From the IMG/VR virus record IMGVR_UViG_3300047335_000017, positions 1 to 64,000 of that record: a stretch of DNA of 64,000 bases, one strand, 5' to 3'. The DNA is from a virus. Positions 1 through 64,000 of the stretch are shown piece by piece. Each line of letters begins with the position of its first letter. Positions within the stretch are counted from its first letter, which is position 1. The notes under the pieces were generated by a model, which saw nothing but the letters and a program-made list of their open reading frames with translations, was not told the origin of the DNA and did not search any database. The position numbers were made by a program, and so were the translations under genes.

Positions 1-424
1 GCTTGAAACGGCGAGCCTAAAGCTGTATTAAGTGCAGTTTGAAGTGCACTGGTAGCCGCGCCAGAGGGAAGAGGAAGCGAAGCCGCGCTGACAGGCATGG
101 CAATGCCGCCCGTCACACCTTGGACAGCTTGGGCGCTAGATGCTGAAGTGCCCGCCACAGTGACGTTCTGATTGGCGCTGGTGGCCGCGCCAGAGGGAAG
201 GGGGAGCGAAGCCGCGCTAATAGGCTGCGTCGCCTGATACGCCCCCGTCACCGCGACCGTCCATGCGCCAGATTGCGTCGCGCCAAATGTGGAATTACCG
301 ATCGATCCGCCCGCTTGAAACGGCGAGCCTAAAGCTGTATTAAGTGCAGTTTGAAGTGCACTGGTAGCCGCGCCAGAGGGAAGAGGAAGCGAAGCCGCGC
401 TGACAGGCTGCGTCGCCTGCCAGA
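1..424. repeat. tandem duplication with 313-bp period inside the fibre gene
   Basis: Positions 1-96 are identical to 313-408. A third, diverged partial copy lies at about 181-236. Confidence 0.85.
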
Positions 425-839
425 ATGTTCCCGTGACGCCAATGCCAGAAGTGAGTTTCGCCAAAAGCCTCTTAGTTAGGGCAATGAGCGAAAAAGCTCC
501 TCCATCCGAAGTGGCAGATGCATCTTGCTGATTGCCAAGACTGTATATCTCGTATGGAACGAGATTTGCTACAGTCGGCGTCGCCGTCACCCCCGCTGGC
601 GTAGTCCACGCAACTGTGAGATTGCCGCTGCCATCATTATTTTCAATGCGGATATAATAAACTGGAGTCCCACTTGTGGGATCAATCCAAACTGTAGCCG
701 ACGTAGATGCGCTTACACCGCCCCCGCCCCCGCCCCCGCCTCCCCCTGTAGGTGAAAGTGACCCATCCGAGTTGACAGTGTACTGAATTTCAATCGTGTC
801 GCCGTAACGATCTGCCATCGGTACATTTCGCGTCGTCAT
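1..839 (-). CDS. tail fibre-like protein, N-terminal part only (gene runs off the left window edge)
   Basis: Own translation. ATG at 839-837 overlaps the stop of the upstream ORF (ATGA) and the frame stays open to position 1. Product starts MTTRNVPMADRYGDTIEIQYTV, has a Gly10 run and repeated QATQP(V/I)SAASLPLPSGAATSA modules. It lies at the distal end of the tail/fibre block. Confidence 0.6.
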   Translation of the reverse strand, partial: MTTRNVPMADRYGDTIEIQYTVNSDGSLSPTGGGGGGGGGGVSASTSATVWIDPTSGTPVYYIRIENNDGSGNLTVAWTTPAGVTATPTVANLVPYEIYSLGNQQDASATSDGGAFSLIALTKRLLAKLTSGIGVTGTFWQATQPVSAASLPLPSGAATSALQTALNTALGSPFQAGGSIGNSTFGATQSGAWTVAVTGAYQATQPISAASLPLPSGAATSANQNVTVAGTSASSAQAVQGVTGGIAMPVSAASLPLPSGAATSALQTALNTALGSPFQ

Positions 840-1987
840 GCGCTAGCTCCCACCACATCGCGAACGACGATACCTTCGTCCATCGTCACCCAGATAGCAT
901 TAGCACGGATTATGAAAGCGTCCACATAGTCGCCGATCCTCGCACCATTGACCGGCTGTCCCCTGCTATCGTTCACTGCGACATACTGGTTCATCCCATC
1001 CTGGCGGCGGAACATCGCGGCGCTTCGCTGGGCTTGCGGGAAGAAAAACTTGCTCTCCGTGAGATTGAGAGCCTTGCCGCCATCCATGGCCACGCAGATG
1101 CCCCGTGGCGTCTGAAACATGATCGACACAACTAGAGGCGTGTCGCTCTCCATGCCCACCTGGGGCGGGTTCGCCAGCTCACCGGGAACATAAGTCATCG
1201 ATCGAGGAAGCACGCCGCTATCCATGATGCGCGTGCGCTTAAGCGGGAAACTTGGCCCTTGAAGGAACCAAAGGCCCTCCGTGGTCCCCGCGAAAATACC
1301 ATCCCCGACCGTGCCGAGCATGGTAATATCGCCTTCGAACTGGAAGAAGTTCTTGGTCTGATCCACGAGGCCATAAAGGAACGGCTCCGTGCACCAGACC
1401 GTGCGGCCTTGGCCTAAATACATCCGGCCATTGAACGCTGCAAGGAACGACGCGCGCGGCGGCGGTCCCATGAGCCGTCCCCGGATCGCCGGAAGGGTAG
1501 CAGTCGGGTTAACGACCGGAGAGAGCCAGAAGTCATCCGCTGGTCCCCACGGGACAACGGTTTGTGTTGTCGTCTCAATAATTCCAGAAACGGAAGTTCC
1601 CGAGAAGTAAATGTTGGCTCCGACTTGGTAATAATCAAGTCCAAGCCCGCCATCCCAATAGGCATCACCCACGTCATCCAGTAAGGGTATTGTACTGTAA
1701 TCTGGGTGTATGATACTAAGAATGCCATTGACCACCCCATATACTGTCCCGTTCTCGGACGTGAAGAGACTGTGCGTAGGCTCCGTAGTGACTTGAGTAT
1801 ATCCTCGACGACGATGGATTTCTCCATCGTCATCAATATCGATATTGACTGCCCTCCAGAGATCATCCGAGGATAGACGCTCCAAGTCAAGGGTGTTTAC
1901 AAGGCCCTTGAAGCGCTTGATCTTGACGCTCGGATCGCCTGCTTGCGGCGCGGGATCGGCTTGCTGCTCAGGAGGACGAGAAGGCAT
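836..1987 (-). CDS. virion/tail-associated protein, function unknown
   Basis: 383-aa ORF in the minus-strand late operon. Its start overlaps the previous gene and its stop overlaps the next start (ATGA). Confidence 0.6.
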   Translation of the reverse strand: MPSRPPEQQADPAPQAGDPSVKIKRFKGLVNTLDLERLSSDDLWRAVNIDIDDDGEIHRRRGYTQVTTEPTHSLFTSENGTVYGVVNGILSIIHPDYSTIPLLDDVGDAYWDGGLGLDYYQVGANIYFSGTSVSGIIETTTQTVVPWGPADDFWLSPVVNPTATLPAIRGRLMGPPPRASFLAAFNGRMYLGQGRTVWCTEPFLYGLVDQTKNFFQFEGDITMLGTVGDGIFAGTTEGLWFLQGPSFPLKRTRIMDSGVLPRSMTYVPGELANPPQVGMESDTPLVVSIMFQTPRGICVAMDGGKALNLTESKFFFPQAQRSAAMFRRQDGMNQYVAVNDSRGQPVNGARIGDYVDAFIIRANAIWVTMDEGIVVRDVVGASA

Positions 1988-2399
1988 TTGGATGATCTTT
2001 CATGTAATGCTCATAATTCTCGCACCCATTGCAGATGCTCCTATGAGTATTGAAGTTGGCCTCCAGGGTGCGCACCCTTATGCGCTGTTCTTTGATGTCC
2101 TGCGTAAGATCATTGATCCTGGCTTCGTACCCATCCATGAGCGCCTTGAAGCGCTCCGTGAGGGTCTGCGCGGTCGAAGCGTCATAGGTCATCCGAGCCT
2201 GATCTCGCGCAACCTGGGTAGTCATTTTGACCGAAGCGCGCTGAACCTCCTGAAGGTTCGCGTCGGATCGCTCACGACTGCGCACCGCGAGGATCGTACC
2301 AAGAGCGCCGACGATGCACGTGAGGACGGGAATACCGATATCCTTCAGCAACGACAAGTCGGCCATTTTCACAACATCCTTGTCGTTCGCGAACCTCAC
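1968..2399 (-). CDS. membrane-anchored coiled-coil protein (spanin-like or tail accessory)
   Basis: 143 aa with a GTG start overlapping the upstream stop. It has an N-terminal hydrophobic helix (IGIPVLTCIVGALGTILAV) followed by a long charged helical region. Confidence 0.5.
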   Translation of the reverse strand: MRFANDKDVVKMADLSLLKDIGIPVLTCIVGALGTILAVRSRERSDANLQEVQRASVKMTTQVARDQARMTYDASTAQTLTERFKALMDGYEARINDLTQDIKEQRIRVRTLEANFNTHRSICNGCENYEHYMKDHPNAFSSS

Positions 2400-2692
2400 A
2401 CATTGTTCGCCGCGTTTGCCAGAATAATGAACTCACCCTGCGTCGCCGCCTGAATGTTCCCTTCGCTGTAAATCATCCACTGAACGAGCCCCGCCGCAGC
2501 GGCGGAGCTATCCCAGGTCACTGACCAAATGTTATCATCTTCCGCCATCGGAAGCGAGACTTGCTGCGTGACGCCCGAGAGGTTCGTGTAGTTGAGGACA
2601 CAAGTTGCGCTCGACGGACTATCATCTCCAACCATGGGCGTGAATACCGCGCTCGCCACGAGAGCGTTCTTACGAACGAATGGTCCACTCAT
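2396..2692 (-). CDS. hypothetical virion protein
   Basis: 98-aa ORF tightly packed between late genes, same strand. Confidence 0.5.
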   Translation of the reverse strand: MSGPFVRKNALVASAVFTPMVGDDSPSSATCVLNYTNLSGVTQQVSLPMAEDDNIWSVTWDSSAAAAGLVQWMIYSEGNIQAATQGEFIILANAANNV

Positions 2693-4918
2693 TTAGCCGC
2701 TCCAGGTCACTGCTGTCGACGCTTCCTCCACGACTGAAGATGCAATCGTTCCCTCGGGAAGAACACTGGCGCTCGTCGTAGCAGAGAGGCCCCAGACCTG
2801 GGAAGAGATCGTCGTCGAAGCCTCCAGCGCCCATGTGACGCTGACCGTGCCGGATTGATCGTAGATCGAGCCGACCTGACTTGGGAACGCGTAGACCATG
2901 GCCTGTCCGTTGGCCTGCCCCACCGATCGCGCGATGCTCGTCCAAGGCGCGTTGGCGCTCGCATGGCCTGAAGCATTAGCCACCGCCGGGAAGTTCGCTA
3001 CCGACGCTCCCAGGACAGTCGCTTGGCCTACCGCTTGGGCCAGAAGAAACTCCTGGGCCTGGAGATGAAGCGCCGCACTGGAGGTTCCCGCCGCGCTCCC
3101 CACGGCGTTGAAAACCGAACTTCCCACCCCCAAGACAGCGGCATAACCGCTCGAAGCGCCCAAACTCTTCGCCTGCGCGATGCTCCTACCGATCACCGTG
3201 CTTTGACCACTGGTCAGAGCCTCTTGAGCGGTATTGTACCTGGATACGCCCTGAACCATGGCCGTGCCATAGGCTCGGAACGTCATCCCCCCGAGCGTCT
3301 TCCCAACTCCATTTACAACAGATGTACCATGTGAGATGCCCTGTGTCGTTCGTGTCCAGGATGCAATACCTGAAACGCTGGAGCTTCCCGCCGCGCTTCC
3401 TACACCCCACTTGGCTGGGACGCCATACCCAGAAATGGTAGCCGTACCGGCGGCGCTGAAGTGCGCAAAGACAAGCCCCTGGCCTTTGCCGAGGACGGTC
3501 GCCCCGGCGAAACTCTGCCCCGTGCCAGCCTTCGAGCCTATGAACTGAGACGTGACTGTCGCGACGCCGGAAGCGCTCCCGACCGAGTCCACTACTCCAC
3601 TGGCAATACCGGAAACTGTCGACTGGCCAATAGACACGCCAGCCATGATAGTCGACGCTAAGCCAACGCCTAGGACGCTCACGATCCCTACGCTGTATCC
3701 TGGCCCGCCCCATGTGTCTTGAGGCGCGAAATACGCGTCTCCAGCGACGGGGATCGCTCCAAATACCAGTGATCCTCCAGCAGAAAACTCATATTCCGAT
3801 GGACCCAAATATTGAGCTTGTGCGCTGGAGTGCCCACTCGACGCGCCCACGGAAGCGCTATTCGTGGCGCTGACGCCCGCGACGATAGCCTGCCCCACCG
3901 AGGCTCCCGCCTCGGAACTGGAGTTGAGTGTGCGAGCTGAAACGAAAGATGTGCCCACCGCGTGGCCCACACCCATTCCAGGCTGGTTCGACGCACCCAA
4001 CACGCTCGAAGCGCCAAAAGATGCGCCCGCGCCAGCCCCAACCACGAGGCCCACACCGATCACGCTCGACGCGCCAAAGGATGCGCCATGCGGCGCGAAC
4101 GCGATGCTTGCGCCGGACGCGCTCGACGCGCCAGAGGATGCGCCCGCCGCTGCGTGGATCGTGAGCCCATAGCCCACGACGATGGCATAGGACGAAGACG
4201 CCCCGTAGGCTGTAAATGAGTTTGCGAACCCATAGCTCGTGGCGAGGCCCACGGCGCTGAACGTCATGGGCTTTAGAGCAGTGATATCGAAACTGGTTGT
4301 TGCTGCGCCAGATGCAACACCCACACTGTCGAGACCGCTCGATGGCCCCGACTGCTCGCTCGCCACACCGGCAGCGTGCCCCGCGCCTCCCGCGAGCGAT
4401 GCGCCGACAACTCCCATGGTGGCGACACCCGCAGCCGAGCCGACCGCAACCCTGGCAGCCACGCCCGCCCCAAGGACAGTTGCGACACCCGCAGCCGTCG
4501 CGCGCATGCTGGCGAGCGATCCAGAGAAGCCCTGGACATTCGCGAAGCCCACGGCCTGCGCCGGCTCGGAGATCGTAATCCCCCCGACACCCGCTCCCGA
4601 AACGCTGGACGTTCCCGATGACGCGCCAGCCGCGTCATGAACGCCTGTGCCGACGCCTGAGACACTAGACGTTCCCGTGGACGTTCCGACGCTCGTAACG
4701 ATGTCTATGAGGCCGAGATAGGTCTCGCTCGCAAGAGGCCCCGAGCCAGGAACGAACGAGCCGTATCCATCGATCGTGTTGGTTGGATCGGTCTCGTTGA
4801 CGTTGGCAAACGCGAGAGCGCTTCCGGTCGAGCTGATGACACCCAGCGCGTTGCTCGCGATCGGGTTCGTTGCAAGAGGATCAGCGCCGAGCGCACCAAA
4901 GCTCACGCCCCGCTCCAT
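2693..4918 (-). CDS. Gly/Ala/Ser-rich repetitive fibre protein
   Basis: 741 aa dominated by degenerate G-x-(A/S)-S-(V/G)-x-G repeats (for example GASSGTSSVSGAGVGG, GASFGASSVLGAS). It is adjacent to the fibre paralogs. Confidence 0.65.
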   Translation of the reverse strand: MERGVSFGALGADPLATNPIASNALGVISSTGSALAFANVNETDPTNTIDGYGSFVPGSGPLASETYLGLIDIVTSVGTSTGTSSVSGVGTGVHDAAGASSGTSSVSGAGVGGITISEPAQAVGFANVQGFSGSLASMRATAAGVATVLGAGVAARVAVGSAAGVATMGVVGASLAGGAGHAAGVASEQSGPSSGLDSVGVASGAATTSFDITALKPMTFSAVGLATSYGFANSFTAYGASSSYAIVVGYGLTIHAAAGASSGASSASGASIAFAPHGASFGASSVIGVGLVVGAGAGASFGASSVLGASNQPGMGVGHAVGTSFVSARTLNSSSEAGASVGQAIVAGVSATNSASVGASSGHSSAQAQYLGPSEYEFSAGGSLVFGAIPVAGDAYFAPQDTWGGPGYSVGIVSVLGVGLASTIMAGVSIGQSTVSGIASGVVDSVGSASGVATVTSQFIGSKAGTGQSFAGATVLGKGQGLVFAHFSAAGTATISGYGVPAKWGVGSAAGSSSVSGIASWTRTTQGISHGTSVVNGVGKTLGGMTFRAYGTAMVQGVSRYNTAQEALTSGQSTVIGRSIAQAKSLGASSGYAAVLGVGSSVFNAVGSAAGTSSAALHLQAQEFLLAQAVGQATVLGASVANFPAVANASGHASANAPWTSIARSVGQANGQAMVYAFPSQVGSIYDQSGTVSVTWALEASTTISSQVWGLSATTSASVLPEGTIASSVVEEASTAVTWSG

Positions 4919-5805
4919 TGCTGGAGCGTTGCCCCGAAAGCATTCTCACAAAGGTTGAGACCAAACAACAGATTGCTGTAACCCGACAATCCCAGGTATG
5001 CCGAACTCTTCGTATAATTGCCCAGGTTCGCAAAATATCCACCATCCTGACTGACGGCCAAATTCAAGCTCGATCCCGTGTCGTTGATCTGGAGCCATGT
5101 CGGATATGCGAAAGGTTGGTTGAAAAAAGTGTTCGACCATGTGGCGTCGTTGGCCACGAACGTTCCTGGAGGACTCCACTTCTGGAACTCCAGCCGTGGC
5201 GCAGCGCCAGCCTGAGCAACCAAGGCCAGCACATGCAGCTTGGAACTTCCATCGTACCATCCAACGCTTGCGCCCGCGTAACCACTCGACGTATACGTCG
5301 CCGCGAGTTTCACGGTGAGCGTGTAGGGCGTTGCTGGAGCGGCTTTATAAATGAACGACACGCCGCACCTGGACGTGCTCACCCCGCTCGCCGCCTGGAG
5401 TGAAATCCCGTTGGGCGTGTCGGCCACGCTCACGCTCGCCGCGCCGAAATGTAGGTTGGACAGGAGTCCCGTGCCCTGCTGCGTAAGTGGCAGCCCGAGA
5501 TCAGCCGCCCGAATTGTCAGCGTGCATATGGCTGCCGAGGAAAGCGAAAGGGCCGTTGCGTTCCCGGCGCTCGTCAGGATCGGCGTGCGCTCGACGTAAT
5601 AGTTTCCCGAACCTGTGGCATACTGACCGATGCCAATCTCCCAGGAATTTCCATCGTTGATGATGTAGCTGAACGTGTCGCCGTAGGCCGCGCCAGCCGC
5701 CGCGAGGGTCTGATAGCCCGTCAACGCGCCACCGATCTGAAACGCAGCCGTGCCCGCCGCGCTGGCGGCGGTGAGACACACTCTATCGAAAGCCCGGAAA
5801 CCCAT
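4903..5805 (-). CDS. tail fibre / receptor-binding protein, paralog A
   Basis: 300 aa. The N-terminal ~100 aa (FDRVCLTAASAAGTAAF...GDTFSYIINDGNSWEIGIGQY) is clearly homologous to the N-terminus of 5825..6850, while the C-termini differ. Confidence 0.6.
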   Translation of the reverse strand: MGFRAFDRVCLTAASAAGTAAFQIGGALTGYQTLAAAGAAYGDTFSYIINDGNSWEIGIGQYATGSGNYYVERTPILTSAGNATALSLSSAAICTLTIRAADLGLPLTQQGTGLLSNLHFGAASVSVADTPNGISLQAASGVSTSRCGVSFIYKAAPATPYTLTVKLAATYTSSGYAGASVGWYDGSSKLHVLALVAQAGAAPRLEFQKWSPPGTFVANDATWSNTFFNQPFAYPTWLQINDTGSSLNLAVSQDGGYFANLGNYTKSSAYLGLSGYSNLLFGLNLCENAFGATLQQWSGA

Positions 5806-5824
5806 GGATCAACTCCGGCCGCGC

Positions 5825-6850
5825 TCAGGTGATCGCCCACGACGCCACGGTGACGGTGGTGTCCACCGATACCGCGTTGCTGAATACACAGGCGTTCACG
5901 TAGCCTCCGTTCCCACTCATGAAGCCGGACGAAACGGGTGTGGACAGCAGTTCGTGGAAGTAGGAGCCATCATAGCTGAAAGAGAAGTGAACGTTGGTCC
6001 CATCGTTATACATGCGTAGCCATATCGGGTCCTGGTAGGCGGTGGCGTTCGACGAGGTCTCGTAGGCTATGCCGGAGGGCGTGGTGGAATTGGTGAAGTT
6101 GATCACCGCTATGGCGTTGGGAGCACCGTTGACGCTGTAGAGGCCGAACAATTGCGCCGCGCCCGTGCTCGGATTGATGAAGCCGATCCCGCAGAAATCG
6201 TAATTGGTCGGGATCAGCCGCGTGGCCATTATCAGCGCCGTGATCGTGTAGGGGGTCGACGGCAGCGTCGCCCCCGCCAGGGCGCGCACGTTGTTGGACG
6301 ACCCCGTATAAGCCACAATCAATTGCAGCCCCGTCGCGGCGTTCGCCGTCGTCGCCGATCCTTGATTTACCCAGGTCGAGAGCCCAGTCGAGGACGCCGT
6401 CGGCGTGGCCGACATGACCTGGGAGAAGAGACCTACAATTCCGGCGTTCTCCCATTTGCTCGCGCCGGAATTGTAGGTCAGCACTTGACCGTTGGTTGGA
6501 GAACTGAGCAACACGTCGGTCAACGTGGAGAGCGCGCCGCCCCCACTACTCATGTCTTCGGCGCGGATCGCACACATAACGATGGCGTTCGCCGTGAAGT
6601 TGATCGGACTGCCTGTCGAACTCGCGGTGAGCGTGGTGCGTGTGACGGTTGGGCCAGTCGAAGAGTACGTCCCGACACCGATCTCCCAATTGTTGCCGTC
6701 GAGGATCAAATATGGGAACGTATCGCCGTTGGAAGCTCCAGCGGCGGTAAATGATTGGAAGGCGTTCGTGGCCGCTCCTAGAGTGGCCGCTCCCGTTCCG
6801 GGAGCGCTCGCCACCGCGACACGCACCCGATCATAAAACTTGAGCGCCAT
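5825..6850 (-). CDS. tail fibre / receptor-binding protein, paralog B
   Basis: 341 aa. N-terminus YDRVRVAVASAPGTGAA...GDTFPYLILDGNNWEIGVGTY is paralogous to 4903..5805. Confidence 0.6.
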   Translation of the reverse strand: MALKFYDRVRVAVASAPGTGAATLGAATNAFQSFTAAGASNGDTFPYLILDGNNWEIGVGTYSSTGPTVTRTTLTASSTGSPINFTANAIVMCAIRAEDMSSGGGALSTLTDVLLSSPTNGQVLTYNSGASKWENAGIVGLFSQVMSATPTASSTGLSTWVNQGSATTANAATGLQLIVAYTGSSNNVRALAGATLPSTPYTITALIMATRLIPTNYDFCGIGFINPSTGAAQLFGLYSVNGAPNAIAVINFTNSTTPSGIAYETSSNATAYQDPIWLRMYNDGTNVHFSFSYDGSYFHELLSTPVSSGFMSGNGGYVNACVFSNAVSVDTTVTVASWAIT

Positions 6851-6862
6851 CCAACCAATCCT

Positions 6863-7198
6863 TTACTTGCCGGAAAGCGCCTGAGACGTGAGCGTGACCG
6901 GCGAAGAAATCGCCGTGGCGATCGTTGCCGCCGCGCCGGTCGTGCCGCCAAAGCCACCCAAAAACGTGGGAACCATCGTGAGCATGCTCTCAACAAAAGG
7001 TAACGCCGCATCGATCGTGCCGAAGCCGGGCACACCCGCAACCGCGCCGGCCTTCAAGATTACATCCGCGACATCCTCGGCGGCGACGACGGGGTTCGTG
7101 GAAACGCTCTTCACGGCATCGCCGATCTGAGCCCAATTGAAGTTTTCCATCATGTCCAAAAAGACGGACAGGTCACTCGTTGCGACTGAGGTTCCCAT
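6863..7198 (-). CDS. small protein next to the endolysin (possible holin-like or lysis accessory)
   Basis: 111 aa with weakly hydrophobic Gly/Ala-rich segments, immediately downstream of the endolysin. No clear transmembrane helices. Confidence 0.35.
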   Translation of the reverse strand: MGTSVATSDLSVFLDMMENFNWAQIGDAVKSVSTNPVVAAEDVADVILKAGAVAGVPGFGTIDAALPFVESMLTMVPTFLGGFGGTTGAAATIATAISSPVTLTSQALSGK

Positions 7199-7208
7199 AA
7201 CACACTCC

Positions 7209-8108
7209 TTATGCGCTCTTCAGCGCCAGCTTCACATCCGGGAGGGAAGGCAACTGCCGATCGGCCTCCAGGTCGACGGTGGCTTTTGCTGTACCGGCCA
7301 CGACGGCATCGTGCGCCTTGGAAGCCAAGAGCGCAACCACGCCAGCGACGACACCCACGAGAGTGAGCCCACCGAAGACGTATTTCACCCACGCGAACGT
7401 GTCCTGGAAGCCCTGGACTTGCTGCGCGGCCTGGGACGCGATAGTCGCGGCGCTCGCTGCCGCCGTGGCCACGTTCGCGGTGATCTGGGAGACCGCTGGA
7501 GGCTTGATGTCGACAGCCTTCGCCTTGGCCTGTCCGCCGAGCCCCGATAGGTCTGGAGCCGCCGGGATCGTAACCGCGCTACCTTCCCACGCGATTGCCG
7601 TCTTCTGGACGTTGGCGATGCGCGCCGACCACCCCCTGCCGTAGGTGGCCCATGTGCTGAGCCCCTGATCGAACGCCAGCCGGCGGGCACATACCTCCTG
7701 GATTAACTCGTCCACGGAGTTCGCGCCCCGGATCGCGTTGATGGCCATCATCGTCTTGGAACCCAGGACGCCATCCACGGTCACGCCGCTGAGAGCCGCC
7801 TGGACCCATTTGATGCTCTGCGCCGGCCCGGAGTTGACCGCGCCATCGAACACGACGAGATCGAGCCCCACGGGAAGAAGACCGCCATTGATCTGATCCC
7901 AGAACTCTTTCTCGTAGATTGTATCGCGCTCCGTATCACTCATCAGGTAAACATCCTGCGGAGTGAGACCCTGAGTGCGACGCCACGCGGTATAAGTGCT
8001 TTGCGTGACGCCCTGGTTCGTCCGTCCTCCCGGATCACGAGGATCGTCGACCTTCCCTCCCTCGTAGACCAGCACACGAGAAAGACAATTCAGAAAATCT
8101 TTCTGCAT
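7209..8108 (-). CDS. endolysin, GH108-like muramidase with a peptidoglycan-binding region and a C-terminal membrane helix
   Basis: N-terminal YEGGKVDDPRDPGGRTNQGVTQ matches the GH108-type signature as I remember it. The middle region resembles PG_binding_3. A C-terminal hydrophobic helix reads YVFGGLTLVGVVAGVVALLA. Confidence 0.75.
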   Translation of the reverse strand: MQKDFLNCLSRVLVYEGGKVDDPRDPGGRTNQGVTQSTYTAWRRTQGLTPQDVYLMSDTERDTIYEKEFWDQINGGLLPVGLDLVVFDGAVNSGPAQSIKWVQAALSGVTVDGVLGSKTMMAINAIRGANSVDELIQEVCARRLAFDQGLSTWATYGRGWSARIANVQKTAIAWEGSAVTIPAAPDLSGLGGQAKAKAVDIKPPAVSQITANVATAAASAATIASQAAQQVQGFQDTFAWVKYVFGGLTLVGVVAGVVALLASKAHDAVVAGTAKATVDLEADRQLPSLPDVKLALKSA

Positions 8109-8118
8109 CAGTGATCCC

Positions 8119-8547
8119 TTAACTTTCGGTGACGGTCGAAGCGGTTGTCAATTGGGGGGTGACGCCGTTCGCAACACTGATGTTGGGCGTAACCGTGCCC
8201 GAATAGAGGATTTCGCCCGAGCCGGTCGAAGCCGTGCCGATCGCGAAATTCGTGATCGTGTTCGTGCCGCCGGTCGCCGCCGGGAAGCTGATCGTGCCCG
8301 CTGGGGAGACGCTGTTCGTCGTGACGGTCCATCCCGAGCTCGTCCGCGCGACCGCCACGCGAGCGTAGCCAGTATAGGTCGCTTCGCTCGAAGACTGGTT
8401 GCCCGACGAAGTCGGGTCCGCCGTATGCAGCGAAACATACAAGCTGGTCAGCGGCGACGACGAAGCGTTGTTCGCGATATTCGCAATCGTCGTCGCGTTG
8501 AAGATCAGTGCTAAAAGCTGATTAGAAAACGTCGCGCCTTTACCCAT
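8119..8547 (-). CDS. small Ser/Thr-rich virion protein (distant paralog of 62794..63309)
   Basis: I chose the internal ATG at 8547 (MGKGATFSNQLLALIFN), which lies just after the stop of the giant ORF. The upstream part of the track ORF is Arg-rich overlap. Confidence 0.55.
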   Translation of the reverse strand: MGKGATFSNQLLALIFNATTIANIANNASSSPLTSLYVSLHTADPTSSGNQSSSEATYTGYARVAVARTSSGWTVTTNSVSPAGTISFPAATGGTNTITNFAIGTASTGSGEILYSGTVTPNISVANGVTPQLTTASTVTES

Positions 8548-8558
8548 CTTACATTCCT

Positions 8559-11500
8559 TTACTGTTGTCCGAAGTTCCCGTAGGAAAGCATCCCTCTGCC
8601 GGCGATGTCTCGTGGCTGAACACCGATGGGTAGGCCCTGACCTCTCGCCAACATAGCAGCTCGTATATGTTCTGCGAAGGCCCTTCCGAAGTCGGCGATG
8701 GGAGGCTTGAGGCCCGGATGCGCTTGCGCGTATCGCTGACTTTCCGCCATCCACTCTTGGAACATCTGGGGATCGCCGCGCTGCTGAGCCAACATCAGAT
8801 GCCGAGTGATGTTCTGTTCGTTCAACTGCCGCATCGTATTGAGGCCCGTCGCCTCCTTCTTCACTTCATCGTACTCGGCCTCTTTTTGGGGATCGATGCC
8901 CATCACGGTCAGCGCCACATCCCAACCATTCGCGGAAATGGGTAATGGCGAACCGTTTTTATCCACAAAATTCCTCTGCGCGAGACGGAAGCCCTCCATC
9001 GGCGTCTTCATGAACTCGGGAACCATCTTGATCAGGCCATCCAGGTAGTCCCCGTTCGTAATGTCCCGAACGCCTCCCGCGAGCGTCATCAGCTCACCGA
9101 TCGACGAACCGCCCATGCTCTTGAGCCAATCCTTCTCCGCGTCCTCAAGCTTGCGCTTCTCGAAGAGCGCGTTGACCGTCGCCGAACCAGGAACAATGGT
9201 ACCTTCACCCCAATGATCGAAGTCCATGCCGATTGCTCGGGGAGCGCCACGAGCAATGATCTCGCCCATGTCTTTTCCGAAAGTGTTGGATAGAAACGTT
9301 CTGTACGAAGCAGTGATATCATGATCATCACTGTCGGTGAAGAAATCAGCCAGCCGATCGTAAACGGAGGCCATTACGCTCAACAGCGGAAGCCCGATAC
9401 TGCCCGCGAGGAACGTCACCGCCGCGAGATGCCCAGCCATCCATTTGGCGCTCTGCGCGTCCCCTCCAGCCATGGCGTGCGCCTCACGGTAGAGCTTGCC
9501 GGTCATCTTGATCTGCCACCCCATGAACTGATTGATCATGGGCGACATCGCGCCGAACGAACCGCCACGCGTCACCTGTCTGGCATTGAGTTGCGCGGTC
9601 CAGTCGCCTTGGCTCTCTTTAATGGCGTGGGAAACATATTCCTCCATGGAGAGCTGCTTACCCTCGACGACGGACTTCTGGGGAGCCGAGTTGTGAAGGT
9701 CGCGCGCCGCCAGCGCAGTCACGAGACGCGGCCACATCTCGCCGTAGAAGCCCAGGACGTTCATCGCTTTCCTGAAGCCCTCTGGAACGAAACCGCCTTC
9801 CTCGTGGCCCGCCAACATCTGAGGAGAGTACATCGCGTTGCCGAAGTCCCCACGGGCCACCTGACCCATGATGAACTTCACGATCGCCGGGGGAACGCCG
9901 CCTTTTTCCAGGGCCTCCTGACTGATGCCGGCGGTCGCCCAATCGGGGCTCGACGCGATGGCGCGCATGACCTTGAACGCCATCGGCGACGAGTTGAACA
10001 TCATCTGCGCGCCGCGCGCGTAGCCATGCGTCTTCCCGAACTCGGGGAGCGTGGTTGTCAACAACTGAGACATCAGCGTGAGCACGTAGGCCGGCGAAGA
10101 ACCGATGTGCAACGCATGCGTGAGATGCCTGAGCGCATCCAAGGGCGTCGGCGGCGTGTAGGTCTGCCTCAGGCGCTCGCGCATGAGAAGTTCCCCTACG
10201 GCCTGGGAGCCCGCGTTGATATCGGCGTCGGATGTGTTCGGATCGTGGTTCGCCGCCTTGACCTGATCCATCATCGCGGCGGAAGCACGTCCGACTTCGG
10301 CTGCAAGCGAAAGCCGGGAAATGCTCTTCGACATGATCGCCGAGCTGCGCGTCGAGTTCGCCATCATGTCCTTCGAGAAGCCCTGGACGTTCTCACGCCG
10401 GGCCATCAACCGGCCCATGGAGGTCTCGGGGAGCATGTTGAGCAAGTTCTGTTGCATATCCCGTAGCTGAGCGTATTGCGAGCGCTCCCACGCCGCCGGG
10501 TCCACTCCGGGAGGCGCGGGCGGGGCTTTGGCGCGGAACTGCTCGATCGCCCGACGCATGAACGCCGGGGAGATCGTGTTGAACAGACTTTCATCCGTGG
10601 CGGGACCAGCGCCCACGGCATCGTTCTTGTCGAGAAGCCCCGACTGCTGAGCCTTCAGAAACTCGCGACGAAGAGCCGCCGCTTCCGCCGCGTCGCGGAC
10701 CCTGATGTAGACCTTGGCGTTCCCGTTGCCGTCTTTGATATCCGCGTCGCCAAAGCCTGCCTTGTCCAACTGAGCCCTGAACTGGTTGACCTTTGACTGA
10801 TCATACGAGCCATCAGGGTTCGTGAAGAGCTTGCCCGAAACGAAGTGAGAGCCTGTCCTTCCGAGATGGAAGTAGGGGGATCGTTCTGCTTCCTTGCGCT
10901 TGCCCTGGACTGCCTCCAACATCTCCTTGACGTACTCACTGTCCGTCGTGAGACGCTTGACGCGATTGGACATCCCGGCAATCGCTTCCTCGGGAAGGCT
11001 GCCACTCTTCAGGCGCTCGACCAAGCGCGAGCCCAGGTCCGGCTTCACGCCACCAAAGGCTTTCGCTAGCTGCTCTGGCGTCAAACCCCTGAAAGCATCC
11101 GCCTGCTTTTCGAGAGCGAGCTGATCGCGCAGCTCGGTCCTCGATCCCGTCAGCTTGCCCTGGAACTCGGTCGTAGCGTCAACCGCCTGCGCAACCGCAT
11201 CTTTCCAAAAAGCCTCGGCTTTCGCGGGATGCTGATAGGCATCCGGCCTGCCGACGTATTCTCCGAACTTGTCGGTGATCCCCGGTATGCCGCCCTCAAA
11301 GCTGTCGGCCAGCATCTTGAGGCTGTTGAACAACGCCATGTGATACTCGGCCGAATGCTTGGCCCGGATCGTCTCGTACGCTTCCATGCCTCCAGCATGC
11401 TCACGCATCCCCAAGCTCGAATAGTCGCGATTGGCTTGGTTGACCTCGCGCATGAGCACGGCCTCGTTGGGAGCGCCGTGAAGATGCTGATGTTCGGACC

Positions 11501-14500
11501 AGGTTTTTCTCCAATCGATGTCCTGAGCCGTCAACGCCATCCCTTTTTCGACAAGTTCTTGGGTTGCGTGGGCAGTCGCATCGAACGCCCGCTTGGCCTC
11601 GACACCTATGCGCGCGAAAATGTCATCCCTCGTTCCCTGATCACGAAGGAGCCCAACGAAGTCGTGGATCGCCGGGATCACCCGACTGAATTGCATGTCT
11701 ATATGATGGCCGTCGACCCAGCCAAGGATGAACTTCCGAGCCGCGCTAGTGAAGTTGAGCGACTTATCCGTGAGCAACTGACGAAGGTTGTTCTGAACGA
11801 CGGAGCGCGTGACATCCGTGCTGTCGGAAACCTCCTTCATCGCCTCATCGGCTCGGTTCGCCGGGCTGGCCGGCGTAAAGTTCGGGTTCGGTTTGATGGA
11901 AGGGATTTCCTCGCCACGAGCAGGAGCGCTCGCTTCCACGTTGTCTTGCGCCAGCACTTGCGTGAGATCGAGAACGTGATCCACCAACGGCTGCTGATAC
12001 TCAGGGATTTTCAGGAGCTTCCCGACGATACGCTTGAAGAACGTCATCATGTTCCCAACGAAACCCTTGGGCGCGTCGAGAGACCGCATGAAGTTCTGGA
12101 AGGTCGGGTTCGTGTTCACTTCGGCCACGAACTCTTCGACGTTGCTCAGACCGTAGGCCTGATCATCTCCGGCCAAACGCTTGGTCCGTTCGAACGCCGC
12201 GATCATCATCCGCGCGGCGGTCCCACCAGCACGCAAAGCCTTGACGGTCGCTGCATGGATGAACTCATGCATGAGCGTTTGCTCAAGATAGCGCGGATTG
12301 TAGATGTTGATGCGGTCTAGCTTCGGATTGTACGAGCCGTCAACCATCTGACCAGCTTCATACGCACGAGAGTTGTCGAACTTGAAGCTGTCTGGCCTCG
12401 CGAACCTGATCTTCGGATTGATGCCCAACCGCGCAAGGAAAGCCGCCGCCTGACGAACAATCGGCGTCGAACCATTCTCCGCGAGATGCTGAAGAACATC
12501 GGAACTGTCCTTAGCCTTCTTGATCACGTTATAGAGATCGACATCATTCTGATCAACGCGACCATTGGGACGCGCGAAATCCGCGCGCGATGGAGAGTTC
12601 ACTGTCGCGCGAGAAACCGTCCTCGACTGAGTTACCGCCAGTTGCCTTTGCTGATACGCATCAATCTCGCTCTTGAGCGCTTTCGTGGCGCTCTCCACGG
12701 CTTTCCATGTGCCAGCCGTAGGCTTGACCAAACGCATCTGAAGCTCGTCGAGACGATCATAAAACTTCCTGGTTTCATCATCCAAAGGGAGCTGATGGAG
12801 ATATTCTCGAAGCTTCTCGATCGCGCGATATCGGGCTTGATTGCCCTTGGTCTCGATCTCGTTCGGATCGATCTTGGCCTGAGGACGCTCTTCGTCCTGA
12901 TACGCTCTCCTGGAGACTGATGGAATTTCCTTTCCGGCGCTCTTGTCGAGCTGATCGAGCAACGCGCTCACATCGTCTGAATGCCTAGAAACGGCGTCAA
13001 GAACGCTCTGAGGCGCGTTCTTGTCGAGAGCATGATCGAACAACGCCCCATGATCATCCATGATGGCATCGGGATCAATACTCGAAGTATCACCCTTGGC
13101 GATGGCCTCTCTCAGCGCGTTGAACTTCTCATTGACTCTCTTTACAAGAGCATCGAAGCCTGCCTGTTTCGAAGCCTCGAGCTTGACAGCTTTTAGCTCG
13201 TCCAACGAAGCGTTGGCCTTATTGAGAGCGCTGCTGACGCGAGGATCGACAGCCGGTTTGGGCGGCTCTGGGGGAGCTTTTCTCGCCGCATCGGCTTCGG
13301 CTTGGTTCTTGAACGGCTTGCGTTTGGGAGCCTCCCGCGCATCACGCTGATCGATGCGCGCCATCGTGGCTTTCGCCGCAGGGGAAGGTTCTGGGATAGG
13401 CTCGGAAACGTTTCGATTGAGGTTCAGATTTCTCAGAGCCTCACTCGAAAGACGCGCATTATGCTTGGCTGTCTTTAGCTTGTCTTCCGTGTCCAAACGA
13501 GCGCCATACGCCGCATCGACAGCATTCTTCGCGCTGGAAACAGCAACTCTAAGATTTTCTAATTTAATTTTAGTTTCTTTTGGTTGCTTATCAACCAATC
13601 TACTAACCTCGTTCATATTTTCATTTGCAACTTTTCTGAGCTGATCGAACTCAGCATCCTTCACACTCATAACGTCAAGGATATCTGAAATCTGACGCTC
13701 GATCTCAATATTCTTGGCGCTTTTCGCACGAGGTCTCAGAATGTTTTCCGGTTCCTTCTCGGCTTCAAGCGCGCTCATTTCTGTTCGAAGTTGACTGATC
13801 TCTTCAGCCAACTTGCTCAAACCAGCTTCGTGCTTGTCCTCCTTGCTACCAAAAGCAGACATGGCCTTGGCAAGCGCCGCCTTTGCAGACGCCAAATTAT
13901 TTCGAGCCATCTGCTCCATGCCGCGATGGGCGTCGAGTTGGTCACTCAACCTCCCCAGCTCGGCTTGACCCCTGACGGCGTCATCTTGGATAGCCTTGAT
14001 ACGCCAAGGCTCCATTGGAGTCTCTTGCTCAGCTTCCCCGGCGGCTGGCGTCTCTTCGGGAGCTGGAGCCCTCGGTTCGCCAGATGGCGCTGGCTTCGTC
14101 GAAGGCTTTTCCCAATAGGGCGTCCTCGAAGGCTCCGCGCCTTCCCGAGACCAACGCAGCTCTTCGACCGCCCGCTCCCATTCCGTGCCACGAGGCTTCT
14201 CAGTGGGAGATTTGCGCACGCGAGCCGCAGCCGTGGGCGCTTCCTGGATCGGCTGGGGCTTGAAGAGCTGTTCGCCGGCCCCTAGACCCTCGGAAATCAG
14301 CGTAGGCTCACCCCTGCCATTCGTGGCCTGCCCAGCCACCTTCGTTTGACCGCGATCGTTGGCGATGTTGAGCGCTTCCTCGCGCGTGACATACCGCCCC
14401 TTGGATGTGATGAAGCCTTCCGCGTTGGGCGTGTTCTTCATAAACTCCGCTACGTCCTCAGCGCTGCTTCCTGTCCGATCAATAGTCTTCGAGAACGCCA

Positions 14501-16817
14501 TGGCGTGCATCGGCGCTGTCTGGATCGTCCCATCTGGCGCGAGGTTCGCTGGAGCAATGACCTTCTCTGGACCTGGAGTATCGAAGTCAGACAACGATCG
14601 AGACGTGCCATTTTCCATGTGCACGGCAGGGTCCGATCCAGCCGGAAGAACGGGAGGAAAACCTCCCTCTGGAACAGATGCGCTCTTGGGCCGCAATCCC
14701 GTCAGGATTGCATCCATCGGGTCTAGTTGAGAGGGAATAGGGACGGCGGCTTGCGCCGCCGGTTGCTGAGCATCCTCCAATCCAGGGGGCGTGGCCAGAG
14801 GCTCGTTCGTGCCCATCTCGACGGGCTTCGCGTACTTGCCGATGGGCGTGCCGTCTTTGTCGGTAACGCCTAACTTAAAGCCCCATTTGGCAAGCGCATC
14901 GGTCATCTTCCCTTGATGCGCGGTATCGGCAATATGCTGGAGCACTTCGGCCTCAGAGCCGAACGTCTTCCCTCGCAATGCCCCTGGAACAGGGTTGCCG
15001 CCCTTGGCAGTCGCCTGACGATAGGCCGGCCAGTCAAAGCCGGGATCGGGAGGCGTGGGCGTGACTGGCGCTGACGGGGGAGCGGCAGAAGGCGCAAGGA
15101 GGCGTGGAGCGTTTGGGTCCTGCTCCATCAGCGTCCGCATCTTCATCTCGCGGCCAAGCTCGCCGAGAGCTTGCTGCGCACGAGCGCGCGTCCGCTCGCT
15201 ACCCGTGATCGACACGAGGTTGGCCATCTTGTTGGCACGGGTCACGAGTTCGTCGGTGGTCCACGTCCTGAACGGACGCGATTGCTCTTCATTCTCAGGA
15301 GGTACGTTGATCACGCGCGGAGGCGCACGCTCGCCGCCGAGTTGGATCGGTCGACCATCGGCGGTCGGAGCTTCCGGCGGGGCGGGCTCGCCCGGCGCTG
15401 GCGCGGGAAGGCCATCGGGTTCACCGAACGTAAACGGCGGTGCGCGACCTCGATCTCCAAAGAGATCGCCCTGCGCAAACCCACCGCGCAAATCGAATGC
15501 GCCCTGCTGAGGCTGAGGTGATGGCTTCGTGAAATCAAACGTGCCTTGAGAGGGCTGCCCTCCGGCCTCGGTGAACCGGCGCTCGATCTCAGCTCCAATC
15601 ATCTGATGAACTAGAGCATGATCGTCTGGTAGCTGCTGACCAGCAGATTTGGCGTCCTCGTAATATTTGAACGTGTCAAACAACTTCGAAATCGGCGCTT
15701 GGCGCAATACCGCCTGCATCCGATCTTCGGGAGTATCGTTCCCGTACATATTGATGGGCGGCGCTTCTTCGTCTGGAGGCCGCACGTAGTTGAAGCCCGA
15801 GACTTGCGCGGACGGCTCTGTTCCCTGAGTGCGCACCGCGACTTGCTGACCTGGAGGAAACTGGCCCAGGTCATAGTTCGTCTTTCCCCACTGAAACTGA
15901 TCCGGACCCTTAGCGCTCCCCGCGCCAGCCTGAGGATCGAGGAAGCGTGTCGCATCGTCCAGTTCACTGGTCGGAACGCTCGCGGCAGGCTTGGACACGA
16001 GGGCGCTCGTAGCGGCCCTGAGCCCGCCAGCCACACCGCCGAACACTGCTCCTTGCACGGCACCACCAAGCGCCGACTGAAGTATCTCGTTGGCGCGATC
16101 CGCAAGTGGTCTATTGGGATCACCCATTTGCTGAGTGAGATAAGTGGTCGCCGCAGCCGCCGGAACCTGTGCCGCCGCGCCGATCCCAGCTTGCTTGGCG
16201 ACATATCTCACCGCATCACCGATCGTCTTCCCGGCATAGTCGCCAGCGAACATATGCTCGATACGCGCGGGCACGATGGCCTGAAGCCCGGCCTCGGGGA
16301 CGCCGTACAAGAGCGCCTTTCCGGGAGATGTAAGAGCGCCAGTCTCGTCGATCTGGCGCTGCGCGTTGCCGCCCACGGACGAAGGATACATCGCTCCAGC
16401 CGCGCCCAGAAACGCCCCAAGCCCACCACCCACAACCTCTCCCGCGCCACCGCCAGCAGCCGCAGCGGCCAATCCAGGGAGACCTTTGGCGAGCTGATAG
16501 CCAATGCCCGGCAGAGACCATGGGTTCTCTTCCAGGTCGGGTCGGGCGAAGCTTTGGGCAGCCGCCTGCTGACGCTGCGCATAGGCCCCGGCGGACTGCG
16601 CGAAATTGTCCGCTCCTACCGCTTGCGCCAAGGTCTGCGCAAAGCGGCCACCCTGGGAGAGCAGTTCACCCATCCTCGCGCCGACACCCGCCCCAAACCA
16701 GTTTCCTGTTCCAGTGGCGGGCGGCGTATCTGGCGGTGGCAATGGCGCGGAAGGCTTGGAAAGATAGTCCTCGAAGCTGGGGACCATTTGGCTGTAATCA
16801 GGAACCGGGCCAGCCAT
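8559..16817 (-). CDS. giant virion (ejected/polyvalent-type) protein with a zincin-like HExxH motif
   Basis: Uninterrupted 2752-aa ORF. It has a Gly/Ala-rich hydrophobic N-terminus, Pro-rich linkers and a long coiled-coil middle. LMHEFIHAATV (HExxH) is encoded at 12255-12269. It occupies the position of large internal virion proteins in podovirus-like late operons. Confidence 0.8.
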   Translation of the reverse strand: MAGPVPDYSQMVPSFEDYLSKPSAPLPPPDTPPATGTGNWFGAGVGARMGELLSQGGRFAQTLAQAVGADNFAQSAGAYAQRQQAAAQSFARPDLEENPWSLPGIGYQLAKGLPGLAAAAAGGGAGEVVGGGLGAFLGAAGAMYPSSVGGNAQRQIDETGALTSPGKALLYGVPEAGLQAIVPARIEHMFAGDYAGKTIGDAVRYVAKQAGIGAAAQVPAAAATTYLTQQMGDPNRPLADRANEILQSALGGAVQGAVFGGVAGGLRAATSALVSKPAASVPTSELDDATRFLDPQAGAGSAKGPDQFQWGKTNYDLGQFPPGQQVAVRTQGTEPSAQVSGFNYVRPPDEEAPPINMYGNDTPEDRMQAVLRQAPISKLFDTFKYYEDAKSAGQQLPDDHALVHQMIGAEIERRFTEAGGQPSQGTFDFTKPSPQPQQGAFDLRGGFAQGDLFGDRGRAPPFTFGEPDGLPAPAPGEPAPPEAPTADGRPIQLGGERAPPRVINVPPENEEQSRPFRTWTTDELVTRANKMANLVSITGSERTRARAQQALGELGREMKMRTLMEQDPNAPRLLAPSAAPPSAPVTPTPPDPGFDWPAYRQATAKGGNPVPGALRGKTFGSEAEVLQHIADTAHQGKMTDALAKWGFKLGVTDKDGTPIGKYAKPVEMGTNEPLATPPGLEDAQQPAAQAAVPIPSQLDPMDAILTGLRPKSASVPEGGFPPVLPAGSDPAVHMENGTSRSLSDFDTPGPEKVIAPANLAPDGTIQTAPMHAMAFSKTIDRTGSSAEDVAEFMKNTPNAEGFITSKGRYVTREEALNIANDRGQTKVAGQATNGRGEPTLISEGLGAGEQLFKPQPIQEAPTAAARVRKSPTEKPRGTEWERAVEELRWSREGAEPSRTPYWEKPSTKPAPSGEPRAPAPEETPAAGEAEQETPMEPWRIKAIQDDAVRGQAELGRLSDQLDAHRGMEQMARNNLASAKAALAKAMSAFGSKEDKHEAGLSKLAEEISQLRTEMSALEAEKEPENILRPRAKSAKNIEIERQISDILDVMSVKDAEFDQLRKVANENMNEVSRLVDKQPKETKIKLENLRVAVSSAKNAVDAAYGARLDTEDKLKTAKHNARLSSEALRNLNLNRNVSEPIPEPSPAAKATMARIDQRDAREAPKRKPFKNQAEADAARKAPPEPPKPAVDPRVSSALNKANASLDELKAVKLEASKQAGFDALVKRVNEKFNALREAIAKGDTSSIDPDAIMDDHGALFDHALDKNAPQSVLDAVSRHSDDVSALLDQLDKSAGKEIPSVSRRAYQDEERPQAKIDPNEIETKGNQARYRAIEKLREYLHQLPLDDETRKFYDRLDELQMRLVKPTAGTWKAVESATKALKSEIDAYQQRQLAVTQSRTVSRATVNSPSRADFARPNGRVDQNDVDLYNVIKKAKDSSDVLQHLAENGSTPIVRQAAAFLARLGINPKIRFARPDSFKFDNSRAYEAGQMVDGSYNPKLDRINIYNPRYLEQTLMHEFIHAATVKALRAGGTAARMMIAAFERTKRLAGDDQAYGLSNVEEFVAEVNTNPTFQNFMRSLDAPKGFVGNMMTFFKRIVGKLLKIPEYQQPLVDHVLDLTQVLAQDNVEASAPARGEEIPSIKPNPNFTPASPANRADEAMKEVSDSTDVTRSVVQNNLRQLLTDKSLNFTSAARKFILGWVDGHHIDMQFSRVIPAIHDFVGLLRDQGTRDDIFARIGVEAKRAFDATAHATQELVEKGMALTAQDIDWRKTWSEHQHLHGAPNEAVLMREVNQANRDYSSLGMREHAGGMEAYETIRAKHSAEYHMALFNSLKMLADSFEGGIPGITDKFGEYVGRPDAYQHPAKAEAFWKDAVAQAVDATTEFQGKLTGSRTELRDQLALEKQADAFRGLTPEQLAKAFGGVKPDLGSRLVERLKSGSLPEEAIAGMSNRVKRLTTDSEYVKEMLEAVQGKRKEAERSPYFHLGRTGSHFVSGKLFTNPDGSYDQSKVNQFRAQLDKAGFGDADIKDGNGNAKVYIRVRDAAEAAALRREFLKAQQSGLLDKNDAVGAGPATDESLFNTISPAFMRRAIEQFRAKAPPAPPGVDPAAWERSQYAQLRDMQQNLLNMLPETSMGRLMARRENVQGFSKDMMANSTRSSAIMSKSISRLSLAAEVGRASAAMMDQVKAANHDPNTSDADINAGSQAVGELLMRERLRQTYTPPTPLDALRHLTHALHIGSSPAYVLTLMSQLLTTTLPEFGKTHGYARGAQMMFNSSPMAFKVMRAIASSPDWATAGISQEALEKGGVPPAIVKFIMGQVARGDFGNAMYSPQMLAGHEEGGFVPEGFRKAMNVLGFYGEMWPRLVTALAARDLHNSAPQKSVVEGKQLSMEEYVSHAIKESQGDWTAQLNARQVTRGGSFGAMSPMINQFMGWQIKMTGKLYREAHAMAGGDAQSAKWMAGHLAAVTFLAGSIGLPLLSVMASVYDRLADFFTDSDDHDITASYRTFLSNTFGKDMGEIIARGAPRAIGMDFDHWGEGTIVPGSATVNALFEKRKLEDAEKDWLKSMGGSSIGELMTLAGGVRDITNGDYLDGLIKMVPEFMKTPMEGFRLAQRNFVDKNGSPLPISANGWDVALTVMGIDPQKEAEYDEVKKEATGLNTMRQLNEQNITRHLMLAQQRGDPQMFQEWMAESQRYAQAHPGLKPPIADFGRAFAEHIRAAMLARGQGLPIGVQPRDIAGRGMLSYGNFGQQ

Positions 16818-16832
16818 TACATACTTCCGACG

Positions 16833-18452
16833 TTATTGAGTTCCGCCCATTGTTGCATAAGGCGTGGCCTGACCCAAGCCCCATGCACGCAAGAACTCTT
16901 CCTGCTTTTGGTTGGCCTTATCTATGTCCGCTTGCGCCTTAGCGATAGCCCCTCGATCGCCGCCCTTCGTGGCAGCCTGCAACGCGGCATTGCCATCCGC
17001 GATCTGTTTCTGGATCAGGCCCATGTACGCTGGCGCGGCAGTCTCCTGAGGCTTGAGATAGTGCTGCATGCCCCATAGCTTCTGCGCCGTCCCGATCGGC
17101 ATGCTCGCCGCCGCGTTGATCCACTCGTCGTCGGAATACTGATGTGGCTCCATCATCAGATGGGCGTGTTTCGGATCGACGCCCATTCCCGCCGAAACGA
17201 CACTAATCTTATTGCTGTCGTCAGGTATTTTTTGTATCACTGTTCCGTTGGGCATGGCATGGGTGATCTGACCCGCGCCCTGAGCGTTCGTGGCATTGAG
17301 CCACTGAGCCATCATTGGAACCGCGCCCTGAGGGTCTCTCTGCACATGCGCGGCCATGTCGGGGTTGGCCGTAAGCAACCTCTGAATGTTCGGGTCGGAA
17401 TAGAAGTTCGCGGTCGCCTCGCGCGCCCGCAAGTCCTGCTGACCACCGAACAGCATCCCCGTGATCTTCTCCCCACTGGTTGGCGGGGTTGTGATCTGCT
17501 GGAGCCACGCCGGACGCGTATCTCCTTGCGCGGAAGCACCGGGCTGAGCCTGAGGTTGCGCGCCGGGCTGAGCCTGAGGTTGAGCTTGCGTGGGAGCTGG
17601 CGCTTGCCCACCATTCATCAAAGCCGTGGCGCTGCCCAGCCTCGCGCCGAAGCCATTGCCAGAAGGCTGCATGGTCGGGCCATCATCGAGCGTGACAGGT
17701 CCGCCGGACATCTGCTCCAGGAAGCCAGGAGCGTTCCGCATGGCGGTATTCACGCCCTGAGGCGGCGACTGAGGCTGCATGGGCGCGGAAGGCTGCGACG
17801 CATTGGCGTTAACGTCTGTTCCCGGCGCGGGCCGAGGGAACTGAAGAGGTAAAGGGGCAGCGCCGACGTTCGGGCTACCTCCCGCATAACCTGGAGTTGC
17901 GCCCTTGGGACCCATACCCATTGCCGCCCTGAGATGCGCGACGAAGTGCTCGTCGACAGGGTACGAGCCTGTCTGCGCATCATATCCTGGCGTGGGCTGA
18001 CCACCCGCCGCGCCCATGTTGGGATCACTCACATCGGGCGTTCCCGACGCATAGCCCATGGCCTTAATCTTCGAACGAAGATTGCTGTTCTGCCCGCCGC
18101 CCATGGGCTGGGGCGGGGGAGGCGTCTGCGGGCCGGTCCACGAACCCGACGTGATTGTCTGGCCCGGCGCGGGCACGGGAGAGATCGGCGCGGGAGGCAC
18201 GTCGCGCGTGCCGAACGCGAACCCCGGAGGCTTAGCGCCACCCTTCCCACCCATGGGCATCTTCATCGGCGGATTGCCGCCACCCTTCGCCATCAGAGGT
18301 ATGGGCATGCCCTTCCCGCCCTTACCCATCATCGGAGGCTTGCCGCCCATCATCGGAGGACCGCCACCGCCGCCCATGAGCGCCGTGAGCGGGCTCGGCG
18401 GCGGGGGAGCCTGAGGCGGCTTCTTCATGGGTAGTCCACGTCCCATGGCCAT
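16833..18452 (-). CDS. Pro/Gly/Met-rich internal virion protein
   Basis: Start moved to the ATG at 18452, 1 nt after the upstream stop. The N-terminal half is low complexity (GGKPPMMGKGGKGMP...). It shares composition and GT-x-(D/N)-V motifs with 57047..58009. Confidence 0.6.
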   Translation of the reverse strand: MAMGRGLPMKKPPQAPPPPSPLTALMGGGGGPPMMGGKPPMMGKGGKGMPIPLMAKGGGNPPMKMPMGGKGGAKPPGFAFGTRDVPPAPISPVPAPGQTITSGSWTGPQTPPPPQPMGGGQNSNLRSKIKAMGYASGTPDVSDPNMGAAGGQPTPGYDAQTGSYPVDEHFVAHLRAAMGMGPKGATPGYAGGSPNVGAAPLPLQFPRPAPGTDVNANASQPSAPMQPQSPPQGVNTAMRNAPGFLEQMSGGPVTLDDGPTMQPSGNGFGARLGSATALMNGGQAPAPTQAQPQAQPGAQPQAQPGASAQGDTRPAWLQQITTPPTSGEKITGMLFGGQQDLRAREATANFYSDPNIQRLLTANPDMAAHVQRDPQGAVPMMAQWLNATNAQGAGQITHAMPNGTVIQKIPDDSNKISVVSAGMGVDPKHAHLMMEPHQYSDDEWINAAASMPIGTAQKLWGMQHYLKPQETAAPAYMGLIQKQIADGNAALQAATKGGDRGAIAKAQADIDKANQKQEEFLRAWGLGQATPYATMGGTQ

Positions 18453-18453
18453 G

Positions 18454-19233
18454 TCAGTACCTCTCGTATGAAAACCCGTTGCGACCAAAACTAAATTGGG
18501 CTGGCTTGAAGACCTTCTTTTGCATGTCGTTCTTCAGCTCGGCAATCCAATTGTCGAACGAGCCCCTGAACATCTTGGCGCGATCGAGCGCGCCACCGCC
18601 GGCCACATCCAGGTCCACGCCACGCAGCGCGAGATACGCGGCCCAATCGAGGGACTTCATGTGATAGATACGCGGGATTTCCGGCACCATCGCTTTATTC
18701 GATAGAAGAAGTGGATTGAGCGGAAGGCGCGACACGCGCATGTTCCCGATCACGCCCGCGTAAGGTGTCAAGGGAATTGGATACAACCTGAGCTGGATCG
18801 AAGAGAACGTCCCGTCGCCCGAGCCATACACGCCTTCATCCGTGGACCAAGCCAAGGGCTTGCCGGGAGGCATGTTTTCGAGCTGCGCGGGATCGAAGAA
18901 GTAAGTGTCTGGTTGATGATAAGTATCCAGATCGTTGTGGCCGGCACGCGCAAGGTCCGCGTAATCTCCCGTCATGCGGATCGACATGATCGAGAGTATT
19001 CGCTCGTCGAGCTGATAGAACTCCTGGCCACTAACCGTTGTGAATTGGGTGATCGCCGTCGTGCTGGCGTCACGCAAGCAATTAGTTCGTCTTGCAATTT
19101 CGTAGACGCCCTCGTTGATGTAGTTCACGAGGGTCTGATCGGACCATAGATAGTCAGAAGCCCCGGCGATCTGGTTCGAAGTATCCCTGAGCATATTAGT
19201 ACGCAGCTCAGTGAGCATGTCACCTAAATTCAC
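18454..19233 (-). CDS. head-tail joining / adaptor-like protein (tentative)
   Basis: 259 aa, positioned between head genes and internal virion proteins. Function inferred from position only. Confidence 0.5.
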   Translation of the reverse strand: MNLGDMLTELRTNMLRDTSNQIAGASDYLWSDQTLVNYINEGVYEIARRTNCLRDASTTAITQFTTVSGQEFYQLDERILSIMSIRMTGDYADLARAGHNDLDTYHQPDTYFFDPAQLENMPPGKPLAWSTDEGVYGSGDGTFSSIQLRLYPIPLTPYAGVIGNMRVSRLPLNPLLLSNKAMVPEIPRIYHMKSLDWAAYLALRGVDLDVAGGGALDRAKMFRGSFDNWIAELKNDMQKKVFKPAQFSFGRNGFSYERY

Positions 19234-19248
19234 CGGGGTTCTCCCTTG

Positions 19249-19743
19249 TTACGCCGCTACGCGGTTCACCACCTGATAGGGGAACCTCAGACGCTTGCGA
19301 TAGCCGATCACGCGCTGCGTCATCGGGTCGACGACGGGAACTTCTGTCACGGCGTCATTGAGAACATTGATCACGGTGATCGGAACGTCGGCTTCGACCG
19401 ATGGCATGAGCAGATACGGGTTCCCGTTGGGCGAAATAAAGAGGCCCGTGGGCGGGATCGCCTCGTTATCTTCGAGGATGATCCGGATGCGCTTGACCGC
19501 CTGTGGCTTGATCACGGGACGAACCTCGGGAACGAAGTCCCCCTGTTTCTGGACTTTAATCGTCGCCGGCCTTGCTTGAGCGGCTGCGCGAAGCATCGCA
19601 AGCTCTTCAAAAAGCTCCTGGAGCTTTTCGTCGGAAACCTGGGTGGTTGCCTCGGGCATGGGGTTGTCGATCGCGTCGAGGCTCGAAGCATCGTCCGTGC
19701 CGGGCTCGTCGAACACGACGGGTTTGGGTGCGCGTGCCATCAA
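19249..19743 (-). CDS. hypothetical head/neck protein
   Basis: 164-aa ORF in the late operon; its start overlaps the upstream stop. Confidence 0.55.
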   Translation of the reverse strand: MMARAPKPVVFDEPGTDDASSLDAIDNPMPEATTQVSDEKLQELFEELAMLRAAAQARPATIKVQKQGDFVPEVRPVIKPQAVKRIRIILEDNEAIPPTGLFISPNGNPYLLMPSVEADVPITVINVLNDAVTEVPVVDPMTQRVIGYRKRLRFPYQVVNRVAA

Positions 19744-20000
19744 TCACTCTCCTTTGATGCTATGTTGAACGAACTCGTGAAGTCATCCTTGGGCTCGGGG
19801 ATGATCTTGTCAATGTTCTTCGTGATGAACGCCATCACGGCTTTCTTATCCTGGAAGGTAAACTTCCTGGATGGATCACGATAGGGGATGTAAGGCCCCT
19901 TCGAGTTGTCGCGCTTGTTGTTCGCCTTCACGATGGCTGGATCATCCATCTCGACCGTGAAGCCGTTCTCCAGGCGCTCGATCCTGATGCAACCAGCCAT
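19740..20000 (-). CDS. hypothetical small late protein
   Basis: 86-aa ORF, same strand, tightly packed. Confidence 0.5.
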   Translation of the reverse strand: MAGCIRIERLENGFTVEMDDPAIVKANNKRDNSKGPYIPYRDPSRKFTFQDKKAVMAFITKNIDKIIPEPKDDFTSSFNIASKESD

Positions 20001-20010
20001 GCGAATTACC

Positions 20011-20469
20011 TCAAATTCTGTAATCCACGAACGAAATGATGATCGTTCCGTTGAACGCCTGGGTTGCGTGGATGTTGCGAACCTTGATCACGGCGGACCC
20101 GGCGGCAGGCGTGACGCTCGTAATCGCCGGTTCTCCAGTGGTCGAAGTTCCGAGTTGAACCGAGGCCATCAGCAAGTCCGTCGCCAGGATGGAGCTGTCG
20201 GTCAGCGTGAGCGTATAATCAACCCCAGCCGCCGTGGTCAAACTCTCGGACGTGATCTGACCCGACTGCTTGTTGAGCGTCGCCGCGCCCGAGACCGCCG
20301 TAGCAATTTTCGTCCCATTGTCGATACGCGCGCCGGTCGGACCTTGAGAGTTCATATTCGCGCCAAAAGCCAGCATCGCAGCATTGCGAACGTCGGCTTC
20401 CACAGGCTCCACGTCAGCTTGGAGCTGATCGAGAAACCCGCGTTGATTGATGGCAAGAACTACAGTCAT
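20011..20469 (-). CDS. hypothetical head protein (possibly decoration)
   Basis: 152-aa Ser/Thr/Ala-rich ORF with an AGGAG-type RBS upstream, downstream of the capsid genes. Confidence 0.55.
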   Translation of the reverse strand: MTVVLAINQRGFLDQLQADVEPVEADVRNAAMLAFGANMNSQGPTGARIDNGTKIATAVSGAATLNKQSGQITSESLTTAAGVDYTLTLTDSSILATDLLMASVQLGTSTTGEPAITSVTPAAGSAVIKVRNIHATQAFNGTIIISFVDYRI

Positions 20470-20485
20470 GGATGATCTCCTGATA

Positions 20486-20520
20486 TAAAAACGGGGAGAG
20501 TGCCGTCGTTCACTCTCCCC
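20486..20520 (-). terminator. intrinsic terminator (probably leaky) after the capsid gene pair
   Basis: On the minus strand, GGGGAGAGTG-8 nt-CACTCTCCCC is followed by G-TTTTT. It sits in the 90-bp gap between 20560..20970 and 20011..20469. Confidence 0.55.
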
Positions 20521-20559
20521 GCCAACACTGATCCTAGACAGTGGCCTAAAAGACCAGTG

Positions 20560-20970
20560 TTATCCTTCGATGTGAAAACAGATGTTTTTGGATGTCCCAC
20601 AGAGGGTCGCACTGAGCGTCGTGATCCAATTGCCGGCGATGTTGGTAAGCCCAGCCTGCTCGGTCGACACGATCGCTGAGCCGGTATCGAGCGTCACAGT
20701 GCCTCCCGAAACCGTCTTGATCGTGTCGGTCGCCGGAAACCCATACATCCAATCCCACAAGATCACGTCGGTGGTATTCGTGACGCGGATGCGCATCGGG
20801 CGAAAGCCGATGTTGATCTGCGTGGCGTTGCCATCGGACGTGAAATATCCATGAAGATCGGTCTCGTCGCCACCCGATTGCACGCAGTTTCCGACCACTG
20901 TTCCCGGCCCTATATAGGTGCTCGGGAAGGCCGACAAATGCATGCTCGGATCGATGATATCCGTAGCCAT
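20560..20970 (-). CDS. hypothetical head protein
   Basis: 136-aa ORF directly downstream of the major capsid gene. Confidence 0.55.
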   Translation of the reverse strand: MATDIIDPSMHLSAFPSTYIGPGTVVGNCVQSGGDETDLHGYFTSDGNATQINIGFRPMRIRVTNTTDVILWDWMYGFPATDTIKTVSGGTVTLDTGSAIVSTEQAGLTNIAGNWITTLSATLCGTSKNICFHIEG

Positions 20971-21024
20971 TAAACCCTCCAGAAGATCAACGCGAACGAT
21001 CCTGGCCTGAGCCGGGATCAGTGA

Positions 21025-22095
21025 TTACAGAGAGCCACAGACCTCCAAGCGAGCCATAAAAGCGTCTTGGAGGATGACGGTGGAGGTCCAAAGCTTCCAT
21101 CCGACCGTGCCCCGCTGCGCCAAAGGGTCCCCAGGAGCCGGCTTGGGATTGACCACCATTGGGGTCATGCTCGACTTGCCCTTGAGGGGCACGATGCCGA
21201 ACGCATCACGACCGAAGAAGATGATCGGATACACGTCGCAGTTCGCCCCACCCGTGGATCGGAACGTGGTTCCCGCGCCTGTCGCCGAACCCGCGTTGAT
21301 GAAGGGCGCGAACACGGTCGAAGTCAGGTAGCGCACTTGCTCGACAGCGCCCAGCTCGCCTTCGAACGGGGTCGTATGTGGGCCATAACTCGCGACCGGG
21401 ACAAAGCCGGTCATGTTGCGGATATCGCTTTCGAGATCGGGATGGCAGATCGCGAAGTAAGCGGCTTCGACCGATTTCGTGTTGAAGTCGGGATTGGACG
21501 CCACGACCTGGGAGATTTTCTTGGCGTTCTGGCGGTTCATGCCGGTGGTGACGCGGCGCTGATCGGTCAGCGTGATCGCACCATCCACGTTCGCTCGACC
21601 CGAAACGAGGTTCTGATACCAGACGTTGGTTCCAGCCTTGAGAACATTGAACCGAAGCGTCTCGACGGTGACGGCGGCTTGCTCGCCCAGAATGTCCGTG
21701 GCCTGCTGAAGCACGGGATCGGTATGCGTGTCCTCGATCACGTCGGTGATCGTGACGAAATCTCCGTACTGATAGAGCTGGACCGTGTAGTCCTGGTTCG
21801 CCAGCATGGAACCGCTGGGCGTCACGCCTTCGACTAGGGGCGTGGTCGCGAGCGGGATGTAGAACGGCTGACCCGCGCCGTTGGTCCCCGCGCCATTGTC
21901 GGGACCAGCCGAACCGGTCGCACCCTGGAGGTAATAGCGTCGGAACTTAGCGATCTGAGTGCTATTCGTGGGCAGCGGATAGGTCTGGCCGAACTTCTCG
22001 ATGTGTAGATAGGGCATGGCGCGCTTCAGCATACGCACCACGGAGTAAGCCGCCACTGCGGGGCTTATGTCACCATAACTGGTGATCGCAACCAT
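21025..22095 (-). CDS. major capsid protein (HK97-fold type expected)
   Basis: 356 aa, directly downstream of a scaffold-like acidic/Pro-rich protein and the portal. Size, composition and gene order are typical. Confidence 0.7.
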   Translation of the reverse strand: MVAITSYGDISPAVAAYSVVRMLKRAMPYLHIEKFGQTYPLPTNSTQIAKFRRYYLQGATGSAGPDNGAGTNGAGQPFYIPLATTPLVEGVTPSGSMLANQDYTVQLYQYGDFVTITDVIEDTHTDPVLQQATDILGEQAAVTVETLRFNVLKAGTNVWYQNLVSGRANVDGAITLTDQRRVTTGMNRQNAKKISQVVASNPDFNTKSVEAAYFAICHPDLESDIRNMTGFVPVASYGPHTTPFEGELGAVEQVRYLTSTVFAPFINAGSATGAGTTFRSTGGANCDVYPIIFFGRDAFGIVPLKGKSSMTPMVVNPKPAPGDPLAQRGTVGWKLWTSTVILQDAFMARLEVCGSL

Positions 22096-22112
22096 TGTAG
22101 GCTCCTTTCAGG

Positions 22113-23072
22113 TCAAATCGTCTTAGCAAACTCCGCAAAAGCCGCATCGAAGTCGACGGGCGCGGCAGTGCTCGCGTTCGCTCGTTTGGAACTGATTGGG
22201 GCCAGCTTAGCCGCCGCTTGTTTGGCAGCCGAGGACAGCTCAGTCGGATTTCTCGCCGGAACCGTGGGCTGAGTGCGACCGCCCGCGCCTTGCTGCGCTT
22301 GCTGTTGCGACTGTCCCACCGCCCCGGTATCTCTCTTGAAGCGTTCGATCAGATCGACAACTTCTGTAGAAGTACCTTGCTCGATAACATGACGATAGGC
22401 AGGTTGCAAGTAGGCTGGTTGAACGTCTACCCAAGATATGAGTTGATCCGCCACGACATCATAGTCGGGAACCTTGGTAGTCAACTCCTGAAGCTGGTTC
22501 TGGTCAGCCATGGCGTTGACCATCTGGAGATAGGGCGCGAGCGTGCCGGCCATATCCGCGTACATGCTGCGCATGGCGTTCACCACCATGCCGCGCGCCA
22601 TCACTTCCGCCGCCTTCGCAACGTCGGGCCACTCCTGGTAAAAGGTCTGGAGCTGCTGCAACTCGGCCTGATCGTAGACCGGCGGCGGGCCTCGGTTCTC
22701 AGGCTGGGTCCGAGGCTGTTGGGTCTGAGGCTGCGCCGCCGCCATCATGGCCGCGAAACGCGCGAGCATATCCTGATCGTTCGTCGGCTCGGGCTTGGCG
22801 GCGGGCTCGGGAGTTTTTTCGGGCTCGCCCTCCGCCGGAACCTCCAGCTCACTCTCTTCCGCTTGCTCCGGGGCTTCGCCCGGCGGTCTCTTAGGCTCCT
22901 CTGGCGCGGCGGGGGCTTCAGAGGGGGGTGTGGGGTTCGGGCCGGGAACCTTACCCTGGACCGCTGGCGCTGTCTTGAGCGCCACGTTGGAGACCTGATC
23001 CGAGGGAGGCAGGGCGTCCTCGGACTTGCTGGCTTCAGCGAACGCGGCGTCGAACGCGCTGATATCAACCAT
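22113..23072 (-). CDS. scaffolding protein
   Basis: 319 aa with a Pro/Glu/Ala-rich N-terminal half and a helical C-terminal half, located between the portal and capsid genes. Confidence 0.6.
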   Translation of the reverse strand: MVDISAFDAAFAEASKSEDALPPSDQVSNVALKTAPAVQGKVPGPNPTPPSEAPAAPEEPKRPPGEAPEQAEESELEVPAEGEPEKTPEPAAKPEPTNDQDMLARFAAMMAAAQPQTQQPRTQPENRGPPPVYDQAELQQLQTFYQEWPDVAKAAEVMARGMVVNAMRSMYADMAGTLAPYLQMVNAMADQNQLQELTTKVPDYDVVADQLISWVDVQPAYLQPAYRHVIEQGTSTEVVDLIERFKRDTGAVGQSQQQAQQGAGGRTQPTVPARNPTELSSAAKQAAAKLAPISSKRANASTAAPVDFDAAFAEFAKTI

Positions 23073-23168
23073 GGCTACGCTTCCTTTATTGGTGCATTAA
23101 GTTCAGTGATCAGCCTATCAAAGGCTCGCGCTTCGCCTTGGACGCTCTGAAACTCTACCGGCCCGCAC

Positions 23169-25409
23169 TTAACCAATTGGTCCTGGAGCGCCGCCAGCCG
23201 GAGATTGAGCAAGCGCATCATCACCATTACTTCCGGGCTGCTGTCCCTGGCCAGCCGCAGGGATCGGAGCAGCTCCATTTCCAGGTTGCGCTCCTGGAGC
23301 CGTTCCACCGCTGATAATCTCATTTCGCATTCCCCTTTCCAAGATATCCATGGCCGCGTCAACCATCTGAGCATCCGCCGCCGCCGTGTTCTTTTGACCC
23401 TGGGTGATGCCCTTGAAGGCGTCCGCCAGCGTCTTGCGGATCGTGGCCTCGGCAATGCGCTGAGCCTGATCCTGCTGCGCCTGGGTCTGCTGATCGGCCT
23501 GCTGCTGACGCCTCGAGGCCTCGTCCGGCGAGACCAAGATGTCCTCCATGTCGCGAGCGCGGACCCTGGCCTCGACCAGCTTGCGCTCGTCGACGTGCAT
23601 CATCTCTTCGGGCTTGAGGGTCTGCGCGAGGCTGTCGGCCTGCATGCCTCGAAGCTCCTTGGCCATGAGGCTCGTCGCCCCACGCGCGATCACGTCGTAG
23701 TCGCCATCGGGCGCAAGCGCCGGATTGAACGTGCGGTTGAACACGACGCACGCATGGATGACGCTTTGCGTAAACGTATCGAACGCGCGTATAATGTCCT
23801 TGAACGGAAGCGCGGCATCACCCTTGAGCATGCTCGCGCCCGCCGCCGTGCGGAACGGTTCGCTCGGTCCCTTGTCCATGTCGCCGCCCGTCGCCGGGCC
23901 GACGAATGTTTCGCTGTCGGCGAACTTCTGCCCCAGCTCGACGATCTTCAGGAGGCTATCGATATGCGCATCGATCTGAACATTCTTGACGGCAGGCCAT
24001 TGGGCATCCTGCCCCTCTCCTTCACGATACCAGACCTTGTATGCGCCGATCGCAGTGAAGTCCTGATCGAGTCGAAGAAGATCAGTGTTCAGCTCAAGCT
24101 GGGGTCCGCACACGACAGATGCATTATCCATCAGCATGCGGGTAGCGCCCGAAACCATCATCTGACTGTCGCGTATGGCTGAAGGGAGCCCAAAGCCGAT
24201 CGGGGAAGTATCGTCCTCGTCAAAGAGGAAAGTATGTATCATGTCTATATCGACATCCATCTCTTTCCAAGGATTGAGCCGGGCGCAGATGACATTCGCG
24301 TCGATCATCCAGATTTCGCTATCGAGATCATCGGAGAGCTTTTCCGGGGGAACTTGGACGCCAACGCTTTGAAGTAGATGACCATCCACGGAACCATGCC
24401 ATGCAAGTATCTCGTACTTCATGGTCTCGGATTTCATCTCGTTCACGTTGACTTTGACGCCCATCGCGCGCAGCTCCATCTCATGTGGCTGAGCGCGATA
24501 GTTACCCATCGAGTTTCTGTTTAAGTAATCATTGATGACATTTTCGAAGAAGTCTGGTTTCTTGGCGAGCTTCTTGATCTGAGAGCGCGTCATTACATGG
24601 CGAACGAAGTAACCGTCCATTCCCCTCAATGTCTTGGCCGACATATCTGGGTAGAAGTCCCACACAGAGAGAAATTCAAAGTGTGGCTTGAAGACTTCAC
24701 GCTTCTTGGGTACGGGCGCTGGCCCATCCATGTCCCAGACGACACTGGTGCTCTTGCGCGCGAACGGGCCTCGAAGCACGCCTATGCCATAGATGATGCC
24801 CGACCTGACCACGGATCGGTTTAGCGATACATAGTCGGTCGACTGGCTTCCCCCCAGCTCTTGGAGCTGATCGTCGATCAGGTCGCTCAAGGTCTGCGCG
24901 CGGCCCTGCGCGTAGTTCTTGATGGCCTGCATGAAATACTCCCTTGTCATCGGGGAGGGAGGTTGAGTGCCGGCTTCTTGATCCTTGGACTGAGCTTCCT
25001 GCAAAGCTTGCCGCACTTCGTCGGAAGTGATGTCGGGCCACGGCGCGCTCTTGATCTCCCAATTGCGCTCGTTGCCCTGAAACATCAGGTTCATGATGCG
25101 GGAAAGAACACTGATGCACTTGACGCGCGTGATCTTAGGATACGCCTTCGATCGGTTGGGCGACATCTCCTTCTCAACCTCGGGATCGTATATCCCAAGG
25201 TATTGTCGCTGGTTGGCCAGCCAACGCAGCTCGGCGATGCGCCGATCGCTCACGTACTGCATGAACAAAGTGTTGAACCGCTGACCAAGCGCTCGCAAGT
25301 CCTCGGCGCTGATCTTCTCGACAGGCGCGTCCTCGTTGTGCGGCACATCCACGCTGGGCGGATTGATGGTCGCGAGAGCCCATGCGGTGTTGTATGGAGG
25401 CGTTTCCAT
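23169..25409 (-). CDS. portal protein
   Basis: 746 aa, the first large ORF after terL, with an acidic/Gln-rich C-terminal tail. Size and position are typical of portals. Confidence 0.7.
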   Translation of the reverse strand: METPPYNTAWALATINPPSVDVPHNEDAPVEKISAEDLRALGQRFNTLFMQYVSDRRIAELRWLANQRQYLGIYDPEVEKEMSPNRSKAYPKITRVKCISVLSRIMNLMFQGNERNWEIKSAPWPDITSDEVRQALQEAQSKDQEAGTQPPSPMTREYFMQAIKNYAQGRAQTLSDLIDDQLQELGGSQSTDYVSLNRSVVRSGIIYGIGVLRGPFARKSTSVVWDMDGPAPVPKKREVFKPHFEFLSVWDFYPDMSAKTLRGMDGYFVRHVMTRSQIKKLAKKPDFFENVINDYLNRNSMGNYRAQPHEMELRAMGVKVNVNEMKSETMKYEILAWHGSVDGHLLQSVGVQVPPEKLSDDLDSEIWMIDANVICARLNPWKEMDVDIDMIHTFLFDEDDTSPIGFGLPSAIRDSQMMVSGATRMLMDNASVVCGPQLELNTDLLRLDQDFTAIGAYKVWYREGEGQDAQWPAVKNVQIDAHIDSLLKIVELGQKFADSETFVGPATGGDMDKGPSEPFRTAAGASMLKGDAALPFKDIIRAFDTFTQSVIHACVVFNRTFNPALAPDGDYDVIARGATSLMAKELRGMQADSLAQTLKPEEMMHVDERKLVEARVRARDMEDILVSPDEASRRQQQADQQTQAQQDQAQRIAEATIRKTLADAFKGITQGQKNTAAADAQMVDAAMDILERGMRNEIISGGTAPGAQPGNGAAPIPAAGQGQQPGSNGDDALAQSPAGGAPGPIG

Positions 25410-25416
25410 TACTCTC

Positions 25417-25563
25417 TATCCTTTGCCCGAGCCCTTCGGGCCGGGCGTCATCTATCCTTTGCCCGAGCCCTTCGGGCCGGGCGTCACCTAGCCTATAAAA
25501 CCGCCGGGCGAAGCCTCGGCGCAAGGGGGAGAGCCGGGCGAAGCCTCGGCGCAAGGAGAAAGT
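25417..25563. repeat. composite GC-hairpin palindromic element with both arms tandemly duplicated
   Basis: 2 x 36 bp (TATCCTTTGCCCGAGCCCTTCGGGCCGGGCGTCA..) at 25417-25488, then 2 x 30 bp (CCGGGCGAAGCCTCGGCGCAAGG.G) at 25504-25563. It fills the terL-portal intergenic gap. Confidence 0.85.
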
Positions 25564-25566
25564 CAA

Positions 25567-27120
25567 TTATCTGGCATGGTAGCTTCCTAAAGAGGGAGTG
25601 GGCATGGATGATCTCATGCGCCTCGTGGCCATCGTCCCCACATTCATGCCATACTTACGTTCCTTTTGCATATCCCTATGGAAGAAGCGCAAGAGGTATC
25701 CCCCTCCGTCGCCCACGTGCGAGTAGCGGTTCTTCTCCGGGGTGGCTCCCTTGAGGATGTCCTTCTTCACGTCGGACGCGAAGCGCCAGCCGCCCTTGAG
25801 CGCCCGGATCAACTCCGGGCAATGGATCGGATCAATCTGGAGCGCCGGCTCGCCGCCCACGAGCGTGTTGCAATAGTGATCATACGCGTTGAGTCTGAGC
25901 GGCAGCCGGTTGTTGGTCTCGATCTCCACGTCGAAATGCTTCTTGAACTCTTTCGCAACAGTGCTCTCGTCCGTGGGCGTTCGTGATCCAGACGCCGGAT
26001 CGGGAGCAATGATGATCTTGCGGATCATCGAGAACCTAGCTTTCAAGAGGGGCTTCAACCGTTCACTGATCAGACGCTCAGCGCCCATCCCAGATTGTAC
26101 GAGTTCATGAAGTATTTTCACCCGGCCGTCGAAGTCCATCTGGCCGAGGACCATGGCGCTGCCCGTGATGCCGGGATCGAGCCCAACAACCAAGGGGAAG
26201 TACGGGTTGGGAGCAAGCTCGTATGGCGAAATGTGAATGTGCGGCCTGAAGGATGTCACCACCGCTTGGCCCGACACGCTGAAGCCCCACTCGGCCTCGA
26301 CGAACTGCTTCACCCAGATGGAAGACTTGCCCTTGATCTGGTTAAGATAATAGCCCCGTTTACCAGGGAGATTGTTGATGTTCTCGGCCTCCATCGTGAG
26401 CGCGCTGGGCTGATGGAAGTAAGTCGCGATGTAGGATGTTTCGTCTTCTTCCTCGAAATCCAAGGAGGGGCCACCATTGTGGCCAATAGACACTTCACGA
26501 GGCGCGTAGCGCCCATTCTTGAACTTACGCATGAAGGGAGCGTGTAAGTAATCGAACCACCAGTTGTCCTCGGTGCTGGGGTTGCTCGATCCCCACATGC
26601 CCCAGACGGTCACAGGTGTGCCGTCCGGTTGCTTGTATCGACCACAACGCGCGCTCAGCGCATCTACAATCGCCTTGGGGATTTCCACGAACTCGTCGAT
26701 GATCGCGAAATTGATCTCAAGAGACAAAACACGGCGAACATCTTCTGGAGTGTCCAGTGGTCGGAAAAGAACTTCACACTCGATGTCGGCATATCTGATA
26801 GTAAAGATTTTGTCGGTGGCGTTCCAGTATCCGGCTTGGCCGTCCTTGAACCAGTACCCCCACGATACAAGCGTCGTATCCTTGAGCATGGGGAGCGTGT
26901 TGCGGACGATGACCGCTCGGGTTCTTCGGATGCCATCAGGACTAGGTTCCTGCAAGCCAGCCATGTAGACTAGCTTCATGAATAGACCCGTGGTCTTCCC
27001 AGACCCGACCGGGCCAACAATCCATGAGTAAAAGAGTTCACCAACTCGATAGTCTTTGATGAACTCTTTTATGGTGAGTGGGGGATAGTAATCGAGAATT
27101 TGTACTGACATATCCCTCAA
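25567..27120 (-). CDS. terL: terminase large subunit
   Basis: 517 aa with Walker A GPVGSGKT, Walker B-like NFAIIDEF and a C-terminal nuclease-sized half. It is followed by the portal gene. Confidence 0.85.
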   Translation of the reverse strand: MRDMSVQILDYYPPLTIKEFIKDYRVGELFYSWIVGPVGSGKTTGLFMKLVYMAGLQEPSPDGIRRTRAVIVRNTLPMLKDTTLVSWGYWFKDGQAGYWNATDKIFTIRYADIECEVLFRPLDTPEDVRRVLSLEINFAIIDEFVEIPKAIVDALSARCGRYKQPDGTPVTVWGMWGSSNPSTEDNWWFDYLHAPFMRKFKNGRYAPREVSIGHNGGPSLDFEEEDETSYIATYFHQPSALTMEAENINNLPGKRGYYLNQIKGKSSIWVKQFVEAEWGFSVSGQAVVTSFRPHIHISPYELAPNPYFPLVVGLDPGITGSAMVLGQMDFDGRVKILHELVQSGMGAERLISERLKPLLKARFSMIRKIIIAPDPASGSRTPTDESTVAKEFKKHFDVEIETNNRLPLRLNAYDHYCNTLVGGEPALQIDPIHCPELIRALKGGWRFASDVKKDILKGATPEKNRYSHVGDGGGYLLRFFHRDMQKERKYGMNVGTMATRRMRSSMPTPSLGSYHAR

Positions 27121-27123
27121 ACT

Positions 27124-27333
27124 TTAGATTGGGTTCCCGGCAACCAACCTGGGATCATTCGGCTCCAGGTCCACGATCTCGATAGTGCGCGTCGTCGTCG
27201 CATACAGATGGATCGGAGGTTCCTCACCAACCTTGACGATCTGCGTAACCCGAGCTTCCTCGCCTCTGTAGCGATCCACCGTCGTGATCGCCACATTATG
27301 GCCGGCCATGTGTACTGTGATCTTGGTGGTCAT
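27124..27333 (-). CDS. small hypothetical protein
   Basis: ATG at 27333 lies 7 nt after AAGGAG. The upstream part of the track ORF is translation of the repeat element. Confidence 0.45.
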   Translation of the reverse strand: MTTKITVHMAGHNVAITTVDRYRGEEARVTQIVKVGEEPPIHLYATTTRTIEIVDLEPNDPRLVAGNPI

Positions 27334-27340
27334 CAACATC

Positions 27341-27408
27341 CTCCTTGCGCCGAGGCTTCGCCCGGCGGTTTTCCAGGTGACGCCCGGCCCGAAGGGCTCG
27401 GGCCAACG
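27341..27408. repeat. GC-hairpin palindromic element, full-length copy
   Basis: CTCCTTGCGCCGAGGCTTCGCCCGGCGGTTTTCCAGGTGACGCCCGGCCCGAAGGGCTCGGGCC. It fills the gap between 27410..27994 and 27124..27333. Confidence 0.85.
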
Positions 27409-27409
27409 C

Positions 27410-27994
27410 TTAGAGTTTCGAAACCAGTTTACCCAGCTCTTCGAGAAGAGCTTGGACATGCCCCTTGTTCTCACTGATGCTTGCGGGCGTGGTATTGCCC
27501 AGAAGCGTGCGCAGGAGGGATGATCTGTGCGTCGCGCCAGCCAAGGCGACATGGGGCTCCAGGTCCGCGTCGGGGTCGATCAGCGAACCCGAAACGCCCC
27601 TGACGGTAGCCTGAGCCTGGGCCGGCTCGTTCTCGGGCGCATCGGGCGGCTTGTTCGTGTCGAAGTGCGGGGCGGCGTTGCTGGGCTCGGGAGGCGATGC
27701 GTCGCTCTTGTAGGGCGTCGTGTCGGTGACCCCCGAGGCTTCACGACGAGCGCTGGGCACAGGCACGAGGTTGGGCGTGACTTCTTCTCCCGCCGAGGCT
27801 TCGCCCGGCTCTCCCCCGCGCGAAGCGCTGGGGCCAAAAGGGAGTAATGTTTTGAGCTGACCATCTTCATTTGGGGATGGCGAGCGCACGGCGTTGTCTT
27901 GTTCGATCTGATCGGTCGTGGTGAGTTTGGGGGAAGGCTTCACCACTTTACCTTCGACTTGATCGCCAACGTTTACGTTTGTGTTTTCTAGCAT
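27410..27994 (-). CDS. hypothetical Pro/Ser-rich protein carrying an in-frame repeat-element copy
   Basis: 194-aa ORF between the terS-like gene and terL. It is low complexity and contains the element at 27786-27835. Confidence 0.45.
   Translation of the reverse strand: MLENTNVNVGDQVEGKVVKPSPKLTTTDQIEQDNAVRSPSPNEDGQLKTLLPFGPSASRGGEPGEASAGEEVTPNLVPVPSARREASGVTDTTPYKSDASPPEPSNAAPHFDTNKPPDAPENEPAQAQATVRGVSGSLIDPDADLEPHVALAGATHRSSLLRTLLGNTTPASISENKGHVQALLEELGKLVSKL
27786..27835. repeat. degenerate GC-hairpin element inside an ORF
   Basis: GCCGAGGCTTCGCCCGGC (27792-27809) plus CGCGCGAAGCGC. It is translated in frame as ..FGPSASRGGEPGEASAGEE.. Confidence 0.7.
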
Positions 27995-28000
27995 GCCACT

Positions 28001-28435
28001 TTACTCCAAATGTATATTTATCTGCAAGGCTGTTTGTTGGGAGACTGCTTGGGCCTGGGCTCTCTGATCCAGGCTTGCGTCGAGACCGGCCACGCGAATG
28101 GTGGTCTTGATCAGGTCGGCTTTCACATGCGCGGGAACGTCATCCAACGACGCATGTATCAAACCCCAGGATGTCGTCAAAAGCGCCTCTGCTTGAGCGC
28201 GAGCCTTGATCTTGAAGCTCATGCCCTCTTTGGAAAGCAGCTCCATCGCGGAGGCTACGGCGGCTCGAAAGCGCTCGTCTTGGCGCAGCGCGAGATAAGT
28301 GTTCCTGGATATGCCATGGGCTTCGCATATCTCACGAACAGGCGATTGAGCGAGGGCAAGCTCCAAGGGCAAGCCCGTGGGCCATCCAAGGGCTGCGGGA
28401 TCGGGGCCTTGATCTAACAGCGCTGGAACGGTCAT
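28001..28435 (-). CDS. terminase small subunit-like HTH protein (could instead be a late regulator)
   Basis: 144 aa, the first gene of the late operon. It has a helix-turn-helix-like segment (VREICEAHGISRNTYLALRQ) and GGAGGGG upstream of the ATG. Confidence 0.5.
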   Translation of the reverse strand: MTVPALLDQGPDPAALGWPTGLPLELALAQSPVREICEAHGISRNTYLALRQDERFRAAVASAMELLSKEGMSFKIKARAQAEALLTTSWGLIHASLDDVPAHVKADLIKTTIRVAGLDASLDQRAQAQAVSQQTALQINIHLE

Positions 28436-28473
28436 TACACGTCAACCCCTCCGGGGCCGAATTGAGCTTCGCA

Positions 28474-28515
28474 CAAAAAATCCCCATGCTCAAGGGGGGA
28501 ACTTAGAGCATGGGG
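28474..28515 (-). terminator. terminator/attenuator-like hairpin with T-tract in the leader of the late operon
   Basis: On the minus strand, CCCCATGCTC-14 nt-GAGCATGGGG is followed by A-TTTTTT, 40 nt upstream of the terS-like ATG. An alternative pairing, TCCCC/GGGGA, is possible. Confidence 0.45.
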
Positions 28516-28557
28516 TTGGGAAGTCTGGGGTTTTGATGTCCAAGGACGGACACGAGA

Positions 28558-28586
28558 AAGATACTTCAGGCTAACCTCGGTGTAAA
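28558..28586 (-). promoter_or_regulatory. candidate sigma70-type late promoter
   Basis: Minus strand reads TTTACA-17 nt-TATCTT, immediately downstream of the iteron array and upstream of the hairpin/T-tract. Confidence 0.3.
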
Positions 28587-28590
28587 GGGT

Positions 28591-28745
28591 AAAAATCTAA
28601 TTACCCGATTTTTTCTGAAAAATCTAATTACCCGATTTTTTGAAAAATCTAATTACCCGCCGTGTACGAAGCGATTTTAATTACCCGCCGTGTACGAAGC
28701 GATTTTAATTACCCGCCGTGTACGAAGCGATTTTAATTACTGAAT
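28591..28745. repeat. iteron-like direct repeat array (core TAATTACCCG)
   Basis: Core copies start at 28598, 28625, 28650, 28678, 28706 and 28734 (the last is TAATTACTG). There are three ~25-27-bp units (GAAAAATCTAATTACCCGATTTTTT) and three 28-bp units (CCGTGTACGAAGCGATTTTAATTACCCG). An inverted GGGTAAT lies near 28770. Confidence 0.85.
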
Positions 28746-28859
28746 ATTTTTGAAAAATGTTTGTGTGATGGGTAATGCACCCCACCCCATCGTTACAAAA
28801 CCCCCTTCGCACCCGGTCAATCAGAGAAAAGAATTACTCCCCGTGCGTTCGTCTGGCGC

Positions 28860-28880
28860 TGTCTGTCTGTCAGACAGACA
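28860..28880. repeat. perfect 21-bp palindrome
   Basis: TGTCTGTCTG-T-CAGACAGACA in the divergent control region. Confidence 0.8.
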
Positions 28881-28944
28881 CGGCTCGCGAGCGCTCGAGC
28901 CTTGCGCCCGCCGGATTGCGTGAGAAATCGGCGATCTTTGTCGG

Positions 28945-28959
28945 GTTACAGACTGTAAC
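28945..28959. promoter_or_regulatory. GTTAC-N5-GTAAC palindrome, site 1
   Basis: GTTACAGACTGTAAC. Arms extend to CGGGTTACA/TGTAACCCG (28942-28962). It lies 30 nt upstream of the -35 of the early promoter. Confidence 0.7.
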
Positions 28960-28988
28960 CCGCATAACTCATTGATATCTCAGACGAT

Positions 28989-29017
28989 TTGACAGAAACA
29001 AATACCTATGCTATTGT
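28989..29017 (+). promoter_or_regulatory. sigma70-type early promoter
   Basis: TTGACA-17 nt-TATTGT, about 50 nt upstream of the first plus-strand gene. Confidence 0.5.
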
Positions 29018-29067
29018 TTGGTTAGTTGATTGATTGTCAGTCAACGAACAAAGAAAGACTTACTCAC

Positions 29068-29796
29068 ATGGACAACAAGAAAGCCTCTAAGCCCGCTTCC
29101 ATTCTGGTTTCCGACGACGTGAGCGTTGCTCCGATCCAAGCGAAGCCTGAGAGCAATCCAGGCGTTGGCCACAATTCGAGAACCGTTGCGCCGAACATGG
29201 TTCGGCTCGCGATCAATGAAGATGACAACCATATCGCTATGGTGGCGTTGATCAAGGCGGAGGGCGAGTCTCGCGACGATGAGAGCTTGGCTAGTCTCTC
29301 AATGGACTATCGCGTTGGCAAGATGATGAACGCTATGGGAATGAGCGAGGCGATCGCGAGAGCGACGCTACGCAAGGGGAAGTTCATTACCCTCCCTAAC
29401 GCAGACAACGGCGAACGCATGAGCTTAAAAGAGACGCGCATTGACGGCGCGGCGCGAACTGGCTGGTCACGCTTGTTGGATCGCGCGTTCGGAAAGAAGG
29501 AACCGGCGACTAAGACAGATGAGGAGATTGCGGAAGCCAAGGCGAAGAAGATCGAAGCGGCGAAGAAATTGCTCAAGGGAATTTCGACGGAAGCCACCGC
29601 TCCCAAGGCCGCGCCGATCACAGTGGCTTCCCTCATCGTCGAACGTGCCACCACAAAGGATGATGTTGTGAACCACGTGAGCGCGCTTCTTTCCCACATA
29701 CGAGCGTACCAGAAACAAAATGCCAAGCTTTTTATTGGTGATGAGGGCGCGGCTGTTATGGCTTGGCTTCTCGAAGCGCCGAGCTTTGGGAAATAA
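29068..29796 (+). CDS. first early protein, function unknown
   Basis: ATG at 29068 (MDNKKASKPAS...) within the track ORF 29026..29796. It is followed by a palindrome and an intrinsic terminator. Confidence 0.6.
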   Translation: MDNKKASKPASILVSDDVSVAPIQAKPESNPGVGHNSRTVAPNMVRLAINEDDNHIAMVALIKAEGESRDDESLASLSMDYRVGKMMNAMGMSEAIARATLRKGKFITLPNADNGERMSLKETRIDGAARTGWSRLLDRAFGKKEPATKTDEEIAEAKAKKIEAAKKLLKGISTEATAPKAAPITVASLIVERATTKDDVVNHVSALLSHIRAYQKQNAKLFIGDEGAAVMAWLLEAPSFGK

Positions 29797-29811
29797 CTAA
29801 CAACTTCCCAG

Positions 29812-29826
29812 GTTACAATCTGTAAC
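29812..29826. promoter_or_regulatory. GTTAC-N5-GTAAC palindrome, site 2
   Basis: GTTACAATCTGTAAC with 11-bp arms CCCAGGTTACA/TGTAACCTGGG (29807-29831), 11 nt after the stop codon. Confidence 0.7.
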
Positions 29827-29849
29827 CTGGGATTTATTTTATCATACAG

Positions 29850-29877
29850 CCCACGTCCTCGCGACGTGGGTTTTTTT
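29850..29877 (+). terminator. intrinsic terminator
   Basis: CCCACGTC-CTCGC-GACGTGGG followed by TTTTTTT. Confidence 0.7.
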
Positions 29878-30455
29878 GCGTTCGCGCACTCACACGTAAT
29901 GGGCGAGCGCGACGCAACCCGGTGCGCACGCAAGAGTCGAGTGCGGCACAACCCGATTGCAAATCAAATATCATCTGACACGTTGAAACACATGGCTCGG
30001 CAATTCAGTAGTTGTTCGGAAATTGTTGGTCACACATTAACATGGTTTTGCTGTTTGACCGTCGTGGTCTCGGCTAAACCAAGGCTAAGTGTTTGTTGCC
30101 ATCGAATTTTGGTTAGGTAGGTTATTAATGTCTTGTACAAAATAGGTATTCTAACGCGAGCTTTTAACCAGAAGTTGTATTGCTGTTGCTATACACGCAC
30201 ACCAACATGAAAAAAGGTAGCGTATGAAATCGAGTTACTAGGGTTTTATGGCCTACGTAACCAAACCTCGATGCGAGCAAGCACTTACGCGAACCTATTC
30301 CCGGCATCCGAAGACCACGAACGCCGAAACTCGAGACCATTAAGATATCTTAGTGCGCTTACTCGATTGACTTTTGGTGTTCGGTGAGTTACAGCCGAGC
30401 CTCTAATCCCTCTTCAATCTTAACTTTCTGTAAACTCGAAAATGGAGTGTTTGTA

Positions 30456-31226
30456 ATGCGTCCAGGCAAAATTAGAGACCATTGGGTTGATCGTCCCTGC
30501 TATCCGCCCAACAAGCGTCGAGGCGGAAATTTACCACGCAAGCTCATGGACCCTCGCGATCCCACGATCCTATGGACTGAGGACGATCAAGCGTGGGCCG
30601 TTGGCGAGGGTCTATTCATTGCGCGCTCGTGGCAGACCGAGCGAGTGATCCTGGTTACACTGAGTAACAAGCTAGGTTTTCTAGACATCACTGATCCTGA
30701 GAAACGCCAACTCGCTATGTTGGAGCACATTCAACGTCGAGTGCTTTGGTGCGACCCAATGTACGATAAGCTTCTATGGTTTATCGAGCAACAAGATCGC
30801 GAAGGCTATTACCACGCCTGGATGCCTCACATCCGAGAGCGTGATCCAGAACTAGTTTGGTATAAACGATGGTACGCGCGCAAGCGCGCGGCTCACGGCG
30901 TTCACACGATCTATTATGGCGAGCGCATCGAACGAGAGCGTGAACGGAGGCGGAAGATATCCGAAGCCGCCAAGCGGCCAAAGCCAGGGCTGGGATGCCC
31001 AGCGAGCGCTCTAGCGCCGGCTACGGTGGCCTTCCTGCAACGCTCCCAAGCCTTGGCTGCTGGCGAGCTTCTACAGCGCCAGGAAGAGCGCTCGCGTCGA
31101 GAGGCCAAGGATCGCGAGTTGGCCGAGCGCGATGCGGTGTTCAGGCGCAAGGAAGCAAACAAGCGATACTATGAGAAGCGCAAGCAGGCGATGGCCCGCG
31201 CCCGAGCGCTAGGCCAAGCGCGCTAA
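30456..31226 (+). CDS. early protein, function unknown (basic helical C-terminus)
   Basis: ATG at 30456 lies 8 nt after GGAG. 256 aa, with an Arg/Lys/Glu-rich C-terminal third. Confidence 0.55.
   Translation: MRPGKIRDHWVDRPCYPPNKRRGGNLPRKLMDPRDPTILWTEDDQAWAVGEGLFIARSWQTERVILVTLSNKLGFLDITDPEKRQLAMLEHIQRRVLWCDPMYDKLLWFIEQQDREGYYHAWMPHIRERDPELVWYKRWYARKRAAHGVHTIYYGERIERERERRRKISEAAKRPKPGLGCPASALAPATVAFLQRSQALAAGELLQRQEERSRREAKDRELAERDAVFRRKEANKRYYEKRKQAMARARALGQAR
30654..30668. promoter_or_regulatory. GTTAC-N5-GTAAC palindrome, site 3 (intragenic, relaxed)
   Basis: GTTACACTGAGTAAC inside 30456..31226. Confidence 0.45.
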
Positions 31227-31276
31227 AAGAGCGAGACGGCGAAACTCTAATCGCATCTCTCGACCAAATCTCTCGC

Positions 31277-31305
31277 TTGACAAGAACATTATTCTGGTGT
31301 ATAAT
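31277..31305 (+). promoter_or_regulatory. consensus sigma70 promoter
   Basis: TTGACA-17 nt-TATAAT, a perfect match to both hexamers, in the gap after 30456..31226. Confidence 0.65.
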
Positions 31306-31352
31306 AATAGCTTGGCTGGATGGGTAAGTGATCCAGTCGAACTCACTCACGT

Positions 31353-31367
31353 GTTACAGGATGTAAC
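31353..31367. promoter_or_regulatory. GTTAC-N5-GTAAC palindrome, site 4
   Basis: GTTACAGGATGTAAC, about 40-55 nt downstream of the predicted start site of the consensus promoter. Confidence 0.7.
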
Positions 31368-31397
31368 CCAGATGTCCCTTCAAGATACATCTCTCTC

Positions 31398-31467
31398 CCT
31401 CTTGCGCGAGCGCTTCGCGCCGCGCGTCACCTGGAAAACCGCCGGGCGAAGCCTCGGCGCAAGAGAG
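31398..31467. repeat. GC-hairpin palindromic element, full-length copy with a variant left stem
   Basis: CCTCTTGCGCGAGCGCTTCGCGCCGCGCGTCACCTGGAAAACCGCCGGGCGAAGCCTCGGCGCAAGAGAG. Confidence 0.85.
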
Positions 31468-31499
31468 TTGTGCGAAGCGCTCGCCGGAGGCATATAGGA

Positions 31500-31754
31500 A
31501 TGTCCCGTCTTTCCCAACTCTTGCGCGAGATCGAGATGCGACAGATCGAAAACGCGCGGCGCGAAGCGCTCGCGCAAGAGAGTCGTGCTTGGCTCTCGGG
31601 CATCGTCGAAGCCGTGCCTGTTACGAGATGTAACCCGGCGCAAAGCGCTGATGACCCGCTCGCCTTGGATTACGAACATCGTCCTCTCACAACCAACTAT
31701 CTGATCTCCCAGAGAGACCAGATCGGCGTAACCCGAGCGAAGCGAGGAAAGTAA
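31500..31754 (+). CDS. small early protein, function unknown
   Basis: ATG at 31500 lies 9 nt after GGAGG. 84 aa. Confidence 0.45.
   Translation: MSRLSQLLREIEMRQIENARREALAQESRAWLSGIVEAVPVTRCNPAQSADDPLALDYEHRPLTTNYLISQRDQIGVTRAKRGK
31620..31634. promoter_or_regulatory. GTTAC-N5-GTAAC palindrome, site 5 (intragenic, relaxed)
   Basis: GTTACGAGATGTAAC inside 31500..31754. Confidence 0.45.
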
Positions 31755-31755
31755 G

Positions 31756-31845
31756 ATGGTTGAGCAACTGACCAAGGTGATCCTGACAAGCTCGCTGCTC
31801 ATGCTCGTTGGGTTCGGCGCGCTGGTTATCATCTTCGGTGGATGA
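31756..31845 (+). CDS. possible 29-aa hydrophobic micropeptide
   Basis: Own translation: MVEQLTKVILTSSLLMLVGFGALVIIFGG. GAGGAAAG lies 5 nt upstream. The ATG follows the stop of the previous gene by 1 nt. It is too short to appear in the ORF track. Confidence 0.35.
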   Translation: MVEQLTKVILTSSLLMLVGFGALVIIFGG

Positions 31846-31848
31846 TGG

Positions 31849-31863
31849 GTTACAATCTGTAAC
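31849..31863. promoter_or_regulatory. GTTAC-N5-GTAAC palindrome, site 6
   Basis: GTTACAATCTGTAAC (GGTTACA/TGTAACC), 52 nt upstream of the ATG at 31916. Confidence 0.7.
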
Positions 31864-31882
31864 CAACCAACACTCAACCCAT

Positions 31883-31913
31883 GACGCCCGGCGCGAAGCC
31901 TCGGCGCAAAGAG
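31883..31913. repeat. half copy of the GC-hairpin element
   Basis: GACGCCCGGCGCGAAGCCTCGGCGCAAAGAG, a degenerate right arm ending 2 nt before the ATG at 31916. Confidence 0.6.
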
Positions 31914-31915
31914 AT

Positions 31916-33052
31916 ATGGAGAAACAAACGATGCATTCTTGCGAACCCAACTTCCCAAGCATCCGCTCATACGCCGAAGCCAACGAGTTCCTGGCCAAAG
32001 CCAAGCCGTTCCCCGAAACCAAGGGAGAAGGCGAGACTCATCCGCGTCGGCTCGAGGCCACGCGCAAGCGCCACATGAGCATTCGCCTTCTCGCGCCGCA
32101 TGAGCTCGAGAAGGTCTACGTCGAGACTTTCGGCGAGAAGGGATACGATAAGCGCGTTCACACCGATCAATCGCGCCTCAACCTCGAGGCGAACAAGGGC
32201 CTGAGGCATATCGCGTTCAAGCTCTACTCCACCGATGTGGTCGTATGGCGCGAAGACGAGACGGTGATCTTCGATCCCCACGTGTCGAAATCGACGAACG
32301 CTTTCGTCCGCAATTGCACGCCCCATGGCTTGCTGACGCATTGGGAAGATCGGGCCTGCCTCGTGGGCTGCTTCACGGGCAAGCGCAAGCCCTACAAGTG
32401 GTCCACCGAGACCTATCCCACGTTCGATCGCTATTACCGGGTGGCCCCGAGCGCTCGCGCGGCTTTTAAGCGTGGCCCAGCAGTCCATGAGACCGCCGGG
32501 CGAAGCCTCGGCGCAAGAGGGAGACCGAAGGGCTCGGGCCAGGAGGGAGGGGGAGAGGAAGCCTACTGGTGGCCGTTGGGCGGTATCGAGCCCTGGGATA
32601 GCCTCCAGGTCGATCGGAAGGCAGCCAGGGCTGCCCTGAGAGCCCATGGCTGGCACGACTTCGAGCTTTGGGCCATCGGCTATTGCACCATGACGAAGCG
32701 CAACTACAAGGCCAAGGCCAAGGGGAGGCTAGAGACGAGCGAGATCATGGAAATCCTCGAGGATCGCGAGAAGTGGCCCATCATGGCCAGCTCGGATTGG
32801 CCCGACATGCCCGATGAATTCTATCGGGGCCATGGCTTCGGCGCGCTCCACAATGACAACCTCGTCGAGAGGATGGCCAACGATCCGCTGTACATCAACA
32901 AGCTTCATGCGCGGCGTCTCGCGCAGCGAGTGAAACTCGCGATCTACGAGAAAGAGAGATGTGTTACAATCTGTAACCGGGACTTCCTACCGTCCTATGC
33001 GGCGGTGAAGTCTCACTTCGCTTCGCATGAGAAGTATAGTTGGAGGGTTTGA
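31916..33052 (+). CDS. early protein, function unknown, with an in-frame repeat-element copy
   Basis: ATG at 31916 (MEKQTMHSCEPNF...), 378 aa. It contains the element at 32491-32540 and palindrome site 7. Confidence 0.55.
   Translation: MEKQTMHSCEPNFPSIRSYAEANEFLAKAKPFPETKGEGETHPRRLEATRKRHMSIRLLAPHELEKVYVETFGEKGYDKRVHTDQSRLNLEANKGLRHIAFKLYSTDVVVWREDETVIFDPHVSKSTNAFVRNCTPHGLLTHWEDRACLVGCFTGKRKPYKWSTETYPTFDRYYRVAPSARAAFKRGPAVHETAGRSLGARGRPKGSGQEGGGEEAYWWPLGGIEPWDSLQVDRKAARAALRAHGWHDFELWAIGYCTMTKRNYKAKAKGRLETSEIMEILEDREKWPIMASSDWPDMPDEFYRGHGFGALHNDNLVERMANDPLYINKLHARRLAQRVKLAIYEKERCVTICNRDFLPSYAAVKSHFASHEKYSWRV
32491..32540. repeat. GC-hairpin element copy inside an ORF
   Basis: GACCGCCGGGCGAAGCCTCGGCGCAAGAGGGAGACCGAAGGGCTCGGGCC, read in frame as TAGRSLGARGRPKGSG. 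Confidence 0.8.
32963..32977. promoter_or_regulatory. GTTAC-N5-GTAAC palindrome, site 7 (intragenic)
   Basis: GTTACAATCTGTAAC, encoding ..CVTICN.. near the 3' end of 31916..33052. Confidence 0.6.
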
Positions 33053-33119
33053 TGGGAATAGAACTGTTCGTGGCGCTGGTTATCCTTGGCGTCCTATGGA
33101 TTTGGTCGGAGGGTGGTTG

Positions 33120-33377
33120 ATGAAATACCCTGACTTTGTTTGGACTAAAGCCGAAAAAGACAAGGCTTTTTCAGATGGATGGAAGTTCGTATGGTTGAAT
33201 AACAAATTCCTGGCTGTTCTTAGAGTTTTGGATGAATTCCCCGCCCATGGTGACAAGAGAGCCAGTCCTGAACAAACCATATCTGATAAAGCGGCCGAAG
33301 GCGATCCGCTTTATGAAAAAGCTTGGGCGATTATCGTCAAGCACAAGATGATGAAACTTTACTGGGATGGAGACTGA
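33120..33377 (+). CDS. small early protein, function unknown
   Basis: ATG at 33120 (MKYPDFVW...) is preceded by GGAGGG. Confidence 0.5.
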   Translation: MKYPDFVWTKAEKDKAFSDGWKFVWLNNKFLAVLRVLDEFPAHGDKRASPEQTISDKAAEGDPLYEKAWAIIVKHKMMKLYWDGD

Positions 33378-33380
33378 CTC

Positions 33381-34115
33381 ATGAGATTTCCGACATTCGA
33401 CATGAAGCTCGCGCTATGGGACGAATGGCACGACTTCTTCATTCCGCATGGCTCGACCAATAACTATCAGGTCGGGCATTCCGCGCCGTTCATCCAGTTC
33501 AATAGCGGAGAGTTGATCGTCAACAATCGTGGCTTCGATCCCAACATACGCAAGAGGTATCCCGACCTGAACGTGCGCATCGTCGCGACCACGGACTACG
33601 ACTGCCCGACGCTCACTCGCGTCGGCGAGACCAAGCCCATACCCAAGTCTCATCTCAACCATCGAGGCCAACAGATACTCTTGGTTGATGAAGACCAAGG
33701 CATAGCTGTTGGCTTGTTCAAAGACAAGCGCGGCGAGCTGGATTTCAGAAGGGAGACCATGCCTCAGAGGTTCCTCGATCGCAAAGTCGCCGCCTATTAC
33801 GCCGGGGAAAACCGCGAGCCCATCGGGCATCCGATCATCCTGGAGTACGCCCCTCCGTTAACCAACGAACAGAAGGAACACATTCACGATCTCACCATGG
33901 CTTGCGAGACATGGATGCAGATGTCCACGGACCCCAATCATATCAAGCTCTGGGACAAAAAGAGTAACAACCTTCACGCGGTGCCCATATCCATGCCCGA
34001 AGCCATGAAATATACGTTCGCCAGCTTGGATGACAAAAAGCGTGAGCAGATCGCGCTTCAAAGATTGGATCGGGGAACCCAGATCGAAGTTCTGGATAAA
34101 GTCCTGGTTCGCTAA
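33381..34115 (+). CDS. early protein, function unknown
   Basis: 244-aa ORF starting 3 nt after the previous stop. Confidence 0.6.
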   Translation: MRFPTFDMKLALWDEWHDFFIPHGSTNNYQVGHSAPFIQFNSGELIVNNRGFDPNIRKRYPDLNVRIVATTDYDCPTLTRVGETKPIPKSHLNHRGQQILLVDEDQGIAVGLFKDKRGELDFRRETMPQRFLDRKVAAYYAGENREPIGHPIILEYAPPLTNEQKEHIHDLTMACETWMQMSTDPNHIKLWDKKSNNLHAVPISMPEAMKYTFASLDDKKREQIALQRLDRGTQIEVLDKVLVR

Positions 34116-34119
34116 CCAT

Positions 34120-34290
34120 ACTCCCCCTTGGCCCGAGACTTTCCTCTTGCGCCGAGGCTTCGCCCGGCGGTTTGGATTTGCCCGGCGCGAAGGGCTCGGG
34201 AGTTACATCCTGTAACACACTCCCCCTTGGCCCGAGCCCTTCGGGCCGGACGTCACCTGAAAAACGCGCGGCGCAAAGCGCTCGCGCAAA
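34120..34290. repeat. two GC-hairpin elements in opposite orientation flanking a GTTACA palindrome (nested arrangement)
   Basis: The 18-bp direct repeat ACTCCCCCTTGGCCCGAG occurs at 34120-34137 and 34219-34236. An inverted element lies at about 34141-34200 and a forward element at 34219-34290, whose right hairpin is GCGCGGCGC-AAA-GCGC[T]CGCGC. Confidence 0.85.
34202..34216. promoter_or_regulatory. GTTAC-N5-GTAAC palindrome, site 8
   Basis: GTTACATCCTGTAAC, sandwiched between the two repeat elements. Confidence 0.7.
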
Positions 34291-34312
34291 AAAAAACAAG
34301 AGAGACTAATTT

Positions 34313-35392
34313 ATGCGCAAGCTTACGATAGCCCAGATGCAGGAAGCCGTCACGCAACTCGTCATCCGCATGAACAAGCGGGTGATCTTCAAAGGAAGAT
34401 TTGGTATCGGCAAGAGCGCGGGGATCAACCTCGCGGCTGCCGCTCTCAATTCCCCCGAGGCGCTGAAGGCGCTCTTGGGTGACGACTGCCCCTACGTGGG
34501 CTGCCAAGTGATCGACATTCGCTTGGGACAGTACGATAGCGTGGACTTGCGGGGCTTCCCGCATCCCGACAAGGCTAGCGGCACGGCGATCTGGTATCCA
34601 CCGGCTACGTTTCCCTTCATCGGGAACGACAACTTCCGATCCGACATTCTCTACCTCGTGTTCCTCGACGAGTTCACGTCGGCGAGCACCGCGGTGTTCG
34701 CGGTCTGCTATCAGTTGATCCTGGACAATTGCATCGGCGAGCATGTCGTGATGGACAACGTTCGCATCTGCATGGCTGGCAACCTGGATGACGACAAGGG
34801 CGTCGTCAACAAGATACCCATGCCTCTCTACAATCGCATGGTCCAGTTCGAGGTTGTGAACCCCAAGGACGACTTCTGCTTCCATGCGCAAGCCGTAGGC
34901 ATCCCGCCGATGTTCATCGCTCTATGGAACTTCAAGGAGAACCTGATCAACACCTACGATCCCAAGAGCACGGCCACCGTGGTTGCGACGCAGAGATCGT
35001 GGTTCGAAGCAGTGAGCATCTTCCAGGACGTCAAGCTGACCTACGATCTGAAAGAAGCCGCCATGGTTGGCTGCATCGGCGAAGGTCCGACAACCGAGAC
35101 CATGGCCTTCAATGAGATATGGAAGACGCTGATACCGATCAAGGAAATCATCAAGGACCCCGAGAGCGTGGCGCTACCTACTGAACCGTCGCTCAAGTTC
35201 GCGATGGCGATGCACATTTCGGGCAACATGACGCCCAAGAACATAGGTCAGCTCTACAAGTACCTCGTGCGCATGCCGCCCGAGTTCGTGGTTATGAGTT
35301 GGCAGCTTGCCACAGAGCGAGATAAGAACCTGTTCAATGTTCCCGCGTTCATCGACTACATGAAGCGTTACCGGGATGTCTATACGAACTGA
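34313..35392 (+). CDS. MoxR-like AAA+ ATPase
   Basis: 359 aa with Walker A GRFGIGKS and Walker B LVFLDEF. Overall it resembles AAA_5/MoxR ATPases, which are usually paired with VWA proteins. Confidence 0.7.
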   Translation: MRKLTIAQMQEAVTQLVIRMNKRVIFKGRFGIGKSAGINLAAAALNSPEALKALLGDDCPYVGCQVIDIRLGQYDSVDLRGFPHPDKASGTAIWYPPATFPFIGNDNFRSDILYLVFLDEFTSASTAVFAVCYQLILDNCIGEHVVMDNVRICMAGNLDDDKGVVNKIPMPLYNRMVQFEVVNPKDDFCFHAQAVGIPPMFIALWNFKENLINTYDPKSTATVVATQRSWFEAVSIFQDVKLTYDLKEAAMVGCIGEGPTTETMAFNEIWKTLIPIKEIIKDPESVALPTEPSLKFAMAMHISGNMTPKNIGQLYKYLVRMPPEFVVMSWQLATERDKNLFNVPAFIDYMKRYRDVYTN

Positions 35393-35415
35393 GCATCACT
35401 GTTGACTTGACCAGT

Positions 35416-35430
35416 GTTACATGATGTAAC
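35416..35430. promoter_or_regulatory. GTTAC-N5-GTAAC palindrome, site 9
   Basis: GTTACATGATGTAAC with 11-bp arms CCAGTGTTACA/TGTAACACTGG (35411-35435). It ends 28 nt before the ATG at 35458. TTGACT lies at 35402-35407. Confidence 0.7.
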
Positions 35431-35457
35431 ACTGGTCTCACTTATGGAGTATCACTT

Positions 35458-36027
35458 ATGTTAGACGAAAGCAAGGAAGCCAAGAGCAAGCGCCTCAAGG
35501 CGGAACGCGACGCGCGCTACAAAGCCAAGAAAAAAAGCTCCCAGGCTTCGATCGGCAAAGCGCTTCGCCGATCGAAGCCTTTCGACGCGCCACTTCCCCC
35601 CATCCACATGCCGCCGCCCATCCCTGGCTTCGGCAACATCACGAAGGGGCTGCCTCCCAGGACGCCCGAGGACGAAGTGACCTACTCCGACATCCCCGGC
35701 GTCACGGCCTACGACGTGTACGACGAGGACGAGCCGATCATCGTGCGCCAACCCAAGGTGGCCCCGCCCAGGCTGCCTAAAGCCCCAAAGCAGCCGGCGC
35801 GAAGCGCTCGGCCCAAGCCGGAAGGCATGACCATGGTCATGTCCCGCACCTACCAGCGCGAGGGCAAGGTGGCTGGCGGCACGGCGGTGCGCGGCAACGC
35901 GAAGCAGCTCTCGGTCATGTTCCCGAACAAGCTCTTCGACAAGCTCGCGGCGCTGGCGCGGAAACAGGGCATCTCGTGCGGCGAGCAAGTGAGACAGCTT
36001 GTCGTGAAGCTCTTGGAGGACGCCTGA
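35458..36027 (+). CDS. basic protein with a C-terminal ribbon-helix-helix-like DNA-binding domain
   Basis: 189 aa with a Lys/Arg/Pro-rich N-terminal part. The C-terminal LSVMFPNKLFDKLAALARKQGISCGEQVRQLVVKLLE fits a beta-alpha-alpha (CopG/Arc) pattern. Confidence 0.5.
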   Translation: MLDESKEAKSKRLKAERDARYKAKKKSSQASIGKALRRSKPFDAPLPPIHMPPPIPGFGNITKGLPPRTPEDEVTYSDIPGVTAYDVYDEDEPIIVRQPKVAPPRLPKAPKQPARSARPKPEGMTMVMSRTYQREGKVAGGTAVRGNAKQLSVMFPNKLFDKLAALARKQGISCGEQVRQLVVKLLEDA

Positions 36028-36281
36028 TGCCTGACTCCCCCATGCCGAACCTGAAAACCGAGAGCGAGAACTTCGCATGGACCGTCGTTGCGATGGGTGG
36101 CCTTCAGATGAAAATCGTGCCTGTTCGCGAGGACATGAGGATCAGGTTCTTCGGCGGGAGGCGGGACATCACTACACAGATCGCGTCGTTCGTTCGACGC
36201 GGCTTCATTCAGGTCAATGTTACACATGGTGACAGGCTAGTTGTCGTGAAGCCCGACGAGCCTGGATGGCAGAAGAACTAA
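36027..36281 (+). CDS. small hypothetical protein
   Basis: ATG at 36027 overlaps the upstream stop (ATGA coupling). 84 aa. Confidence 0.5.
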   Translation: MPDSPMPNLKTESENFAWTVVAMGGLQMKIVPVREDMRIRFFGGRRDITTQIASFVRRGFIQVNVTHGDRLVVVKPDEPGWQKN

Positions 36282-36309
36282 AATACGTCAGAGTACATGG
36301 GAGCATAAA

Positions 36310-37446
36310 GTGAAGAGTAAACTGATCCAGAAACTAACTAAGATGGAGACGGCGCGAGCCGTCATGGTCAAGTCACATGCGTTCTATGCATGTCTGGTTC
36401 TCAACACTAAGATGGTTGAAGACCCGACGTGTGATACCGCATGGACGAACTATGTGAGCATCGGCTACAATCCAGACTTCATCGAGGGCCTGGACGTGCC
36501 GACCGTCATCTTCGTGCTAGCGCATGAAGTGATGCATGTAGCACTTAAGCACAACATCCGTCGCGGCACGCGAAACCCGGAGAAATGGAACCGCGCCGCC
36601 GACTATGCGATCAATTGGATGCTGCACGAGCAGGGCTTCAAGATATGGAAGAGCTGTTTGATCGACTCCAAGTTCAAGGACATGAGCGCCGAACAGATAT
36701 ACGATCTGATCCGCGACGAGCCCGGGGACGGCGATGGTGGCGGCATGAGCGGCGATGGTGGCGGCATGAGCGGCGATCTGCGACCACCGCCGCGGATGAC
36801 CGAGGAACAGGCAGCCAAGGTCAACACTCAGGTCAACCGAGCCATCGCGCAAGCAACCATGATGGCCAAGGCTCGCGGACAGATGCCATCCAACATGGAG
36901 ATGCTGATCGAGAACATCTACGACGAACCGATCCCTTGGGATCAGGTGCTCTTGGAATACATGCGCCGAGTCATCAAGTGCGACGAGAACTGGTCACGAC
37001 GCAATCGTAGGTTCTCCAACGTCGTGCTGCCGTCGAGACATTCGCCGGGCATGAACGAGCTTGTCATCGTGGCCGACAGTTCGGGCAGCATGTTCATCAA
37101 GGAAGTCTTCGAGCGCGTGGCAACCGCCGTCGACTACATCGTTCGTGTCGTCAAGCCCTTGGCTGTCCGCGTCGTGTGGGCCGACGATGACGAGTGCTCC
37201 AACCAGGACTTCTTCCTGCCGGGAGAAACGATCGTGCTGCATCCCAAGGGTGGCGGCGGCACGGACATGCGCTTGGCATGTAACTATGTTAGGCAGTATG
37301 ACCCGGAGGTAGTTTTACTCATAACGGATGGATATACGCCTTGGGACACAGAACCATATTCCTACCCACTGATCGTGGCTTGCACGACGGACGCTCCATG
37401 CCCCAACTATGCACAAGTGGTTCGGATCGATGTGAACTCAGGCTGA
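36310..37446 (+). CDS. zincin-like metallopeptidase / VWA-domain protein (partner of the MoxR ATPase)
   Basis: 378 aa with VLAHEVMHVALKH (HExxH) in the N-terminal half and VIVADSSGSM (a DxSxS MIDAS-type motif) in the C-terminal half. Confidence 0.7.
   Translation: MKSKLIQKLTKMETARAVMVKSHAFYACLVLNTKMVEDPTCDTAWTNYVSIGYNPDFIEGLDVPTVIFVLAHEVMHVALKHNIRRGTRNPEKWNRAADYAINWMLHEQGFKIWKSCLIDSKFKDMSAEQIYDLIRDEPGDGDGGGMSGDGGGMSGDLRPPPRMTEEQAAKVNTQVNRAIAQATMMAKARGQMPSNMEMLIENIYDEPIPWDQVLLEYMRRVIKCDENWSRRNRRFSNVVLPSRHSPGMNELVIVADSSGSMFIKEVFERVATAVDYIVRVVKPLAVRVVWADDDECSNQDFFLPGETIVLHPKGGGGTDMRLACNYVRQYDPEVVLLITDGYTPWDTEPYSYPLIVACTTDAPCPNYAQVVRIDVNSG
36730..36777. repeat. 21-bp in-frame tandem repeat
   Basis: GGCGATGGTGGCGGCATGAGC x2 plus a partial third copy, encoding GDGGGMSGDGGGMSGD. 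Confidence 0.85.
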
Positions 37447-37961
37447 AGTTCGGGAGGCTCACTACGATCGAGCGAGTTCGCGTAGGCACGCCACCCAAGA
37501 CTAGGTTCGCTTGGGTGTGCTCATGCGAATGTGGCAAGACGACCGGACCTGTGATGATGAAACATCTCGTGTCTGGTCACACAAGAAGCTGCGGTTGCGT
37601 TCAGCATGAGGCTGTTAAACGCACGGGAGAAGAACAACGTCACGGTCACTCGAAACGATCAGGTAAATCAGGAACCTATCGATCTTGGATGGCTATGTGG
37701 GGGCGGTGTCGTCAACAAGGTAGACGATACTACCATGATAAAGGCATCAAGGTTTGTCCTCGTTGGATGATTTTTGAGAACTTCCTCGCGGATATGGGTG
37801 AACGCCCGCCTGGGCTTACGATAGACCGGCTTGACTGTTCAAAAGATTACGAGCCTGGAAACTGTAGGTGGGCCACATGGACTGAGCAATGCGAGACAAG
37901 AACGAAACGTTTCAACCGTAGAGGAACAATCCATGGCCGGAAAGCACACCGTATCCGTTGA
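37398..37961 (+). CDS. HNH-like homing endonuclease paralog 1 (start uncertain, C-terminally shorter)
   Basis: Homology to the other two paralogs (FGRLTT..C.CECG...SCGC...YRSW..MW.RC...GIKVCPRW..FENFLADMGERPPGLTIDRLD....YEPGNCRWAT) begins exactly at the stop codon of the VWA gene. The only in-frame ATGs (37341, 37398) lie inside that gene. Confidence 0.5.
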   Translation: MPQLCTSGSDRCELRLKFGRLTTIERVRVGTPPKTRFAWVCSCECGKTTGPVMMKHLVSGHTRSCGCVQHEAVKRTGEEQRHGHSKRSGKSGTYRSWMAMWGRCRQQGRRYYHDKGIKVCPRWMIFENFLADMGERPPGLTIDRLDCSKDYEPGNCRWATWTEQCETRTKRFNRRGTIHGRKAHRIR

Positions 37962-38361
37962 TTATCGCGTGCACGGACTTCGCGCAGATAGTGAGGATCG
38001 ATGTAAACGCTGGATGACTAAAAATCACTGGTTCAACATACGTGTTGGGCTTCTTCATGACGGCAGGGATATGATGATGCATCCATGGAGTCGCGGCACC
38101 TGGACGCGCAAATCGCGCAGAGACTTGATGGATGAACCTCAGATTTTTGCATTCGCGTATGACGCGCTTGTCGACATTGTCCGGCATCTCGTTGTAGTCG
38201 ACGTGCTGGGCGATACCGTCGTGCTCGATCTCGACAAAGCGTACATTGCAATGTACGATGGAATAAACTATGCTGTGCCTGCTGTGGTAGAGTATTACAA
38301 CGACCAAGACCATGCGGTGTTTGTGTTAGCCATGCGCCGCGCAAACGGCGAGTTCGAATAG
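37933..38361 (+). CDS. hypothetical protein
   Basis: ATG at 37933 is preceded by GAGGAA. 142 aa. It overlaps the 3' end of the HNH paralog by 29 nt. Confidence 0.5.
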   Translation: MAGKHTVSVDYRVHGLRADSEDRCKRWMTKNHWFNIRVGLLHDGRDMMMHPWSRGTWTRKSRRDLMDEPQIFAFAYDALVDIVRHLVVVDVLGDTVVLDLDKAYIAMYDGINYAVPAVVEYYNDQDHAVFVLAMRRANGEFE

Positions 38362-38367
38362 ATCAGT

Positions 38368-38382
38368 GTTACATCGTGTAAC
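38368..38382. promoter_or_regulatory. GTTAC-N5-GTAAC palindrome, site 10
   Basis: GTTACATCGTGTAAC. It ends 27 nt before the ATG at 38409, with AGGAG in between. Confidence 0.7.
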
Positions 38383-38408
38383 CTGAGTAACAAGTAGGAG
38401 AATGACTT

Positions 38409-38870
38409 ATGCCCTTTGTGAAGGGCCATGATGGCAGCGCGAGCTTCAAGCATGGTGCAGCTTCCCGATCCGGTCTGACGCCGACCTATCGGATATGGCG
38501 CGACATGAAGTCGCGCTGCTCTAATCCAAACCGTAAGGACTATAGGTATTACGGTGGGCGTGGGATTAAGGTTTGCGAGAGATGGTTGGAGTTCTCTAAC
38601 TTCCTCGCCGACATGGGTGAGCGTCCTGAAGGTCTCACTCTTGAACGCAAAGATAATAACCTCGGTTATTCAAAAGAGAATTGCCGATGGGCGACTAGAG
38701 CTGAACAGAACCTCAACTCTAGAAACAATCGAAATATTACCTACGCTGGGAAGACACTCTGCATACGTCAGTGGGCTCTCAACTTAGGTATCCGCGAAGC
38801 AACGATACGAAATAGGTTGGATCGTCTTGGCTGGTCTATTGACCGAACACTAACTCAAGGGAGAGTTTAA
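38409..38870 (+). CDS. HNH-like homing endonuclease paralog 2 (free-standing)
   Basis: 153 aa reading YRIWRDMKSRCSNP..YYGGRGIKVCERWLEFSNFLADMGERPEGLTLERKDNNLGYSKENCRWATRAEQNLN, plus a C-terminal HTH-like tail. Confidence 0.65.
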   Translation: MPFVKGHDGSASFKHGAASRSGLTPTYRIWRDMKSRCSNPNRKDYRYYGGRGIKVCERWLEFSNFLADMGERPEGLTLERKDNNLGYSKENCRWATRAEQNLNSRNNRNITYAGKTLCIRQWALNLGIREATIRNRLDRLGWSIDRTLTQGRV

Positions 38871-38871
38871 C

Positions 38872-39735
38872 ATGGGTATCGCAGAGCGTTGCATGATTAC
38901 CAATTTATCAATTGGCTGTTGGGAGGGGAGGAGACTTGATAAAGCGGCGAGCGCCAAGCTCACGGAGAACGCGGGAGCGGGTAGCGACGTGGCTCGCGTC
39001 AACAAGCTGCTCATTGCGAAGGAGACCTTCAGCGACTTGTTCTCGGCGCGCAACGCGCTGCGTCAACACGTCGTCACGCATACGCTCCCCTGGCGAGACG
39101 ACGGTCAGCGCATCCTCATGCGCAACATGTATCCCATCTTCATGGAGAAGTACGGTGCGCTGGAGCGCGCCTTCATGGAGGCGGTTGGTGACTTCATCAA
39201 CGTGAGATATCCATCGGCGCGGGCGCAGGCCAGCTTCCGCATGGGTGAGCTGTTCAACGTCGAGGACTATCCAGCCCCATCGGAACTGGAGCACAAGTTC
39301 TACGTCAACCTGGAGATCGATGCGATCTGCGAGCCCCAGGACTTCCGGGTGAACTTAGCTCATGAGGAAATGGAGCGCATCAGAAACCAAATGGAGCAGA
39401 CCATCGAGGCCCGCGTGGGCAAAGCCATGCAGGACGTATGGATGCGTCTCGTCGATGTGCTGGAACATTACGTCGCAAAGATGAAGGACCCGGAAGCGAT
39501 CTTCCGGGACACGACGGTGACGAACCTCGTCGACCTGATCAACATCATGCCCGGCCTCAACATCATCGGTGATCCGAACCTGAAGAAGATACGTCAACGT
39601 ATCATGGATACGATCTATGGTTATGAGCCGGGCGATTTGCGAAAGGTTGCGGCGACGAGGCAAGCCGCGGCAGACGAAGCTCAGGAGATAATACAAAGCG
39701 TTAAAGGTTTTATGTCGGCCTTTGCTCAGCGCTGA
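38872..39735 (+). CDS. conserved-looking phage protein, function unknown
   Basis: 287-aa ORF starting 1 nt after the previous stop. It possibly belongs to a DUF3150-like family (recalled from memory, unverified). Confidence 0.55.
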   Translation: MGIAERCMITNLSIGCWEGRRLDKAASAKLTENAGAGSDVARVNKLLIAKETFSDLFSARNALRQHVVTHTLPWRDDGQRILMRNMYPIFMEKYGALERAFMEAVGDFINVRYPSARAQASFRMGELFNVEDYPAPSELEHKFYVNLEIDAICEPQDFRVNLAHEEMERIRNQMEQTIEARVGKAMQDVWMRLVDVLEHYVAKMKDPEAIFRDTTVTNLVDLINIMPGLNIIGDPNLKKIRQRIMDTIYGYEPGDLRKVAATRQAAADEAQEIIQSVKGFMSAFAQR

Positions 39736-39793
39736 CCATTGGTTGTCGACACGACGCCCCCTAGCGTGCTAGGGGGTAGCAAAGGAATGACTA

Positions 39794-40069
39794 ATGCAAT
39801 TCACTCCTCAAGATCGCACTAAACTAGAAGAAATTCTGGCACGATCGAAACGCATCGAGACGCGGCTGACACGCTATCTCGAAGCTCAAGGGATGGACAC
39901 TGGCATCTTACGTCCATTCTGGCAGGACGGCAAGATCATCACCCCGTCGCCCGCGGTTACACTGGAGAACGTAGCCCAGATAGTCCCTCGATCCTGGCCG
40001 ATCGGCCAACCCGTGGATGTGGTCCTGGCGGACACAGGCGAAATTCTCTGTCAGATCACTGTACCCTGA
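39794..40069 (+). CDS. small hypothetical protein
   Basis: 91-aa ORF with AAGGAA upstream. Confidence 0.5.
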   Translation: MQFTPQDRTKLEEILARSKRIETRLTRYLEAQGMDTGILRPFWQDGKIITPSPAVTLENVAQIVPRSWPIGQPVDVVLADTGEILCQITVP

Positions 40070-40082
40070 TCTACTCCATCGT

Positions 40083-40097
40083 GTTACACGATGTAAC
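40083..40097. promoter_or_regulatory. GTTAC-N5-GTAAC palindrome, site 11
   Basis: GTTACACGATGTAAC with arms CGTGTTACA/TGTAACACG (40080-40100), followed by GTTTTTT. It ends 24 nt before the ATG at 40121. Confidence 0.7.
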
Positions 40098-40120
40098 ACG
40101 GTTTTTTATGAGGACCACTG

Positions 40121-40759
40121 ATGACGCAATTATGTGCCCAAACCATACGTGTAATGTGCGAAGCTCCAGGATGGCACGCGCCAAGACACAAAAGCGAGCG
40201 GCTTCCCCTGATTTCTCCCTTCGAGCTCGAGAAGCTCATCATCAACGGCTCCAGCGCAGGCCTCTCGTCGGCCTCCTACGACATCCGCATCGGCTACGAC
40301 CTGACCTTGGGTCCGAACCCCATGGCTGTCTTCGAGCAGATGATGAAGGCTTCCAACACGGGCCTGCAAGCCATCGAGCACGCCCAGGAGCTTATCAAGG
40401 TCAGACCCTCCTACAGGTCGCTGGCGCACTCGCTGGAGACCTTCGCCATCCCCGATGACGTGGTGGCCTACGTCGTCGACAAGTCGACCTACGCGCGCCG
40501 CTTCATGAGCGCCTTCAATACCCTGTTCGACCCTGGGTTCGTCGGCACGGCGACGTTGGAGCTGGTCAACCTCGGCAGCGAGACCATCATCATAGAAGCC
40601 GGCGATCCGATATGCCAAGTTGCATTTCATTTCCTCGATCAACCGACCGATCGACCCTACTCTGGAAAATACAGTCATCAGCCCGCGCGAGCTGTTGGCG
40701 CTAGAAGTGAGCGTGCGGACGGAACTTTCATTGAAGCCGGGGTTTATCCCGAAGCATGA
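40121..40759 (+). CDS. dCTP deaminase / dUTPase-superfamily enzyme
   Basis: 212 aa. SASYDIRIG ... FDPGFVGTATLELVNLGSETIIIEAGDPICQVAF ... YSGKYSHQ matches the Dcd/Dut beta-barrel signature. Confidence 0.65.
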   Translation: MTQLCAQTIRVMCEAPGWHAPRHKSERLPLISPFELEKLIINGSSAGLSSASYDIRIGYDLTLGPNPMAVFEQMMKASNTGLQAIEHAQELIKVRPSYRSLAHSLETFAIPDDVVAYVVDKSTYARRFMSAFNTLFDPGFVGTATLELVNLGSETIIIEAGDPICQVAFHFLDQPTDRPYSGKYSHQPARAVGARSERADGTFIEAGVYPEA

Positions 40760-40986
40760 CTTACCTACGGAGCTACCCCATGCGAACCGCAGTCGCATAC
40801 GCGAGCGAGCTGTATAAGGGCATCTCGTTCCCGAACTTGGTCAACGCAGTGACCACCATCCAAAAGGACGCTATCGCCGAGGGCCATAGGCAAGCCGTCG
40901 AGCCGCTTCGAGAGTTGAGCGAAGAGGTCGATCGCCGTCTGGAACGGCTAAAGCGCGGTGAGCTTTGGGAAGACCCCGAGGCTTGA
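40756..40986 (+). CDS. small hypothetical protein
   Basis: 76-aa ORF whose start overlaps the upstream stop (ATGA). Confidence 0.45.
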   Translation: MTYLRSYPMRTAVAYASELYKGISFPNLVNAVTTIQKDAIAEGHRQAVEPLRELSEEVDRRLERLKRGELWEDPEA

Positions 40987-41011
40987 AGTTTCTACACTAA
41001 GCTGCTACACT
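40983..41011 (+). promoter_or_regulatory. candidate sigma70-type promoter
   Basis: TTGAAG-17 nt-TACACT, about 20 nt upstream of the ATG at 41032. Confidence 0.3.
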
Positions 41012-41031
41012 CAGATTGTGGAGGTAGCAGC

Positions 41032-41301
41032 ATGTTAGAAATCCAAAATGGACCGCCTCCCGCGCGGCCTTTTCACGCGCGGAGATACCCCTTCGAGAAA
41101 TTAGAGATCGGCGAGTGGTTCTTCGTGCCCAACAAGACGGGCAAGAGCCTGTATTCGCACGTCTCGAACGTCGGCAAGAAGTTGGGAAGGGTCTTCTCGA
41201 CTACGCAAGTGTATATGCGTGAAGGCCCAGAAGGCTGGGAGTCATGCACAGAGGACGAGCCCGGCGCTGTAATTGGAGTATGTATTAGACGACTGGAGTA
41301 G
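41032..41301 (+). CDS. small hypothetical protein
   Basis: 89-aa ORF with GGAGG 8 nt upstream. Confidence 0.5.
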   Translation: MLEIQNGPPPARPFHARRYPFEKLEIGEWFFVPNKTGKSLYSHVSNVGKKLGRVFSTTQVYMREGPEGWESCTEDEPGAVIGVCIRRLE

Positions 41302-41313
41302 GGGGCACATCCT

Positions 41314-44169
41314 ATGTGGGACTATAGAGATTACGCCTCGTTCGACTTTGAAACGTCGGGCACGCTCCCCGAGTACGCGCTCCAACCATGGCGCGTCGCG
41401 CAAGGCAAAGCGTGGCCGACATCACTTGTCTGGTTATGGAATGAGGATGGACATGGCCGTCATGACGGAGGACTATTCCCTACCAGAAAACTGGTTCGAA
41501 CTATGCTTGAATGGGCGCTGGACGAGAGACGCATCCTCGTGGGATGGAACACTGTTTTCGACATCTCGTGGCTTTACGCCCTCGCGCCCGAGAGACTTGT
41601 TAACGAGTGCCGATTTCTGGATGCAATGCTTCTCTGGCGACATCTCGATATCGAGCCTGAGTACGACGAGAGCGGGCGGACCAAGCGCTCCTACTCGCTT
41701 AAAGTTGCCTTCCCCGAGTTCTATCCCGAGCACGCCGGATACGAGCAAGAAATCGACTATCACTCAACCGATCCCGACGAGCTGCGAAAGCTGCACGAGT
41801 ACAACGTCCTGGATTGCGCCTTCACCCTTAGGCTCGCCAAGAGGTTCTGGGAAGGGCTGAAGTCCAAACAGCAGTCGACGGCTGTCGTGGAGGCGCGCTG
41901 CCTGAACATGGTGGGGCAGGCGAACCTCGAAGGGCTGATCATCGATCCCCTGGAGGTTGCGCAACTCTCGGCCAGCCTGAAGGTCACGGCGGCGAAGAAG
42001 CTCAAGTCGCTCGCGCCGCACGGGATCAGCGAAGAGGTTGTCCGATCGCCGGCCAAGCTCAGTAAAGTGATGTTCGACGATTGGAAGCTACCAGTTTACA
42101 GAGAGAACGAAAGCAAGAAGACTGGTAAGGTTTCCAGGTCCACGGATAAAGAAACTCTCCACGAGTTGTCGTTCATTGATCCACGCGCCAAAGAACTGCG
42201 TGAGTACCGCGAGGCCTTGAACACTGATACAAAGTTCGCGATGGCCCCAATCGCGGCGTGCGCATACAACGAGGACGGTAAGGCGCATCCCCTCGCGCGT
42301 GTGTTCGGAACCTATTCGGGCCGGATGACCTACAGCTCGAAGCAAGGCAAGAACAAGGACGAACGCCAGATCGGGTTCGCCCTGCACCAGGAAAAGCGCG
42401 AGGCGGCCTTCAGGCGCATCGTCGTGCCACCGCTGGGTTACACGCTCGTGGAGTTCGATGCCGCCGGCCAGGAGTTCAAGCTCATGGCGATCGCCAGCAA
42501 GGACCCTGTGATGCTCCAGCTTTGCCAGCCAGGGGAGGACGCGCACTCGTTCATGGGGGCCAGGGTTCTGAAGCGCGACTATGCCTGGGTCATGCAGCAC
42601 AAGGACAGTGATCCCATCGCCAAGAACGGCAGGAAATCTGGCAAGGTAGCTAATTTGTGCTGTAGTCATTCTTCTCCTATCTTGACAGACCGAGGGCATG
42701 TCGCCATACAGGACGTGCGATGCGACGACCTCATATGGGATGGGATCGAGTTCGTCGCACACGACGGTGTGGTGTTCAGCGGCGTGCGCGAAGTTGTCAC
42801 TCATGACGGGGTGACGGCGACGCCTGAACACCTTGTTCTCGTCAATCAAGAGTGGGTGCGTCTTGACGAAGCAAAAAGAAATGGTTGGAGCATCCAGTCC
42901 TCACGTCGGTCAACGCTTCGGATTGTGGACGGTATTGTCGCCCGAGTTAGAAAAACGTTCTGGCGAGAAATATGTGCGGTGTGCGTGTGTATGCGGAACC
43001 GTGGCATGGGTGCTTTACTCCAACGCGGTATGGGGAAAGTCGCAGGGATGCAGGAGTTGTGCGGTCAGAATACGACACGCTCGGGCTGGGCATCACATCA
43101 ACCAAACCTCGGTGGATCGAGCGCTGCAACAGAGGACAGCCAACTGGTTCTCTCGGTGCTCGAACCCGAACGATGGATCGTGGTGCAACTACGGCGCGCG
43201 TGGGATCGAGTGTCGGTTTACTTCGGTCAAGGAGGCGGTGGAGTACGTCAAGGCGACGCTGCCGCACCCGACCTATCAGGGACTAGATATAGATCGGATC
43301 GACAACGATGGGCATTACGAGCCGGGCAACCTCCGGTTGGTCACACGCAAGGTGAACCTGTTGAACAAGCGTGGTTCCAACATGGTTATATGGAAGGGGG
43401 AATTGATTACGACGCAAAGCTGGGCCGAAAGCCCATACTCGTTGACCTGTACGATGCGCTATGCGGCGCAAGGGCTTTCTGGCGAAGCTATCCTGCGCCG
43501 CGCCCACGAAGCCGTAGTGAAGAAACGCAAAGGCTGGCGCAAGATCGAAGCGAAGCTCCGGTCTACGACATTGTGAACTGTGGGCCTCGATCGCGCTTCT
43601 CTGCGAACGGTCGGATCGTTCACAACTCACTGATGTATAGAACGAGCGCCCCGAGACTTAGATCAACCGCGCGCGTCGACTACGGCATGCCAATGACCAT
43701 GGATGAAGCACGCTACATCAGGAAGACTTATCTACAATCATATAAGCGCGTCCCTGTATATTGGAGTGAGCAGATAATGCGCACTCGGCAGTTAGGTTAT
43801 GTCGAGACGTTCGCTGGCCGGCGCGTGAAAGTCCAAGGTGATTGGCAGGGGAACTTCGCTTGGAACATGGGCTCGACTGCCATCAACTATCGTATCCAAG
43901 GGACTGGCGCTGACCAGAAATATCTGGCACTCATGATGCTTGCCGATTACCTTTCCGAGATCGGCGCGCGGTTCGCTTTGGATTTCCACGACGGCCTGTA
44001 TTTCTACGTGCCGGACGAGAAGGTTTATGACATGGTGCACCACACGAAGGATGTTCTTGACAACCTTCCTTATGAAGCGGTGTGGAAATTCAAGATGCCG
44101 ATACCCCTGACGTGGGACGCGAAAATTGGCCCTTCGTGGGGAGACCTCAAACCTTACGAGTTTAAGTAG
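41314..44169 (+). CDS. family-A DNA polymerase with 3'-5' exonuclease domain, interrupted by an intein
   Basis: Exo motifs are FDFETSG, WNTVFD and YNVLD. Pol motif A is LVEFDAAGQEFKLMA. Motif B is split as RKSGKVANL | intein | SLMYRTS. Motif C is LDFHDGLYFYV. The frame is open over all 951 codons. Confidence 0.85.
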   Translation: MWDYRDYASFDFETSGTLPEYALQPWRVAQGKAWPTSLVWLWNEDGHGRHDGGLFPTRKLVRTMLEWALDERRILVGWNTVFDISWLYALAPERLVNECRFLDAMLLWRHLDIEPEYDESGRTKRSYSLKVAFPEFYPEHAGYEQEIDYHSTDPDELRKLHEYNVLDCAFTLRLAKRFWEGLKSKQQSTAVVEARCLNMVGQANLEGLIIDPLEVAQLSASLKVTAAKKLKSLAPHGISEEVVRSPAKLSKVMFDDWKLPVYRENESKKTGKVSRSTDKETLHELSFIDPRAKELREYREALNTDTKFAMAPIAACAYNEDGKAHPLARVFGTYSGRMTYSSKQGKNKDERQIGFALHQEKREAAFRRIVVPPLGYTLVEFDAAGQEFKLMAIASKDPVMLQLCQPGEDAHSFMGARVLKRDYAWVMQHKDSDPIAKNGRKSGKVANLCCSHSSPILTDRGHVAIQDVRCDDLIWDGIEFVAHDGVVFSGVREVVTHDGVTATPEHLVLVNQEWVRLDEAKRNGWSIQSSRRSTLRIVDGIVARVRKTFWREICAVCVCMRNRGMGALLQRGMGKVAGMQELCGQNTTRSGWASHQPNLGGSSAATEDSQLVLSVLEPERWIVVQLRRAWDRVSVYFGQGGGGVRQGDAAAPDLSGTRYRSDRQRWALRAGQPPVGHTQGEPVEQAWFQHGYMEGGIDYDAKLGRKPILVDLYDALCGARAFWRSYPAPRPRSRSEETQRLAQDRSEAPVYDIVNCGPRSRFSANGRIVHNSLMYRTSAPRLRSTARVDYGMPMTMDEARYIRKTYLQSYKRVPVYWSEQIMRTRQLGYVETFAGRRVKVQGDWQGNFAWNMGSTAINYRIQGTGADQKYLALMMLADYLSEIGARFALDFHDGLYFYVPDEKVYDMVHHTKDVLDNLPYEAVWKFKMPIPLTWDAKIGPSWGDLKPYEFK
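42658..43626 (+). mobile_element. intein (323 codons) inserted in polymerase motif B
   Basis: The N-terminal Cys codon is at 42658 (CCSHSSPILTDRGHVAIQDV, block A), with a TxxH block (TATPEH). C-terminal blocks are VYDIVNCG..FSANGRIVHN, followed by the +1 Ser at 43627. Confidence 0.7.
42833..43576 (+). CDS. HNH-like homing endonuclease paralog 3, nested inside the intein in the +1 frame relative to the polymerase
   Basis: 247-aa ORF (a possible start is also the MVGASS ATG at 42881). GQRFGLWTV..CACVCG..CRSC...WFSRCSNPND..YGARGIE...GLDIDRIDNDGHYEPGNLRLVT is homologous to 37398..37961 and 38409..38870. Confidence 0.6.
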   Translation: MFSSIKSGCVLTKQKEMVGASSPHVGQRFGLWTVLSPELEKRSGEKYVRCACVCGTVAWVLYSNAVWGKSQGCRSCAVRIRHARAGHHINQTSVDRALQQRTANWFSRCSNPNDGSWCNYGARGIECRFTSVKEAVEYVKATLPHPTYQGLDIDRIDNDGHYEPGNLRLVTRKVNLLNKRGSNMVIWKGELITTQSWAESPYSLTCTMRYAAQGLSGEAILRRAHEAVVKKRKGWRKIEAKLRSTTL

Positions 44170-44184
44170 AAGGATGTATCACTG

Positions 44185-44376
44185 ATGGCACAGTATATCG
44201 TGAACGAGAAAACCCATCGCGAATTCAAGCTGATCAAGTTCGACAAGGCCACGAACAAGGTCACGCTCCAGGGTGATCTCGGCGTCTTCGAAGAAGACTT
44301 CGACAAGGCCAAGCTGAAGGCGCTAGGTTACAAGCTCGTAACCCGCGAGGAAGAAGAGGAAGAACAGGTTGAGTGA
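44185..44376 (+). CDS. small acidic hypothetical protein
   Basis: 63-aa ORF with AAGGA upstream and a poly-Glu C-terminus. Confidence 0.45.
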   Translation: MAQYIVNEKTHREFKLIKFDKATNKVTLQGDLGVFEEDFDKAKLKALGYKLVTREEEEEEQVE

Positions 44377-44461
44377 TCTCGGAAGATACGTCTTCATCGT
44401 CACTGATCTGTATGCAATCGTCGCTTTGCTTATGGTTATCAGCTTCACTTAGGAGTGAGAG

Positions 44462-44776
44462 ATGCCCTCATCACCTAATTACCATCGCAACTACGCGGAA
44501 GAGTACAAGACGGCCAAGGCCCGAGGCGAGAAGGGCACGGGCCACAACAGCGACAACGCCAAGCGGGAGCGCCTGAGGCGAGAGGCGCTGAAGCGTGGGC
44601 TGGTGAAGCCGGGGCAAGACCTGGACCACCGCAAGCCTCTCAGCAAGGGCGGATCGAACACGCTCGCCAACGCACGCCCCGAGAGCGTGCACGCCAACCG
44701 GAGCTTTCCTAGAGATAAGAACGGCGCTATGATACGTAACGTAGAAGCTACCCCGCCAGGGCATGACAAAAAATGA
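44462..44776 (+). CDS. small HNH (His-Me finger) nuclease-like protein
   Basis: 104 aa. DLDHRKPLSKGGSNTLANARPESVHANRS fits a DH..P...GG..N....H.N HNH core. AGGAG lies upstream. Confidence 0.5.
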   Translation: MPSSPNYHRNYAEEYKTAKARGEKGTGHNSDNAKRERLRREALKRGLVKPGQDLDHRKPLSKGGSNTLANARPESVHANRSFPRDKNGAMIRNVEATPPGHDKK

Positions 44777-44785
44777 AGAGGGTGA

Positions 44786-44980
44786 GTGATGACATACAAA
44801 CTAGAACCTGAGATCGAGTTCCTTAGACATAATCCTGAGATGCAGGCCCGAATATCGATCGCCATCTCGCTCAAGCGCATCGCCGACAAGCTTGAACTTT
44901 TGATTGAGCTTATGGCGGAAGATCAGTCCACCGGCGATGAAGACCTAGACGCCATACGCAAGAAGTATGGATCAGTGTAA
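44786..44980 (+). CDS. small hypothetical protein
   Basis: 64-aa ORF. Confidence 0.4.
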   Translation: MMTYKLEPEIEFLRHNPEMQARISIAISLKRIADKLELLIELMAEDQSTGDEDLDAIRKKYGSV

Positions 44981-44983
44981 CGT

Positions 44984-44998
44984 GTTACATCCTGTAAC
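44984..44998. promoter_or_regulatory. GTTAC-N5-GTAAC palindrome, site 12
   Basis: GTTACATCCTGTAAC, directly followed by TCAGGAG and the start at 45011/45014. Confidence 0.7.
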
Positions 44999-45010
44999 TC
45001 AGGAGATTGA

Positions 45011-45694
45011 TTGATGTTTGTCTATCGACTAACCAAGTGCCCGAACTTCACGTTGGCCTCAGTACCGTTCGACGTGATGCGAAACAAGATGCTCAATGTT
45101 CCCGCGATGAAGCTCGTCGGCTACTCGCCTACCGCGCTCGACGAAGACAAGAAACTATTCTTCGACACGATCAAGCTGATCGGCTGGAACGGCTCGAAGG
45201 GCGGCGAGCTGATGTGCTACGCCGTCCCATACCCTCACACCTTCAACGTCGGCTTTCTTCTCCAGAACGGGACGAACCCGGCGGTGTTCGTCGGCTATCC
45301 GTTCCCCTTGGATTACCTCAACGAGGAAGCCGATGACCGCACCGACAGCATGGAAAAGGCCCGCACGATCGCAGCCATGCAAGGCAAGGACACCGAGCCC
45401 TACGGATCGGCAGCGCCCATATCCCATGCCGATTGGAGGCGCAGCTACAAGGGCAATATGTGGACCACGATCGAGGGGACGAACTGCGTCGTGCTCCCTG
45501 AAGGCAGCGGCTTCAGGGCGCTGCTGCGCGGCGGCGGAACGAACACGATCACTTCCAAGGTGTTCCCTACAGAAGCGGAAGTGATAGCTTATGTCATGAA
45601 CAACTATCGAAACTTGATCAAGCCATGGCTGATGGGAAGAATGAATGCCGTCGCAAGCGCAGACCTCTTCATCGAAGACGACACAGACGATTGA
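45011..45694 (+). CDS. hypothetical protein
   Basis: 227-aa ORF (TTG at 45011 or ATG at 45014), with AGGAG 5-8 nt upstream. Confidence 0.55.
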   Translation: MMFVYRLTKCPNFTLASVPFDVMRNKMLNVPAMKLVGYSPTALDEDKKLFFDTIKLIGWNGSKGGELMCYAVPYPHTFNVGFLLQNGTNPAVFVGYPFPLDYLNEEADDRTDSMEKARTIAAMQGKDTEPYGSAAPISHADWRRSYKGNMWTTIEGTNCVVLPEGSGFRALLRGGGTNTITSKVFPTEAEVIAYVMNNYRNLIKPWLMGRMNAVASADLFIEDDTDD

Positions 45695-45902
45695 TCCTCG
45701 GATCAACAGCCTAGCGCTGAAGCTAGATCGCTACATCTTTTCTCAGCGCGATGGCAACAAACCAATCACAGTCGGCTTGGCGGTAGCTGCTATCGGGACG
45801 CTGCTTGCCCAGAAACCGGACACTCCCGAGAACATGGAAAATCTGATCGCCGATATGGTTTCGGCGATCAGGATCGGCTACTATTTGAGGGACAAACAAT
45901 GA
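45645..45902 (+). CDS. possible small protein (start uncertain)
   Basis: 85-aa track ORF that overlaps the previous gene by 50 nt. Its stop overlaps the next start. Confidence 0.3.
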   Translation: MPSQAQTSSSKTTQTIDPRINSLALKLDRYIFSQRDGNKPITVGLAVAAIGTLLAQKPDTPENMENLIADMVSAIRIGYYLRDKQ

Positions 45903-46468
45903 GACATATATTTCTCGACTTGGAGACTTGGGGCACGGACCCTTACTCGGTGATCACGCAGATCGGCGCATGCCAGTGGCATCCCACGCACACCGAGCAC
46001 CAGGGCATCGTCACGAACTCCTTCGAGGTTTGCGTGGACCCGGTGTCGTGCCAGAAGGCCGGCCTGCGGATCGACGCCGACACCGTTGGCTGGTGGATGG
46101 ACCCGGATCGAGACGAGCCGCGTGAGCAGTGGCACAAGACGCTCAAGTTCGAACTGCCGCTCGCGCTTGACGGCTTCGTGGAATGGCTCACCCATATCGA
46201 GCCGGACCCGACCAAGCGCGTCATCTGGGGCAATGGCTCGGACTTCGATAACGTCCTGCTGGCCAACGCCTTCAAGGTCTCTCAGCGCGAGGTTCCCTGG
46301 AGCTTCAGGAACAACCGTTGCTTCAGGACGCTCAAGGCCATGGTCAAGGAACCTAGGGGTTTCGAGCCCACAATGTCTGGGTTCACCAAACATACCGCGC
46401 TCGCCGACGCGCTGCACGAAGCGCATTGGGCGAACACGATCTGCCGCCATCTCAACCTCGACATCTAA
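45899..46468 (+). CDS. DEDDh 3'-5' exonuclease (DnaQ-like)
   Basis: 189 aa with IFLDLETWG (ExoI), WGNGSDFDNVLL (ExoII) and HTALADALHEAH (ExoIII, His type). Confidence 0.7.
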   Translation: MRHIFLDLETWGTDPYSVITQIGACQWHPTHTEHQGIVTNSFEVCVDPVSCQKAGLRIDADTVGWWMDPDRDEPREQWHKTLKFELPLALDGFVEWLTHIEPDPTKRVIWGNGSDFDNVLLANAFKVSQREVPWSFRNNRCFRTLKAMVKEPRGFEPTMSGFTKHTALADALHEAHWANTICRHLNLDI

Positions 46469-46477
46469 GGATCAACC

Positions 46478-47128
46478 ATGAACGCGCAACCTGACATTCA
46501 ATACATCTCTTCATCCAAGCAGATTGGTGGCATCGACGAGCTGATCGTCGACGCTTACAACAAGCTGCTCGAAGAGAACCATAATCTCAAGAGCATTATG
46601 TCTTCGATCAATAAGCAGGGCACGGTTCAAGCCATGGAAGTGAAGCCATCTTCCTCGCAACGGGAGCAGGAACTTCTGGAAAAGAACGTCGAGCTGGAGA
46701 CCGAGCTTCGTGAAGCGAACAACAAGAACCAGGGCACGCCCAACCAGTTCACTGACCTGGACGTGTTCGCGAGAGACGCCTCTACATGGGTGGGCGACAC
46801 GTTCGGGTTCAAGTGCATGGCTTCAGGTCGGGAGCGCGCTCTGCGTTTCCTGGAGGAAGCTATGGAGCTAGCCCAGGCGTGCGATCTTAGCAAAGCCGAC
46901 ACGGCAGCCATGATGGATTACGTCTACAGTCGGCCGCCGGGAGCCGTCCCCGACGAGATCGGCGGTGTCCTCATGACGTTGGCCCCCCTGAGCGTGACAT
47001 TCGACGTGAAGCTTGGCTGGCTCGCTCGCAGGGTGCTCAACTCCTGCTGGGATCGACAAGCGCAAATCAGCCAGAAGCACTGGAACAAGCCCGCGCATCT
47101 GCTGGCCGTGTTCAAGTATAATCTCTGA
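46478..47128 (+). CDS. hypothetical protein with a possible MazG-like C-terminal domain
   Basis: 216 aa with an N-terminal coiled coil. The C-terminal RALRFLEEAMELAQA ... EIGGVLMTL resembles MazG-type pyrophosphohydrolase helices (weak match). Confidence 0.4.
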   Translation: MNAQPDIQYISSSKQIGGIDELIVDAYNKLLEENHNLKSIMSSINKQGTVQAMEVKPSSSQREQELLEKNVELETELREANNKNQGTPNQFTDLDVFARDASTWVGDTFGFKCMASGRERALRFLEEAMELAQACDLSKADTAAMMDYVYSRPPGAVPDEIGGVLMTLAPLSVTFDVKLGWLARRVLNSCWDRQAQISQKHWNKPAHLLAVFKYNL

Positions 47129-47352
47129 TGCGCTGGCTGCTATGGCGCTGGGGAACGCGAGGGTCTTCCCCGGCAATTCTCACGATCCAATCCTTGGATC
47201 AACACGATCGCGGCACGGCCCTCGGCCAACCCATCCTTCTAAAGCCGGAAGAAGAGAACCTTCCCTTCAGCGATCTCGTGAAACTCTATCCGCCTCCAAC
47301 CAACCAAGAGTTTCCTGATCACGTGAGCAAACCAAGAAAGAGTGCTGACTGA
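47128..47352 (+). CDS. possible small protein
   Basis: 74-aa ORF whose start and stop both overlap neighbouring genes (ATGA at both ends). The composition is only moderately protein-like. Confidence 0.35.
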   Translation: MRWLLWRWGTRGSSPAILTIQSLDQHDRGTALGQPILLKPEEENLPFSDLVKLYPPPTNQEFPDHVSKPRKSAD

Positions 47353-48035
47353 TGACTACTCCATTGGCTTGGAGCCCGAGTTCTATTGAGACATTCGTGA
47401 ACTGCCCACGCCAGTATCATGGAAAATACGTCCTCAAGAAGTTCCCTCGCGAAGAGCAAAGTCCTGAACAGGTCTACGGTGAGGAAGCCCACAAGCACTT
47501 CGAGAACAGGCAGGCCCATGGAACCGAGTTGCCAGAGGACTTGGCCGTTCACGAGCCCTTCATGAAGCGGCTGGACGCACTGCCCGGCATGACGTTCGTG
47601 GAGAACAAGGTCGCCCTAACCAAGAAGCTCGAAGCCGTCTCATGGGACTGGCGGCGGGATGAGATTTGGTTCAGGGGGATCATCGATTTCAAGAAAGTCG
47701 ACGATGAAAGCAAGCGCGCTTGGATCGTCGACTACAAAACAGGTAGGCCGCATCAGAAGCTCAGACAACTGGTCATCTATGCGATCCACACATTCATCGC
47801 CCATCCGAATGTCGATCTGATTGACGCGAGGTTCTACTGGACGAAGGACGGCACGAACACCCGCAAGGTGTGGGACCGCACCGAGCTGGAGGGCCTGTGG
47901 GGCACGATCATTGGCGATCTACGCCAGTACAAGGAAGCCTTCAAGACGAACATCTGGCAGCCGCGCCCCTCCGGGCTCTGCGCTGGCTGGTGCCCGGATA
48001 CGGACTGTGAATATTGGAAATCAAAGAGGAAGTGA
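47352..48035 (+). CDS. PD-(D/E)XK nuclease, Cas4/RecB-like with a Cys cluster
   Basis: 227 aa with GIIDFKKV...WIVDYKTG (D..DxK). One N-terminal Cys (NCPRQY) plus C-terminal CAGWCPDTDC match the four-Cys Fe-S arrangement of Cas4-type nucleases. Confidence 0.7.
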   Translation: MTTPLAWSPSSIETFVNCPRQYHGKYVLKKFPREEQSPEQVYGEEAHKHFENRQAHGTELPEDLAVHEPFMKRLDALPGMTFVENKVALTKKLEAVSWDWRRDEIWFRGIIDFKKVDDESKRAWIVDYKTGRPHQKLRQLVIYAIHTFIAHPNVDLIDARFYWTKDGTNTRKVWDRTELEGLWGTIIGDLRQYKEAFKTNIWQPRPSGLCAGWCPDTDCEYWKSKRK

Positions 48036-48322
48036 TGCGCAAGAAAGAGAGCGAACTCGATCGCTTCGGGCGCGGACCTCAGGGTCCGTTCCCGTGGCGC
48101 AACGCTCGCCAGATCGGCGGCGTTCAATCAAACCTTCAGGGCGCGATCAACCAGTGTACCGACGGCGCGTATGTTACACTGGACATCAAAGTCGCGCACA
48201 ATCTGATCGATATATGTCGTCAAGCTAAACATACGGAGACCAATCATGAAGAACAAGAAGCTCCCGCGAACCGCAAGCGAGAACGAGAGCGGGCTAAAGA
48301 AGAGGGTCAAGCGTCTTCTTGA
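48035..48322 (+). CDS. possible small protein
   Basis: ATG at 48035 overlaps the upstream stop. The 3' end overlaps the VRR-NUC gene by 77 nt. Confidence 0.3.
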   Translation: MRKKESELDRFGRGPQGPFPWRNARQIGGVQSNLQGAINQCTDGAYVTLDIKVAHNLIDICRQAKHTETNHEEQEAPANRKRERERAKEEGQASS

Positions 48323-48737
48323 TGACCATGACTGGTTCTATTGGATGCCGCCGGCCAATGGCTACGGGGCGACAGGGATCAGTGATATACACGCTACATG
48401 GAACAGCGTGTTCATGGCTATCGAGACCAAGCTGTCCCGCAACAAGGTCACGCCGATGCAGGCCGCGTTCCTCAACTCGATCCGGGCGACGGGGCATTTC
48501 GCGTTCGTCGTGGACGAGAACAACATCGATTGGCTTTGGACGTTCCTCCAGGACTTGGCGGATACGACGCGGGAGGCCACCCATGGGCGCTCGCCGCATC
48601 CCGAGATCGGGGCGCGTATGCTCAACGCCATCGCGGCGCTGACCGCGCGCATCCCGGCCACCGACATTCAGGTGAAGCGGGATGTCGTGCATCCAGCGCT
48701 TCACCAAACCTTCGCAGAAGATGAAGACCATGAATAA
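48246..48737 (+). CDS. VRR-NUC domain nuclease
   Basis: 163 aa. ESGLKKRVKRLL ... GISDIH ... FMAIETK ... MQAAFL fits the VRR-NUC (PD-(D/E)XK-type) pattern. GGAG lies upstream. Confidence 0.6.
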   Translation: MKNKKLPRTASENESGLKKRVKRLLDDHDWFYWMPPANGYGATGISDIHATWNSVFMAIETKLSRNKVTPMQAAFLNSIRATGHFAFVVDENNIDWLWTFLQDLADTTREATHGRSPHPEIGARMLNAIAALTARIPATDIQVKRDVVHPALHQTFAEDEDHE

Positions 48738-49170
48738 AATTCTCGCCTTGTTTATGCTTATCACGCAGCAAGCTCATGCGCAGGATGCGGCGATCGGCGA
48801 CAGCATCGCCTTCGGCGTAGGGCAGGCGCTCCATGTCCCCACGCAAGCCTGGGTAGGGGCTTCGAGTTGCTACGTGTTACATCATGTAACACATGAGTTC
48901 TATCGTTATGTCGTTGTGAGCGCAGGCATAAATGACCCTCCAGGCCCTTGCGTCCGCGAGCTTCTTCGGTCTATCGTGGCTCAGCGCATCGTAGTCATTC
49001 TGCCCGCCCCTATCAACTCGGCGAGAGCCAATGTTGCTAGGCAAGCAATCGCAAGAGGGGCGGATACGATCGCTTATGATTGCCGGGGTGGGTGTAATGC
49101 TCACAACTTCCACCCCGGCAGTTATGCCGTGCTTGCTCAGAGGGTGCGCGAAATATGGTCGACACCCTGA
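48721..49170 (+). CDS. secreted SGNH/GDSL-type hydrolase
   Basis: MKTMNKILALFMLITQQAHA looks like a signal peptide. Then come IGDSIAFG (block I), SAGINDP (block III, GxND) and NFHPG (block V-like). Confidence 0.5.
   Translation: MKTMNKILALFMLITQQAHAQDAAIGDSIAFGVGQALHVPTQAWVGASSCYVLHHVTHEFYRYVVVSAGINDPPGPCVRELLRSIVAQRIVVILPAPINSARANVARQAIARGADTIAYDCRGGCNAHNFHPGSYAVLAQRVREIWSTP
48876..48890. promoter_or_regulatory. GTTAC-N5-GTAAC palindrome, site 13 (intragenic)
   Basis: GTTACATCATGTAAC (GTGTTACA/TGTAACAC) inside the SGNH hydrolase gene, encoding ..YVLHHVTH.. Confidence 0.6.
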
Positions 49171-49358
49171 ACCTCAAGATCGTGGACATGCCGGACGATC
49201 CGCCTTGTTCATTCTGCAAGACATCGAGAGGGGGTCGTATAGTGATCATCAACACGCCCCACAATGATACGTTCATGTGCTCGGATTGTATCATTGAACT
49301 GCATGCGCACATCATGGAAATCAGGACGGCTCTGGCCGATCCAAGCAGAAGGAATTGA
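49155..49358 (+). CDS. small zinc-ribbon protein resembling the ClpX N-terminal zinc-binding domain
   Basis: 67 aa. PPCSFCKTSRGGRIVIINTPHNDTFMCSDCIIELHAHI has a CxxC...CxxC pattern and spacing like the ClpX C4 domain. Confidence 0.45.
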   Translation: MVDTLNLKIVDMPDDPPCSFCKTSRGGRIVIINTPHNDTFMCSDCIIELHAHIMEIRTALADPSRRN

Positions 49359-49362
49359 TTTA
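49332..49362. repeat. left copy of a 31-bp direct repeat bracketing the methyltransferase gene
   Basis: CTGGCCGATCCAAGCAGAAGGAATTGATTTA matches 50035-50065 at 29 of 31 positions. Confidence 0.85.
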
Positions 49363-50061
49363 ATGAAGCCGTTCTTTCCCTACTACGGCTCGACGTGGAA
49401 CCGCGCTCGCTACCTCCCTGCCCCGCGTCATTCGCTTGTGCGTGAGCGCTTTGCTGGCGGGGCGGGCTACAGCCTGTTCTACAACTGCCCCCGCGTCGAG
49501 TTGACCGATAAAGACCCGCTGATCGCTGGACTTTGGGCCTACCTCATGCGGGTGAACGCCGCCGAAATTCTGACGCTTCCCGAGCTTCCCGAAGTCGGGG
49601 ACAGCGTGGATAACTACGCGATCCCGCAAGAGGCTAAGTGGCTGATCGGCTTCTGGCTCAACCGAGGCAGCGCACAACCGAAGAAGTCGCGCACCGCCTA
49701 TTCCGCGCGCTCCGATAAAGCCCAGCTCAATTGGGGCGCGAAGGCGAAAGAGCGCATCGCCAGTCAGTTGCCGATCCTCGCGGGTTGGTCGATCCGCGAG
49801 GGGTGCTATGACGAAGGCCCACGCGACGAATGCACATGGCTTATTGATCCCCCCTATGTCGATAAGGGGAAGTTCTACCGCGAGAAGTTCTCGGATTACA
49901 CGGCGCTCGGCCAGTGGTGTCGCTCTCTCCCCGGCAGGATTATTGTCCTTGAAGGCGCGGGCGCTGACTGGCTCCCGTTCACGTCCCTCGGCGAGTTCAA
50001 GACGAGCCTCGGCAAGTCGGAAGAGAAGGTTTGGCTGGCCGATCTGAGCAGAAGGAATTGA
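49363..50061 (+). CDS. DNA N6-adenine methyltransferase (Dam/D12-class, alpha order)
   Basis: 232 aa. FAGGAG (SAM motif I) precedes DPPY (motif IV). The ATG at 49363 follows AAGGA. Confidence 0.7.
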   Translation: MKPFFPYYGSTWNRARYLPAPRHSLVRERFAGGAGYSLFYNCPRVELTDKDPLIAGLWAYLMRVNAAEILTLPELPEVGDSVDNYAIPQEAKWLIGFWLNRGSAQPKKSRTAYSARSDKAQLNWGAKAKERIASQLPILAGWSIREGCYDEGPRDECTWLIDPPYVDKGKFYREKFSDYTALGQWCRSLPGRIIVLEGAGADWLPFTSLGEFKTSLGKSEEKVWLADLSRRN

Positions 50062-50065
50062 TTTA
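50035..50065. repeat. right copy of the 31-bp direct repeat
   Basis: CTGGCCGATCTGAGCAGAAGGAATTGATTTA. Confidence 0.85.
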
Positions 50066-50418
50066 TGGCTCTCAATAAACCATCCCAGCCGTCCCAGCCG
50101 TCCCAACCTATGGGGTCATGGATTGGCGGCGTGACATCCTATGGCGACGAGGTCGAGCAGGCAAGCCACGAAGACCCGCTAGACCAGCAGATGCGCCTCT
50201 TGCGCGAGCTTAAAGACAAGCTCCTGGGTCCCGCGAGCAAGGTCGAGAACGACGAGCTGGCCATCCAAATGTCGAACGCGGCGTCCCTGGCTGAGATCGC
50301 CATCAATACCACTAACATCAGCAGCGCATTGGCGTCGATCGCTCAGACCCTCGCCAACTTCGAGAACAAATCTCGTGGCGTGGAAACGATCGCTACGTTG
50401 GATGACGTGAGCAGGTAA
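50065..50418 (+). CDS. hypothetical protein
   Basis: 117-aa ORF with an N-terminal PSQPSQPSQP repeat. Confidence 0.5.
   Translation: MALNKPSQPSQPSQPMGSWIGGVTSYGDEVEQASHEDPLDQQMRLLRELKDKLLGPASKVENDELAIQMSNAASLAEIAINTTNISSALASIAQTLANFENKSRGVETIATLDDVSR
50080..50106. repeat. 9-bp in-frame tandem repeat x3
   Basis: CCATCCCAG CCGTCCCAG CCGTCCCAA (PSQ x3). Confidence 0.8.
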
Positions 50419-51974
50419 TGTTTATCCATCCCCAATCCAAGAGCATTGTCCTGAAGGTTCGAAACCCTCAGGCCATTCTCTCCGCGCTTCCCAAGTTCAG
50501 CAGACAGATCAATGTTCCTGAAGGCAATATCGCAGTCAAGCACTCGATAGATACTGTCACTGTTCTCAGGAACCTGGGGATCAAGGCTCCCTCACCGATC
50601 GTCGCGGACTATCCCTGGCCCGGCAAGTTCACCCCGTTCGACCATCAGATCGCGATGGCCGACTTCCTCACGACCACGCCCAAGGGCTTCAACCTGTCCG
50701 ATATGGGCGTGGGGAAGACCTATGCGACCCTATGGGCGGCGGACTATCTCATGTCCAAGGGCCTCGTGAAGCGCGCCCTCGTGCTCGCTCCCCTGTCGAC
50801 CCTGGAGACGGTCTGGCAACGCGACCTGTTCAACATCCTCATGCACCGCAAGGGCGTCATCACGCATGGGGATCGCGAGCACCGCGCCAACGCTTTCGCC
50901 ATGGATGTGGACTTCTATATCTGCAACCATGACGGCATCTCGCTCAAGGATGTAGCACGCATCGTGCGCAAGAGGAAAGACATTGATCTAATCATCCTCG
51001 ACGAAGCGTCTTTCTTTCGTAACTCACAAACAACCAAATACAAATACTTGGCTTGGGCAATCGAGGACAAGCCGAGGTTCTGGCCCATGACGGGAACACC
51101 CTACGCCAACGGCCCTACAGATGCGTGGGCGCTCTCGCGCCTCGTAAGCCCTCATCGCGTCCCAAAGTTCTTCGGTGCGTTCAAGCGCATGACCATGGTT
51201 CAGGTCTCGCAGTTCAAGTACGTCCCCAAAAAGGGCGCTGAAGAGATCGCCTTCAACGCCATGCAGCCGGCGGTTCGCTTCAAGAAGAGCGAGTGCTTGA
51301 GCCTCCCGCCGGTTGTCACGCTCGATCGCCAAGCGACCCTGACCCAGGCGCAGCGTGACGCCTACAAGACGCTGCGCGACGACATGATGATGCAATCCAA
51401 GAGTGGACCCATCCATGCCGTTAACGCGGCGGATGCGCTCAACAAGCTCAGACAAGTATTATGTGGAGCAATTAAAAATCCTGGTGCCGACACTTACGAC
51501 ATCATCGATCACGCGCCCCGCGTTAATGAGCTGGTTAACGCGATCAACGAAGCGGCGGCGAAAGTCATCGTTATAGTACCCTTCAAGGGGATCATTCAAT
51601 CGCTTGAGAACGAGCTTAAAACGAAGTTCTCCGTGGCTGTCCTCAATGGAGATGTTAGTATTGGCCGACGTAACAGGATCATCGAGGCGTTCAAGACTGG
51701 CACGGACCCACACATACTCCTGTGCCATCCTAAGGTCATGAGCCATGGACTGAACCTGACTGAGGCGGATACTATCATCTTCTACGCGCCCATCTACTCA
51801 CATGATGAATACTCCCAAGTCATCGAGCGTTTTAACAGAACCGGCCAGACCCGCAAGATGCGTGTCATCCGGATCGCGGCCCATCCGCTGGAGTGGGACA
51901 TTTACAGGCTAGTTGACAACAAGGCAATAACGCAAGATAATATCCTAAGATTGTACCGAGAGGTTACGCAATGA
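50418..51974 (+). CDS. SNF2-family helicase/translocase
   Basis: 518 aa with DMGVGKT (motif I), LIILDEASFF (DEAx box), MTGTPYAN (motif III) and C-terminal HGLNLTEADTIIFY...QVIERFNRTGQ. Confidence 0.8.
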   Translation: MFIHPQSKSIVLKVRNPQAILSALPKFSRQINVPEGNIAVKHSIDTVTVLRNLGIKAPSPIVADYPWPGKFTPFDHQIAMADFLTTTPKGFNLSDMGVGKTYATLWAADYLMSKGLVKRALVLAPLSTLETVWQRDLFNILMHRKGVITHGDREHRANAFAMDVDFYICNHDGISLKDVARIVRKRKDIDLIILDEASFFRNSQTTKYKYLAWAIEDKPRFWPMTGTPYANGPTDAWALSRLVSPHRVPKFFGAFKRMTMVQVSQFKYVPKKGAEEIAFNAMQPAVRFKKSECLSLPPVVTLDRQATLTQAQRDAYKTLRDDMMMQSKSGPIHAVNAADALNKLRQVLCGAIKNPGADTYDIIDHAPRVNELVNAINEAAAKVIVIVPFKGIIQSLENELKTKFSVAVLNGDVSIGRRNRIIEAFKTGTDPHILLCHPKVMSHGLNLTEADTIIFYAPIYSHDEYSQVIERFNRTGQTRKMRVIRIAAHPLEWDIYRLVDNKAITQDNILRLYREVTQ

Positions 51975-52375
51975 GCGATAGCGAAGGGAACGTCACGCTC
52001 GATCGCGTGGTCAAGGCGTTCGTCAAGATCAGGGACAAGCGCAGCGAAGAGAAGCGCGCTTGGGAAGCCAAGGATCGCGAGCTGAAGGACCAGCAGGAAA
52101 CGCTCGAGAGCTTCCTGCTCGGGACCATGCAGACTTTAGGCGCGAAGAGCGTCAAAACGGACCATGGGACGGTCTATTCGGCAATTGAGGTTACGCCTCA
52201 GGCATCCGATTGGGACGCGTTCTATGCGTGGGTGGCGGAAGAAAATGCTTTTGAGGCGCTGGAGAAGCGCATCAAGAAAACTTTCGTCGTCGCCTACATG
52301 GAAGACCACGACGGGGAACTGCCGCCCGGCGTGCAAGTGTTCAGGCAGCATACCGTAACCATACGTCGCAGCTAA
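51971..52375 (+). CDS. hypothetical replication/recombination-module protein
   Basis: 134-aa ORF whose start overlaps the helicase stop. It has an N-terminal coiled coil. Confidence 0.5.
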   Translation: MSDSEGNVTLDRVVKAFVKIRDKRSEEKRAWEAKDRELKDQQETLESFLLGTMQTLGAKSVKTDHGTVYSAIEVTPQASDWDAFYAWVAEENAFEALEKRIKKTFVVAYMEDHDGELPPGVQVFRQHTVTIRRS

Positions 52376-52388
52376 GGACATCAATCAA

Positions 52389-53639
52389 ATGGCTAACAAC
52401 GCATTGGCTATCTTCGATCCGGCTCAGCTCCCATCTCACATCGCGGAAGTGATGAAGAGCGGCGAGAGCAACATCGTGACGCGTCCCGGCTTCAACTCGG
52501 TCACGTTCGCTGGGAAGGTCTGGGCAATCACGCTCAACGGCGACAAGCGCCCACTGATGAAGCGCAACGAGGAAGGCGAGGAAGAGCCGGTCCAGACCTT
52601 CAACGCCATTATCCTCGCCTACCCCGAGCGTCGGGGTCGGACCTATTACGAGGGCGCTTACAACGCCGAACAGGAGAGCGCGCCTGTTTGCTGGTCGAAC
52701 GATGGCATCACGCCGGACGAGAAATCTCCCAAGCGTCAGAGCGCCACTTGCGCCAAATGCCCGATGTCGGCGAAGGGCTCGCGCCAGACCGAGAACGGCA
52801 AAGCAGCCAGGGCGTGTGGCGAACACCGCATGGTTGCCGTCATCCCGGCCTCCCGCATCGGCGAGTTCCCGCCCATGCGCATGAAGCTGGCCATCACGTC
52901 CGACTATGACGGCCAGAACAAAACGCTCCAGGCGCAAGGCTGGTTCGCGTTCTCCAACTACATGGACTTCCTGAAAGGGAAGCGCGTCAACTTCACCTAT
53001 CTGCTGACGACGAAGATCAAGTTCGATCCGACCGAGGGGATCAACTATCCGAAGCTGATCTTCTCTCCCGGCAAGTGGTTGTCTTCCGAGCAGTTCGAAG
53101 CGGTGAAGCAGATCGCAACGTCGCCCGAGATCGAGGGTATCCTGAAGACGGAGTTCAACCCCAAGATCGAAGACGCGCCTCTGACCGAGGAAGAGGACGA
53201 GCTGGCAGAGCAGCCCGTGGTCACGGCCAAGCCCGCTGGTCGAACGGTCGCGAAGCCGGCGGCGAAGCCGGCTCCCGAGCCCGAGGACGATGGGGAAGGC
53301 GGCGAAGAGCCAGAACCCGCGCCCGTGAAGCCCGCTCCGAACAAGCCTGCCCCGGCGGCTGCCAAGGCCAACGGCCATGCTCCCGTGGTCGCGGACGAGG
53401 ACGACGAACCCGTGGTCACGGCCAAGCCCGCTCCGGCCAAGCCGGCGGCGAACCCCAAGGCCGAAGCCGCCGTGAAGGCCGCTGCGGCTCGCAAGGCCGC
53501 TCCCCAAGTCGCGGACGAAGGGGAAGAAGCCCCGCCAGCACCTGTCAAACCTAAGGCTGGTGGCAAGCCTGCGGCCTCCACGCCACCCGTTGCGGCCTCC
53601 GCTGCGGTCAACAGCGTCCTGTCGGATTGGGACGACTAA
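52389..53639 (+). CDS. putative ssDNA-binding / recombination-mediator protein
   Basis: 416 aa. It has a Cys cluster (CWSNDG...CAKCP...ACGEHR), a PAKPA-type low-complexity linker and an acidic tip (SDWDD). It sits between the helicase and primase genes. Confidence 0.45.
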   Translation: MANNALAIFDPAQLPSHIAEVMKSGESNIVTRPGFNSVTFAGKVWAITLNGDKRPLMKRNEEGEEEPVQTFNAIILAYPERRGRTYYEGAYNAEQESAPVCWSNDGITPDEKSPKRQSATCAKCPMSAKGSRQTENGKAARACGEHRMVAVIPASRIGEFPPMRMKLAITSDYDGQNKTLQAQGWFAFSNYMDFLKGKRVNFTYLLTTKIKFDPTEGINYPKLIFSPGKWLSSEQFEAVKQIATSPEIEGILKTEFNPKIEDAPLTEEEDELAEQPVVTAKPAGRTVAKPAAKPAPEPEDDGEGGEEPEPAPVKPAPNKPAPAAAKANGHAPVVADEDDEPVVTAKPAPAKPAANPKAEAAVKAAAARKAAPQVADEGEEAPPAPVKPKAGGKPAASTPPVAASAAVNSVLSDWDD

Positions 53640-53672
53640 GGTTCACAAAAACTTCAACATCGTGCTAACTTT

Positions 53673-53703
53673 GCATCCCCGCGCGAGGCGGGGATGCTTT
53701 TTT
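53673..53703 (+). terminator. intrinsic terminator
   Basis: GCATCCCCGC-GCGAG-GCGGGGATGC followed by TTTTTT. Confidence 0.75.
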
Positions 53704-53718
53704 GGACCGGGGGATGTA

Positions 53719-54066
53719 ATGGACGCGAGGATATTGGACAATCCAAAACAAGCATACGGGGATGAAAAGCCAAGGGCGCATCTTGTTCCACTGAGCGCGT
53801 TGATGGATGTATCTAAAGTGATGGCCTTCGGCGCGGCCAAATATGGGGTCAAGAACTGGCGCAAGCAACCAATCAGAGCATCTACATACTATAGCGCGAT
53901 GCTTCGTCACTTAATTGCTTGGTATGAGTATTCCGAGAACGACGATCGTGAAAGCTCCCAGCCGCATCTCGCGCATGTGATCGCCAACTGCATGATCCTG
54001 CTCGATGCTCAGGAGCAGGGAACATTGATTGACGACAGGGACTTCTCCGAAATTCTAGGCAAATGA
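53719..54066 (+). CDS. MazG-like dNTP diphosphohydrolase-family protein (DUF5664-like)
   Basis: ATG at 53719. VMAFGAAKYGVKNWRK...YYSAMLRHLIAW...ESSQPHLAHVIANCMILL resembles the phage dATP/dGTP diphosphohydrolase N-terminal family, as far as I remember it. Confidence 0.5.
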   Translation: MDARILDNPKQAYGDEKPRAHLVPLSALMDVSKVMAFGAAKYGVKNWRKQPIRASTYYSAMLRHLIAWYEYSENDDRESSQPHLAHVIANCMILLDAQEQGTLIDDRDFSEILGK

Positions 54067-54069
54067 GCC

Positions 54070-57009
54070 ATGAACACGAGGGAATTTCTCACGCTCGTAT
54101 GGCCCATCGAAGGCCCGTACTGCATAGCCAAGCCTTGGTTTACCAAAGAGAAAAAGAGGGTCTACGCGCACAAGGCGCTAGAGACCATCAATGATGTCGT
54201 TGCGTTCGTCATGCAAGAGCGTGGAACGACAGATCTTTATTTCGCCGTGCATACTCTCAAGGTTGCTCGTCAGACAAACCCCTCGACGGGGAAGCTCCAG
54301 ACATACCGCACGCACGCCAACATGAAAGAGGCGCGGGCGTTCTTCTTCGATCTGGACGTCGGCCCTCAGGAAGAGGGAAAGCTCCCGAAGTACGCAACGC
54401 AGCAGGACGCCAAGGACGATCTCGATCGCTTCCTCTTCGCCACGAACCTCCCGACACCCTTCGTCGTCAGCTCGGGAGGCGGGCTTCACGTCTACTGGAT
54501 TGTCACTGATCCGATTGAAAGCGAGGAATGGAAAACTCCAGCGGACAAACTGCATTGGTTGGCGAAGAAACATCACTTACGCGCCGACCCTTCCCGCACG
54601 ACGGATCAATCAAGCGTTCTGAGAGTACCCAACACGTTCAACTACAAGAACGTGAACGCTCCACGCAAGGTTGAAATCCTGATTGAAGGCGTCGTGACCG
54701 ACACGGAGGATTTCCTCAACGAGATCGAAGCGCTCGTCGGCACGGAGTACGTGCCAGTCCAATACCTCCAGTCGACCCACGCGCCCCGCCTGCCAGGCGT
54801 GCGCTTCGATGGACGCCTGACGCCTTCCGAGGAAGTGGCCGAAGTGTGCGAGCAGATGCGCATCTTCAGGGACAGCCAAGGGAACGTCCCCGAGCCGCAC
54901 TGGCACGTCGGCGTGGGCACGATGAAGTATACGGATGGCGGGGAGTCCCTGGTTCATGAGTGGTCCCAGGGGCACGCCAACTATACCTTCGCCGAGACCC
55001 AGGACAAGATCGACGCCTGGACCATGAACCCGCCATCGTGCGACAAGATCAAGGCCAATTGCGACGCGGCGGTGTGCGAGCGCTGCCCCAACGTGAGCTT
55101 CGCGAAGAACCCGATCGCCATCGCCAACAAGGTCTGGGAGCAGCGCAACGCGCCCGCGCCCCGGCTTCTGGCTTCCGCCGGCCCTCAGCCCGTCACGCAT
55201 CTGATCGACCCGCCCTTCCCCTGGCAGCGCACGCCCACGGGCATCATCGAGATACGCAAGAAGGGCGAGAACCCGGAAGACGATATCAAGAAGCCGAAGT
55301 TCGTCAAAATCTGCGACTACGATATCTTCCCGGTGTTCATGTTCGAAAGCCTGGAGAACGAACAGGGCTTCACGCGTTGGGCGGTAACGATCCCTCGGAG
55401 CGGGCAGGAGATCATTGATTTACCAAATAATGTGTTCGCCGACCACAAGAATGTTTGCTCGGCACTGTTCAACAAGAAGGTCAACATCGCGCCTCAACAC
55501 TATCAGAGGATGTACGACTTCATGAAAGCGTATCTTCGTGAACTCCAGAAGTTCGCCGTCGCCATCGAGCAATACGATCATGTCGGTTGGGACTTCGACG
55601 AACACGCGGAACTCAAGGCGTTCATCCTGGCTGGGAAGAAACTCTCCCTGGATGACGGCTCGCTCGAAGTGTGCGCCATGAGCAAAACGACACAGGACGT
55701 GTCCGCGTTCATGGGACAAGCCGGATCACTGGACAAGCAGATCGAGTTGATGGAGTTCTACAATCACGACGACTTTCTCGCTCAGCAGTTCGTGATCGGG
55801 GCATCATTGGCCACGCCATTGTTCAGGTGGAGCACGCTTCATGGCGTGGTCATCAACATGGCTGGAGAGACTGGACAATCCAAGAGTACTGGATTGAGCT
55901 TCGCCGCGAGCTTGTGGGGCGATCCAAAGCTCTATCCCCTGTCGGGCTTGAAGATGGGTGGCACGGAGAAGGCGAAGTTCGAACGCGGCGCAATGCTGCG
56001 CAACCTTCCATTCATGATCGACGAGATCACTCTGCTAGAGCCTCAAGTTGCCCGCGAACTCGTCATGTCTGTAAGTCAACCGGGCGACTATACATCCATG
56101 AAGCAGGATCGCACATTGCGCCCACCACGTAAAGGACGCAAGTCGTTCATAATGATTTGCACAGCAAACAACTCGCTCACCCAATTGATCAACTTCGACA
56201 GCCGAGCGGGACAAGCAGGGACGGCGCGCATCTTCGAAATTCAGATGAGGCGCAGCAATGAACGAACCAAGCAGGAAGCCGACGCCGTGATGCGGCTGCT
56301 CTGCAAGAACTATGGCCACGTCGGCGAGAGCTTCATGAGCCAGATACTCCCGGCGATTGACAAGGCCGGCGAGCGGTACATCAGGGAACTCCAGCGCGTG
56401 GAGCAGGCCATCGGCGCTACCCAGGAAGAGCGCTTCATGACCAGCGCCGCCGCGTCGGGCATCTATGGAGTGAAGTTCGGAACCCGCCTGGGCTACTTCC
56501 CCTACGACCCGAAGCGTGTCGAGGAATGGGTGATCGAAGAACAGATACCGGCCATGCGCGGCATCATGAGCGGCGAGCTGTCGCGGCGCGATCCCGAGAT
56601 CGTGGTTGGCGACTACCTCGACGAGATCAATGGCAAGACGGCCCGCGTCGAGCTGGACACGAAGGGTAACGTCGGCGGCGTGGTCATTGTTCCAAACGGA
56701 GAACTATGCGCTCATATCGATATCACGAACCAGGAAATATGGGTGAGGCTGGACCCGTTCAGGAATTACTGCGGAAGGAACGGCCACGACATGAACAACA
56801 TACTCGGAGCGCTCCTGAAGAAAGGAATGGTGACGAACGCCCGCGTCAGGAAGTTCCTCGCGGAGGGAACGAGCGCGGCTAAAACGAGGGTCTATTGCTT
56901 CATCATTGATCTGAAGAAGTGTGGCGCGACGTTCGCCCCGCCTCCGATCCAGGTCGATCAGGATGACACCGTGGTGGCGTTCAAGCCACGCAAAAAGGGC
57001 GCTACCTGA
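54070..57009 (+). CDS. primase-polymerase / SF3 (D5-like) helicase fusion
   Basis: 979 aa. The N-terminal FFFDLDVG...VVSSGGGLHVYW is prim-pol-like. It has a Cys cluster (CDKIKANCDAAVCERCPN), Walker A GETGQSKST and Walker B FMIDEIT. Confidence 0.8.
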   Translation: MNTREFLTLVWPIEGPYCIAKPWFTKEKKRVYAHKALETINDVVAFVMQERGTTDLYFAVHTLKVARQTNPSTGKLQTYRTHANMKEARAFFFDLDVGPQEEGKLPKYATQQDAKDDLDRFLFATNLPTPFVVSSGGGLHVYWIVTDPIESEEWKTPADKLHWLAKKHHLRADPSRTTDQSSVLRVPNTFNYKNVNAPRKVEILIEGVVTDTEDFLNEIEALVGTEYVPVQYLQSTHAPRLPGVRFDGRLTPSEEVAEVCEQMRIFRDSQGNVPEPHWHVGVGTMKYTDGGESLVHEWSQGHANYTFAETQDKIDAWTMNPPSCDKIKANCDAAVCERCPNVSFAKNPIAIANKVWEQRNAPAPRLLASAGPQPVTHLIDPPFPWQRTPTGIIEIRKKGENPEDDIKKPKFVKICDYDIFPVFMFESLENEQGFTRWAVTIPRSGQEIIDLPNNVFADHKNVCSALFNKKVNIAPQHYQRMYDFMKAYLRELQKFAVAIEQYDHVGWDFDEHAELKAFILAGKKLSLDDGSLEVCAMSKTTQDVSAFMGQAGSLDKQIELMEFYNHDDFLAQQFVIGASLATPLFRWSTLHGVVINMAGETGQSKSTGLSFAASLWGDPKLYPLSGLKMGGTEKAKFERGAMLRNLPFMIDEITLLEPQVARELVMSVSQPGDYTSMKQDRTLRPPRKGRKSFIMICTANNSLTQLINFDSRAGQAGTARIFEIQMRRSNERTKQEADAVMRLLCKNYGHVGESFMSQILPAIDKAGERYIRELQRVEQAIGATQEERFMTSAAASGIYGVKFGTRLGYFPYDPKRVEEWVIEEQIPAMRGIMSGELSRRDPEIVVGDYLDEINGKTARVELDTKGNVGGVVIVPNGELCAHIDITNQEIWVRLDPFRNYCGRNGHDMNNILGALLKKGMVTNARVRKFLAEGTSAAKTRVYCFIIDLKKCGATFAPPPIQVDQDDTVVAFKPRKKGAT

Positions 57010-57046
57010 TTGGGTCAGGCCCGCGCCCCTTCCGTCCTCTCGATCA

Positions 57047-58009
57047 TCACGCCCTCTTCTTGGGAACCCCCCGTCCTGGCGGCATCGTCGGCTTGCGCGG
57101 CCCGCCGGGCGGGTTCGCCGCGTTGAGCGCCGCGATCTTCTTCCGACCGAGCGCGTCCGCCGCGCCATGCGTCAGGACCGCTTCGTGGGGCGCGAGCATG
57201 GCCGGAACCTTGTCGACGTTGCCCGTGCCCTTGCCCGGCACCTGGGCGGTCCCCCGGAACACGCCAACGGGCGGCGTAGCCCCTCCCCCTCCCGCTGGGG
57301 CCATGCTTGGCGGTGGCATCATAGCCCCGCCTCCAGCACCTTGAGAGGGTGGCATCCCCATCCCACCCATGGGCGGTCCCCCAGCTCCCCCACCAGCAGC
57401 CATGAGCGAAGGAAGTATTGCGGCAAGACCGCCGCCCTTTGCCTTCTGAGCGTTGTTCATCGCGGCCCGAGCGTGACCCTTGGGAGGCATCACGTTGGAT
57501 GTGCCCTTCTTGTGCGCGCCTATCGCGCCGTTCCCCGAGTTGAACAAGCTTTGTGGCTGGTTCACGCCAGGATGCTGTCGGATGTAGGAGCTGACATCAT
57601 CGCTGCTCGATCCGATCCCGTCAGTGACCCCGCTCCCTCCCCCGCCCGCGAGCGCGTTGTTGCCCATCAGGCCATTGCGGAAGAGCCGCGCCCCGAGCAA
57701 ACCAAGAGGCTGGAGATCGAGCCCCGTGACTTGATTTTGGACGTTCTGACCCTGGGTCCGCGCGTACTCGTCCTGGGTCTGCGCGCCCTGGAACTGGCGC
57801 TGGCTCTGCGCATTGGGCGCGACCTGGGCAGCCTCTTCGCCGGTCAGGTTCGTCTGCGCGTAACGCAGCGCGTTCTCGCTGGCGGTCGATCCTGGGAGCA
57901 CGCTCGCCTGGGTGTTCTCCAGGTTGGCCGCTGCGGTCGTTCGCTGCTGCTCGAGATCGTACTTGCGATTGAGCGCATCCATAAATCCGGGAGGCGGACC
58001 AGCCATCAC
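57047..58009 (-). CDS. Gly/Met/Pro-rich internal virion protein
   Basis: 320 aa converging on the primase gene. It contains GGPPMGGMGMPPSQGAGGGAMMPPP and ends GTGNVDKVPAMLAPHEAVLT... Its composition is paralogous to 16833..18452. Confidence 0.6.
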   Translation of the reverse strand: MMAGPPPGFMDALNRKYDLEQQRTTAAANLENTQASVLPGSTASENALRYAQTNLTGEEAAQVAPNAQSQRQFQGAQTQDEYARTQGQNVQNQVTGLDLQPLGLLGARLFRNGLMGNNALAGGGGSGVTDGIGSSSDDVSSYIRQHPGVNQPQSLFNSGNGAIGAHKKGTSNVMPPKGHARAAMNNAQKAKGGGLAAILPSLMAAGGGAGGPPMGGMGMPPSQGAGGGAMMPPPSMAPAGGGGATPPVGVFRGTAQVPGKGTGNVDKVPAMLAPHEAVLTHGAADALGRKKIAALNAANPPGGPRKPTMPPGRGVPKKRA

Positions 58010-58017
58010 TGTTCTCC

Positions 58018-59886
58018 TTAAACTGTAGAGTTGTAGTTCGTATTAGTGTTCGTCGCCGTGCTATCATACACGGCGGTCGTAATCCCTTCGCTCAAAGTCC
58101 ATTGCGACGAGTTGTGGAAGCTCACGGCGTTGAGCGCCGCCGCCCCGAGCTGAGCCGCCACCTGGGCCGCAGTCTTCGACGCATCGATCGAGAGCTGCTT
58201 TGCCGCGATGTAGAGCTGGCCGTTGGCCTCGGCTTCCTTCACGGCGACTTCGGCGATCTTCTCCTGTTCGTTGAGCACGGCCTCCCAGCGCTGGATGTGA
58301 GCGTTATTGTAGCTCTCGGTCGCCTGCACATCACCCTTGTATGCTTCCACTAAACTCGTATTATATTCCGCAGCAGCGCGAGCCTGTTCGACCATCGCTT
58401 GCAGCGCCGATTTATAGCCTTCGAGCTGAGCCTCGTAAGCGCGGACTTCCCCCTCGTACTGTTTCACGAAGGCGTCCGCTATCCCCACTCCAGCGTTGAC
58501 TTCCGCCGCGTAGGCGTCGACTTGCGTTTTGTAAACGTTTTCGATCGCGCCTTGCGCTTCGATGTTCGCTTTATACCCTTCGACCTGAGCAGTGTAGGCG
58601 TTCACTTGTCCGACGAACCCCTGTATCTGCGCAGCATAAGCATCTACTTTAATCTTTTGAACATTAGCTCTCGTCTGTATGATATCAACTTGCAGCTTTG
58701 CAATTTCAACTTGAGCAAGTTGAGCGTCAATCTCCGTTTTATATTGCGTAACAAGCTGAGTGTTAATTTCTGCCTTGGTTTGTTCAAAAGAGATTTGAGC
58801 TTTGAGCTGCTCCACATAGATTTCAATCCCCTTGAGCTGCGCGTTGTAAGACTCGATCGTGGCCTTGTAGCCCTCGATCTGTTGAGCGAACACCTGCACC
58901 TGTGCATTGTAGATCGATATCTGCGCTTCAGTGATATACTTCGCCCGATCGAACGCACGCTGCGCGATCTGGTTCGTATAGTCGATCAGCTTGCTCTCCA
59001 GGTTGACGGCGATCTCGCGCGCCTTGGTCACGTTCTCCAGGCGAAGCTCAGCCTGCTTGACCATGATGTCGCGCGAGAGCCCCGCCGTCGTGTTGTGGGT
59101 CTCGGTGTAAATCTTGAAGCGCGCATCGGTGTAGACGCCCGGCGGAAGCTGATAGCCGAGGGTATCGATATCGCGGTCCAGCGCGGCCAGGGCGTCAGCC
59201 TGCGCGCGGTATTCACGTTCGTAGGCGGCATCCCACATGGCCTGCTGCGTCCCAGCACTCAGGCCGATGTCGCTGTCCTCGGTCATCGCATCGAGCAAAT
59301 CGTCCTGCACCTGAGAGAGCAGTGTGCTTGTGTAGAATGTCCCCTCCACATAGTTGAGAGGCGACGGCTGGGTCATCGTCATCTGAGGCCCGAGCTGCGT
59401 GAACGTCGGGATATTGAGTGGGTTGAACACAACCGTGTCCAGGCTCAAAAGCGTGGGGATCGGCGGAATTTCCAAGTCCAAGACAGGATAGACGTAATTG
59501 AAATCCAGCGTCGGACTGGTGGGGACTACTCCATTAAATTGCGCCGGCTGCGTGCCGAAATTGAGCGTGGGCGGGAGCTGATTGAAAGTCCCCGGTATGT
59601 AGGGCGTAATGTTGATCGATTGCGTGAACGACCCTGGCTGCGCGGGAGTGCTCCAGGTTACTTCCTGTAACTCGGGAAGTGAAACCTCGACTATCTTCGG
59701 AAGATCAGTGATCTGAGGGAACTGAACATTGATGACCTGAGGGAACAATCCATCCGCGAGCGCGGTCAACGCGCTGGAATATTCCGTTACGTTCGTCATC
59801 ATGGTATTAGCGATGTCGGTCGCGCTCGACGCGCTACCCCAGATGGGGATATTGCCAAGTCCCGCGCTGCTGCCTGTACCGCTCAT
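58018..59886 (-). CDS. coiled-coil virion protein (tail/ejection apparatus)
   Basis: 622 aa. The C-terminal two-thirds are heptad-patterned (…AYAAQIQGFVGQVNAYTAQVEGYKANIEAQ…). Confidence 0.6.
   Translation of the reverse strand: MSGTGSSAGLGNIPIWGSASSATDIANTMMTNVTEYSSALTALADGLFPQVINVQFPQITDLPKIVEVSLPELQEVTWSTPAQPGSFTQSINITPYIPGTFNQLPPTLNFGTQPAQFNGVVPTSPTLDFNYVYPVLDLEIPPIPTLLSLDTVVFNPLNIPTFTQLGPQMTMTQPSPLNYVEGTFYTSTLLSQVQDDLLDAMTEDSDIGLSAGTQQAMWDAAYEREYRAQADALAALDRDIDTLGYQLPPGVYTDARFKIYTETHNTTAGLSRDIMVKQAELRLENVTKAREIAVNLESKLIDYTNQIAQRAFDRAKYITEAQISIYNAQVQVFAQQIEGYKATIESYNAQLKGIEIYVEQLKAQISFEQTKAEINTQLVTQYKTEIDAQLAQVEIAKLQVDIIQTRANVQKIKVDAYAAQIQGFVGQVNAYTAQVEGYKANIEAQGAIENVYKTQVDAYAAEVNAGVGIADAFVKQYEGEVRAYEAQLEGYKSALQAMVEQARAAAEYNTSLVEAYKGDVQATESYNNAHIQRWEAVLNEQEKIAEVAVKEAEANGQLYIAAKQLSIDASKTAAQVAAQLGAAALNAVSFHNSSQWTLSEGITTAVYDSTATNTNTNYNSTV
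59657..59671. promoter_or_regulatory. GTTAC-N5-GTAAC palindrome, site 14 (intragenic, late region, relaxed)
   Basis: GTTACTTCCTGTAAC inside 58018..59886. This is the only copy outside 28.9-48.9 kb. Confidence 0.4.
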
Positions 59887-59898
59887 GATATGATCCTA

Positions 59899-61593
59899 TC
59901 ACAAATTGGGGTAGCTGTTGATGTTTTTCAGGAGCAATATGAGATCGTCGTCGAGAGCTTGTATCTGAAGGTTGGCAGCTTGTCTCTGCGTAGTGACAAA
60001 CTCATCGTCAAACTGAGCGGGGTTATCAATCTGATATCCCGCCAATGAGGTCACAAAAGAAGAAGTCGTATCGATGCTGTTATATGCATCATCAACTTGA
60101 GTTATGGAGTTTGCCATGGAGGCAGTCGCGCCATGATCCCCATATACACCATCGTCGTCGTATGCACTTAAGGCGCTCGTAACGGTTTCGTCTGCTGTAG
60201 TGAGACTTTCATCTGCTGAGTTATAGGCTTGCTCCGTCGCTGGAAATGCCCAGTAGTATTCCCCTGAAATATATTCATCCTCTATGCGAAAGAGCAACAT
60301 AGTTTGGGTAGCGTACTGCCATCCAAGAACGGCCTGCCTCGCAGCCTGTAATGCCCAATACCATGGCCCCGTACTATCAGGTGGGTTCTGCACGTTAATC
60401 CCATCTCCAGGTCGCCAGTAGCCATTCGCATAGGCGCTGTCAGTCGAGATCGTCTGAAGTGTATTTGGGTTCCAAAACGCTGGGTGTGGCGTGGGTGTGG
60501 TTCGATCCACCTTCTTGATCGAGAGATCGAAGTCGAGAGCTTGAGTTTTGTAGTATGGTACACTCATAGCAAACGCTAGGGGTGTGTCGTTTACGGTGAT
60601 CCCATCATCGTTAACTTGGGTCCAGGATTGAATAACCTCTCGATGTTCTTGGCGAGAATAGAACTCTGCGAACACGATCGCGCCGCCGCCTTTGAGCGGC
60701 AGAAAACCCTTATCTGGCGTGACACTGACCCTGAACTTATTGACTTGGTTCTCATTCAGATAAGTCGCATCAACCTTGATCACTGTACCTATGGTCGGCT
60801 CGCCAAGCGGAAGATACACGTCCCCGTTATCGGGAAGCGTCGACCCGTAACCCCCAGCTTGAGCTAAATAATTTCCGTAGTAATACATTGGATATACAAA
60901 CAAATCGTCATGAGGACCGATCTCATGTTCAGTGAAATAATACTGATCTGGTACGGTATTGAAGTCTTCCGTCCTTTTTCGAGGCGGCAGAACCGCAGCC
61001 AAAAGGTTCTTATTTGGGTTTCCTGTAGCCAAAGGGAAATCTTTACTATCCTTGTTAGCCAAGGATTGGCATAGTGTAGCCGTACTGCCTATCTTGAAAA
61101 TAACGACTGAGTTTTGAGCTGGAGAACTACATGAGTATATATTCACTCCATTTAGGTCAAAACTATATTGCACGCCTCCTGGATCGCCAGTGAACAACCA
61201 AGCGATATAACCATCGAGGTTCGTCTCGATCGCGCCTTGGGTAGTTCCTCCAGAGTTCGTCACCACCACATGCAAGTGCATGATCTCGGTGCCCTGACTG
61301 TTGCTATAGTGCGCCAGGACAGGCCCGAAGCTCTCGACCTTCTTCCAAAAACCGCCTTGTCCGGCGTTATAGTTCTGTTGTTGTGCCCTGAAGAACGTAT
61401 TGAGCTTGGCGTAATAGTTGGCGAGCACGTCTTGAGCCGCCAGATAGGGGTCGTCCCCGAGGGAATTGTCCCAATCGTTACCCAAGATCACGTCGACCTT
61501 GACGATGGGTGGGGCTTGGATGTCCTTCGAGAACTCGTCCTGATCCTCCCCGGAATACGTGGGGAGCTGAAAAGGCGCTCTGTACGATGTCAC
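59899..61593 (-). CDS. virion structural protein, function unknown
   Basis: 564-aa ORF in the late operon. Confidence 0.6.
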   Translation of the reverse strand: MTSYRAPFQLPTYSGEDQDEFSKDIQAPPIVKVDVILGNDWDNSLGDDPYLAAQDVLANYYAKLNTFFRAQQQNYNAGQGGFWKKVESFGPVLAHYSNSQGTEIMHLHVVVTNSGGTTQGAIETNLDGYIAWLFTGDPGGVQYSFDLNGVNIYSCSSPAQNSVVIFKIGSTATLCQSLANKDSKDFPLATGNPNKNLLAAVLPPRKRTEDFNTVPDQYYFTEHEIGPHDDLFVYPMYYYGNYLAQAGGYGSTLPDNGDVYLPLGEPTIGTVIKVDATYLNENQVNKFRVSVTPDKGFLPLKGGGAIVFAEFYSRQEHREVIQSWTQVNDDGITVNDTPLAFAMSVPYYKTQALDFDLSIKKVDRTTPTPHPAFWNPNTLQTISTDSAYANGYWRPGDGINVQNPPDSTGPWYWALQAARQAVLGWQYATQTMLLFRIEDEYISGEYYWAFPATEQAYNSADESLTTADETVTSALSAYDDDGVYGDHGATASMANSITQVDDAYNSIDTTSSFVTSLAGYQIDNPAQFDDEFVTTQRQAANLQIQALDDDLILLLKNINSYPNL

Positions 61594-62717
61594 ACTCGCC
61601 TACCGCTGATCATGGGCACGAACTCGATCTCGTCGAAGTCGAAGTCCGGCCCCGTGCTGATCAGCTCCCAGCGAAGATACCGCGTCCTGATGCCCTTGCC
61701 AACGATCACCTTCGTGGTCATCAGCTCGGGTTGCGAGACGAACTGGTAGGTGCGCGTGGTTCCGTCCCCGCCCACGAGGTTCAGGAGGTATGTCCCCTGG
61801 CCCGAGAGCCCCAGATAGACGCCTTTGAGGCCCGAAAGCTTGCCATCCGCCAGCTCGAGGTAGCCGGCGGCGATGTCGGCTGTCGTGTCTTCCGTGCCGT
61901 CACGAGCTCCATTCAGCTCAAAAAGACCCTGTTGCGAGGCCCCGAGATACCTCCGCCCCATGCTCGCGAAGCTGTTGAACGCCCAATTTCTATACTCCGT
62001 GAGAGCATTGCTCCGAGTGTTCATCGCCCAACTGGTCGTGTTGTTATTTAGAGAGCCATAGAGCAGATAAATGTTAGCGCTCTCGACGATCCCTTCTCCC
62101 TTGTAGATCATCTTCACGATATCGAGATCATCCAACTCAGCGCCCTCTTCGAGCGTGGGATGGAAGATCATGTGGACCGGGGGAGGGGTGTCGTTCAGCT
62201 CCAAACCATGGGTCAGCGCGACGCTCGCGATGTACTTCACGCCGAGTACGCCACCCAAGCCCATGCCCGTGGTAATCTGCGCGCCTACGGCTTGCGTGAA
62301 GAGATCGTTGAGCGCGGCGCTCTCGATCGCCATCATGTTGTATTTGAGCGCCTGGGAGCCTTTCACGCTCGCCCGGATGCCCTCGAGCACGGTCAGGAGC
62401 CAACCGACCTCGAGCACGCTCGCGAGCGCCACGCCCTCGATCTGAACCACCATCTGAGAAATGCTCGGAAGGTCATCGATCTCCGAACTCTCAGTCAGGA
62501 CCAGATGATATTTGAACACTGGCGTGAGCGCTTGGCCGACCCCGATACCCTCGACCATCACATAGCCGGGACGCCAAATCCACGAAGCTACGTCATCGGT
62601 TTCGAACCCGACAACGATGCTGGGAGCATACACGGCCTTGACAGCCCGCACGCTTCCCAGGCCAGTGCTCTCGACCAGAGAAGCCGTGTAGACTGTCATT
62701 ACACATGCCTCCAGCAC
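61590..62717 (-). CDS. virion structural protein, function unknown
   Basis: 375-aa ORF whose stop overlaps the next start. Confidence 0.6.
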   Translation of the reverse strand: MLEACVMTVYTASLVESTGLGSVRAVKAVYAPSIVVGFETDDVASWIWRPGYVMVEGIGVGQALTPVFKYHLVLTESSEIDDLPSISQMVVQIEGVALASVLEVGWLLTVLEGIRASVKGSQALKYNMMAIESAALNDLFTQAVGAQITTGMGLGGVLGVKYIASVALTHGLELNDTPPPVHMIFHPTLEEGAELDDLDIVKMIYKGEGIVESANIYLLYGSLNNNTTSWAMNTRSNALTEYRNWAFNSFASMGRRYLGASQQGLFELNGARDGTEDTTADIAAGYLELADGKLSGLKGVYLGLSGQGTYLLNLVGGDGTTRTYQFVSQPELMTTKVIVGKGIRTRYLRWELISTGPDFDFDEIEFVPMISGRRV

Positions 62718-62793
62718 ACTTCTGGACCAGCCGACTTATCGACCTTAGCCCAGAAGCTGACCCTGAGAACTTTACGACGCTTACCCACCTTAT

Positions 62794-63309
62794 TTAACTG
62801 GTCGAACTTGCATTAAAGGTATATGTCAAAAGTAATTGATCTCCCGAAACCACGCTTTTGGACGTGCCGAACTGCGCCGCCGACATGAGGTAGGGGGGCG
62901 CGTTGGACGAGCTGTTGATGATGCTCGACGAGATCAGGAACGCCCCATAGATCGTGGCGCTCGCGTTGAACGTGAAGCTCGCCTGGGATGCGCTGTTCGT
63001 GATGCTCTGCGTCGTGGCGCTTGCCGGCACGAAGAGCTGCCGCGCGCCAGCGGTATAGGCGGAAACCTCCGTTGCATTGGCCGCGATCGTCGCCGCCGTA
63101 TCGGCTGCCACGGGGGTATAGTTCCCCGAGAAGAGCCCGAGATACCAGGATGCGATGCTCGCCTGCGCGCCGAGCGCGATGTTCAGAAGCGCGTTGAGAC
63201 CCTGATTGACGACGATGTTCTCGGCGTCCCATTCGTCGATCACTTCCCCATCACGCACATGAACGCAATGATAAGTCCCACCAAACTTGGCCTTCAGTTC
63301 TTCGATCAT
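62794..63309 (-). CDS. small Ser/Thr/Ala-rich virion protein (distant paralog of 8119..8547)
   Basis: 171 aa with AGGAA upstream. Its pattern (N..LNALLNI....YLGLFSG...........E.S....AR) resembles that of 8119..8547. Confidence 0.55.
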   Translation of the reverse strand: MIEELKAKFGGTYHCVHVRDGEVIDEWDAENIVVNQGLNALLNIALGAQASIASWYLGLFSGNYTPVAADTAATIAANATEVSAYTAGARQLFVPASATTQSITNSASQASFTFNASATIYGAFLISSSIINSSSNAPPYLMSAAQFGTSKSVVSGDQLLLTYTFNASSTS

Positions 63310-63322
63310 AGTGTGTTCCTTG

Positions 63323-63487
63323 TCAGCCGCTCACATAGGTAAGAGCATAGCACTTACCAGGGTTGTCAATTTGAAGTTGGATGACATAGCTGTTCGCGTC
63401 ATCGAACGAACCAACAAAGTTGGGCAACCCCGACGCAACAAAGGCGTTGGAGTTCGTTGGGCTTTGAATGAGAACTTCCCAGGTCAT
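63323..63487 (-). CDS. possible 54-aa protein
   Basis: Own translation: MTWEVLIQSPTNSNAFVASGLPNFVGSFDDANSYVIQLQIDNPGKCYALTYVSG. The ATG overlaps the upstream stop (ATGA). It fills an otherwise empty 177-bp gap and is below the ORF-track cut-off. Confidence 0.35.
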   Translation of the reverse strand: MTWEVLIQSPTNSNAFVASGLPNFVGSFDDANSYVIQLQIDNPGKCYALTYVSG

Positions 63488-64000
63488 CAGACATATCCAT
63501 AGCTGACGGTTACGGTGGACGCGGTGATGGAAGTGTTGTCCGTGCCGGAAATTCCGCCCGTGACGGCGTATTCGATGCCGGTCGAAAAGTACGCTCCGAT
63601 GTCGGACCAGACGAAATTCTGTGAGGTTCCCTTGGGCACGTATAGGTTTAGTGTCGCCGCCGTGGTCCCGAGAGTTACCGAGGTCGCGTTGAACAGTTTT
63701 ACCCAGACATCACTTGCGCCGGAATTGCCAACCATCAACGAGTACAATCGGCCTGCGGACGATTTTATTTGAACAGCGGCAGGCGTTGCAGGGGCTACCG
63801 CCATGCCCAAGGTCTGTAAATTACTAGACGCCGCACTCGTCATGGACAAGCTGCCCGTGACAGATAACTGATTGGGAATTACCACAGGTGAAAAACGGAG
63901 GTATGTGACGACAGTCACCGTGCCAGAAGTATAGGTAGAAACCCTAGCCCGGAAGTATCTATATGCGCATGGAAATACAATTGCCGTCAGACTATTCGTG
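63487..64000 (-). CDS. virion protein, C-terminal part (gene probably starts beyond the right edge)
   Basis: The track ORF 63487..63918 begins at a GTG, but the same frame stays open to position 64000 by my own translation. Confidence 0.5.
   Translation of the reverse strand, partial: TNSLTAIVFPCAYRYFRARVSTYTSGTVTVVTYLRFSPVVIPNQLSVTGSLSMTSAASSNLQTLGMAVAPATPAAVQIKSSAGRLYSLMVGNSGASDVWVKLFNATSVTLGTTAATLNLYVPKGTSQNFVWSDIGAYFSTGIEYAVTGGISGTDNTSITASTVTVSYGYV

Follow-up and report, generated by a model that had tools for sequence, protein, structure and literature searches.

A clustered family of hairpin modules

The window (the whole 64,000-nt stretch that we analyzed) comes from one uncultured 64.5-kb phage, and the GC-rich palindromes repeated within it raise the question of whether they arrived as a mobile element, serve the phage as a signal, or were made by the phage genome itself. 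An earlier note had described eight loci carrying a ~70-bp palindromic unit. All eight are present at the positions that it gave, and an independent hairpin scan agreed with its account of the geometry (7-9 bp stem, 3-nt TTC/GAA loop, AAA once, a single bulged A/T), returning 17 hairpins of this shape in 64 kb, 15 of which fell at 25.4-35.8 kb. The ~70-bp unit itself survives in part: such head-to-head doublets exist, but the true repeating module is the half-unit of 35-40 nt, present in ~20 copies, two of which make up the larger unit. Each half-unit consists, in order, of a head (GTGAC, AAAAC or GAGA), a hairpin whose 7-9 bp G:C stem has a bulged T and is capped by a GAA loop, and finally a purine tail (CAAGRGRGAG).

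A covariance model (CM) matched 19 half-units, all within 22,855-35,823 and none elsewhere in the window, and three truncated half-units were added by eye (Table 1). At least 19 half-units lie in 13 kb around the divergent early/late junction. Beyond its eight loci, the earlier list had missed the copies at 22855-22892, 31548-31585 and 35786-35823, as well as truncated halves at 31467-31495, 32522-32550 and 34123-34141 (read by eye and partly supported by similarity or motif matches). Its description of the copies as mostly intergenic was overstated, because five of the 11 loci lie inside ORFs.

Table 1. Positions, composition and context of the hairpin modules in the window
Position	Strand	Composition	CM score (bits) or match	Context
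22855..22892	-	Solo A-type half, degenerate; one G.A stem mismatch, bulged C in place of T	37.5	Inside scaffold-like ORF, encodes PPGEAPEQAE; indel-rich, low-complexity region
25415..25564	.	Four-half array: two direct B halves (minus) and two direct A halves (plus), head-to-head	Matches at 25415-25450, 25451-25488, 25495-25532, 25533-25550	Occupies entire TerL-portal intergenic gap
27337..27413	.	Full unit: A half (minus), spacer, B half (plus); folds into two small hairpins	45.8, 41.1	Fills gap from stop of 194-aa gene to next start codon; tail AAGGAGG before ATG
27780..27844	.	Head-to-head doublet: A half and D-type half (CCCCGCGCGAAGCGCTGGGG)	36, 40.2	Inside 194-aa ORF, encodes ...SRGGEPGEASAGEE...; lineage-specific middle of a protein with conserved ends
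31394..31470	.	Full head-to-head unit: C half (minus), spacer GTCACCTGGAAAAC, A half (plus); single long hairpin fold, -42.2/-46.9 kcal/mol, z -4.1/-4.5	51, 44.9	5' UTR of 84-aa gene, downstream of perfect sigma-70-like promoter (31277-31305) and GTTACA palindrome
31467..31495	+	5'-truncated C-type half (GTGCGAAGCGCTCGCCGGAGG), read by eye		Within 49- and 61-nt similarities; GGAGG tail 9 nt upstream of ATG at 31500
31548..31585	+	C-type half, probable source copy: AAAAC-GCGCGGCGCGAAGCGCTCGCGC-AAGAGAG	46.9	Within 84-aa early gene (31500..31754), encodes ...ENARREALAQES...
31880..31917	+	Solo hybrid half; arms of different types, stem with mismatches	31.7	5' UTR of 373-aa gene
32487..32550	+	A half and 5'-truncated B half, direct order	42.5; motif match at 32527	In-frame insertion in 373-aa ORF, encodes roughly VHETAGRSLGARGRPKGSGQEGGGE
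34123..34208	.	Truncated B tail (34123-34141), then head-to-head doublet: A half (minus), 9-nt spacer, B/C hybrid half (plus)	41.3, 25	After stop of 244-aa gene; CTCCCCCTTGGCCCGAG duplicated at 34219
34220..34297	.	Full unit: B half (minus), spacer GTCACCTGAAAAAC, C half with AAA loop (plus)	42, 41.7	Inserted between GTTACA palindrome and RBS/ATG of ATPase gene
35786..35823	+	Solo E-type half (GCCGGCGCGAAGCGCTCGGC)	34.5	Inside 189-aa ORF, in variable segment of the protein

Hairpin A (GCCGAGGCTTCGCCCGGC) occurs in seven exact copies where none is expected, and the seven A cores are identical across 18 nt; hairpin B has three exact copies and two near matches, and hairpin C two exact copies and one near match. 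Head-to-head spacers range from 8 to 19 nt. The products are mixed, including solo, tandem and head-to-head copies, hybrid arms, and halves truncated exactly at the loop, and full units are found in both orientations relative to transcription. In all six solo halves, whichever side of the divergent junction they lie on, the sense strand is the GAA strand; this shared orientation is suggestive only (calculated two-sided probability ~0.03). Independent Logan contigs from run ERR9963754 match the window exactly over 13169-25444 and 25457-27373 and end inside repeats; given these exact matches, the repeat sequence is not an assembly artefact.

The spacer GTCACCTGGAAAAC occurs exactly twice, with one further variant carrying a single mismatch. 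Together with the hairpin it might be read as a solitary CRISPR-repeat mimic (an RNA anti-CRISPR) that imitates a host repeat with a ...GAAAC-type handle. The resemblance is superficial, amounting to 36 nt of hairpin and handle with GAAAAC at the end. It is set against only two exact spacers, three stem types, truncated and in-ORF copies, no CRISPR-DR family match even at E <= 10, and no array-like multiple matches in any collection scan, and we find the idea hardly credible.

Insertions relative to related phages

Related phages supplied the empty sites that the earlier note had suggested looking for. The TerL-portal gap is 157 nt in the window versus 8-19 nt in relatives. The 5' UTR of the ATPase gene is filled in the window and empty in the relative L120, where the site reads GTTACATGATGTAACAACGGAGATTGATTTATG; the same holds for the 5' UTR of the 373-aa gene (compared with L120:9940-10003), and at this junction, 31880..31917, a comparison of gene content shows the window to be without four genes present in relatives. 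The 373-aa protein has ~22 extra codons in the window, and four homologues are without ~20-24 residues exactly there, the empty-site DNA having been compared. These comparisons support the reading that the copies are insertions relative to related phages, including at least one in frame in coding sequence.

The CM was also run on 78 TerL-linked IMG/VR loci and eight syntenic loci, 914 kb in all, covering part of each relative's genome. In this related phage DNA, syntenic relatives included, the family was not found apart from an orthologous coding segment; the only CM match, L124:78-115, falls within the orthologue of the 84-aa gene. The search of other genomes that the note had also proposed (IMG/VR, 185,579 species genomes and JGI metagenomes) returned single chance matches only, without module flanks.

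The earlier suggestion of a MITE/REP-like mobile element is therefore only partly borne out: REP/REPIN-like inverted doublets and insertions relative to relatives are present, but neither movement between genomes nor a host reservoir was seen in these searches. With no target-site duplication or parent IS at the copies, and no transposase among the 39 ORFs scanned against Pfam and/or PHROGs, which cover the small ORFs in part, the family is not a classical MITE. It could instead be a non-autonomous ssDNA transposon, either REP/REPIN or IS200/IS605-derived, whose HUH (Y1) transposase would act in trans from some host or from an unrecognised phage gene and would recognise the bulged T and the loop. 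Imperfect-palindrome stems, a conserved bulge and ~70-bp inverted doublets with a short linker are REPIN/BIME anatomy (PMC3116915, PMC8266576), the missing target-site duplication is expected for the class, and the A cores do not differ from one another; should replication begin at the divergent junction, the GAA strand of the solo copies would also be the lagging-strand template. However, the variable heads include no GTAG-like conserved 5' motif, the phage proteins scanned include no Y1/HUH protein, and the species genomes, metagenomes and IMG/VR hold no copy. Ragged ends, loop-truncated halves and variable spacers speak against precise cleavage, and relatives carry a homologous native coding segment. 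We regard such a transposon as possible but doubtful.

An early gene as the probable source

Outside this genome, homologous sequence was limited to one place, the segment encoding QRREALAQ in orthologues of the 84-aa early gene. The L124 and L120 orthologues align at 31548..31585 without an indel, and that of L124 retains the core GCGGCGCGAAGCGCTCGC. Within the window, 31538-31598 (61 nt) aligns collinearly with 31424-31483 of the neighbouring unit, spacer included, and 31552-31580 is identical at 29 of 29 positions to the inverted copy at 31399-31427, ~125 nt upstream. In the window, the ARREALAQ-coding segment comes close to self-complementarity, since the Ala codon GCG and the Arg codon CGC are each other's reverse complement; in this reading, the Glu codon GAA supplies the loop, and the central base of the Leu codon CTC supplies the bulged T.

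From these alignments, we infer that the ARREALAQ-coding segment was the seed of the family. The direction from gene to repeats rests on orthology, and an element could alternatively have gene-converted a coding segment that resembled it beforehand. Several paired changes separate the commonest type, A, from type C of the proposed source, which calls for either a longer history or a different source; candidates for the latter are the A-like coding copies within the scaffold-like and 194-aa ORFs.

Structure and possible signal functions

The earlier note had read the differences among stems as compensatory change preserving structure. Covariation is formally present: 90% of cells are paired, versus 22-46% when the partner columns are slid, and double-sided changes occupy 29 cells versus 12.9 +/- 2.1 in shuffles, with 0 of 500 shuffles reaching 29, a result carried by only ~3-5 independent stem types. 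The inference to a selected structure is nevertheless weakened, because the loop, the bulged T and the GCG/CGC arms can be read off the ARREALAQ coding sequence, and because arm-to-arm templated correction of quasi-palindromes would also give paired changes without selection.

Shine-Dalgarno-like tails ahead of the ATGs at 27333/27327 and 25409 are as the note described. The modules might be cis-acting RNA elements, with a stable stem-loop just upstream of such a tail or just after a stop codon that stabilises or processes mRNA, tunes translation and persists because it is useful. At all five intergenic loci, the half adjoining the downstream gene aims an AAGGAG/AAGAG tail at the start codon, and three early-region copies follow a promoter or GTTACA motif and precede the RBS; the stems covary, and the six solo copies agree in sense orientation. 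An RNA role is harder to reconcile with relatives that express the same genes without copies, with the five loci within ORFs, and with full units that face both ways relative to transcription. The hairpins have no terminator signature, their U-tracts being inadequate, and no Rfam family matches the repeats. Several copies contain uncompensated mismatches, the sole G.T pair would be a C.A mismatch in the transcribed strand, and folding z-scores are unremarkable in two of the three full units tested. Taken together, we consider this explanation unlikely.

Single-stranded DNA could be the relevant form instead. The d(GCGAAGC) and d(CCGAAGG) mini-hairpins have a reported exceptional stability, and these cores are those of the mini-hairpins reported at the G4 origin, RSF1010 ssiA and N4 vRNAP promoters (3-nt GAA/GGA loop, stem of 5-7 bp; PMC13037366). 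The copies could then be initiation signals, either ssi-type priming sites (like those of RSF1010 ssiA and the phage G4 origin) for the phage's DUF927 primase-helicase or N4-like hairpin promoters for an RNA polymerase carried in the virion. The cluster has its centre at the divergent control region, which bears iterons, the phage has a gene for a 979-aa DUF927 protein, and the position at which N4 encodes its vRNAP is taken here by a 2752-aa virion protein. However, hairpins of this kind are missing from relatives whose replication and virion genes are orthologous, so an initiation role cannot be essential. No similarity to RNA polymerases was detectable in the 2752-aa protein, the early region is served by a perfect host-type promoter, and copies occur inside late ORFs. 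By the N4 layout, a GAA-strand template would make transcription from the two halves of a head-to-head unit converge. We hold initiation signals to be quite improbable.

A proposed route of spread

We favor, at a probability of roughly 0.5, a young, lineage-specific, REP/BIME/REPIN-like palindromic repeat family that was generated within this genome from a coding palindrome rather than imported. The seed segment would first have been duplicated, directly and inverted, ~115-150 nt upstream, and then copied at the DNA level to nearby sites in both orientations. As the preferred route, we propose replication-associated strand switching or ssDNA recombination, in which DNA that is single-stranded for a time could fold into the mini-hairpins of the GAA strand, and these could be joined at microhomologies that are purine-rich and Shine-Dalgarno-like. 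Such a route would account for products as mixed as these (solo, tandem and head-to-head copies, loop-truncated halves, hybrid arms), for the absent target duplications, for copies clustered around the source and for the arm-to-arm "compensatory" changes. After insertion, tails may have taken on the role of ribosome-binding site for at least two genes, and copies within ORFs were probably tolerated as short flexible linkers. The identical 18-nt A cores count against local copying, as they could equally fit enzyme-mediated, sequence-specific transposition or strong selection.

Comparison with known systems

Among phage repeats, the PeSLs (promoter-early stem-loops) of T4-type phages are similar in being short, repeated intergenic stem-loop cassettes upstream of early genes in a lytic phage genome, with a proposed role in recombination and the shuffling of genes. 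A promoter forms part of each PeSL, and related phages have them in common, whereas the modules here carry no promoter consensus and are unique to one genome. The mini-hairpins of the G4 origin, RSF1010 ssiA and N4 vRNAP promoters share identical core heptamers and the one-strand 3-nt GAA loop (PMC13037366), but they are one to three mapped sites per replicon with a dedicated protein, as opposed to ~20 copies in both orientations, some in ORFs and dispensable in relatives.

Like vMITEs (the MITEs reported from phage and virus genomes), the copies are small, non-coding, multi-copy insertions bounded by inverted repeats in a viral genome, a setting in which transposable elements are otherwise rare (PMC11602168). 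Unlike vMITEs, which are usually host-matched and IS-derived with target duplications, they have no host match, target duplication or parent IS. Rickettsia palindromic elements also insert in frame and add short peptides while the ORF is kept (PMC10969869); these are ~150 bp, bacterial and spread across species, whereas the phage modules measure 35-70 bp, occur in one phage only and have no sequence relationship to them.

The family also resembles the REP/BIME/REPIN repeats of bacterial chromosomes, which are mobilised by RAYT (TnpAREP). Those repeats too are imperfect palindromes of only 20-50 nt whose stem has a conserved irregularity, arranged as inverted doublets with a short linker that can fold as two hairpins or one long one, and they include several sequence types per genome without target duplications; GI REPINs measure ~71 bp (PMC8266576, PMC3116915). 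The phage family differs in having neither a GTAG-type 5' motif nor a RAYT, ~20 copies instead of hundreds, and no counterpart in the bacterial genomes searched. Its copies cluster in 13 kb, nearly half of them inside ORFs, and a putative progenitor can be identified in coding sequence.

Anatomy and arrangement of the repeat family

All eight loci that an earlier note had picked out from the sequence are present as it described them. Hairpin A occurs in seven exact copies in the window, hairpin B in three (with two near matches), and hairpin C in two (with one near match), where essentially none of each would be expected by chance. A neutral scan for hairpins with a TTC or GAA triloop, at least seven pairs, and at most one bulge returned 17 in the window, 15 of them between 25.4 and 35.8 kb. 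The proposed bulge geometry held in 15/15 of this cluster, with an A 5′ of the TTC loop, equivalent to a T 3′ of the GAA loop on the other strand. The hairpins are 18 to 22 nt long, with 7 to 9 pairs and the conserved bulged T/A.

When we aligned all copies in one orientation, the repeating module proved to be a half-unit. The unit of about 70 bp described previously does exist, but as a head-to-head pair of half-units with their tails outward. On the GAA strand, a half-unit begins with a head (GTGAC, AAAAC, or GAGA(C)), and the alignment has no conserved column upstream of the stem. The stem follows, with 4 to 5 bp in its outer part and 3 to 4 bp in its inner part, the GAA loop, the return arms, and one bulged T, and the half-unit ends in a purine-rich tail, C(A)AAGRGRGAG. 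The inverted ends thought to bound the unit (CTCYYTTGCG...CGCAAGRRGAG) are likewise present and pair in the predicted fold of the 31394 unit, but they amount to nothing more than the outward tails of an inverted pair of half-units. The spacer GTCACCTGGAAAAC is found in two exact copies and one variant with a single mismatch.

A covariance model built on the half-unit alignment found 19 half-units (accepted matches, E ≤ 0.014), all within 22,855–35,823, with the remainder at noise level (E > 0.4). Three of the loci were new, and reading the sequence added three half-units cut at or near the loop (Table), giving 19 to 22 half-units, all inside 13 kb of the phage genome. They are arranged as solo halves, direct tandems, and head-to-head doublets, the last at six loci by covariance model coordinates and with spacers of 8, 9, 14, and 19 nt. 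Copies occur on both strands, as had been stated; the statement that they are mostly intergenic is too strong, as 5/11 loci lie within ORFs. The halves at 31880 and 34174 are hybrids, which mispair because their arms derive from different stem types. Independent Logan contigs from run ERR9963754 are identical to window positions 13169–25444 and 25457–27373, and the repeats are therefore genuine sequence. These contigs end within the repeats, which break short-read assemblies of this phage.

A separate set of repeats occupies window positions 1–420, comprising a 96-nt exact direct repeat (1–96 = 313–408) and a 62-nt family whose three copies contain GCGAAGCC. These scored at noise level under the hairpin covariance model and were rejected as family members; they resemble coding repeats, and the putative ORF, which is probably on the minus strand, would extend past the left end of the window.

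Table. Window coordinates of half-units, genes, and neighboring sequence features
Feature	Position	Strand	Description
Half-unit locus	22855–22892		Added by covariance model
Half-unit locus	31548–31585		Added by covariance model
Half-unit locus	35786–35823		Added by covariance model
Half-unit, cut at or near loop	31467–31495		Sequence reading
Half-unit, cut at or near loop	32522–32550		Sequence reading
Half-unit, cut at or near loop	34123–34141		Sequence reading
Late genes	from ~28.4 kb leftward	minus	TerS-like, TerL, portal, scaffold-like, capsid, adaptor, 2752-aa virion protein
TerL	25567..27111	minus	
Portal	23169..25409	minus	
2752-aa virion-module ORF	8559–16817	minus	Precomputed Pfam PF26092 (T4_Y16D)
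Early and replication genes	from ~29 kb rightward	plus	
84-aa early gene	31500..31754		
Iteron array (candidate)	28587–28740		Divergent early/late region
GTTACA-N3-TGTAAC sites	28945–59671		14 sites
Terminator-like site	29848–29872		Canonical
Sigma-70 promoter	31277–31305		TTGACA, 17-nt spacer, TATAAT; 12/12
Paralogous genes	37341–37961, 38409–38870		HNH endonuclease PHROGs (374, 3377)
Duplicated 3′ end of DUF2201 gene	37931–38014		
PF18909 ORF	53560–54066		dATP/dGTP diphosphohydrolase, N-terminal; MazZ-like

Structure and covariation

The nine-pair structure is formed in 90% of aligned cells, compared with 22% to 46% when the partner columns are slid. Both sides have changed at five pairs of the stem, and 29 cells are changed on both sides versus 12.9 ± 2.1 in 500 shuffles (0/500 reached 29). 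Between stems B and C, exactly two base pairs are flipped, and each of these changes is compensated. The covariation that the earlier note had seen in the stems is real in that it exceeds every shuffle, but it comes from only about three to five independent stem types, and several copies carry uncompensated mismatches. The single G·T pair among the stems would become a C·A mismatch on the transcribed strand.

Folded as a single strand, the unit at 31394–31470 is predicted to form one long hairpin (RNA, −42.2/−46.9 kcal/mol; z −4.1/−4.5). The unit at 27337–27412 prefers two small hairpins (z ~ −1.3), and the fold of the unit at 34217–34297 depends on the strand. We rejected Rho-independent termination as the function of the units, as a consensus scan for a hairpin followed by a U-rich tract flagged 16 terminator-like sites in 22–37 kb, none of them a unit; a canonical site lies away from the units (Table). 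A known RNA family was also rejected, as Rfam contained nothing relevant, whether at its gathering thresholds or with the cutoff relaxed to E ≤ 10. The notion of a CRISPR-repeat mimic or RNA anti-CRISPR likewise gained no support, with no CRISPR-DR match even at E ≤ 10 and no array-like multi-match locus in any collection scan.

Distribution in other genomes

The window is nearly all of a 64.5-kb phage genome that is known from metagenomes alone; its longest contig measures 64,499 bp, and records of its proteins exist in NCBI, ENA, JGI, and Logan. We found no close relative among GenBank phages, which gave no nucleotide match to the window and a best TerL identity of 41%. Sampling of the phage group is nevertheless good: related IMG/VR loci (n = 78) encode TerL at 42% to 66% identity. 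Syntenic contigs, obtained through two proteins, have TerL identities of 80% (loci L120 and L121), 76% (L125), and 74% (L126).

We scanned IMG/VR, 185,579 species (one GTDB genome each), and the JGI metagenomes by exact pattern, using hairpin A (18, 20, and 22 nt), hairpin B (22 nt), and the C core (16 nt). The scans returned single matches only, in unrelated coding regions and without element flanks, and no species genome had multiple matches. These results led us to reject a host REP family. No parent IS or transposase whose ends match was found in the viral, genome, and metagenome collections by the same exact-pattern search, which diverged parents could escape. In 86 related loci (914 kb), both the hairpin scan and the covariance model found the family absent, with the single exception of a coding segment in L124, another related locus, and we therefore do not regard the family as common to this phage group. 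The relatives keep the GTTACA-N3-TGTAAC palindrome found in the window, and the comparison is therefore near enough to detect conserved regulatory motifs.

Filled and empty sites

The earlier note had proposed looking in other genomes for further units and for empty sites. No units were found in the collections or the relatives, and the relatives have empty sites. The distance from the TerL stop to the portal start is 157 nt in the window versus 8 to 19 nt in four relatives, and the window gap is wholly occupied by an array of four halves. The L120 sequence leading into the ATPase gene is GTTACATGATGTAAC-AACGGAGATTGATTT-ATG, and in the window a 78-nt unit separates the palindrome from the RBS, with a second unit preceding the palindrome. 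The 373-aa gene has about 60 extra nt upstream in the window, including a solo half, and its protein carries an in-frame insert of about 22 codons made of an A half and a truncated B half. Four homologs of this protein (40% to 42% identity) lack about 20 to 24 residues exactly at the insert. For the copies in the scaffold-like, 194-aa, and 189-aa ORFs, the alignments are indel-rich and compatible with either insertion or native sequence.

Comparison of the cleanest filled sites with their empty counterparts revealed no visible target-site duplication. The junctions tend toward purine-rich sequence, either RBS-like AAGGAG or, in an ORF, AGGGGAG. As these resemble the element's own tail, microhomology or target preference at the insertion sites is plausible. 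Overall, the earlier suggestion of a MITE/REP-like mobile element agrees with the insertions relative to relatives and with the inverted doublets, but no target duplication was visible, no transposase was found among the 39 ORFs scanned, exact-pattern search matched no parent IS, and the GTAG motif is missing.

The position of some copies could also reflect a role at the RNA level, as a 5′-UTR hairpin with a Shine-Dalgarno sequence or as a hairpin 3′ of a stop codon. The tail-to-ATG geometry fits such a role, but relatives manage without the copies, some copies sit inside ORFs, and full units are found in either orientation.

The region next to the 84-aa gene also differs in gene content. Window positions 31755–31930 hold no more than one ORF of 29 codons along with a solo half-unit and a GTTACA palindrome, and L120:8061–9757 and L124:260–1545 hold four small genes between the orthologs of the 84-aa and 373-aa genes. 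The difference may reflect a deletion in or close to a repeat.

A coding palindrome as the putative source

The sole covariance model match in relatives, L124:78–115 (29.9 bits), falls in the ortholog of the 84-aa early gene, at the position of the window's in-gene C-type copy. A word-indexed homolog search with the 84-aa protein returned only the self-match, and two ortholog types were found by exhaustive HMMER and local tblastn; by exhaustive HMMER, the family has only three representative types. All three align without an indel at the copy (...ENARREALAQES..., ...EAQRREALAQQK..., and ...DKQRRHEAHVLA...), and the L124 DNA keeps GCG-GCGC-GAA-GCGC-T-CGC at the segment, with the L120 version more diverged. 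Since the alignment is free of indels and the L124 core is kept, the segment is ancestral coding sequence. The codons account for the hairpin geometry: the Ala codon GCG is the reverse complement of the Arg codon CGC, Glu GAA forms the loop, and the middle base of Leu CTC is the bulged T.

The gene segment 31538–31598 is collinear with the upstream unit 31424–31483 over 61 nt, a similarity that spans the spacer (GCGACAGATCGAAAAC vs. GCGTCACCTGGAAAAC) and about 15 nt past the tail. In addition, 31552–31580 is identical at 29/29 positions to an inverted copy at 31399–31427. Read parsimoniously, these alignments suggest that the coding palindrome of the 84-aa gene seeded the family; it would first have been duplicated beside the gene and then have spread to nearby sites. 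The reverse direction, in which an element converted an already similar gene segment, is a possible alternative.

A proposed copying mechanism

The family consists of lineage-specific insertions clustered within 13 kb around this probable source and the divergent junction, and the insertion products are heterogeneous and ragged. A phage-encoded transposase was sought and rejected, as Pfam and/or PHROGs gave none, including Y1_Tnp/HUH, among 39 of the window ORFs. The boldest version of the seeding scenario, to which we assign a probability of only roughly 0.2, is that an ordinary coding palindrome (ARREALAQ in GC-rich codons) became a self-propagating DNA module without a dedicated transposase; its hairpin would form on the lagging-strand template, and the phage replication, primase, or recombination functions would paste it into purine-rich sites.

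In the copying mechanism that we favor, the module would be duplicated as DNA, through either recombination of ssDNA or strand switching associated with replication, and the process would be driven by the mini-hairpins d(GCGAAGC)/d(CCGAAGG) of the GAA strand. Such mini-hairpins are described as exceptionally stable (PMC13037366), in agreement with what had been said of the GCGAAGC core. The same route could also generate paired changes templated from arm to arm, with no need for structural selection. In six out of six solo halves, the GAA strand is the sense strand, on either side of the divergent junction; this bias is suggestive only (two-sided probability about 0.03). The cumulative GC skew has its minimum in the iteron-bearing divergent region, and if replication starts there, the GAA strand is the lagging-strand template. 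After insertion, the tails would supply RBS-like sequence to neighboring genes, and our reading of the sequence upholds the Shine-Dalgarno-like tails reported for the portal gene and the small gene starting at 27327/27333. Copies within ORFs would persist as short linkers rich in Gly, Ala, Glu, and Arg.

Two other explanations bear on the hairpin itself. A host RAYT or IS200-type HUH enzyme might act on the bulged hairpins, which would fit the identity of the A cores as well as the REPIN-like anatomy. However, the GTAG-type motif is missing, the ends are ragged, no host copy was found in the searched collections, and a likely native coding progenitor exists. The hairpins might instead be ssi-type priming signals, as in RSF1010 ssiA/ssiB and the G4 origin, or N4-type hairpin promoters, with the core heptamer CCGAAGG/GCGAAGC common to both (PMC13037366). 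Against this, the hairpins are absent from relatives with orthologous replication genes, and an essential role is thus disfavored. The 2752-aa ORF occupies the position of the virion RNA polymerase gene in N4-like phages, but its product shows no RNAP similarity: it has no match in PDB (including the N4 mini-vRNAP) or to any RNAP PHROG, vRNAPs being very divergent, and only a weak match to a PHROG of unknown function. If the transposase-free origin is correct, this would be the de novo birth of a REP-like family with its progenitor still identifiable.

Neighboring features of the phage genome

The GTTACA-N3-TGTAAC palindrome occurs at 14 sites where 0.02 are expected (e.g. 31353–31367, 31849–31863, and 34202–34216), mostly immediately 5′ of the RBS in early and middle genes, and it is conserved in L120, L121, and L124. 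One copy in the 84-aa gene encodes a conserved V-T-x-C-N. The palindrome probably serves a phage regulator as an operator or promoter element and is distinct from the hairpin family. The iteron array contains three copies of AAAAATCTAATTACCCGATTTTTT, about 26 nt apart, and a second set of three tandem 28-nt units, TAATTACCCGCCGTGTACGAAGCGATTT; it might serve as an origin, a pac site, or a binding array for a regulator. The perfect sigma-70 promoter upstream of the 84-aa gene suggests that this early region is probably transcribed by the host RNA polymerase.

The two paralogous HNH-like genes are 51% identical over 104 aa, have no Pfam match, and are absent from L120 and L121. The duplication of the DUF2201 3′ end is as expected after homing endonuclease insertion. 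Both genes are lineage-specific, and nothing links them to the repeats. The PF18909 match may point to a modified base or to manipulation of the nucleotide pool; a PurZ-like protein was not seen among the ORFs scanned.

Comparison with known repeat systems

REP, BIME, and REPIN sequences share with this family an imperfect palindrome of 20 to 50 nt with a conserved stem irregularity, and inverted doublets that can fold as one hairpin, as at 31394–31470 (the 27337 unit prefers two). REPs carry a conserved tetranucleotide, usually GTAG, directly 5′ of the palindrome (PMC8266576), which is absent here. They also have a cognate RAYT/TnpAREP (HUH-Y1) gene, typically REP-flanked, of which the 39 ORFs scanned contain none. 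REPs are many, extragenic, and chromosome-wide, whereas here there are 19 to 22 half-units in 13 kb, with 5/11 loci intragenic. MITEs have terminal inverted repeats, present here as the tails of two inverted half-units, but they differ in having flanking target-site duplications, of which there are none here, and a parent IS or transposase, which exact-pattern search did not match. Rickettsia palindromic elements (RPEs) insert in frame into ORFs, as do the approximately 22 codons in the 373-aa protein; compared by description only, they measure about 100 to 150 bp and occur in Rickettsia, and the elements here measure 35 to 70 bp. The family thus does not show defining features of REPs (GTAG, RAYT, and chromosomal abundance) and of MITEs (target duplication and parent IS).

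Transposable DNA is rare in phage genomes (PMC11602168), and how REP/REPIN-type repeats originate and are copied is still debated. One small genome here shows a recent burst of such repeats and offers three controls: a likely progenitor still in place in a conserved gene, empty sites in relatives, and no detectable transposase. With a cultured isolate of this phage or of a near relative, one could test whether stable DNA hairpins spread by replication or recombination alone, and the rate at which inserted copies become ribosome-binding sites, 5′-UTR structures, or peptide linkers. Among known systems, the family works most like REP/BIME/REPIN sequences, and its in-frame insertions resemble RPEs. 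What stands out, from computation on a single genome, is a repeat burst in a phage together with a traceable origin in a coding palindrome.

Follow-up and report, generated by a model that had tools for sequence, protein, structure and literature searches.

A multi-copy palindrome at early and middle gene junctions of an uncharacterised phage is a putative docking site for a gene regulator

Why should one short palindrome punctuate the early and middle genes of a phage? The question arises from the window analysed here, a stretch of 64,000 nt (IMGVR_UViG_3300047335_000017) that is the near-complete genome of an uncharacterised phage. The phage is novel and looks virulent, with no integrase or repressor found in it. 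Its early promoters are consensus sigma70 promoters, and it carries N4-like ATPase/vWA genes together with replication-module genes common to N4-like phages. The copies of the palindrome, which are unstranded, and the features around them are as follows.

28945..28959, unstranded: motif copy GTTACAGACTGTAAC, a perfect palindrome over 28942-28962; the -35 element of the first early promoter begins 29 bp downstream
28989..29017, + strand: first early sigma70-type promoter, P1, TTGACA-17-TATTGT
29068..29796, + strand: gene 1, encoding an orphan 242-aa helical protein
29812..29826, unstranded: motif copy 16 nt past the gene 1 stop, with 12-bp arms (29806-29832), then TTTATTTTAT; RNA hairpin of -19.6 kcal/mol
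29848..29872, + strand: canonical intrinsic terminator, a GC-rich stem plus TTTTTTT, just past copy 29812
30654..30668, unstranded: one-mismatch variant GTTACACTGAGTAAC, within gene 30456-31226
31277..31305, + strand: perfect sigma70 promoter of the P2 type, TTGACA-17-TATAAT, with a 5ʹ leader hairpin and, beyond it, the motif downstream
31353..31367, unstranded: motif copy in the leader of promoter 31277-31305; hairpin of only -3.7 kcal/mol, z=+0.5
31620..31634, unstranded: one-mismatch variant GTTACGAGATGTAAC, within ORF 31500-31754
31849..31863, unstranded: intergenic motif copy; gene 31931-33052 starts 67 nt on
32963..32977, unstranded: perfect motif copy within coding sequence (conserved 3ʹ part of gene 31931-33052), encoding CVTICN; the L001 orthologue is without a copy at that place
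34202..34216, unstranded: motif copy upstream of the N4 gp24-like AAA ATPase gene 34313-35392
35416..35430, unstranded: motif copy with 13-bp arms (35409-35437), -20.4 kcal/mol; TTGACT lies 8 nt upstream and the Arc-like RHH gene 27 nt downstream
35458..36027, + strand: 189-aa protein with a C-terminal Arc-like ribbon-helix-helix (RHH) domain
38368..38382, unstranded: motif copy; HNH endonuclease gene 38409-38870 starts 26 nt on
40083..40097, unstranded: motif copy within the stem 40078-40102; dCTP deaminase-like gene 40121-40759 starts 23 nt downstream
44984..44998, unstranded: motif copy 4 nt past a stop codon; a Shine-Dalgarno sequence begins 3 nt downstream and gene 45014-45694 starts 15 nt on
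48876..48890, unstranded: motif copy in the gap 48737-49155
59657..59671, unstranded: one-mismatch variant GTTACTTCCTGTAAC, within minus-strand gene 58018-59886

All 14 copies of GTTAC-N5-GTAAC, 11 of them in the stricter form GTTACA-N3-TGTAAC, lie where the original prediction had placed them, thirteen being inside 28945-48890. There were 0 copies in 100 dinucleotide-preserving shuffles. The motif family is sharply bounded, since a search allowing 2 mismatches added a single site, at 36219; within the genome, 11 copies are perfect and 3 have one mismatch. Half-sites on their own are as frequent as background, and N5 is the sole half-site spacing to be enriched. Of the 11 strict copies, ten fall between genes, as compared with an intergenic share of 16.6% for 28945-48890 (p=1.5e-7), and the 28-kb late arm holds 0 strict copies. 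Whether the variant at 59657 belongs to the functional set is uncertain. The distances from copies to start codons had been given correctly, that of copy 44984 to within 3 nt. As also predicted, the first early gene lies between copies 28945 and 29812, and copy 31353 lies in the leader of a consensus promoter, at about +41. These data support a regulatory element tied to early and middle gene starts.

Does the palindrome simply end or stabilise transcripts? Plain intrinsic terminators or attenuators, or REP-like stabiliser palindromes, would need no specific factor and would suit the intergenic placement. Two copies (29806-29832 and 40078-40102) are called terminator-like, and the T-tract claimed for the second is present, with TTTTTT directly after the stem. 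Nonetheless, T-tracts accompany only 2 of the 14 copies, so the suggestion of a leaky terminator fails as a general reading. The core is weak and AT-rich, and the downstream flank is A-rich in relatives because it belongs to the palindrome. An element selected only for structure would drift site by site, whereas each genome uses one shared sequence that changes in concert between lineages. We find this explanation scarcely credible.

A scan of related phages, as had been suggested, revealed the element in syntenic metagenomic relatives at the same gene junctions, each lineage having its own version: GTTACA-N3-TGTAAC, GTTAGA-N3-TCTAAC, GTGACA-N2-TGTCAC or AGGACA-N3-TGTCCT. The junction before the ATPase gene, represented here by copy 34202, has a lineage-specific copy in every relative examined. 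Both arms differ together between lineages at orthologous junctions, and mismatched intermediates are absent. Across 73 sites, pairing holds in 82% of cells (65% in shuffles). The sites reach a covariation score of 0.386; shuffled sites give 0.116, and 0 of 500 shuffles scored as high.

These lineage differences could instead be host differences, if the palindromes bound a global transcription factor of each host. The CRP-family consensus is TGTGA-N6-TCACA, and the version in the L004 lineage, TGTGACACCTGTCACA, matches it. Moreover, the motif could be tied to no phage protein, and the L006-type lineage keeps the core without the RHH protein. On the other hand, we know of no bacterial regulator whose consensus is TGTTACA-N3-TGTAACA or TAGGACA-N3-TGTCCTA, and the uniformity of the copies within the genome is far above that usual for host regulon sites. 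A host-factor site is improbable.

Judging from sequence, the palindrome most probably serves as a docking site for a regulator that recognises it by sequence and controls early gene expression; this regulator is most likely phage-encoded and co-evolving with its site. We tentatively favour a stoperator-like multi-copy operator, at which duplex DNA would be read by a symmetric (dimeric or tetrameric) regulator. This reading is favoured by the number of copies where 0 are expected, by their intergenic bias and the late arm without strict copies, and by the lineage-specific arms that change in concert. It is also favoured by geometry: the 5-bp half-sites GTTAC and GTAAC, each a GTnAC palindrome in its own right, have centres 10 bp apart, or one helical turn. 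A further point in its favour is proximity to strong sigma70 promoters. Copies are located 28–41 bp past the starts of strong early promoters of the host-sigma70 type, in the short gaps between early and middle cistrons, and directly before the first early promoter; among 12 strong sigma70 promoters in the loci, 7 have the element at +28 to +41 and a further 3 have it overlapping or just upstream.

We propose that the core read by the regulator is GTTACA-N3-TGTAAC, and that the full half-site would be ~9 bp and TTTGTTACA-like, with lineage-specific substitutions. As the regulator accumulated, host RNA polymerase might be blocked or modulated along the whole 20-kb early/middle arm by a stoperator-like roadblock; the late arm, being without the motif, would stay untouched. 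Some observations argue against the operator reading. A position of +28 to +41 is unusual for a classical repressor, and the spacer of the L004 lineage, 2 bp rather than 3, is awkward for a fixed dimer geometry.

The centre of the palindrome varies freely among orthologous sites. Its sole bias is dyad-symmetric, Y-S-R: the first position is a pyrimidine at 55 of 69 sites, the second is G or C at 53 of 69, and the third is a purine at 56 of 69. Two identical subunits, each reading GTTACAY, would yield such a pattern. Invariant arms around a free, dyad-biased centre are at least as compatible with a dimeric DNA-binding site as with a hairpin. Position -2 is G in 10 of 11 sites, which is plain conservation of a base rather than covariation.

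To what extent does the palindrome act as a hairpin? The original prediction leaned towards a hairpin or cruciform, with flanks that extend the pairing differently at different sites. Extended, site-specific stems do occur, but only at a subset of sites: at least 3 extra pairs are present at 12 of 57 sites across relatives, as compared with 3.6% in controls (permutation p<2e-4). The extensions comprise 3–7 extra base pairs and are not conserved, with T-tracts at only 2–3 of them, and the outer pairs of the element are 77–88% paired. Stability is uneven. Hairpin energies range from -3.7 to -20.4 kcal/mol; several copies are very stable (z -4.6 to -6.5), 3 of 11 are either marginal, at -3.7 to -3.9 kcal/mol, or lose to a competing fold, and the folding of copies 31353 and 32963 shows no advantage over shuffles. 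The conserved property is sequence, not hairpin stability. The window has no excess over chance of other 6+3+6 palindromes, with 0 compensatory variants of the motif among them, and G-U pairs are not favoured over A-C (12 vs 14). This invariance of sequence despite variable stability, with no preference for G-U and no compensatory variants, again favours the operator. Nonetheless, a protein reading duplex DNA would not select for flank pairing, so hairpin or cruciform formation matters at some copies at least. The stem extensions suggest that some copies also serve as hairpins after transcription, and a role as an RNA or DNA hairpin, supported by the site-specific complementary flanks, is possible if somewhat doubtful.

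An element that acts at the RNA level would be a transcribed stem-loop, in 5ʹ leaders and between cistrons, recognised by its sequence by an RNA-binding protein or endoribonuclease; a phage or host factor would thereby set translation, processing or stability of an early/middle mRNA regulon. The lower-stem extensions and the very stable copies speak for this, and a conserved upper stem with a free lower stem is the typical layout of a protein-binding hairpin. Copies in 5ʹ leaders (+28 to +41) and copies 2–28 nt before Shine-Dalgarno sequences are equally suited to post-transcriptional control, and the transcribed early/middle arm holds all copies except one variant. The 2-nt centre of the L004 lineage is also easily accommodated: were the closing pair to open, the loop would have 4 nt. 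However, RNA-binding proteins usually read loops or bulges, and the loop here is unconstrained; sequence-specific recognition of six regular A-form base pairs is rare, and an RNA loop gives no reason for the dyad symmetry of the centre. The marginal hairpins, the intolerance of G-U and the lack of compensatory variants also weigh against it. In all 5 relatives with a readable first early promoter (L005, L006, L007, L078 and L079), one copy lies upstream of that promoter. Neither RNA-binding nor RNase domains turned up, and Rfam gives no match. We consider an RNA-level element unlikely.

The element could itself be an N4-like hairpin or cruciform promoter, used by a phage or virion RNA polymerase that has escaped recognition; every early and middle gene would then have a separate phage promoter behind the host ones. 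N4 virion RNA polymerase promoters are likewise small inverted repeats upstream of early genes, with a stem of 5–7 bp or more and a 3-nt loop (PMC4496689). In both, the upper stem is conserved and the base is variable, as in the stem extensions of N4 P1-P3. The phage shares N4-type ATPase/vWA genes and has a 2752-aa ORF in its virion arm, and the element lies directly before ribosome-binding sites, at times in tandem behind a sigma70 promoter. However, searches of Pfam, PHROGs and NCBIfam and a sequence search of PDB detected no RNA polymerase, and the giant ORF has an HExxH peptidase motif and no Rx3Kx6-8YG motif B. N4 relies on an RNA polymerase that is injected, and its promoters must have a G:C closing pair, a G-N-A loop whose middle base is a purine, and specific -11/-10/-8 bases; they number about three (PMC4496689). 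Here those base requirements are broken, the closing pair being A:T and the centre C or G about equally, and 11–14 copies span 20 kb rather than about three at one genome end. Where Shine-Dalgarno sequences begin 1–3 nt after the element, transcription starting past the hairpin would also truncate them. The suggestion of a hairpin promoter is very improbable.

The multi-copy operator that we favour has a close parallel in the stoperators of Cluster A mycobacteriophages (sites for an immunity repressor of the L5 gp71 type), where a single short, conserved site also recurs many times through the genome, in promoters and short intergenic gaps. Stoperators have site and protein specificities that diverge between related phages, and in L5 are proposed to stop initiation and elongation (PMC9283540, PMC6550527). 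They differ in being asymmetric 13-mers, bound by a monomer and oriented with transcription, whereas the element here is a perfect palindrome; they come from temperate phages in which an HTH repressor can be recognised, and no cognate protein could be assigned here. The conserved inverted repeats (CIRs) of the Streptomyces phage phiC31 are reportedly bound by the c repressor and are likewise said to be highly conserved palindromic operators repeated in the intergenic early region. By contrast, phiC31 is reportedly temperate, with a defined repressor gene and early promoters that are not of the sigma70 type, and its CIRs have no sequence or protein relationship to the present element. Lambda-type nut sites also place a short hairpin, the N-bound boxB, in an early leader tens of nucleotides past the start. 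With boxB, it is the loop that is conserved and recognised, and each operon has one site, whereas the loop here is free and copies number 11–14.

Which protein might bind the palindrome? The operator reading is favoured by the Arc-like RHH protein encoded in the arm, and by the lack of any RNA polymerase, sigma factor or RNA-binding domain among the scanned proteins. GTnAC half-sites about one helical turn apart would suit two RHH dimers, as at Arc/Mnt/CopG-type operators, although known RHH regulators act at one or a few promoters, which their sites overlap, and the 11–14 sites here are dispersed and mostly do not overlap promoters. N-terminally, the RHH protein is basic and of low complexity. 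Of the 6 genomes that encode it, 5 have a motif copy with arms of at least 10 bp directly before its gene. The original prediction named this protein as a candidate; it is indeed Arc-like, but it was not found in loci L006, L129, L110 and L115, which jointly cover the early/middle arm of the L006-type lineage, a lineage that keeps the same core. Nor does its beta-strand track motif class (QATLTF with GTGACA-N2, QATVSF with GTTAGA-N3). It is a doubtful candidate for the motif binder. By position only, the product of gene 1 is a candidate trans-acting factor: the gene lies between two motif copies in every lineage.

A pattern count in the window bore out the original prediction copy for copy and position for position: GTTAC-N5-GTAAC occurs 14 times, and the stricter GTTACA-N3-TGTAAC 11 times. 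The motif did not occur in any of 100 dinucleotide-preserving shuffles, which speaks against a compositional artefact. The family is sharply bounded: tolerating two mismatches adds one site only, at 36219. Spacings other than N5 were tested and none is enriched, and isolated half-sites are as frequent in the window as other hexamers of the same composition. Each copy has a core of a 6-bp stem and a 3-nt centre, with some copies extended to 7–13 bp. Thirteen copies are dispersed across 20 kb. Our own gene calls place 10 of the 11 strict copies between genes, in a region of which 16.6% is intergenic (p = 1.5e-7). Most copies lie in short gaps between cistrons, typically ending 2–28 nt before a Shine-Dalgarno sequence. 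One perfect copy, at 32963, lies inside conserved coding sequence, and the orthologue in a related phage (locus L001) has no copy there. We conclude that the palindrome is genuine: a cis-regulatory element of the early/middle regulon in a new phage clade, lineage-specific and co-evolving, and a member of no described family. It marks that regulon precisely, and is a handle for finding the regulator by DNA or RNA pull-down.

The case for co-evolution comes from syntenic metagenomic loci of related phages, which were reached through homologues of the DNA polymerase and the ATPase, with further loci from a DNA pattern scan of viral contigs. One relative is part of a Silvimonas assembly. The scan of relatives suggested with the original prediction was informative: a multi-copy palindrome is present in every relative down to ~44% ATPase identity, with 4–11 copies per locus. 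The copies occupy the same junctions, namely upstream of the ATPase gene and of the 286-aa gene, flanking the first early gene (gene 1, 29068–29796) on each side, and elsewhere, and their 3ʹ flank is A-rich. The element is absent from a more distant relative, L131 (ATPase 41% identical), whose frequent palindromes are coding repeats. Its sequence differs between lineages, as follows.

Versions of the palindrome in the window and in sampled loci of related phages (L numbers)
Window: nGK-GTTACA-N3-TGTAAC-MCn
L001: CT-GTTACA-N3-TGTAAC-AG
L002/L005: TT-GTTACA-N3-TGTAAC-AA
L006, L129, L020, L106, L110, L115: GGT-GTTACA-N3-TGTAAC-ACC
L130: TTT-GTTAGA-N3-TCTAAC-AAA
L004: TTT-GTGACA-CC-TGTCAC-AAA
L007: TTT-AGGACA-N3-TGTCCT-AAA

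Four core pairs change on both sides between lineages, with zero unpaired cells at those pairs in 73 aligned sites. Over the same 73 sites, pairing holds in 82% of cells (65% in shuffles), and covariation scores 0.386, compared with 0.116 (0 of 500 shuffles as high). Because the core was chosen for being palindromic, pairing is tested independently only by the outer six pairs; those nearest the core are paired in 77–88% of sites, and the outermost three fall to 42–52%. This natural series of co-varying sites offers a means to study how a multi-site regulator and at least 12 targets shift specificity together.

The window is nearly all of a 64.5-kb metagenomic contig. A megablast search for a close relative among 50,697 phage records gave no match, and a scan of viral contigs with the DNA polymerase as query found nothing; hundreds of homologues of this polymerase are present in metagenomes. 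The genome is laid out as follows.

836–28435, minus strand: arm encoding terminase, portal, capsid, SU10-type adaptor, a 2752-aa protein and a GH108 lysin
8559–16817, minus strand: the 2752-aa ORF of the virion arm; no Pfam or PDB match, one short PHROG hit
28989–29017 and 31277–31305: sigma70 consensus promoters
29068–57009, plus strand: arm of early and replication functions
57047–63487, minus strand: second minus-strand block

Products of the plus-strand arm include an AAA ATPase, a DUF2201/vWA protein, a family A DNA polymerase, an SNF2 helicase and a primase-helicase; for the first two, the best matches among isolated phages are N4-like. Searches of nearly all ORFs against Pfam, PHROGs and NCBIfam revealed no RNA polymerase, sigma factor, integrase or repressor. 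Given this and the consensus sigma70 promoters, transcription of the phage apparently depends on host RNA polymerase. The element would supply the cis-regulatory code for a clade of abundant, uncultured phages of roughly 60–65 kb, which joins N4-like replication genes with apparently complete dependence on host RNA polymerase.

Several other features of this genome were observed. The DNA polymerase (41314–44169) has 951 aa, relatives having roughly 630 aa; it carries an insert of ~340 aa, with phrog_26005 at residues 448–528, and the polymerase of L129 is divided between two genes. An HNH endonuclease gene (38409–38870; phrog_3377, E = 1e-53) lies between the copy at 38368 and a conserved 287-aa gene; L001 and L005 lack it at that junction, and it probably arrived as a mobile insertion. 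Positions 53719–54066 encode a MazZ-like dATP/dGTP diphosphohydrolase N-terminal domain (E = 5e-30), and 40121–40759 a dCTP deaminase-like protein. By eye, the product of 49363–50061, for which Pfam gave no match, has FAGGAG and DPPY motifs, which are typical of N6-adenine methyltransferases. These three proteins hint at nucleotide-pool or DNA modification functions. The closest isolate is Pseudomonas phage Rollin (OR577172.1; L008/L009), with a portal 37% identical. Rollin has five copies, in both orientations, of a different palindrome, AAAAGGTAG-N7-CTACCTTTT, at 5–493 and 61266–61282; these are confined to ~600 bp of a divergent control region rather than dispersed.

What reads the element? 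Our best reading, which is tentative, sees an operator in many copies, bound by a symmetric DNA-binding regulator; a candidate regulator of this kind would block or tune host RNA polymerase along the arm. What is constant is the sequence of both arms and not stability: folded as RNA, the hairpins are predicted to span -3.7 kcal/mol (z = +0.5) to -20.4 kcal/mol. In the window, 6+3+6 palindromes other than the motif occur at chance (26, with 19.5 expected), and none of them is a compensatory variant of it. A preference for G-U over A-C, sought as a signature of RNA, is not seen at the first mismatch (12 and 14, respectively). The 3-nt centre differs freely among orthologous sites, with 21 different triplets in 69 sites, and its only bias is dyad-symmetric: Y in 55, S in 53 and R in 56 of the 69 at positions 1, 2 and 3. 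Accordingly, TCG (14 sites) is accompanied by its reverse complement CGA (9), and TGA (11) by TCA (4). Strand asymmetry of the centre, considered as another test for RNA, is weak and unstable (p = 0.025, 69 sites), and the symmetric signal dominates. The half-site centres are one helical turn apart. Constancy of arm sequence, palindromes at chance level, G-U parity, the symmetric centre and the helical-turn spacing favour recognition as duplex DNA.

The main rival, which we consider unlikely, is an RNA-hairpin regulon, the sole model that accounts for site-specific extensions of the stem. The flank covariation described in the original prediction is confined to a subset, 12 of 57 sites across relatives, where at least 3 bp are complementary beyond the lineage consensus; cross-paired flanks give a baseline of 3.6% (permutation p < 2e-4). 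Examples are the 13-bp arms at 35409–35437 and the 12-bp arms at 29806–29832. Such site-specific complementary flanks favour a structural, hairpin role. Only 2–3 of the 12 sites with extended flanks have T-tracts, so these are not simply terminators. It is a speculation that template-switch “perfection” of quasi-palindromes could yield the extensions without selection. More broadly, it is possible, if doubtful, that the element is no duplex operator but a hairpin read as single-stranded nucleic acid by an unrecognisable phage protein, either as an RNA stem-loop regulon or as an extruded DNA hairpin. As RNA, one conserved hairpin before a dozen early/middle genes may be bound or cut by a phage protein; as DNA, the extruded hairpin may serve a cryptic polymerase. 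If true, this would add a new class to phage control at the post-transcriptional or transcriptional level, an unusual phage-wide use of RNA or DNA hairpins in which the stem sequence co-evolves across a whole uncultured clade. Rfam covariance models gave no match at E ≤ 1 on either strand of 28000–50000, and CsrA-type loops were rejected, with GGA in a few copies only.

The N4-like hairpin promoter is highly improbable, and the hairpin-type promoter that had been proposed is not upheld. The geometry of the N4 hairpin (5–7-bp stem, 3-nt loop) is shared by the element. However, the N4 vRNAP promoter has a G:C loop-closing pair, a loop with 5ʹG and 3ʹA, and -11A/G, -10G and -8G (PMC4496689), whereas here A:T closes the loop in 63 of 73 sites and, among 69 sites, 42 have T at loop position 1, while the central base is G in 31 and C in 22. 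N4 copies are few and clustered at the early genome end, whereas thirteen are spread over 20 kb here. No polymerase was found to read such a promoter: the 2752-aa ORF has no polymerase match in PHROG, Pfam or PDB, and polymerase motif B is absent from its sequence. It has an HExxH motif near residue 1517, long coiled-coil stretches and a 2184-aa counterpart in phage Rollin; judging by its sequence, it is probably an ejected polyvalent protein rather than a polymerase. Plain terminators are the least probable reading. Intrinsic (Rho-independent) terminators have a GC-rich stem followed directly by a T/U tract, whereas most copies lack one; the leaky terminator originally suggested therefore does not apply generally, a T-tract being present at just two window copies (29806–29832 and 40078–40102).

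By analogy, our best reading is that the element would be functionally closest to the CIRs of phiC31, a functional analogue, and to the stoperators of Cluster A mycobacteriophages, likewise many copies of one short site in promoters and short intergenic gaps. It differs from the stoperators in being palindromic, and it occurs in a virulent-looking phage, with a regulator protein that is a candidate only. The stoperator is an asymmetric 13-mer, bound by a monomer and oriented along transcription (PMC9283540), whereas this site is a perfect palindrome whose centre bias is purely dyad-symmetric. Stoperator phages are temperate, with an HTH immunity repressor that, once bound, is proposed to stop RNA polymerase during elongation; here, neither a repressor-like HTH protein nor an integrase was found in almost all ORFs (Pfam, PHROGs, NCBIfam). 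Lambda-type nut/boxB has a conserved loop read by an arginine-rich antiterminator at one site per early operon, whereas here the loop is free and there are 11–14 copies per genome. T7-type RNase III sites are irregular duplexes of ~two helical turns, whereas most stems here are 6–9 bp and two reach 12–13 bp. The Acinetobacter UmuDAb SOS box, which contains GTAAC, was rejected on its different architecture.

Among 12 strong TTGACA-17-TATAnT promoters in oriented loci, seven are followed by the element, which begins at +28 to +41 relative to the inferred start site, usually with a separate 5ʹ leader hairpin between promoter and element; at three more, it overlaps the promoter or lies just upstream. 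At the first early promoter, one copy lies 3–29 bp upstream of the -35, with no helical phasing to it, in the window and in the five relatives where this promoter is readable (L005, L006, L007, L078 and L079). This copy would argue for action at the DNA level. It may be transcribed, given a weak conserved promoter-like sequence, TTGGTA-17-AAGAAT, upstream of it (L006, L078). A role in promoter recognition by host RNA polymerase, whether replacing the -35 or as a class II activator site, was ruled out: start codons lie 13–28 nt past the element, which would put transcription initiation beyond the Shine-Dalgarno, and ~85% of copies have no recognisable sigma70-like promoter nearby or at a fixed distance. 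A sigma-dependent pause site or -10 mimic was also rejected, since TGTAAC, TGTCAC and TGTCCT all lack -11 A.

The RHH protein (35458–36027), originally put forward as a possible binder, combines a basic low-complexity N-terminal part with a C-terminal domain. A profile of that domain, built with its orthologues, matches Arc repressor best (E = 0.011–0.08), the alignment spanning strand, helix A and helix B, and in five of the six genomes that have the gene, a copy whose arms reach 10 bp or more lies before it. The RHH assignment stands. As in an RHH (Arc/MetJ/CopG) repressor-operator pair, the protein is encoded nearby; unlike in such a pair, protein and operator do not co-occur and co-vary across relatives. 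The gene is absent from L006, L129, L110 and L115, which together span the early/middle arm of the L006-type lineage and all keep GTTACA-N3-TGTAAC. L130 has no copy before its RHH gene, and the DNA-facing beta-strand residues are not cleanly sorted by motif class. These observations argue against the RHH protein as the general binder. A homologue search with the short RHH domain as query gave no matches.

Alone among the early genes, gene 1 has a copy on either side in the window, L005, L006 and L007. As the regulator it is a candidate by position at most, and it remains an orphan: it has eight homologue clusters among 1.8 billion representatives, its profile matches nothing in PDB or Pfam, and its mostly helical AlphaFold model (mean pLDDT 67) gave no Foldseek match at E ≤ 0.001. 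A site for a host factor is quite improbable. The L004 version is identical to TGTGA-N6-TCACA, the CRP-family consensus; against this, we know of no regulator whose site the other versions match.

Further repeats and palindromes accompany the element. In the spacer of strong early promoters there is a second palindrome, AGAACAATGTTCT (L001 3336–3348) or AGAACATTATTCT (window 31283–31295), which may be an operator for another factor; in these promoters a stable 5ʹ leader hairpin precedes the motif. In the divergent region, adjoining an HTH-bearing 144-aa gene and the terminase gene, 28591–28740 holds iteron-like direct repeats with a common TAATTACCCG: AAAAATCTAATTACCCGATTTTTT three times, the third diverging after TAATTACCCG, then three exact 28-nt units, TAATTACCCGCCGTGTACGAAGCGATTT. 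They are a possible packaging site or origin. Another perfect palindrome, of 21 bp and distinct from the motif (TGTCTGTCTG-T-CAGACAGACA), is found at 28860–28880, 65 bp upstream of the copy at 28945. In L005, CCAA repeat runs (ccaaccaaccaacc...) at 7383–7415 and 8428–8455 lie directly 3ʹ of three motif variants with an A-A closing pair, GTTACA-NNN-AGTAAC. The stretch after gene 1 in L006 (1880–2650) looks like a replication origin flanked by the element: two strong terminators are followed by a (GCCAGGGC)n tandem repeat, then by a pair of motif copies spaced 50 bp apart, an AT-rich segment containing iteron-like TTGTGCC repeats, and a further motif copy.

Follow-up and report, generated by a model that had tools for sequence, protein, structure and literature searches.

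The window, by which is meant the whole 64,000-nucleotide stretch of viral DNA that was analysed, contains a gene for a family A DNA polymerase precursor with matches to Pfam DNA_pol_A (PF00476, E 2.3e-39) and to phrog_17, DNA polymerase. The polymerase frame is interrupted by a putative intein without being closed by it, and between the splicing blocks of this insert there is a second ORF, one base off, for a predicted HNH-like endonuclease. Two free-standing paralogues of the endonuclease, used as controls, lie upstream. The features are as follows.

41314..44169 (+): family A DNA polymerase precursor gene, a single uninterrupted ORF of 951 codons that includes the putative intein
41314..42657 (+): 448-codon N-extein, which terminates within polymerase motif B at ...RKSGKVANL; aligns colinearly with the PolA of phages Effie and Xp15, which have no intein
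42658..43626 (+): putative intein in the polymerase frame, 323 codons, Cys1 to His322-Asn323, supported by an AF2 model and Foldseek
42658..42897 (+): N-terminal Hint half, intein residues 1-80, with block A (Cys1) and block B; pLDDT 95-97
42898..43548 (+): central stretch in the polymerase frame, intein residues 81-297, a stop-free 'shadow' of the endonuclease gene
43549..43626 (+): C-terminal Hint half, blocks F and G, VYDIVNCGPRSRFSANGRIVHN; pLDDT about 95
43627..44169 (+): C-extein, from Ser+1 (SLMYRTSA...) to the stop codon
42881..43576 (+): +1-frame ORF of 231 aa, from ATG to TGA, for a predicted HNH-like homing endonuclease, supported by PHROG, omega, pLDDT and BFVD
43292..43336 (+): core motif of the predicted endonuclease, read as DRIDNDGHYEPGNLR in the +1 frame and as ...SDRQRWALRAGQPP... 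in the polymerase frame
37398..37961 (+): free-standing endonuclease paralogue, 187 aa (PHROG 374, E 4e-44)
38409..38870 (+): free-standing endonuclease paralogue, 153 aa (PHROG 3377, E 1.4e-53)

The putative intein in polymerase motif B

Motif B of the polymerase is interrupted as ...GKVANL|SLMYR. The insert starts with Cys1, which is codon 449 of the ORF (TGC, 42658-42660), carries block B as T55-P-E-H58 at 42820..42831, and ends with its blocks F and G at 43626, followed by Ser at 43627 (IVHN|S is at 43615..43629). C1, T55, H58 and N323 are all invariant in 35 homologues. The first-pass annotation had described a polymerase frame open for 951 codons with canonical intein ends in motif B, and all of its coordinates are correct. 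When the insert is spliced out, the 628-aa product aligns gap-free across the junction with the intein-less PolA of Effie and Xp15; the intein-less junction reads ...AAGGTAGCTAATTTG|TCACTGATGTAT....

An AF2 model of the polymerase-frame intein was made with a 35-sequence alignment. Residues 1-80 and 298-323 take on a Hint fold (pLDDT 95-97). The centre is modelled at pLDDT 40-55, mostly with no secondary structure and with short helices at its edges only. For the folded part, the best 40 PDB matches found by Foldseek are inteins or Hint domains, mostly with a probability of 1.00 and with E from 9.5e-4; these include gp41-1, Ssp DnaB and Npu DnaE (probability 1.00). The insert thus has the position-1 nucleophile, the TxxH, the His-Asn|Ser junction, the Hint fold and the colinear host by which class 1 inteins are recognised. 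Since the host gene is essential, the splicing blocks are intact and the frame is kept open, it would be expected to undergo protein splicing.

The window sequence has no match to the Pfam intein models at E 0.01, and an Rfam scan of 42300..44000 has no match at E <= 1. A group I or group II intron with an endonuclease ORF does not fit, there being no Rfam ribozyme, an open host frame and Hint blocks.

A predicted endonuclease gene, one base out of frame

The +1 frame is open from 42815. Its first start codon, TTG at 42833, gives the 247-aa ORF (42833..43576) that had been reported from the sequence and is indeed present; ATG 42881 is the likelier start, as it aligns with a GTG in the closest relative (locus L004). 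The TGA stop codon at 43574..43576 is made from the codons of Val306 and Asn307 in the intein.

The +1 product matches PHROG families annotated as HNH endonuclease with E values of 5e-29 to 2e-8 (374, E 5e-29; 3377, E 6e-19; and also 2081), and PHROG 1035, 'endonuclease VII', at E 0.0034 only. Both free-standing paralogues match PHROG 374 and 3377 as well. Homology of the embedded endonuclease to these two genes had been called clear; it is real, but only moderate, with BLASTP E values of 4e-6 for 37398..37961 (a 39 aa core) and 4e-11 for 38409..38870 (92 aa, 33%). An AlphaFold model of the +1 product has a pLDDT of 94.1, with a strand-strand-helix arrangement in residues 135-161 (strands 135-139 and 151-155, helix 156-161), and its structure matches in BFVD include phage proteins annotated as HNH endonuclease, at E down to 9e-13. 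R139, Y146 and N150 do not vary, and at least 90% of sequences share H145 and N162.

It is possible, although unlikely, that the product is functional without being a homing nuclease, for example as a DNA-binding or regulatory protein no longer capable of catalysis. The canonical first catalytic His of the HNH motif, which would close the first strand of the strand-strand-helix metal-binding core, is absent, the sequence being D-R-I-D with the invariant Arg139 where DH or HH is expected. The Pfam and NCBIfam HNH models do not match the +1 product (HNH_3 is touched by only 2 of 47 homologues, at E 0.11), its model has no fold match in the PDB at E <= 0.001, and among its BFVD neighbours several carry AP2/ERF or DNA-binding labels. 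PacI, however, is an HNH enzyme that likewise lacks the usual His, and there is a weak two-segment colinear similarity to it (E 0.23). The PHROG families of the product are annotated as HNH endonuclease, its position is exactly that of intein endonuclease domains, and its sporadic distribution over several sites and several genes is typical for homing elements.

The +1 product is probably translated separately. A start codon is kept, as ATG in the window and GTG in L004, and lies at or near the same place in most relatives. There is no Shine-Dalgarno sequence at ATG 42881, where anti-SD pairing is -0.2 kcal/mol compared with -6 to -10.6 for ordinary window genes; over 15 embedded ORFs the mean is -3.2, the same as background. 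No promoter-like site was found within the polymerase gene.

A programmed +1 (or -2) frameshift out of the polymerase frame, producing a fusion of the N-extein and N-terminal Hint half to the HNH protein, would suit the missing Shine-Dalgarno sequence, the many relatives whose +1 frame has 20-75 stop-free codons ahead of the domain, and the one relative (L016) that has no ATG, GTG or TTG near the conserved start position. It is nonetheless a shade less likely even than the loss of catalysis. At the frame junction, neither the comparison of the window with L004 nor that of 16 loci shows a conserved slippery or stall motif, and the A-run ahead of ATG 42881 is missing in L004. In L003, L004, L011 and L070 the start codon comes right after a +1-frame stop, with no space left for a shift, so a separate ORF fits these loci and a frameshift fusion does not.

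Stop codons, selection and recurrence

Across the +1 ORF there are 0 stop codons in the polymerase frame, against 7.7 +/- 2.1 expected from 3000 synonymous shuffles (0/3000 reach 0). The same relative frame (-1) contains 14 stops in the free-standing paralogue at 37398..37961 and 16 in that at 38409..38870. It is clear that the open polymerase frame over the insert is far beyond chance, as the first-pass annotation had argued from its length. A polymerase-frame stop needs a T-ending HNH codon before a codon starting with AA, AG or GA, so synonymous endonuclease codons can purge every stop; T-ending codons occupy none of the 49 positions before such a codon and 37 of the 181 elsewhere. Over distinct loci the stop counts are bimodal, with 0 in 17, 1 in none, and at least 2 in the remainder.

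The main comparison of selection was between the window and L004, the inteins of which align gap-free over 969 nt with 72% identity. There is purifying selection on the polymerase frame at both intein ends, with an omega of 0.20 in the N-terminal Hint half and 86% amino-acid identity in the C-terminal Hint half. In the centre it is the +1 frame that has the low omega, 0.23, against 1.13 for the polymerase frame, and differences by polymerase codon position are 92/48/48. Three further pairs have the same pattern (+1 frame pS saturated, pN about 0.25-0.29), and the polymerase-frame omega of the centre over the four pairs is 1.1-2.0. The frame under selection changes exactly at the domain borders. 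These comparisons bear out the earlier reading: homologues have no polymerase-frame amino-acid conservation of the centre beyond that imposed by the +1 frame. The window and L004 share 73-86% identity in the intein and 53-65% in the exteins; there is only mild evidence that the element may have moved recently in the window's lineage.

The central peptide of the polymerase frame is rich in Arg (12.9%) and Gly (11.5%) compared with the extein (7.0% and 5.9%), as had been noted previously. That this basic peptide is itself functional, in nucleic-acid binding or splicing control for example, making this a case of true dual coding, is improbable. Its length is steady, at 309/309/309 codons for the insert in three relatives and 323/323 in the window and L004, but this is because the endonuclease is constrained. 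A motif, DRQRRxLR, recurs in it, but this is how the endonuclease core, DRIDNDGHYEPGN in the +1 frame, comes out when read in the polymerase frame. The polymerase-frame omega of the four pairs and the nearly complete lack of predicted secondary structure, despite the 35-sequence alignment, also speak against a function. The central stretch in the polymerase frame would act as a linker.

The same +1 layout turns up repeatedly in unrelated phages, many in number. Isolated phages that have it are Streptococcus phage Javan113, Gardnerella phage vB_Gva_AB1 and Shewanella phage SFCi1. So do about 30 of 80 IMG/VR loci, of which about 22 are distinct, and 28 of 80 genome loci spread over many phyla. 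Among its hosts are several PolA sites and helicases. The embedded endonucleases group together, the nearest neighbour also being embedded in 20 out of 22, and the +1 ORF is intact in every embedded case. Within the lineage the arrangement is retained down to about 37-45% amino-acid identity. Hint relatives at the same polymerase site include mini-inteins and split inteins (P0003, L086), with L086 and L084 being in split form.

The existence of these mini-inteins and split inteins, together with the undetected ribosome-binding site, would suit an endonuclease ORF that is a decaying relic, left open in an intein that is becoming a mini-intein. Strong purifying selection on the +1 frame (omega 0.23, with the three other pairs in agreement), the intact ORFs, a product predicted to fold (pLDDT 94) and persistence of the arrangement over such divergence make this very improbable. 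Weakest is an artefact of sequencing or assembly in which two compensating indels displaced the in-frame HNH domain of a canonical bifunctional intein: +1 and -1 indels flanking the domain would yield such a layout and the window contig, from public assembly collections, is of uncertain quality, but paired indels are excluded because the same frame relation is present in dozens of independent genomes, among them complete isolated-phage genomes as well as metagenomic and genomic contigs, the inteins of the window and L004 align without a gap, and a displaced domain would carry about 8-15 polymerase-frame stops where 0 are present, so that this reading is effectively refuted.

The locus is thus quite probably an intein in motif B with a nested HNH-like nuclease gene of the free-standing type, one base off, in which the precursor is read through and spliced and the nuclease is translated separately. 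The placement of an endonuclease between the splicing blocks in the +1 frame, and the need for read-through, had been proposed before and are supported by the comparative and statistical evidence. The polymerase frame would be translated straight through its 951 codons, with the insert ends (residues 1-80 and 298-323) assembling into one Hint domain and the intervening ~215 residues, a meaningless stop-free translation of the endonuclease gene, serving only as a flexible tether. The Hint domain would then remove the 323-residue insert and ligate ...KVANL to SLMY..., giving a polymerase of 628 aa. Separate, and probably rare, initiation at ATG 42881 in the +1 frame would give the 231-aa endonuclease. 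This would be expected to cleave intein-less polymerase alleles in co-infecting phages, so that repair would copy in the intein and nuclease as a unit (homing). The +1 offset is the cheapest overlap of the two readings.

Relation to known systems and significance

An intein with an out-of-frame endonuclease is not unprecedented, the general architecture having been reported in preprints of 2025-2026. The earlier statement that no such intein was known is outdated: inteins with an endonuclease in another frame or on the other strand are described in actinobacteriophages (Gosselin, Arsenault and Gogarten, bioRxiv 10.1101/2025.01.02.630785), and the title of a September 2026 preprint refers to an out-of-frame endonuclease in a cyanobacterial dnaX intein. 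The closest type of Gosselin et al., the 'endonuclease VII-like HEN in frame 3', likewise has intact host-frame splicing blocks, a same-strand, out-of-frame ORF for a free-standing-type endonuclease between them, a stop-free host frame, and an in-frame centre for which prediction gives no recognisable structure. In both cases a free-standing endonuclease gene is proposed to have invaded an intein. However, the endonuclease of the window is of a different family (PHROG 374/3377, DRxD-type HNH-like), with its catalytic core in the middle of 231 aa rather than an endonuclease VII-like core at residues 1-67, and its offset is +1 (frame 2) rather than frame 3. The host is motif B of a family A DNA polymerase, rather than DNA polymerase III alpha, minor capsid protein, terminase or thymidylate synthase. 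The carriers here are not actinophages and the lineage is widespread, whereas that preprint calls such architectures rare.

The 'hidden' HNH insertions of ShiLan type, which lie out of frame in phage DNA methylases (Arsenault et al., Genes 2025, PMC11855218), similarly have an HNH ORF overprinted on a stop-free host-frame insertion, no detectable ribosome-binding site and a homing-like distribution. The ShiLan insert lacks a splicing domain and is believed to remain in the protein, whereas the window ORF is flanked by complete Hint blocks, and the ShiLan HNH is in the third frame, canonical and zinc-finger-flanked, unlike that of the window. In fractured genes (Dassa et al., NAR 2009, PMC2677866), a free-standing endonuclease gene separates the two halves of a split intein; it too is at the position of the endonuclease domain, with the Hint halves encoded on either side; the host in the window, however, is one continuous ORF of 951 codons and splicing would be in cis, via a translated linker, rather than in trans. 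Canonical bifunctional inteins with an in-frame HNH domain are known in phages (per Gosselin et al., bioRxiv 10.1101/2025.01.02.630785) and also combine Hint and an HNH-type nuclease as one mobile unit in a conserved site of an essential gene, but the window nuclease is predicted to be a separate +1-frame product, outside the intein polypeptide. What is new here is the other endonuclease family and host gene, the quantitative evidence of selection, and that the arrangement is common and long-lived rather than rare.

The origin of intein homing endonucleases is an old question, the usual answer being that a free-standing gene invaded a splicing-only element. This has so far been based mainly on split inteins with adjacent endonuclease genes. 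The locus and its relatives represent a working intermediate, in which the nuclease is still its own gene, nested in the intein, and the host frame is forced open.

It may be, on evenly balanced grounds, that out-of-frame placement is a stable and probably selected design rather than a short-lived accident of invasion, with an HNH-like clade, represented by hundreds to thousands of protein clusters, that has stayed inside Hint domains, one base off, to less than 45% identity and has relocated between three or more PolA sites, SF2 helicases and further genes, in phages of many bacterial phyla. If so, the offset would uncouple the dose of nuclease from that of an abundant replication protein, via weak initiation without a Shine-Dalgarno sequence or possibly recoding. 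Intein and endonuclease could then stay separate genes indefinitely, which would have a direct bearing on the model in which inteins arose by 'splicing first, endonuclease invades later'.

Gene callers annotate a single long polymerase and miss the nuclease, so many phage endonucleases are hidden; in the window's own cluster the polymerase is called and the nuclease is not. The shadow peptide makes this a natural intein in which about 215 unstructured residues are tolerated, which is relevant to intein engineering, and the family is a clean test bed for internal initiation without a Shine-Dalgarno sequence within a translated gene.

The intein and its nested endonuclease gene

The features on which the analysis rests are as follows.

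Features of the polymerase gene, the intein and the endonuclease family in the window
41314..44169, plus strand: DNA polymerase ORF, 951 codons (Pfam DNA_pol_A, E 2.3e-39; PHROG 17, DNA polymerase)
42658..43626, plus strand: intein, 323 codons, between ...GKVANL and SLMYR... in polymerase motif B
42658-42660 (TGC), plus strand: Cys, intein residue 1, polymerase-frame translation
42820..42831, plus strand: block B, T55-P-E-H58, polymerase-frame translation
Up to 43626, plus strand: intein C-terminal end, VYDIVNCGPRSRFSANGRIVHN, then Ser, polymerase-frame translation
Intein-less junction, the putative endonuclease target: ...GGCAAGGTAGCTAATTTG joined to TCACTGATGTATAGA...
42833..43576, plus strand: endonuclease ORF, +1 frame (PHROG 374, E 5e-29; PHROG 3377, E 6e-19; both annotated HNH endonuclease)
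37398..37961 and 38409..38870: free-standing paralogues, with PHROG 374 and 3377 matches as for the endonuclease ORF

The first-pass annotation had described an uninterrupted polymerase frame of 951 codons, canonical intein ends and a motif B split by the insert, and all three were borne out, by the ORF itself, by the presence of Cys1, TPEH and the C-terminal end followed by Ser, and by removal of the insert, which gives a 628 aa protein colinear with intein-less polymerases. In the alignment with such relatives that the annotation had proposed, the PolA proteins of Acinetobacter phage Effie and Xanthomonas phage Xp15 are gapless across the junction (32% identity). The nearest PolA proteins to the window's polymerase have only about 28% identity, and a megablast search of 50,697 phage records with the polymerase gene gave no match. 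Neither the intein nor the endonuclease ORF belongs to a Pfam or NCBIfam family. An intron is argued against because no Rfam intron or other RNA family matches the region.

The AlphaFold2 model of the polymerase-frame intein (35-sequence alignment) has a pLDDT of 95-97 over residues 1-80 and of about 95 over residues 298-323, and this folded part matched the solved inteins gp41-1, Ssp DnaB, Npu DnaE and Mtu RecA at probability 1.00. The centre, a 'shadow' peptide in this frame, has a pLDDT of 40-55 and almost no secondary structure. The +1 product is modelled with a mean pLDDT of 94.1 (47-sequence alignment), with a strand-strand-helix at residues 135-161 that bears the conserved DRIDNDGHYEPGNLR motif.

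The +1 ORF was found as first described, as was its homology to both free-standing genes, which are in the same PHROG families (BLASTP E 4e-6 for 37398..37961 and 4e-11 for 38409..38870). Its start is likely ATG 42881, giving 231 aa. Neighbours in the viral structure library BFVD are phage proteins annotated as HNH or homing endonucleases, with E down to 9e-13. Sequence searches of the PDB gave no significant match, the sole similarity being a weak, colinear one in two segments to the HNH restriction enzyme PacI (3ldy, E 0.23). Foldseek comparison of the model with the PDB also gave none, so the 'HNH' label comes from the PHROGs, the BFVD neighbours and the motif. A scan of the window for the HNH core pattern matched the known site alone. 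The endonuclease is an atypical enzyme: in its family an invariant Arg stands where the HNH motif should have its first His (DRxD; 43292..43336 in the window), and a CxC...CxxC cluster is conserved at the N-terminus. The two free-standing paralogues are about 450 nt apart, upstream of replication genes, and 38409..38870 has a strong Shine-Dalgarno sequence (TAGGAG). Elsewhere in the window, 8559..16817 on the minus strand is a single ORF of 2752 codons, presumably encoding a giant virion or tail-associated protein of a phage-like genome.

Selection in the two reading frames

The closest relative is locus L004 (IMGVR_UViG_3300047496_000106, 62.6 kb; L-numbers denote loci with relatives of the endonuclease), whose polymerase gene carries this intein at the identical site. 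Each copy is 969 nt long, and they align without gaps at 72% identity. The frame-by-frame comparison of synonymous and nonsynonymous change suggested in the first-pass annotation finds the ends constrained in the polymerase frame and the centre in the +1 frame.

Nei-Gojobori omega and differences between the window and L004, by polymerase codons of the intein (differences at polymerase codon positions 1/2/3)
N-terminal Hint (splicing domain), codons 1-74: omega 0.20 in the polymerase frame and 1.05 in +1; differences 16/10/37
Centre, codons 75-301: omega 1.13 (53% aa identity) in the polymerase frame and 0.23 (73.5% aa identity) in +1; differences 92/48/48
C-terminal Hint, codons 302-323: aa identity 86% in the polymerase frame and 29% in +1; differences 3/3/13

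In the centre, position 3 of the endonuclease codons is position 1 of the polymerase codons. Both frames are stop-free there in the window and in L004, and the third frame has 9 and 7 stops. The switch of selection between frames is repeated in three pairs from unrelated lineages (L001/L005, L001/L002 and L015/L024), with host-frame omega rising from 0.17-0.35 at the ends to 1.2-2.0 in the centre, where in the +1 frame pS is saturated (0.78-0.91) and pN is 0.25-0.29.

The long stop-free polymerase frame, which had been judged improbable by chance, is indeed so. Across the endonuclease ORF it has no stops, against 7.7 +/- 2.1 expected from synonymous-codon shuffles, zero being reached in 0 of 3000; the corresponding frame of the free-standing paralogues has 14 and 16. 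The third frame is at chance level, with 9 stops and 10.6 in shuffles. A polymerase-frame stop is possible only where an endonuclease codon ending in T precedes one starting with AA, AG or GA. T-ending codons occupy none of the 49 positions before an AA, AG or GA codon, against 37 of 181 elsewhere, and in the paralogues they occupy 14 of 42 and 16 of 44. Chance and error are excluded as the origin of this layout. The Hint halves are under selection in the polymerase frame, the nested +1 gene is under selection of its own, and the stop-free host frame is enforced.

Intein parts are 73-86% identical between the window and L004, and exteins (the flanking polymerase parts) 53-65%; evidence for recent transfer in the window's own lineage is modest. 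The L004 polymerase gene also has an insert of 237 nt (L004:2226-2462), absent from the window, with two polymerase-frame stops and a small CxxC...CxxC ORF (MPERAKPVREIYVCKRCGK...), after which the polymerase resumes at MPDLPIGFALHQ. The polymerase may be split here, or the insert may be a further small mobile element.

Borders of the overlap and proposed expression of the endonuclease

The endonuclease gene starts inside the final codons of the N-terminal Hint half and closes with TGA 43574-43576, which is formed by two block F codons, GTG (Val306) and AAC (Asn307). The (Leu/Val)-Asn pair conserved in this block has the same effect in relatives, where it yields a +1-frame TGA or TAA. In most relatives an ATG, GTG or TTG coincides with a conserved K-P-E-x-V-G-x-x-[FY]-G position or is only a few codons away; none of the three is near it in L016. 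Some embedded endonuclease ORFs, among them L003:2462 and L070:2743, begin with the identical peptide M-T-D, because conserved Hint-frame codons (...T-N-D-G-W... or ...Y-D-G...) read ATG ACG GAT in the +1 frame. In these ORFs it is therefore the conservation of the splicing domain that provides the nested gene with a start codon.

No Shine-Dalgarno sequence precedes the endonuclease (anti-SD pairing energy -0.2 kcal/mol; neighbouring genes have -6 to -10.6), and over 15 embedded ORFs the mean of -3.2 equals the in-ORF background. No promoter-like site was found inside the polymerase gene. Production by programmed frameshifting is unlikely, since a search found no conserved slippery motif and four loci have a stop directly before the endonuclease start codon. 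On the most likely reading, the endonuclease would be translated separately, from ATG 42881. The precursor would be translated through the whole insert, and the Hint halves would associate across an unstructured tether of ~215 residues and splice the insert out, restoring motif B. The endonuclease would then drive homing of the intein and nuclease as a unit into empty alleles.

Distribution and relation to described systems

In a tblastn search of the 50,697 phage records, the best matches of the endonuclease are inside annotated DNA polymerase genes, in Streptococcus phages Javan113, 101, 107, 104, 255 and PhiSdyV1524, Gardnerella phage vB_Gva_AB1 and Shewanella phage SFCi1. In Javan113, vB_Gva_AB1 and SFCi1 the match is +1 to the annotated CDS, the polymerase frames are open (961, 968 and 1101 aa), with 0 host-frame stops each against 14.7, 8.6 and 3.7 expected from shuffles, and the insert ends are CIAEG...TATPDH...VYDI.NAGP..RF....LVHN followed by C.

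In IMG/VR, about 30 of 80 loci with endonuclease relatives are embedded in an ORF of over 400 codons in another frame, including all of the 20 most similar to the window's endonuclease. In bacterial genomes (one per species) 28 of 80 are embedded, in Alphaproteobacteria, Alteromonadaceae, Acidobacteriaceae, Brevibacillus, Lachnospiraceae, Actinomycetaceae, Ignavibacteriaceae, Pedobacter, Planctomycetaceae, Methylobacterium and others. The host proteins are PolA (motif A, motif B and a C-terminal site), SF2 helicases and some proteins without identification. Stop counts in the -1 frame are bimodal over 68 distinct loci, with 0 in 17, 1 in none and at least 2 in 51 (mean 7.4 per 100 codons). Long HNH-frame ORFs at L054, L045, L077 and L059 were considered as in-frame versions and rejected as free-standing genes in GC-rich DNA.

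A word-index search with the polymerase-frame intein gave only 5 proteins, and exhaustive phmmer was used instead. Run against 1.84 billion cluster representatives, it matched 2507 proteins at E <= 1e-3, of which 1248 reached E <= 1e-10. Among the best 150, about 45 align in a single stretch to the whole 323-residue intein, 'shadow' centre included.

The nearest neighbour is embedded for 20 of 22 embedded endonucleases and free for all 50 free ones. Embedded endonucleases are thus mutually closest, so the arrangement has lasted through deep divergence and does not arise anew time after time. The SFCi1 endonuclease has a free-standing nearest neighbour and may have been captured independently. 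Nearly all embedded IMG/VR loci are +1. A +2 minority, L011-L014 in IMG/VR and L102, L124 and L167 in genomes, has more divergent Hint ends (CLKGDTPVLT ... VVAHN followed by C) and may reflect independent capture or a frame change.

Split and mini forms occur among relatives of the window's Hint family. At L086:3-2572 (ENA ERZ28594015 scaffold_6158) a split intein of this family divides PolA between two genes: the upstream gene ends in an N-terminal half (...RW, then CLAEG...TATPEH...KK and a stop), and the next, overlapping by ATGA, starts with the C-terminal half (MKTYDILNAGP...VSN, then S). This PolA additionally carries a mini-intein without endonuclease at the window's motif-B site. At L084:4001-5458 (ENA ERZ27236845 k141_68204) the polymerase C-terminal gene opens directly with a C-terminal half (MSDIRPVYDIANCGPRHRF...VHN, then S). 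The genes upstream of it encode small, unrelated proteins; the N-terminal part must therefore lie elsewhere, in what looks like a trans-splicing arrangement.

The interpretation first put forward, an intein with a nested out-of-frame endonuclease, is supported by frame-wise selection, stop avoidance, folds and recurrence. The accompanying statement that no such intein was known does not hold. Gosselin, Arsenault and Gogarten (bioRxiv 10.1101/2025.01.02.630785) reported similar actinobacteriophage inteins with antisense LAGLIDADG and antisense VSR-like endonucleases, and with a same-strand 'endonuclease VII-like' one in frame 3; they called such inteins rare and suggested that free-standing endonuclease genes invade them. 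An out-of-frame HNH in a methylase that lacks any splicing domain comes from the same group (PMC11855218), a September 2026 preprint, by its title, reports an out-of-frame endonuclease in the cyanobacterial dnaX intein, and split inteins whose halves flank a free-standing endonuclease gene are known (Dassa et al. 2009, PMC2677866). The window's case has another endonuclease family, another frame offset, another host gene and a different host range, and full-text literature searches found no description of it. What remains of most interest is quantitative: a large, old and widely distributed lineage in which the nuclease is a separate out-of-frame gene inside the intein.
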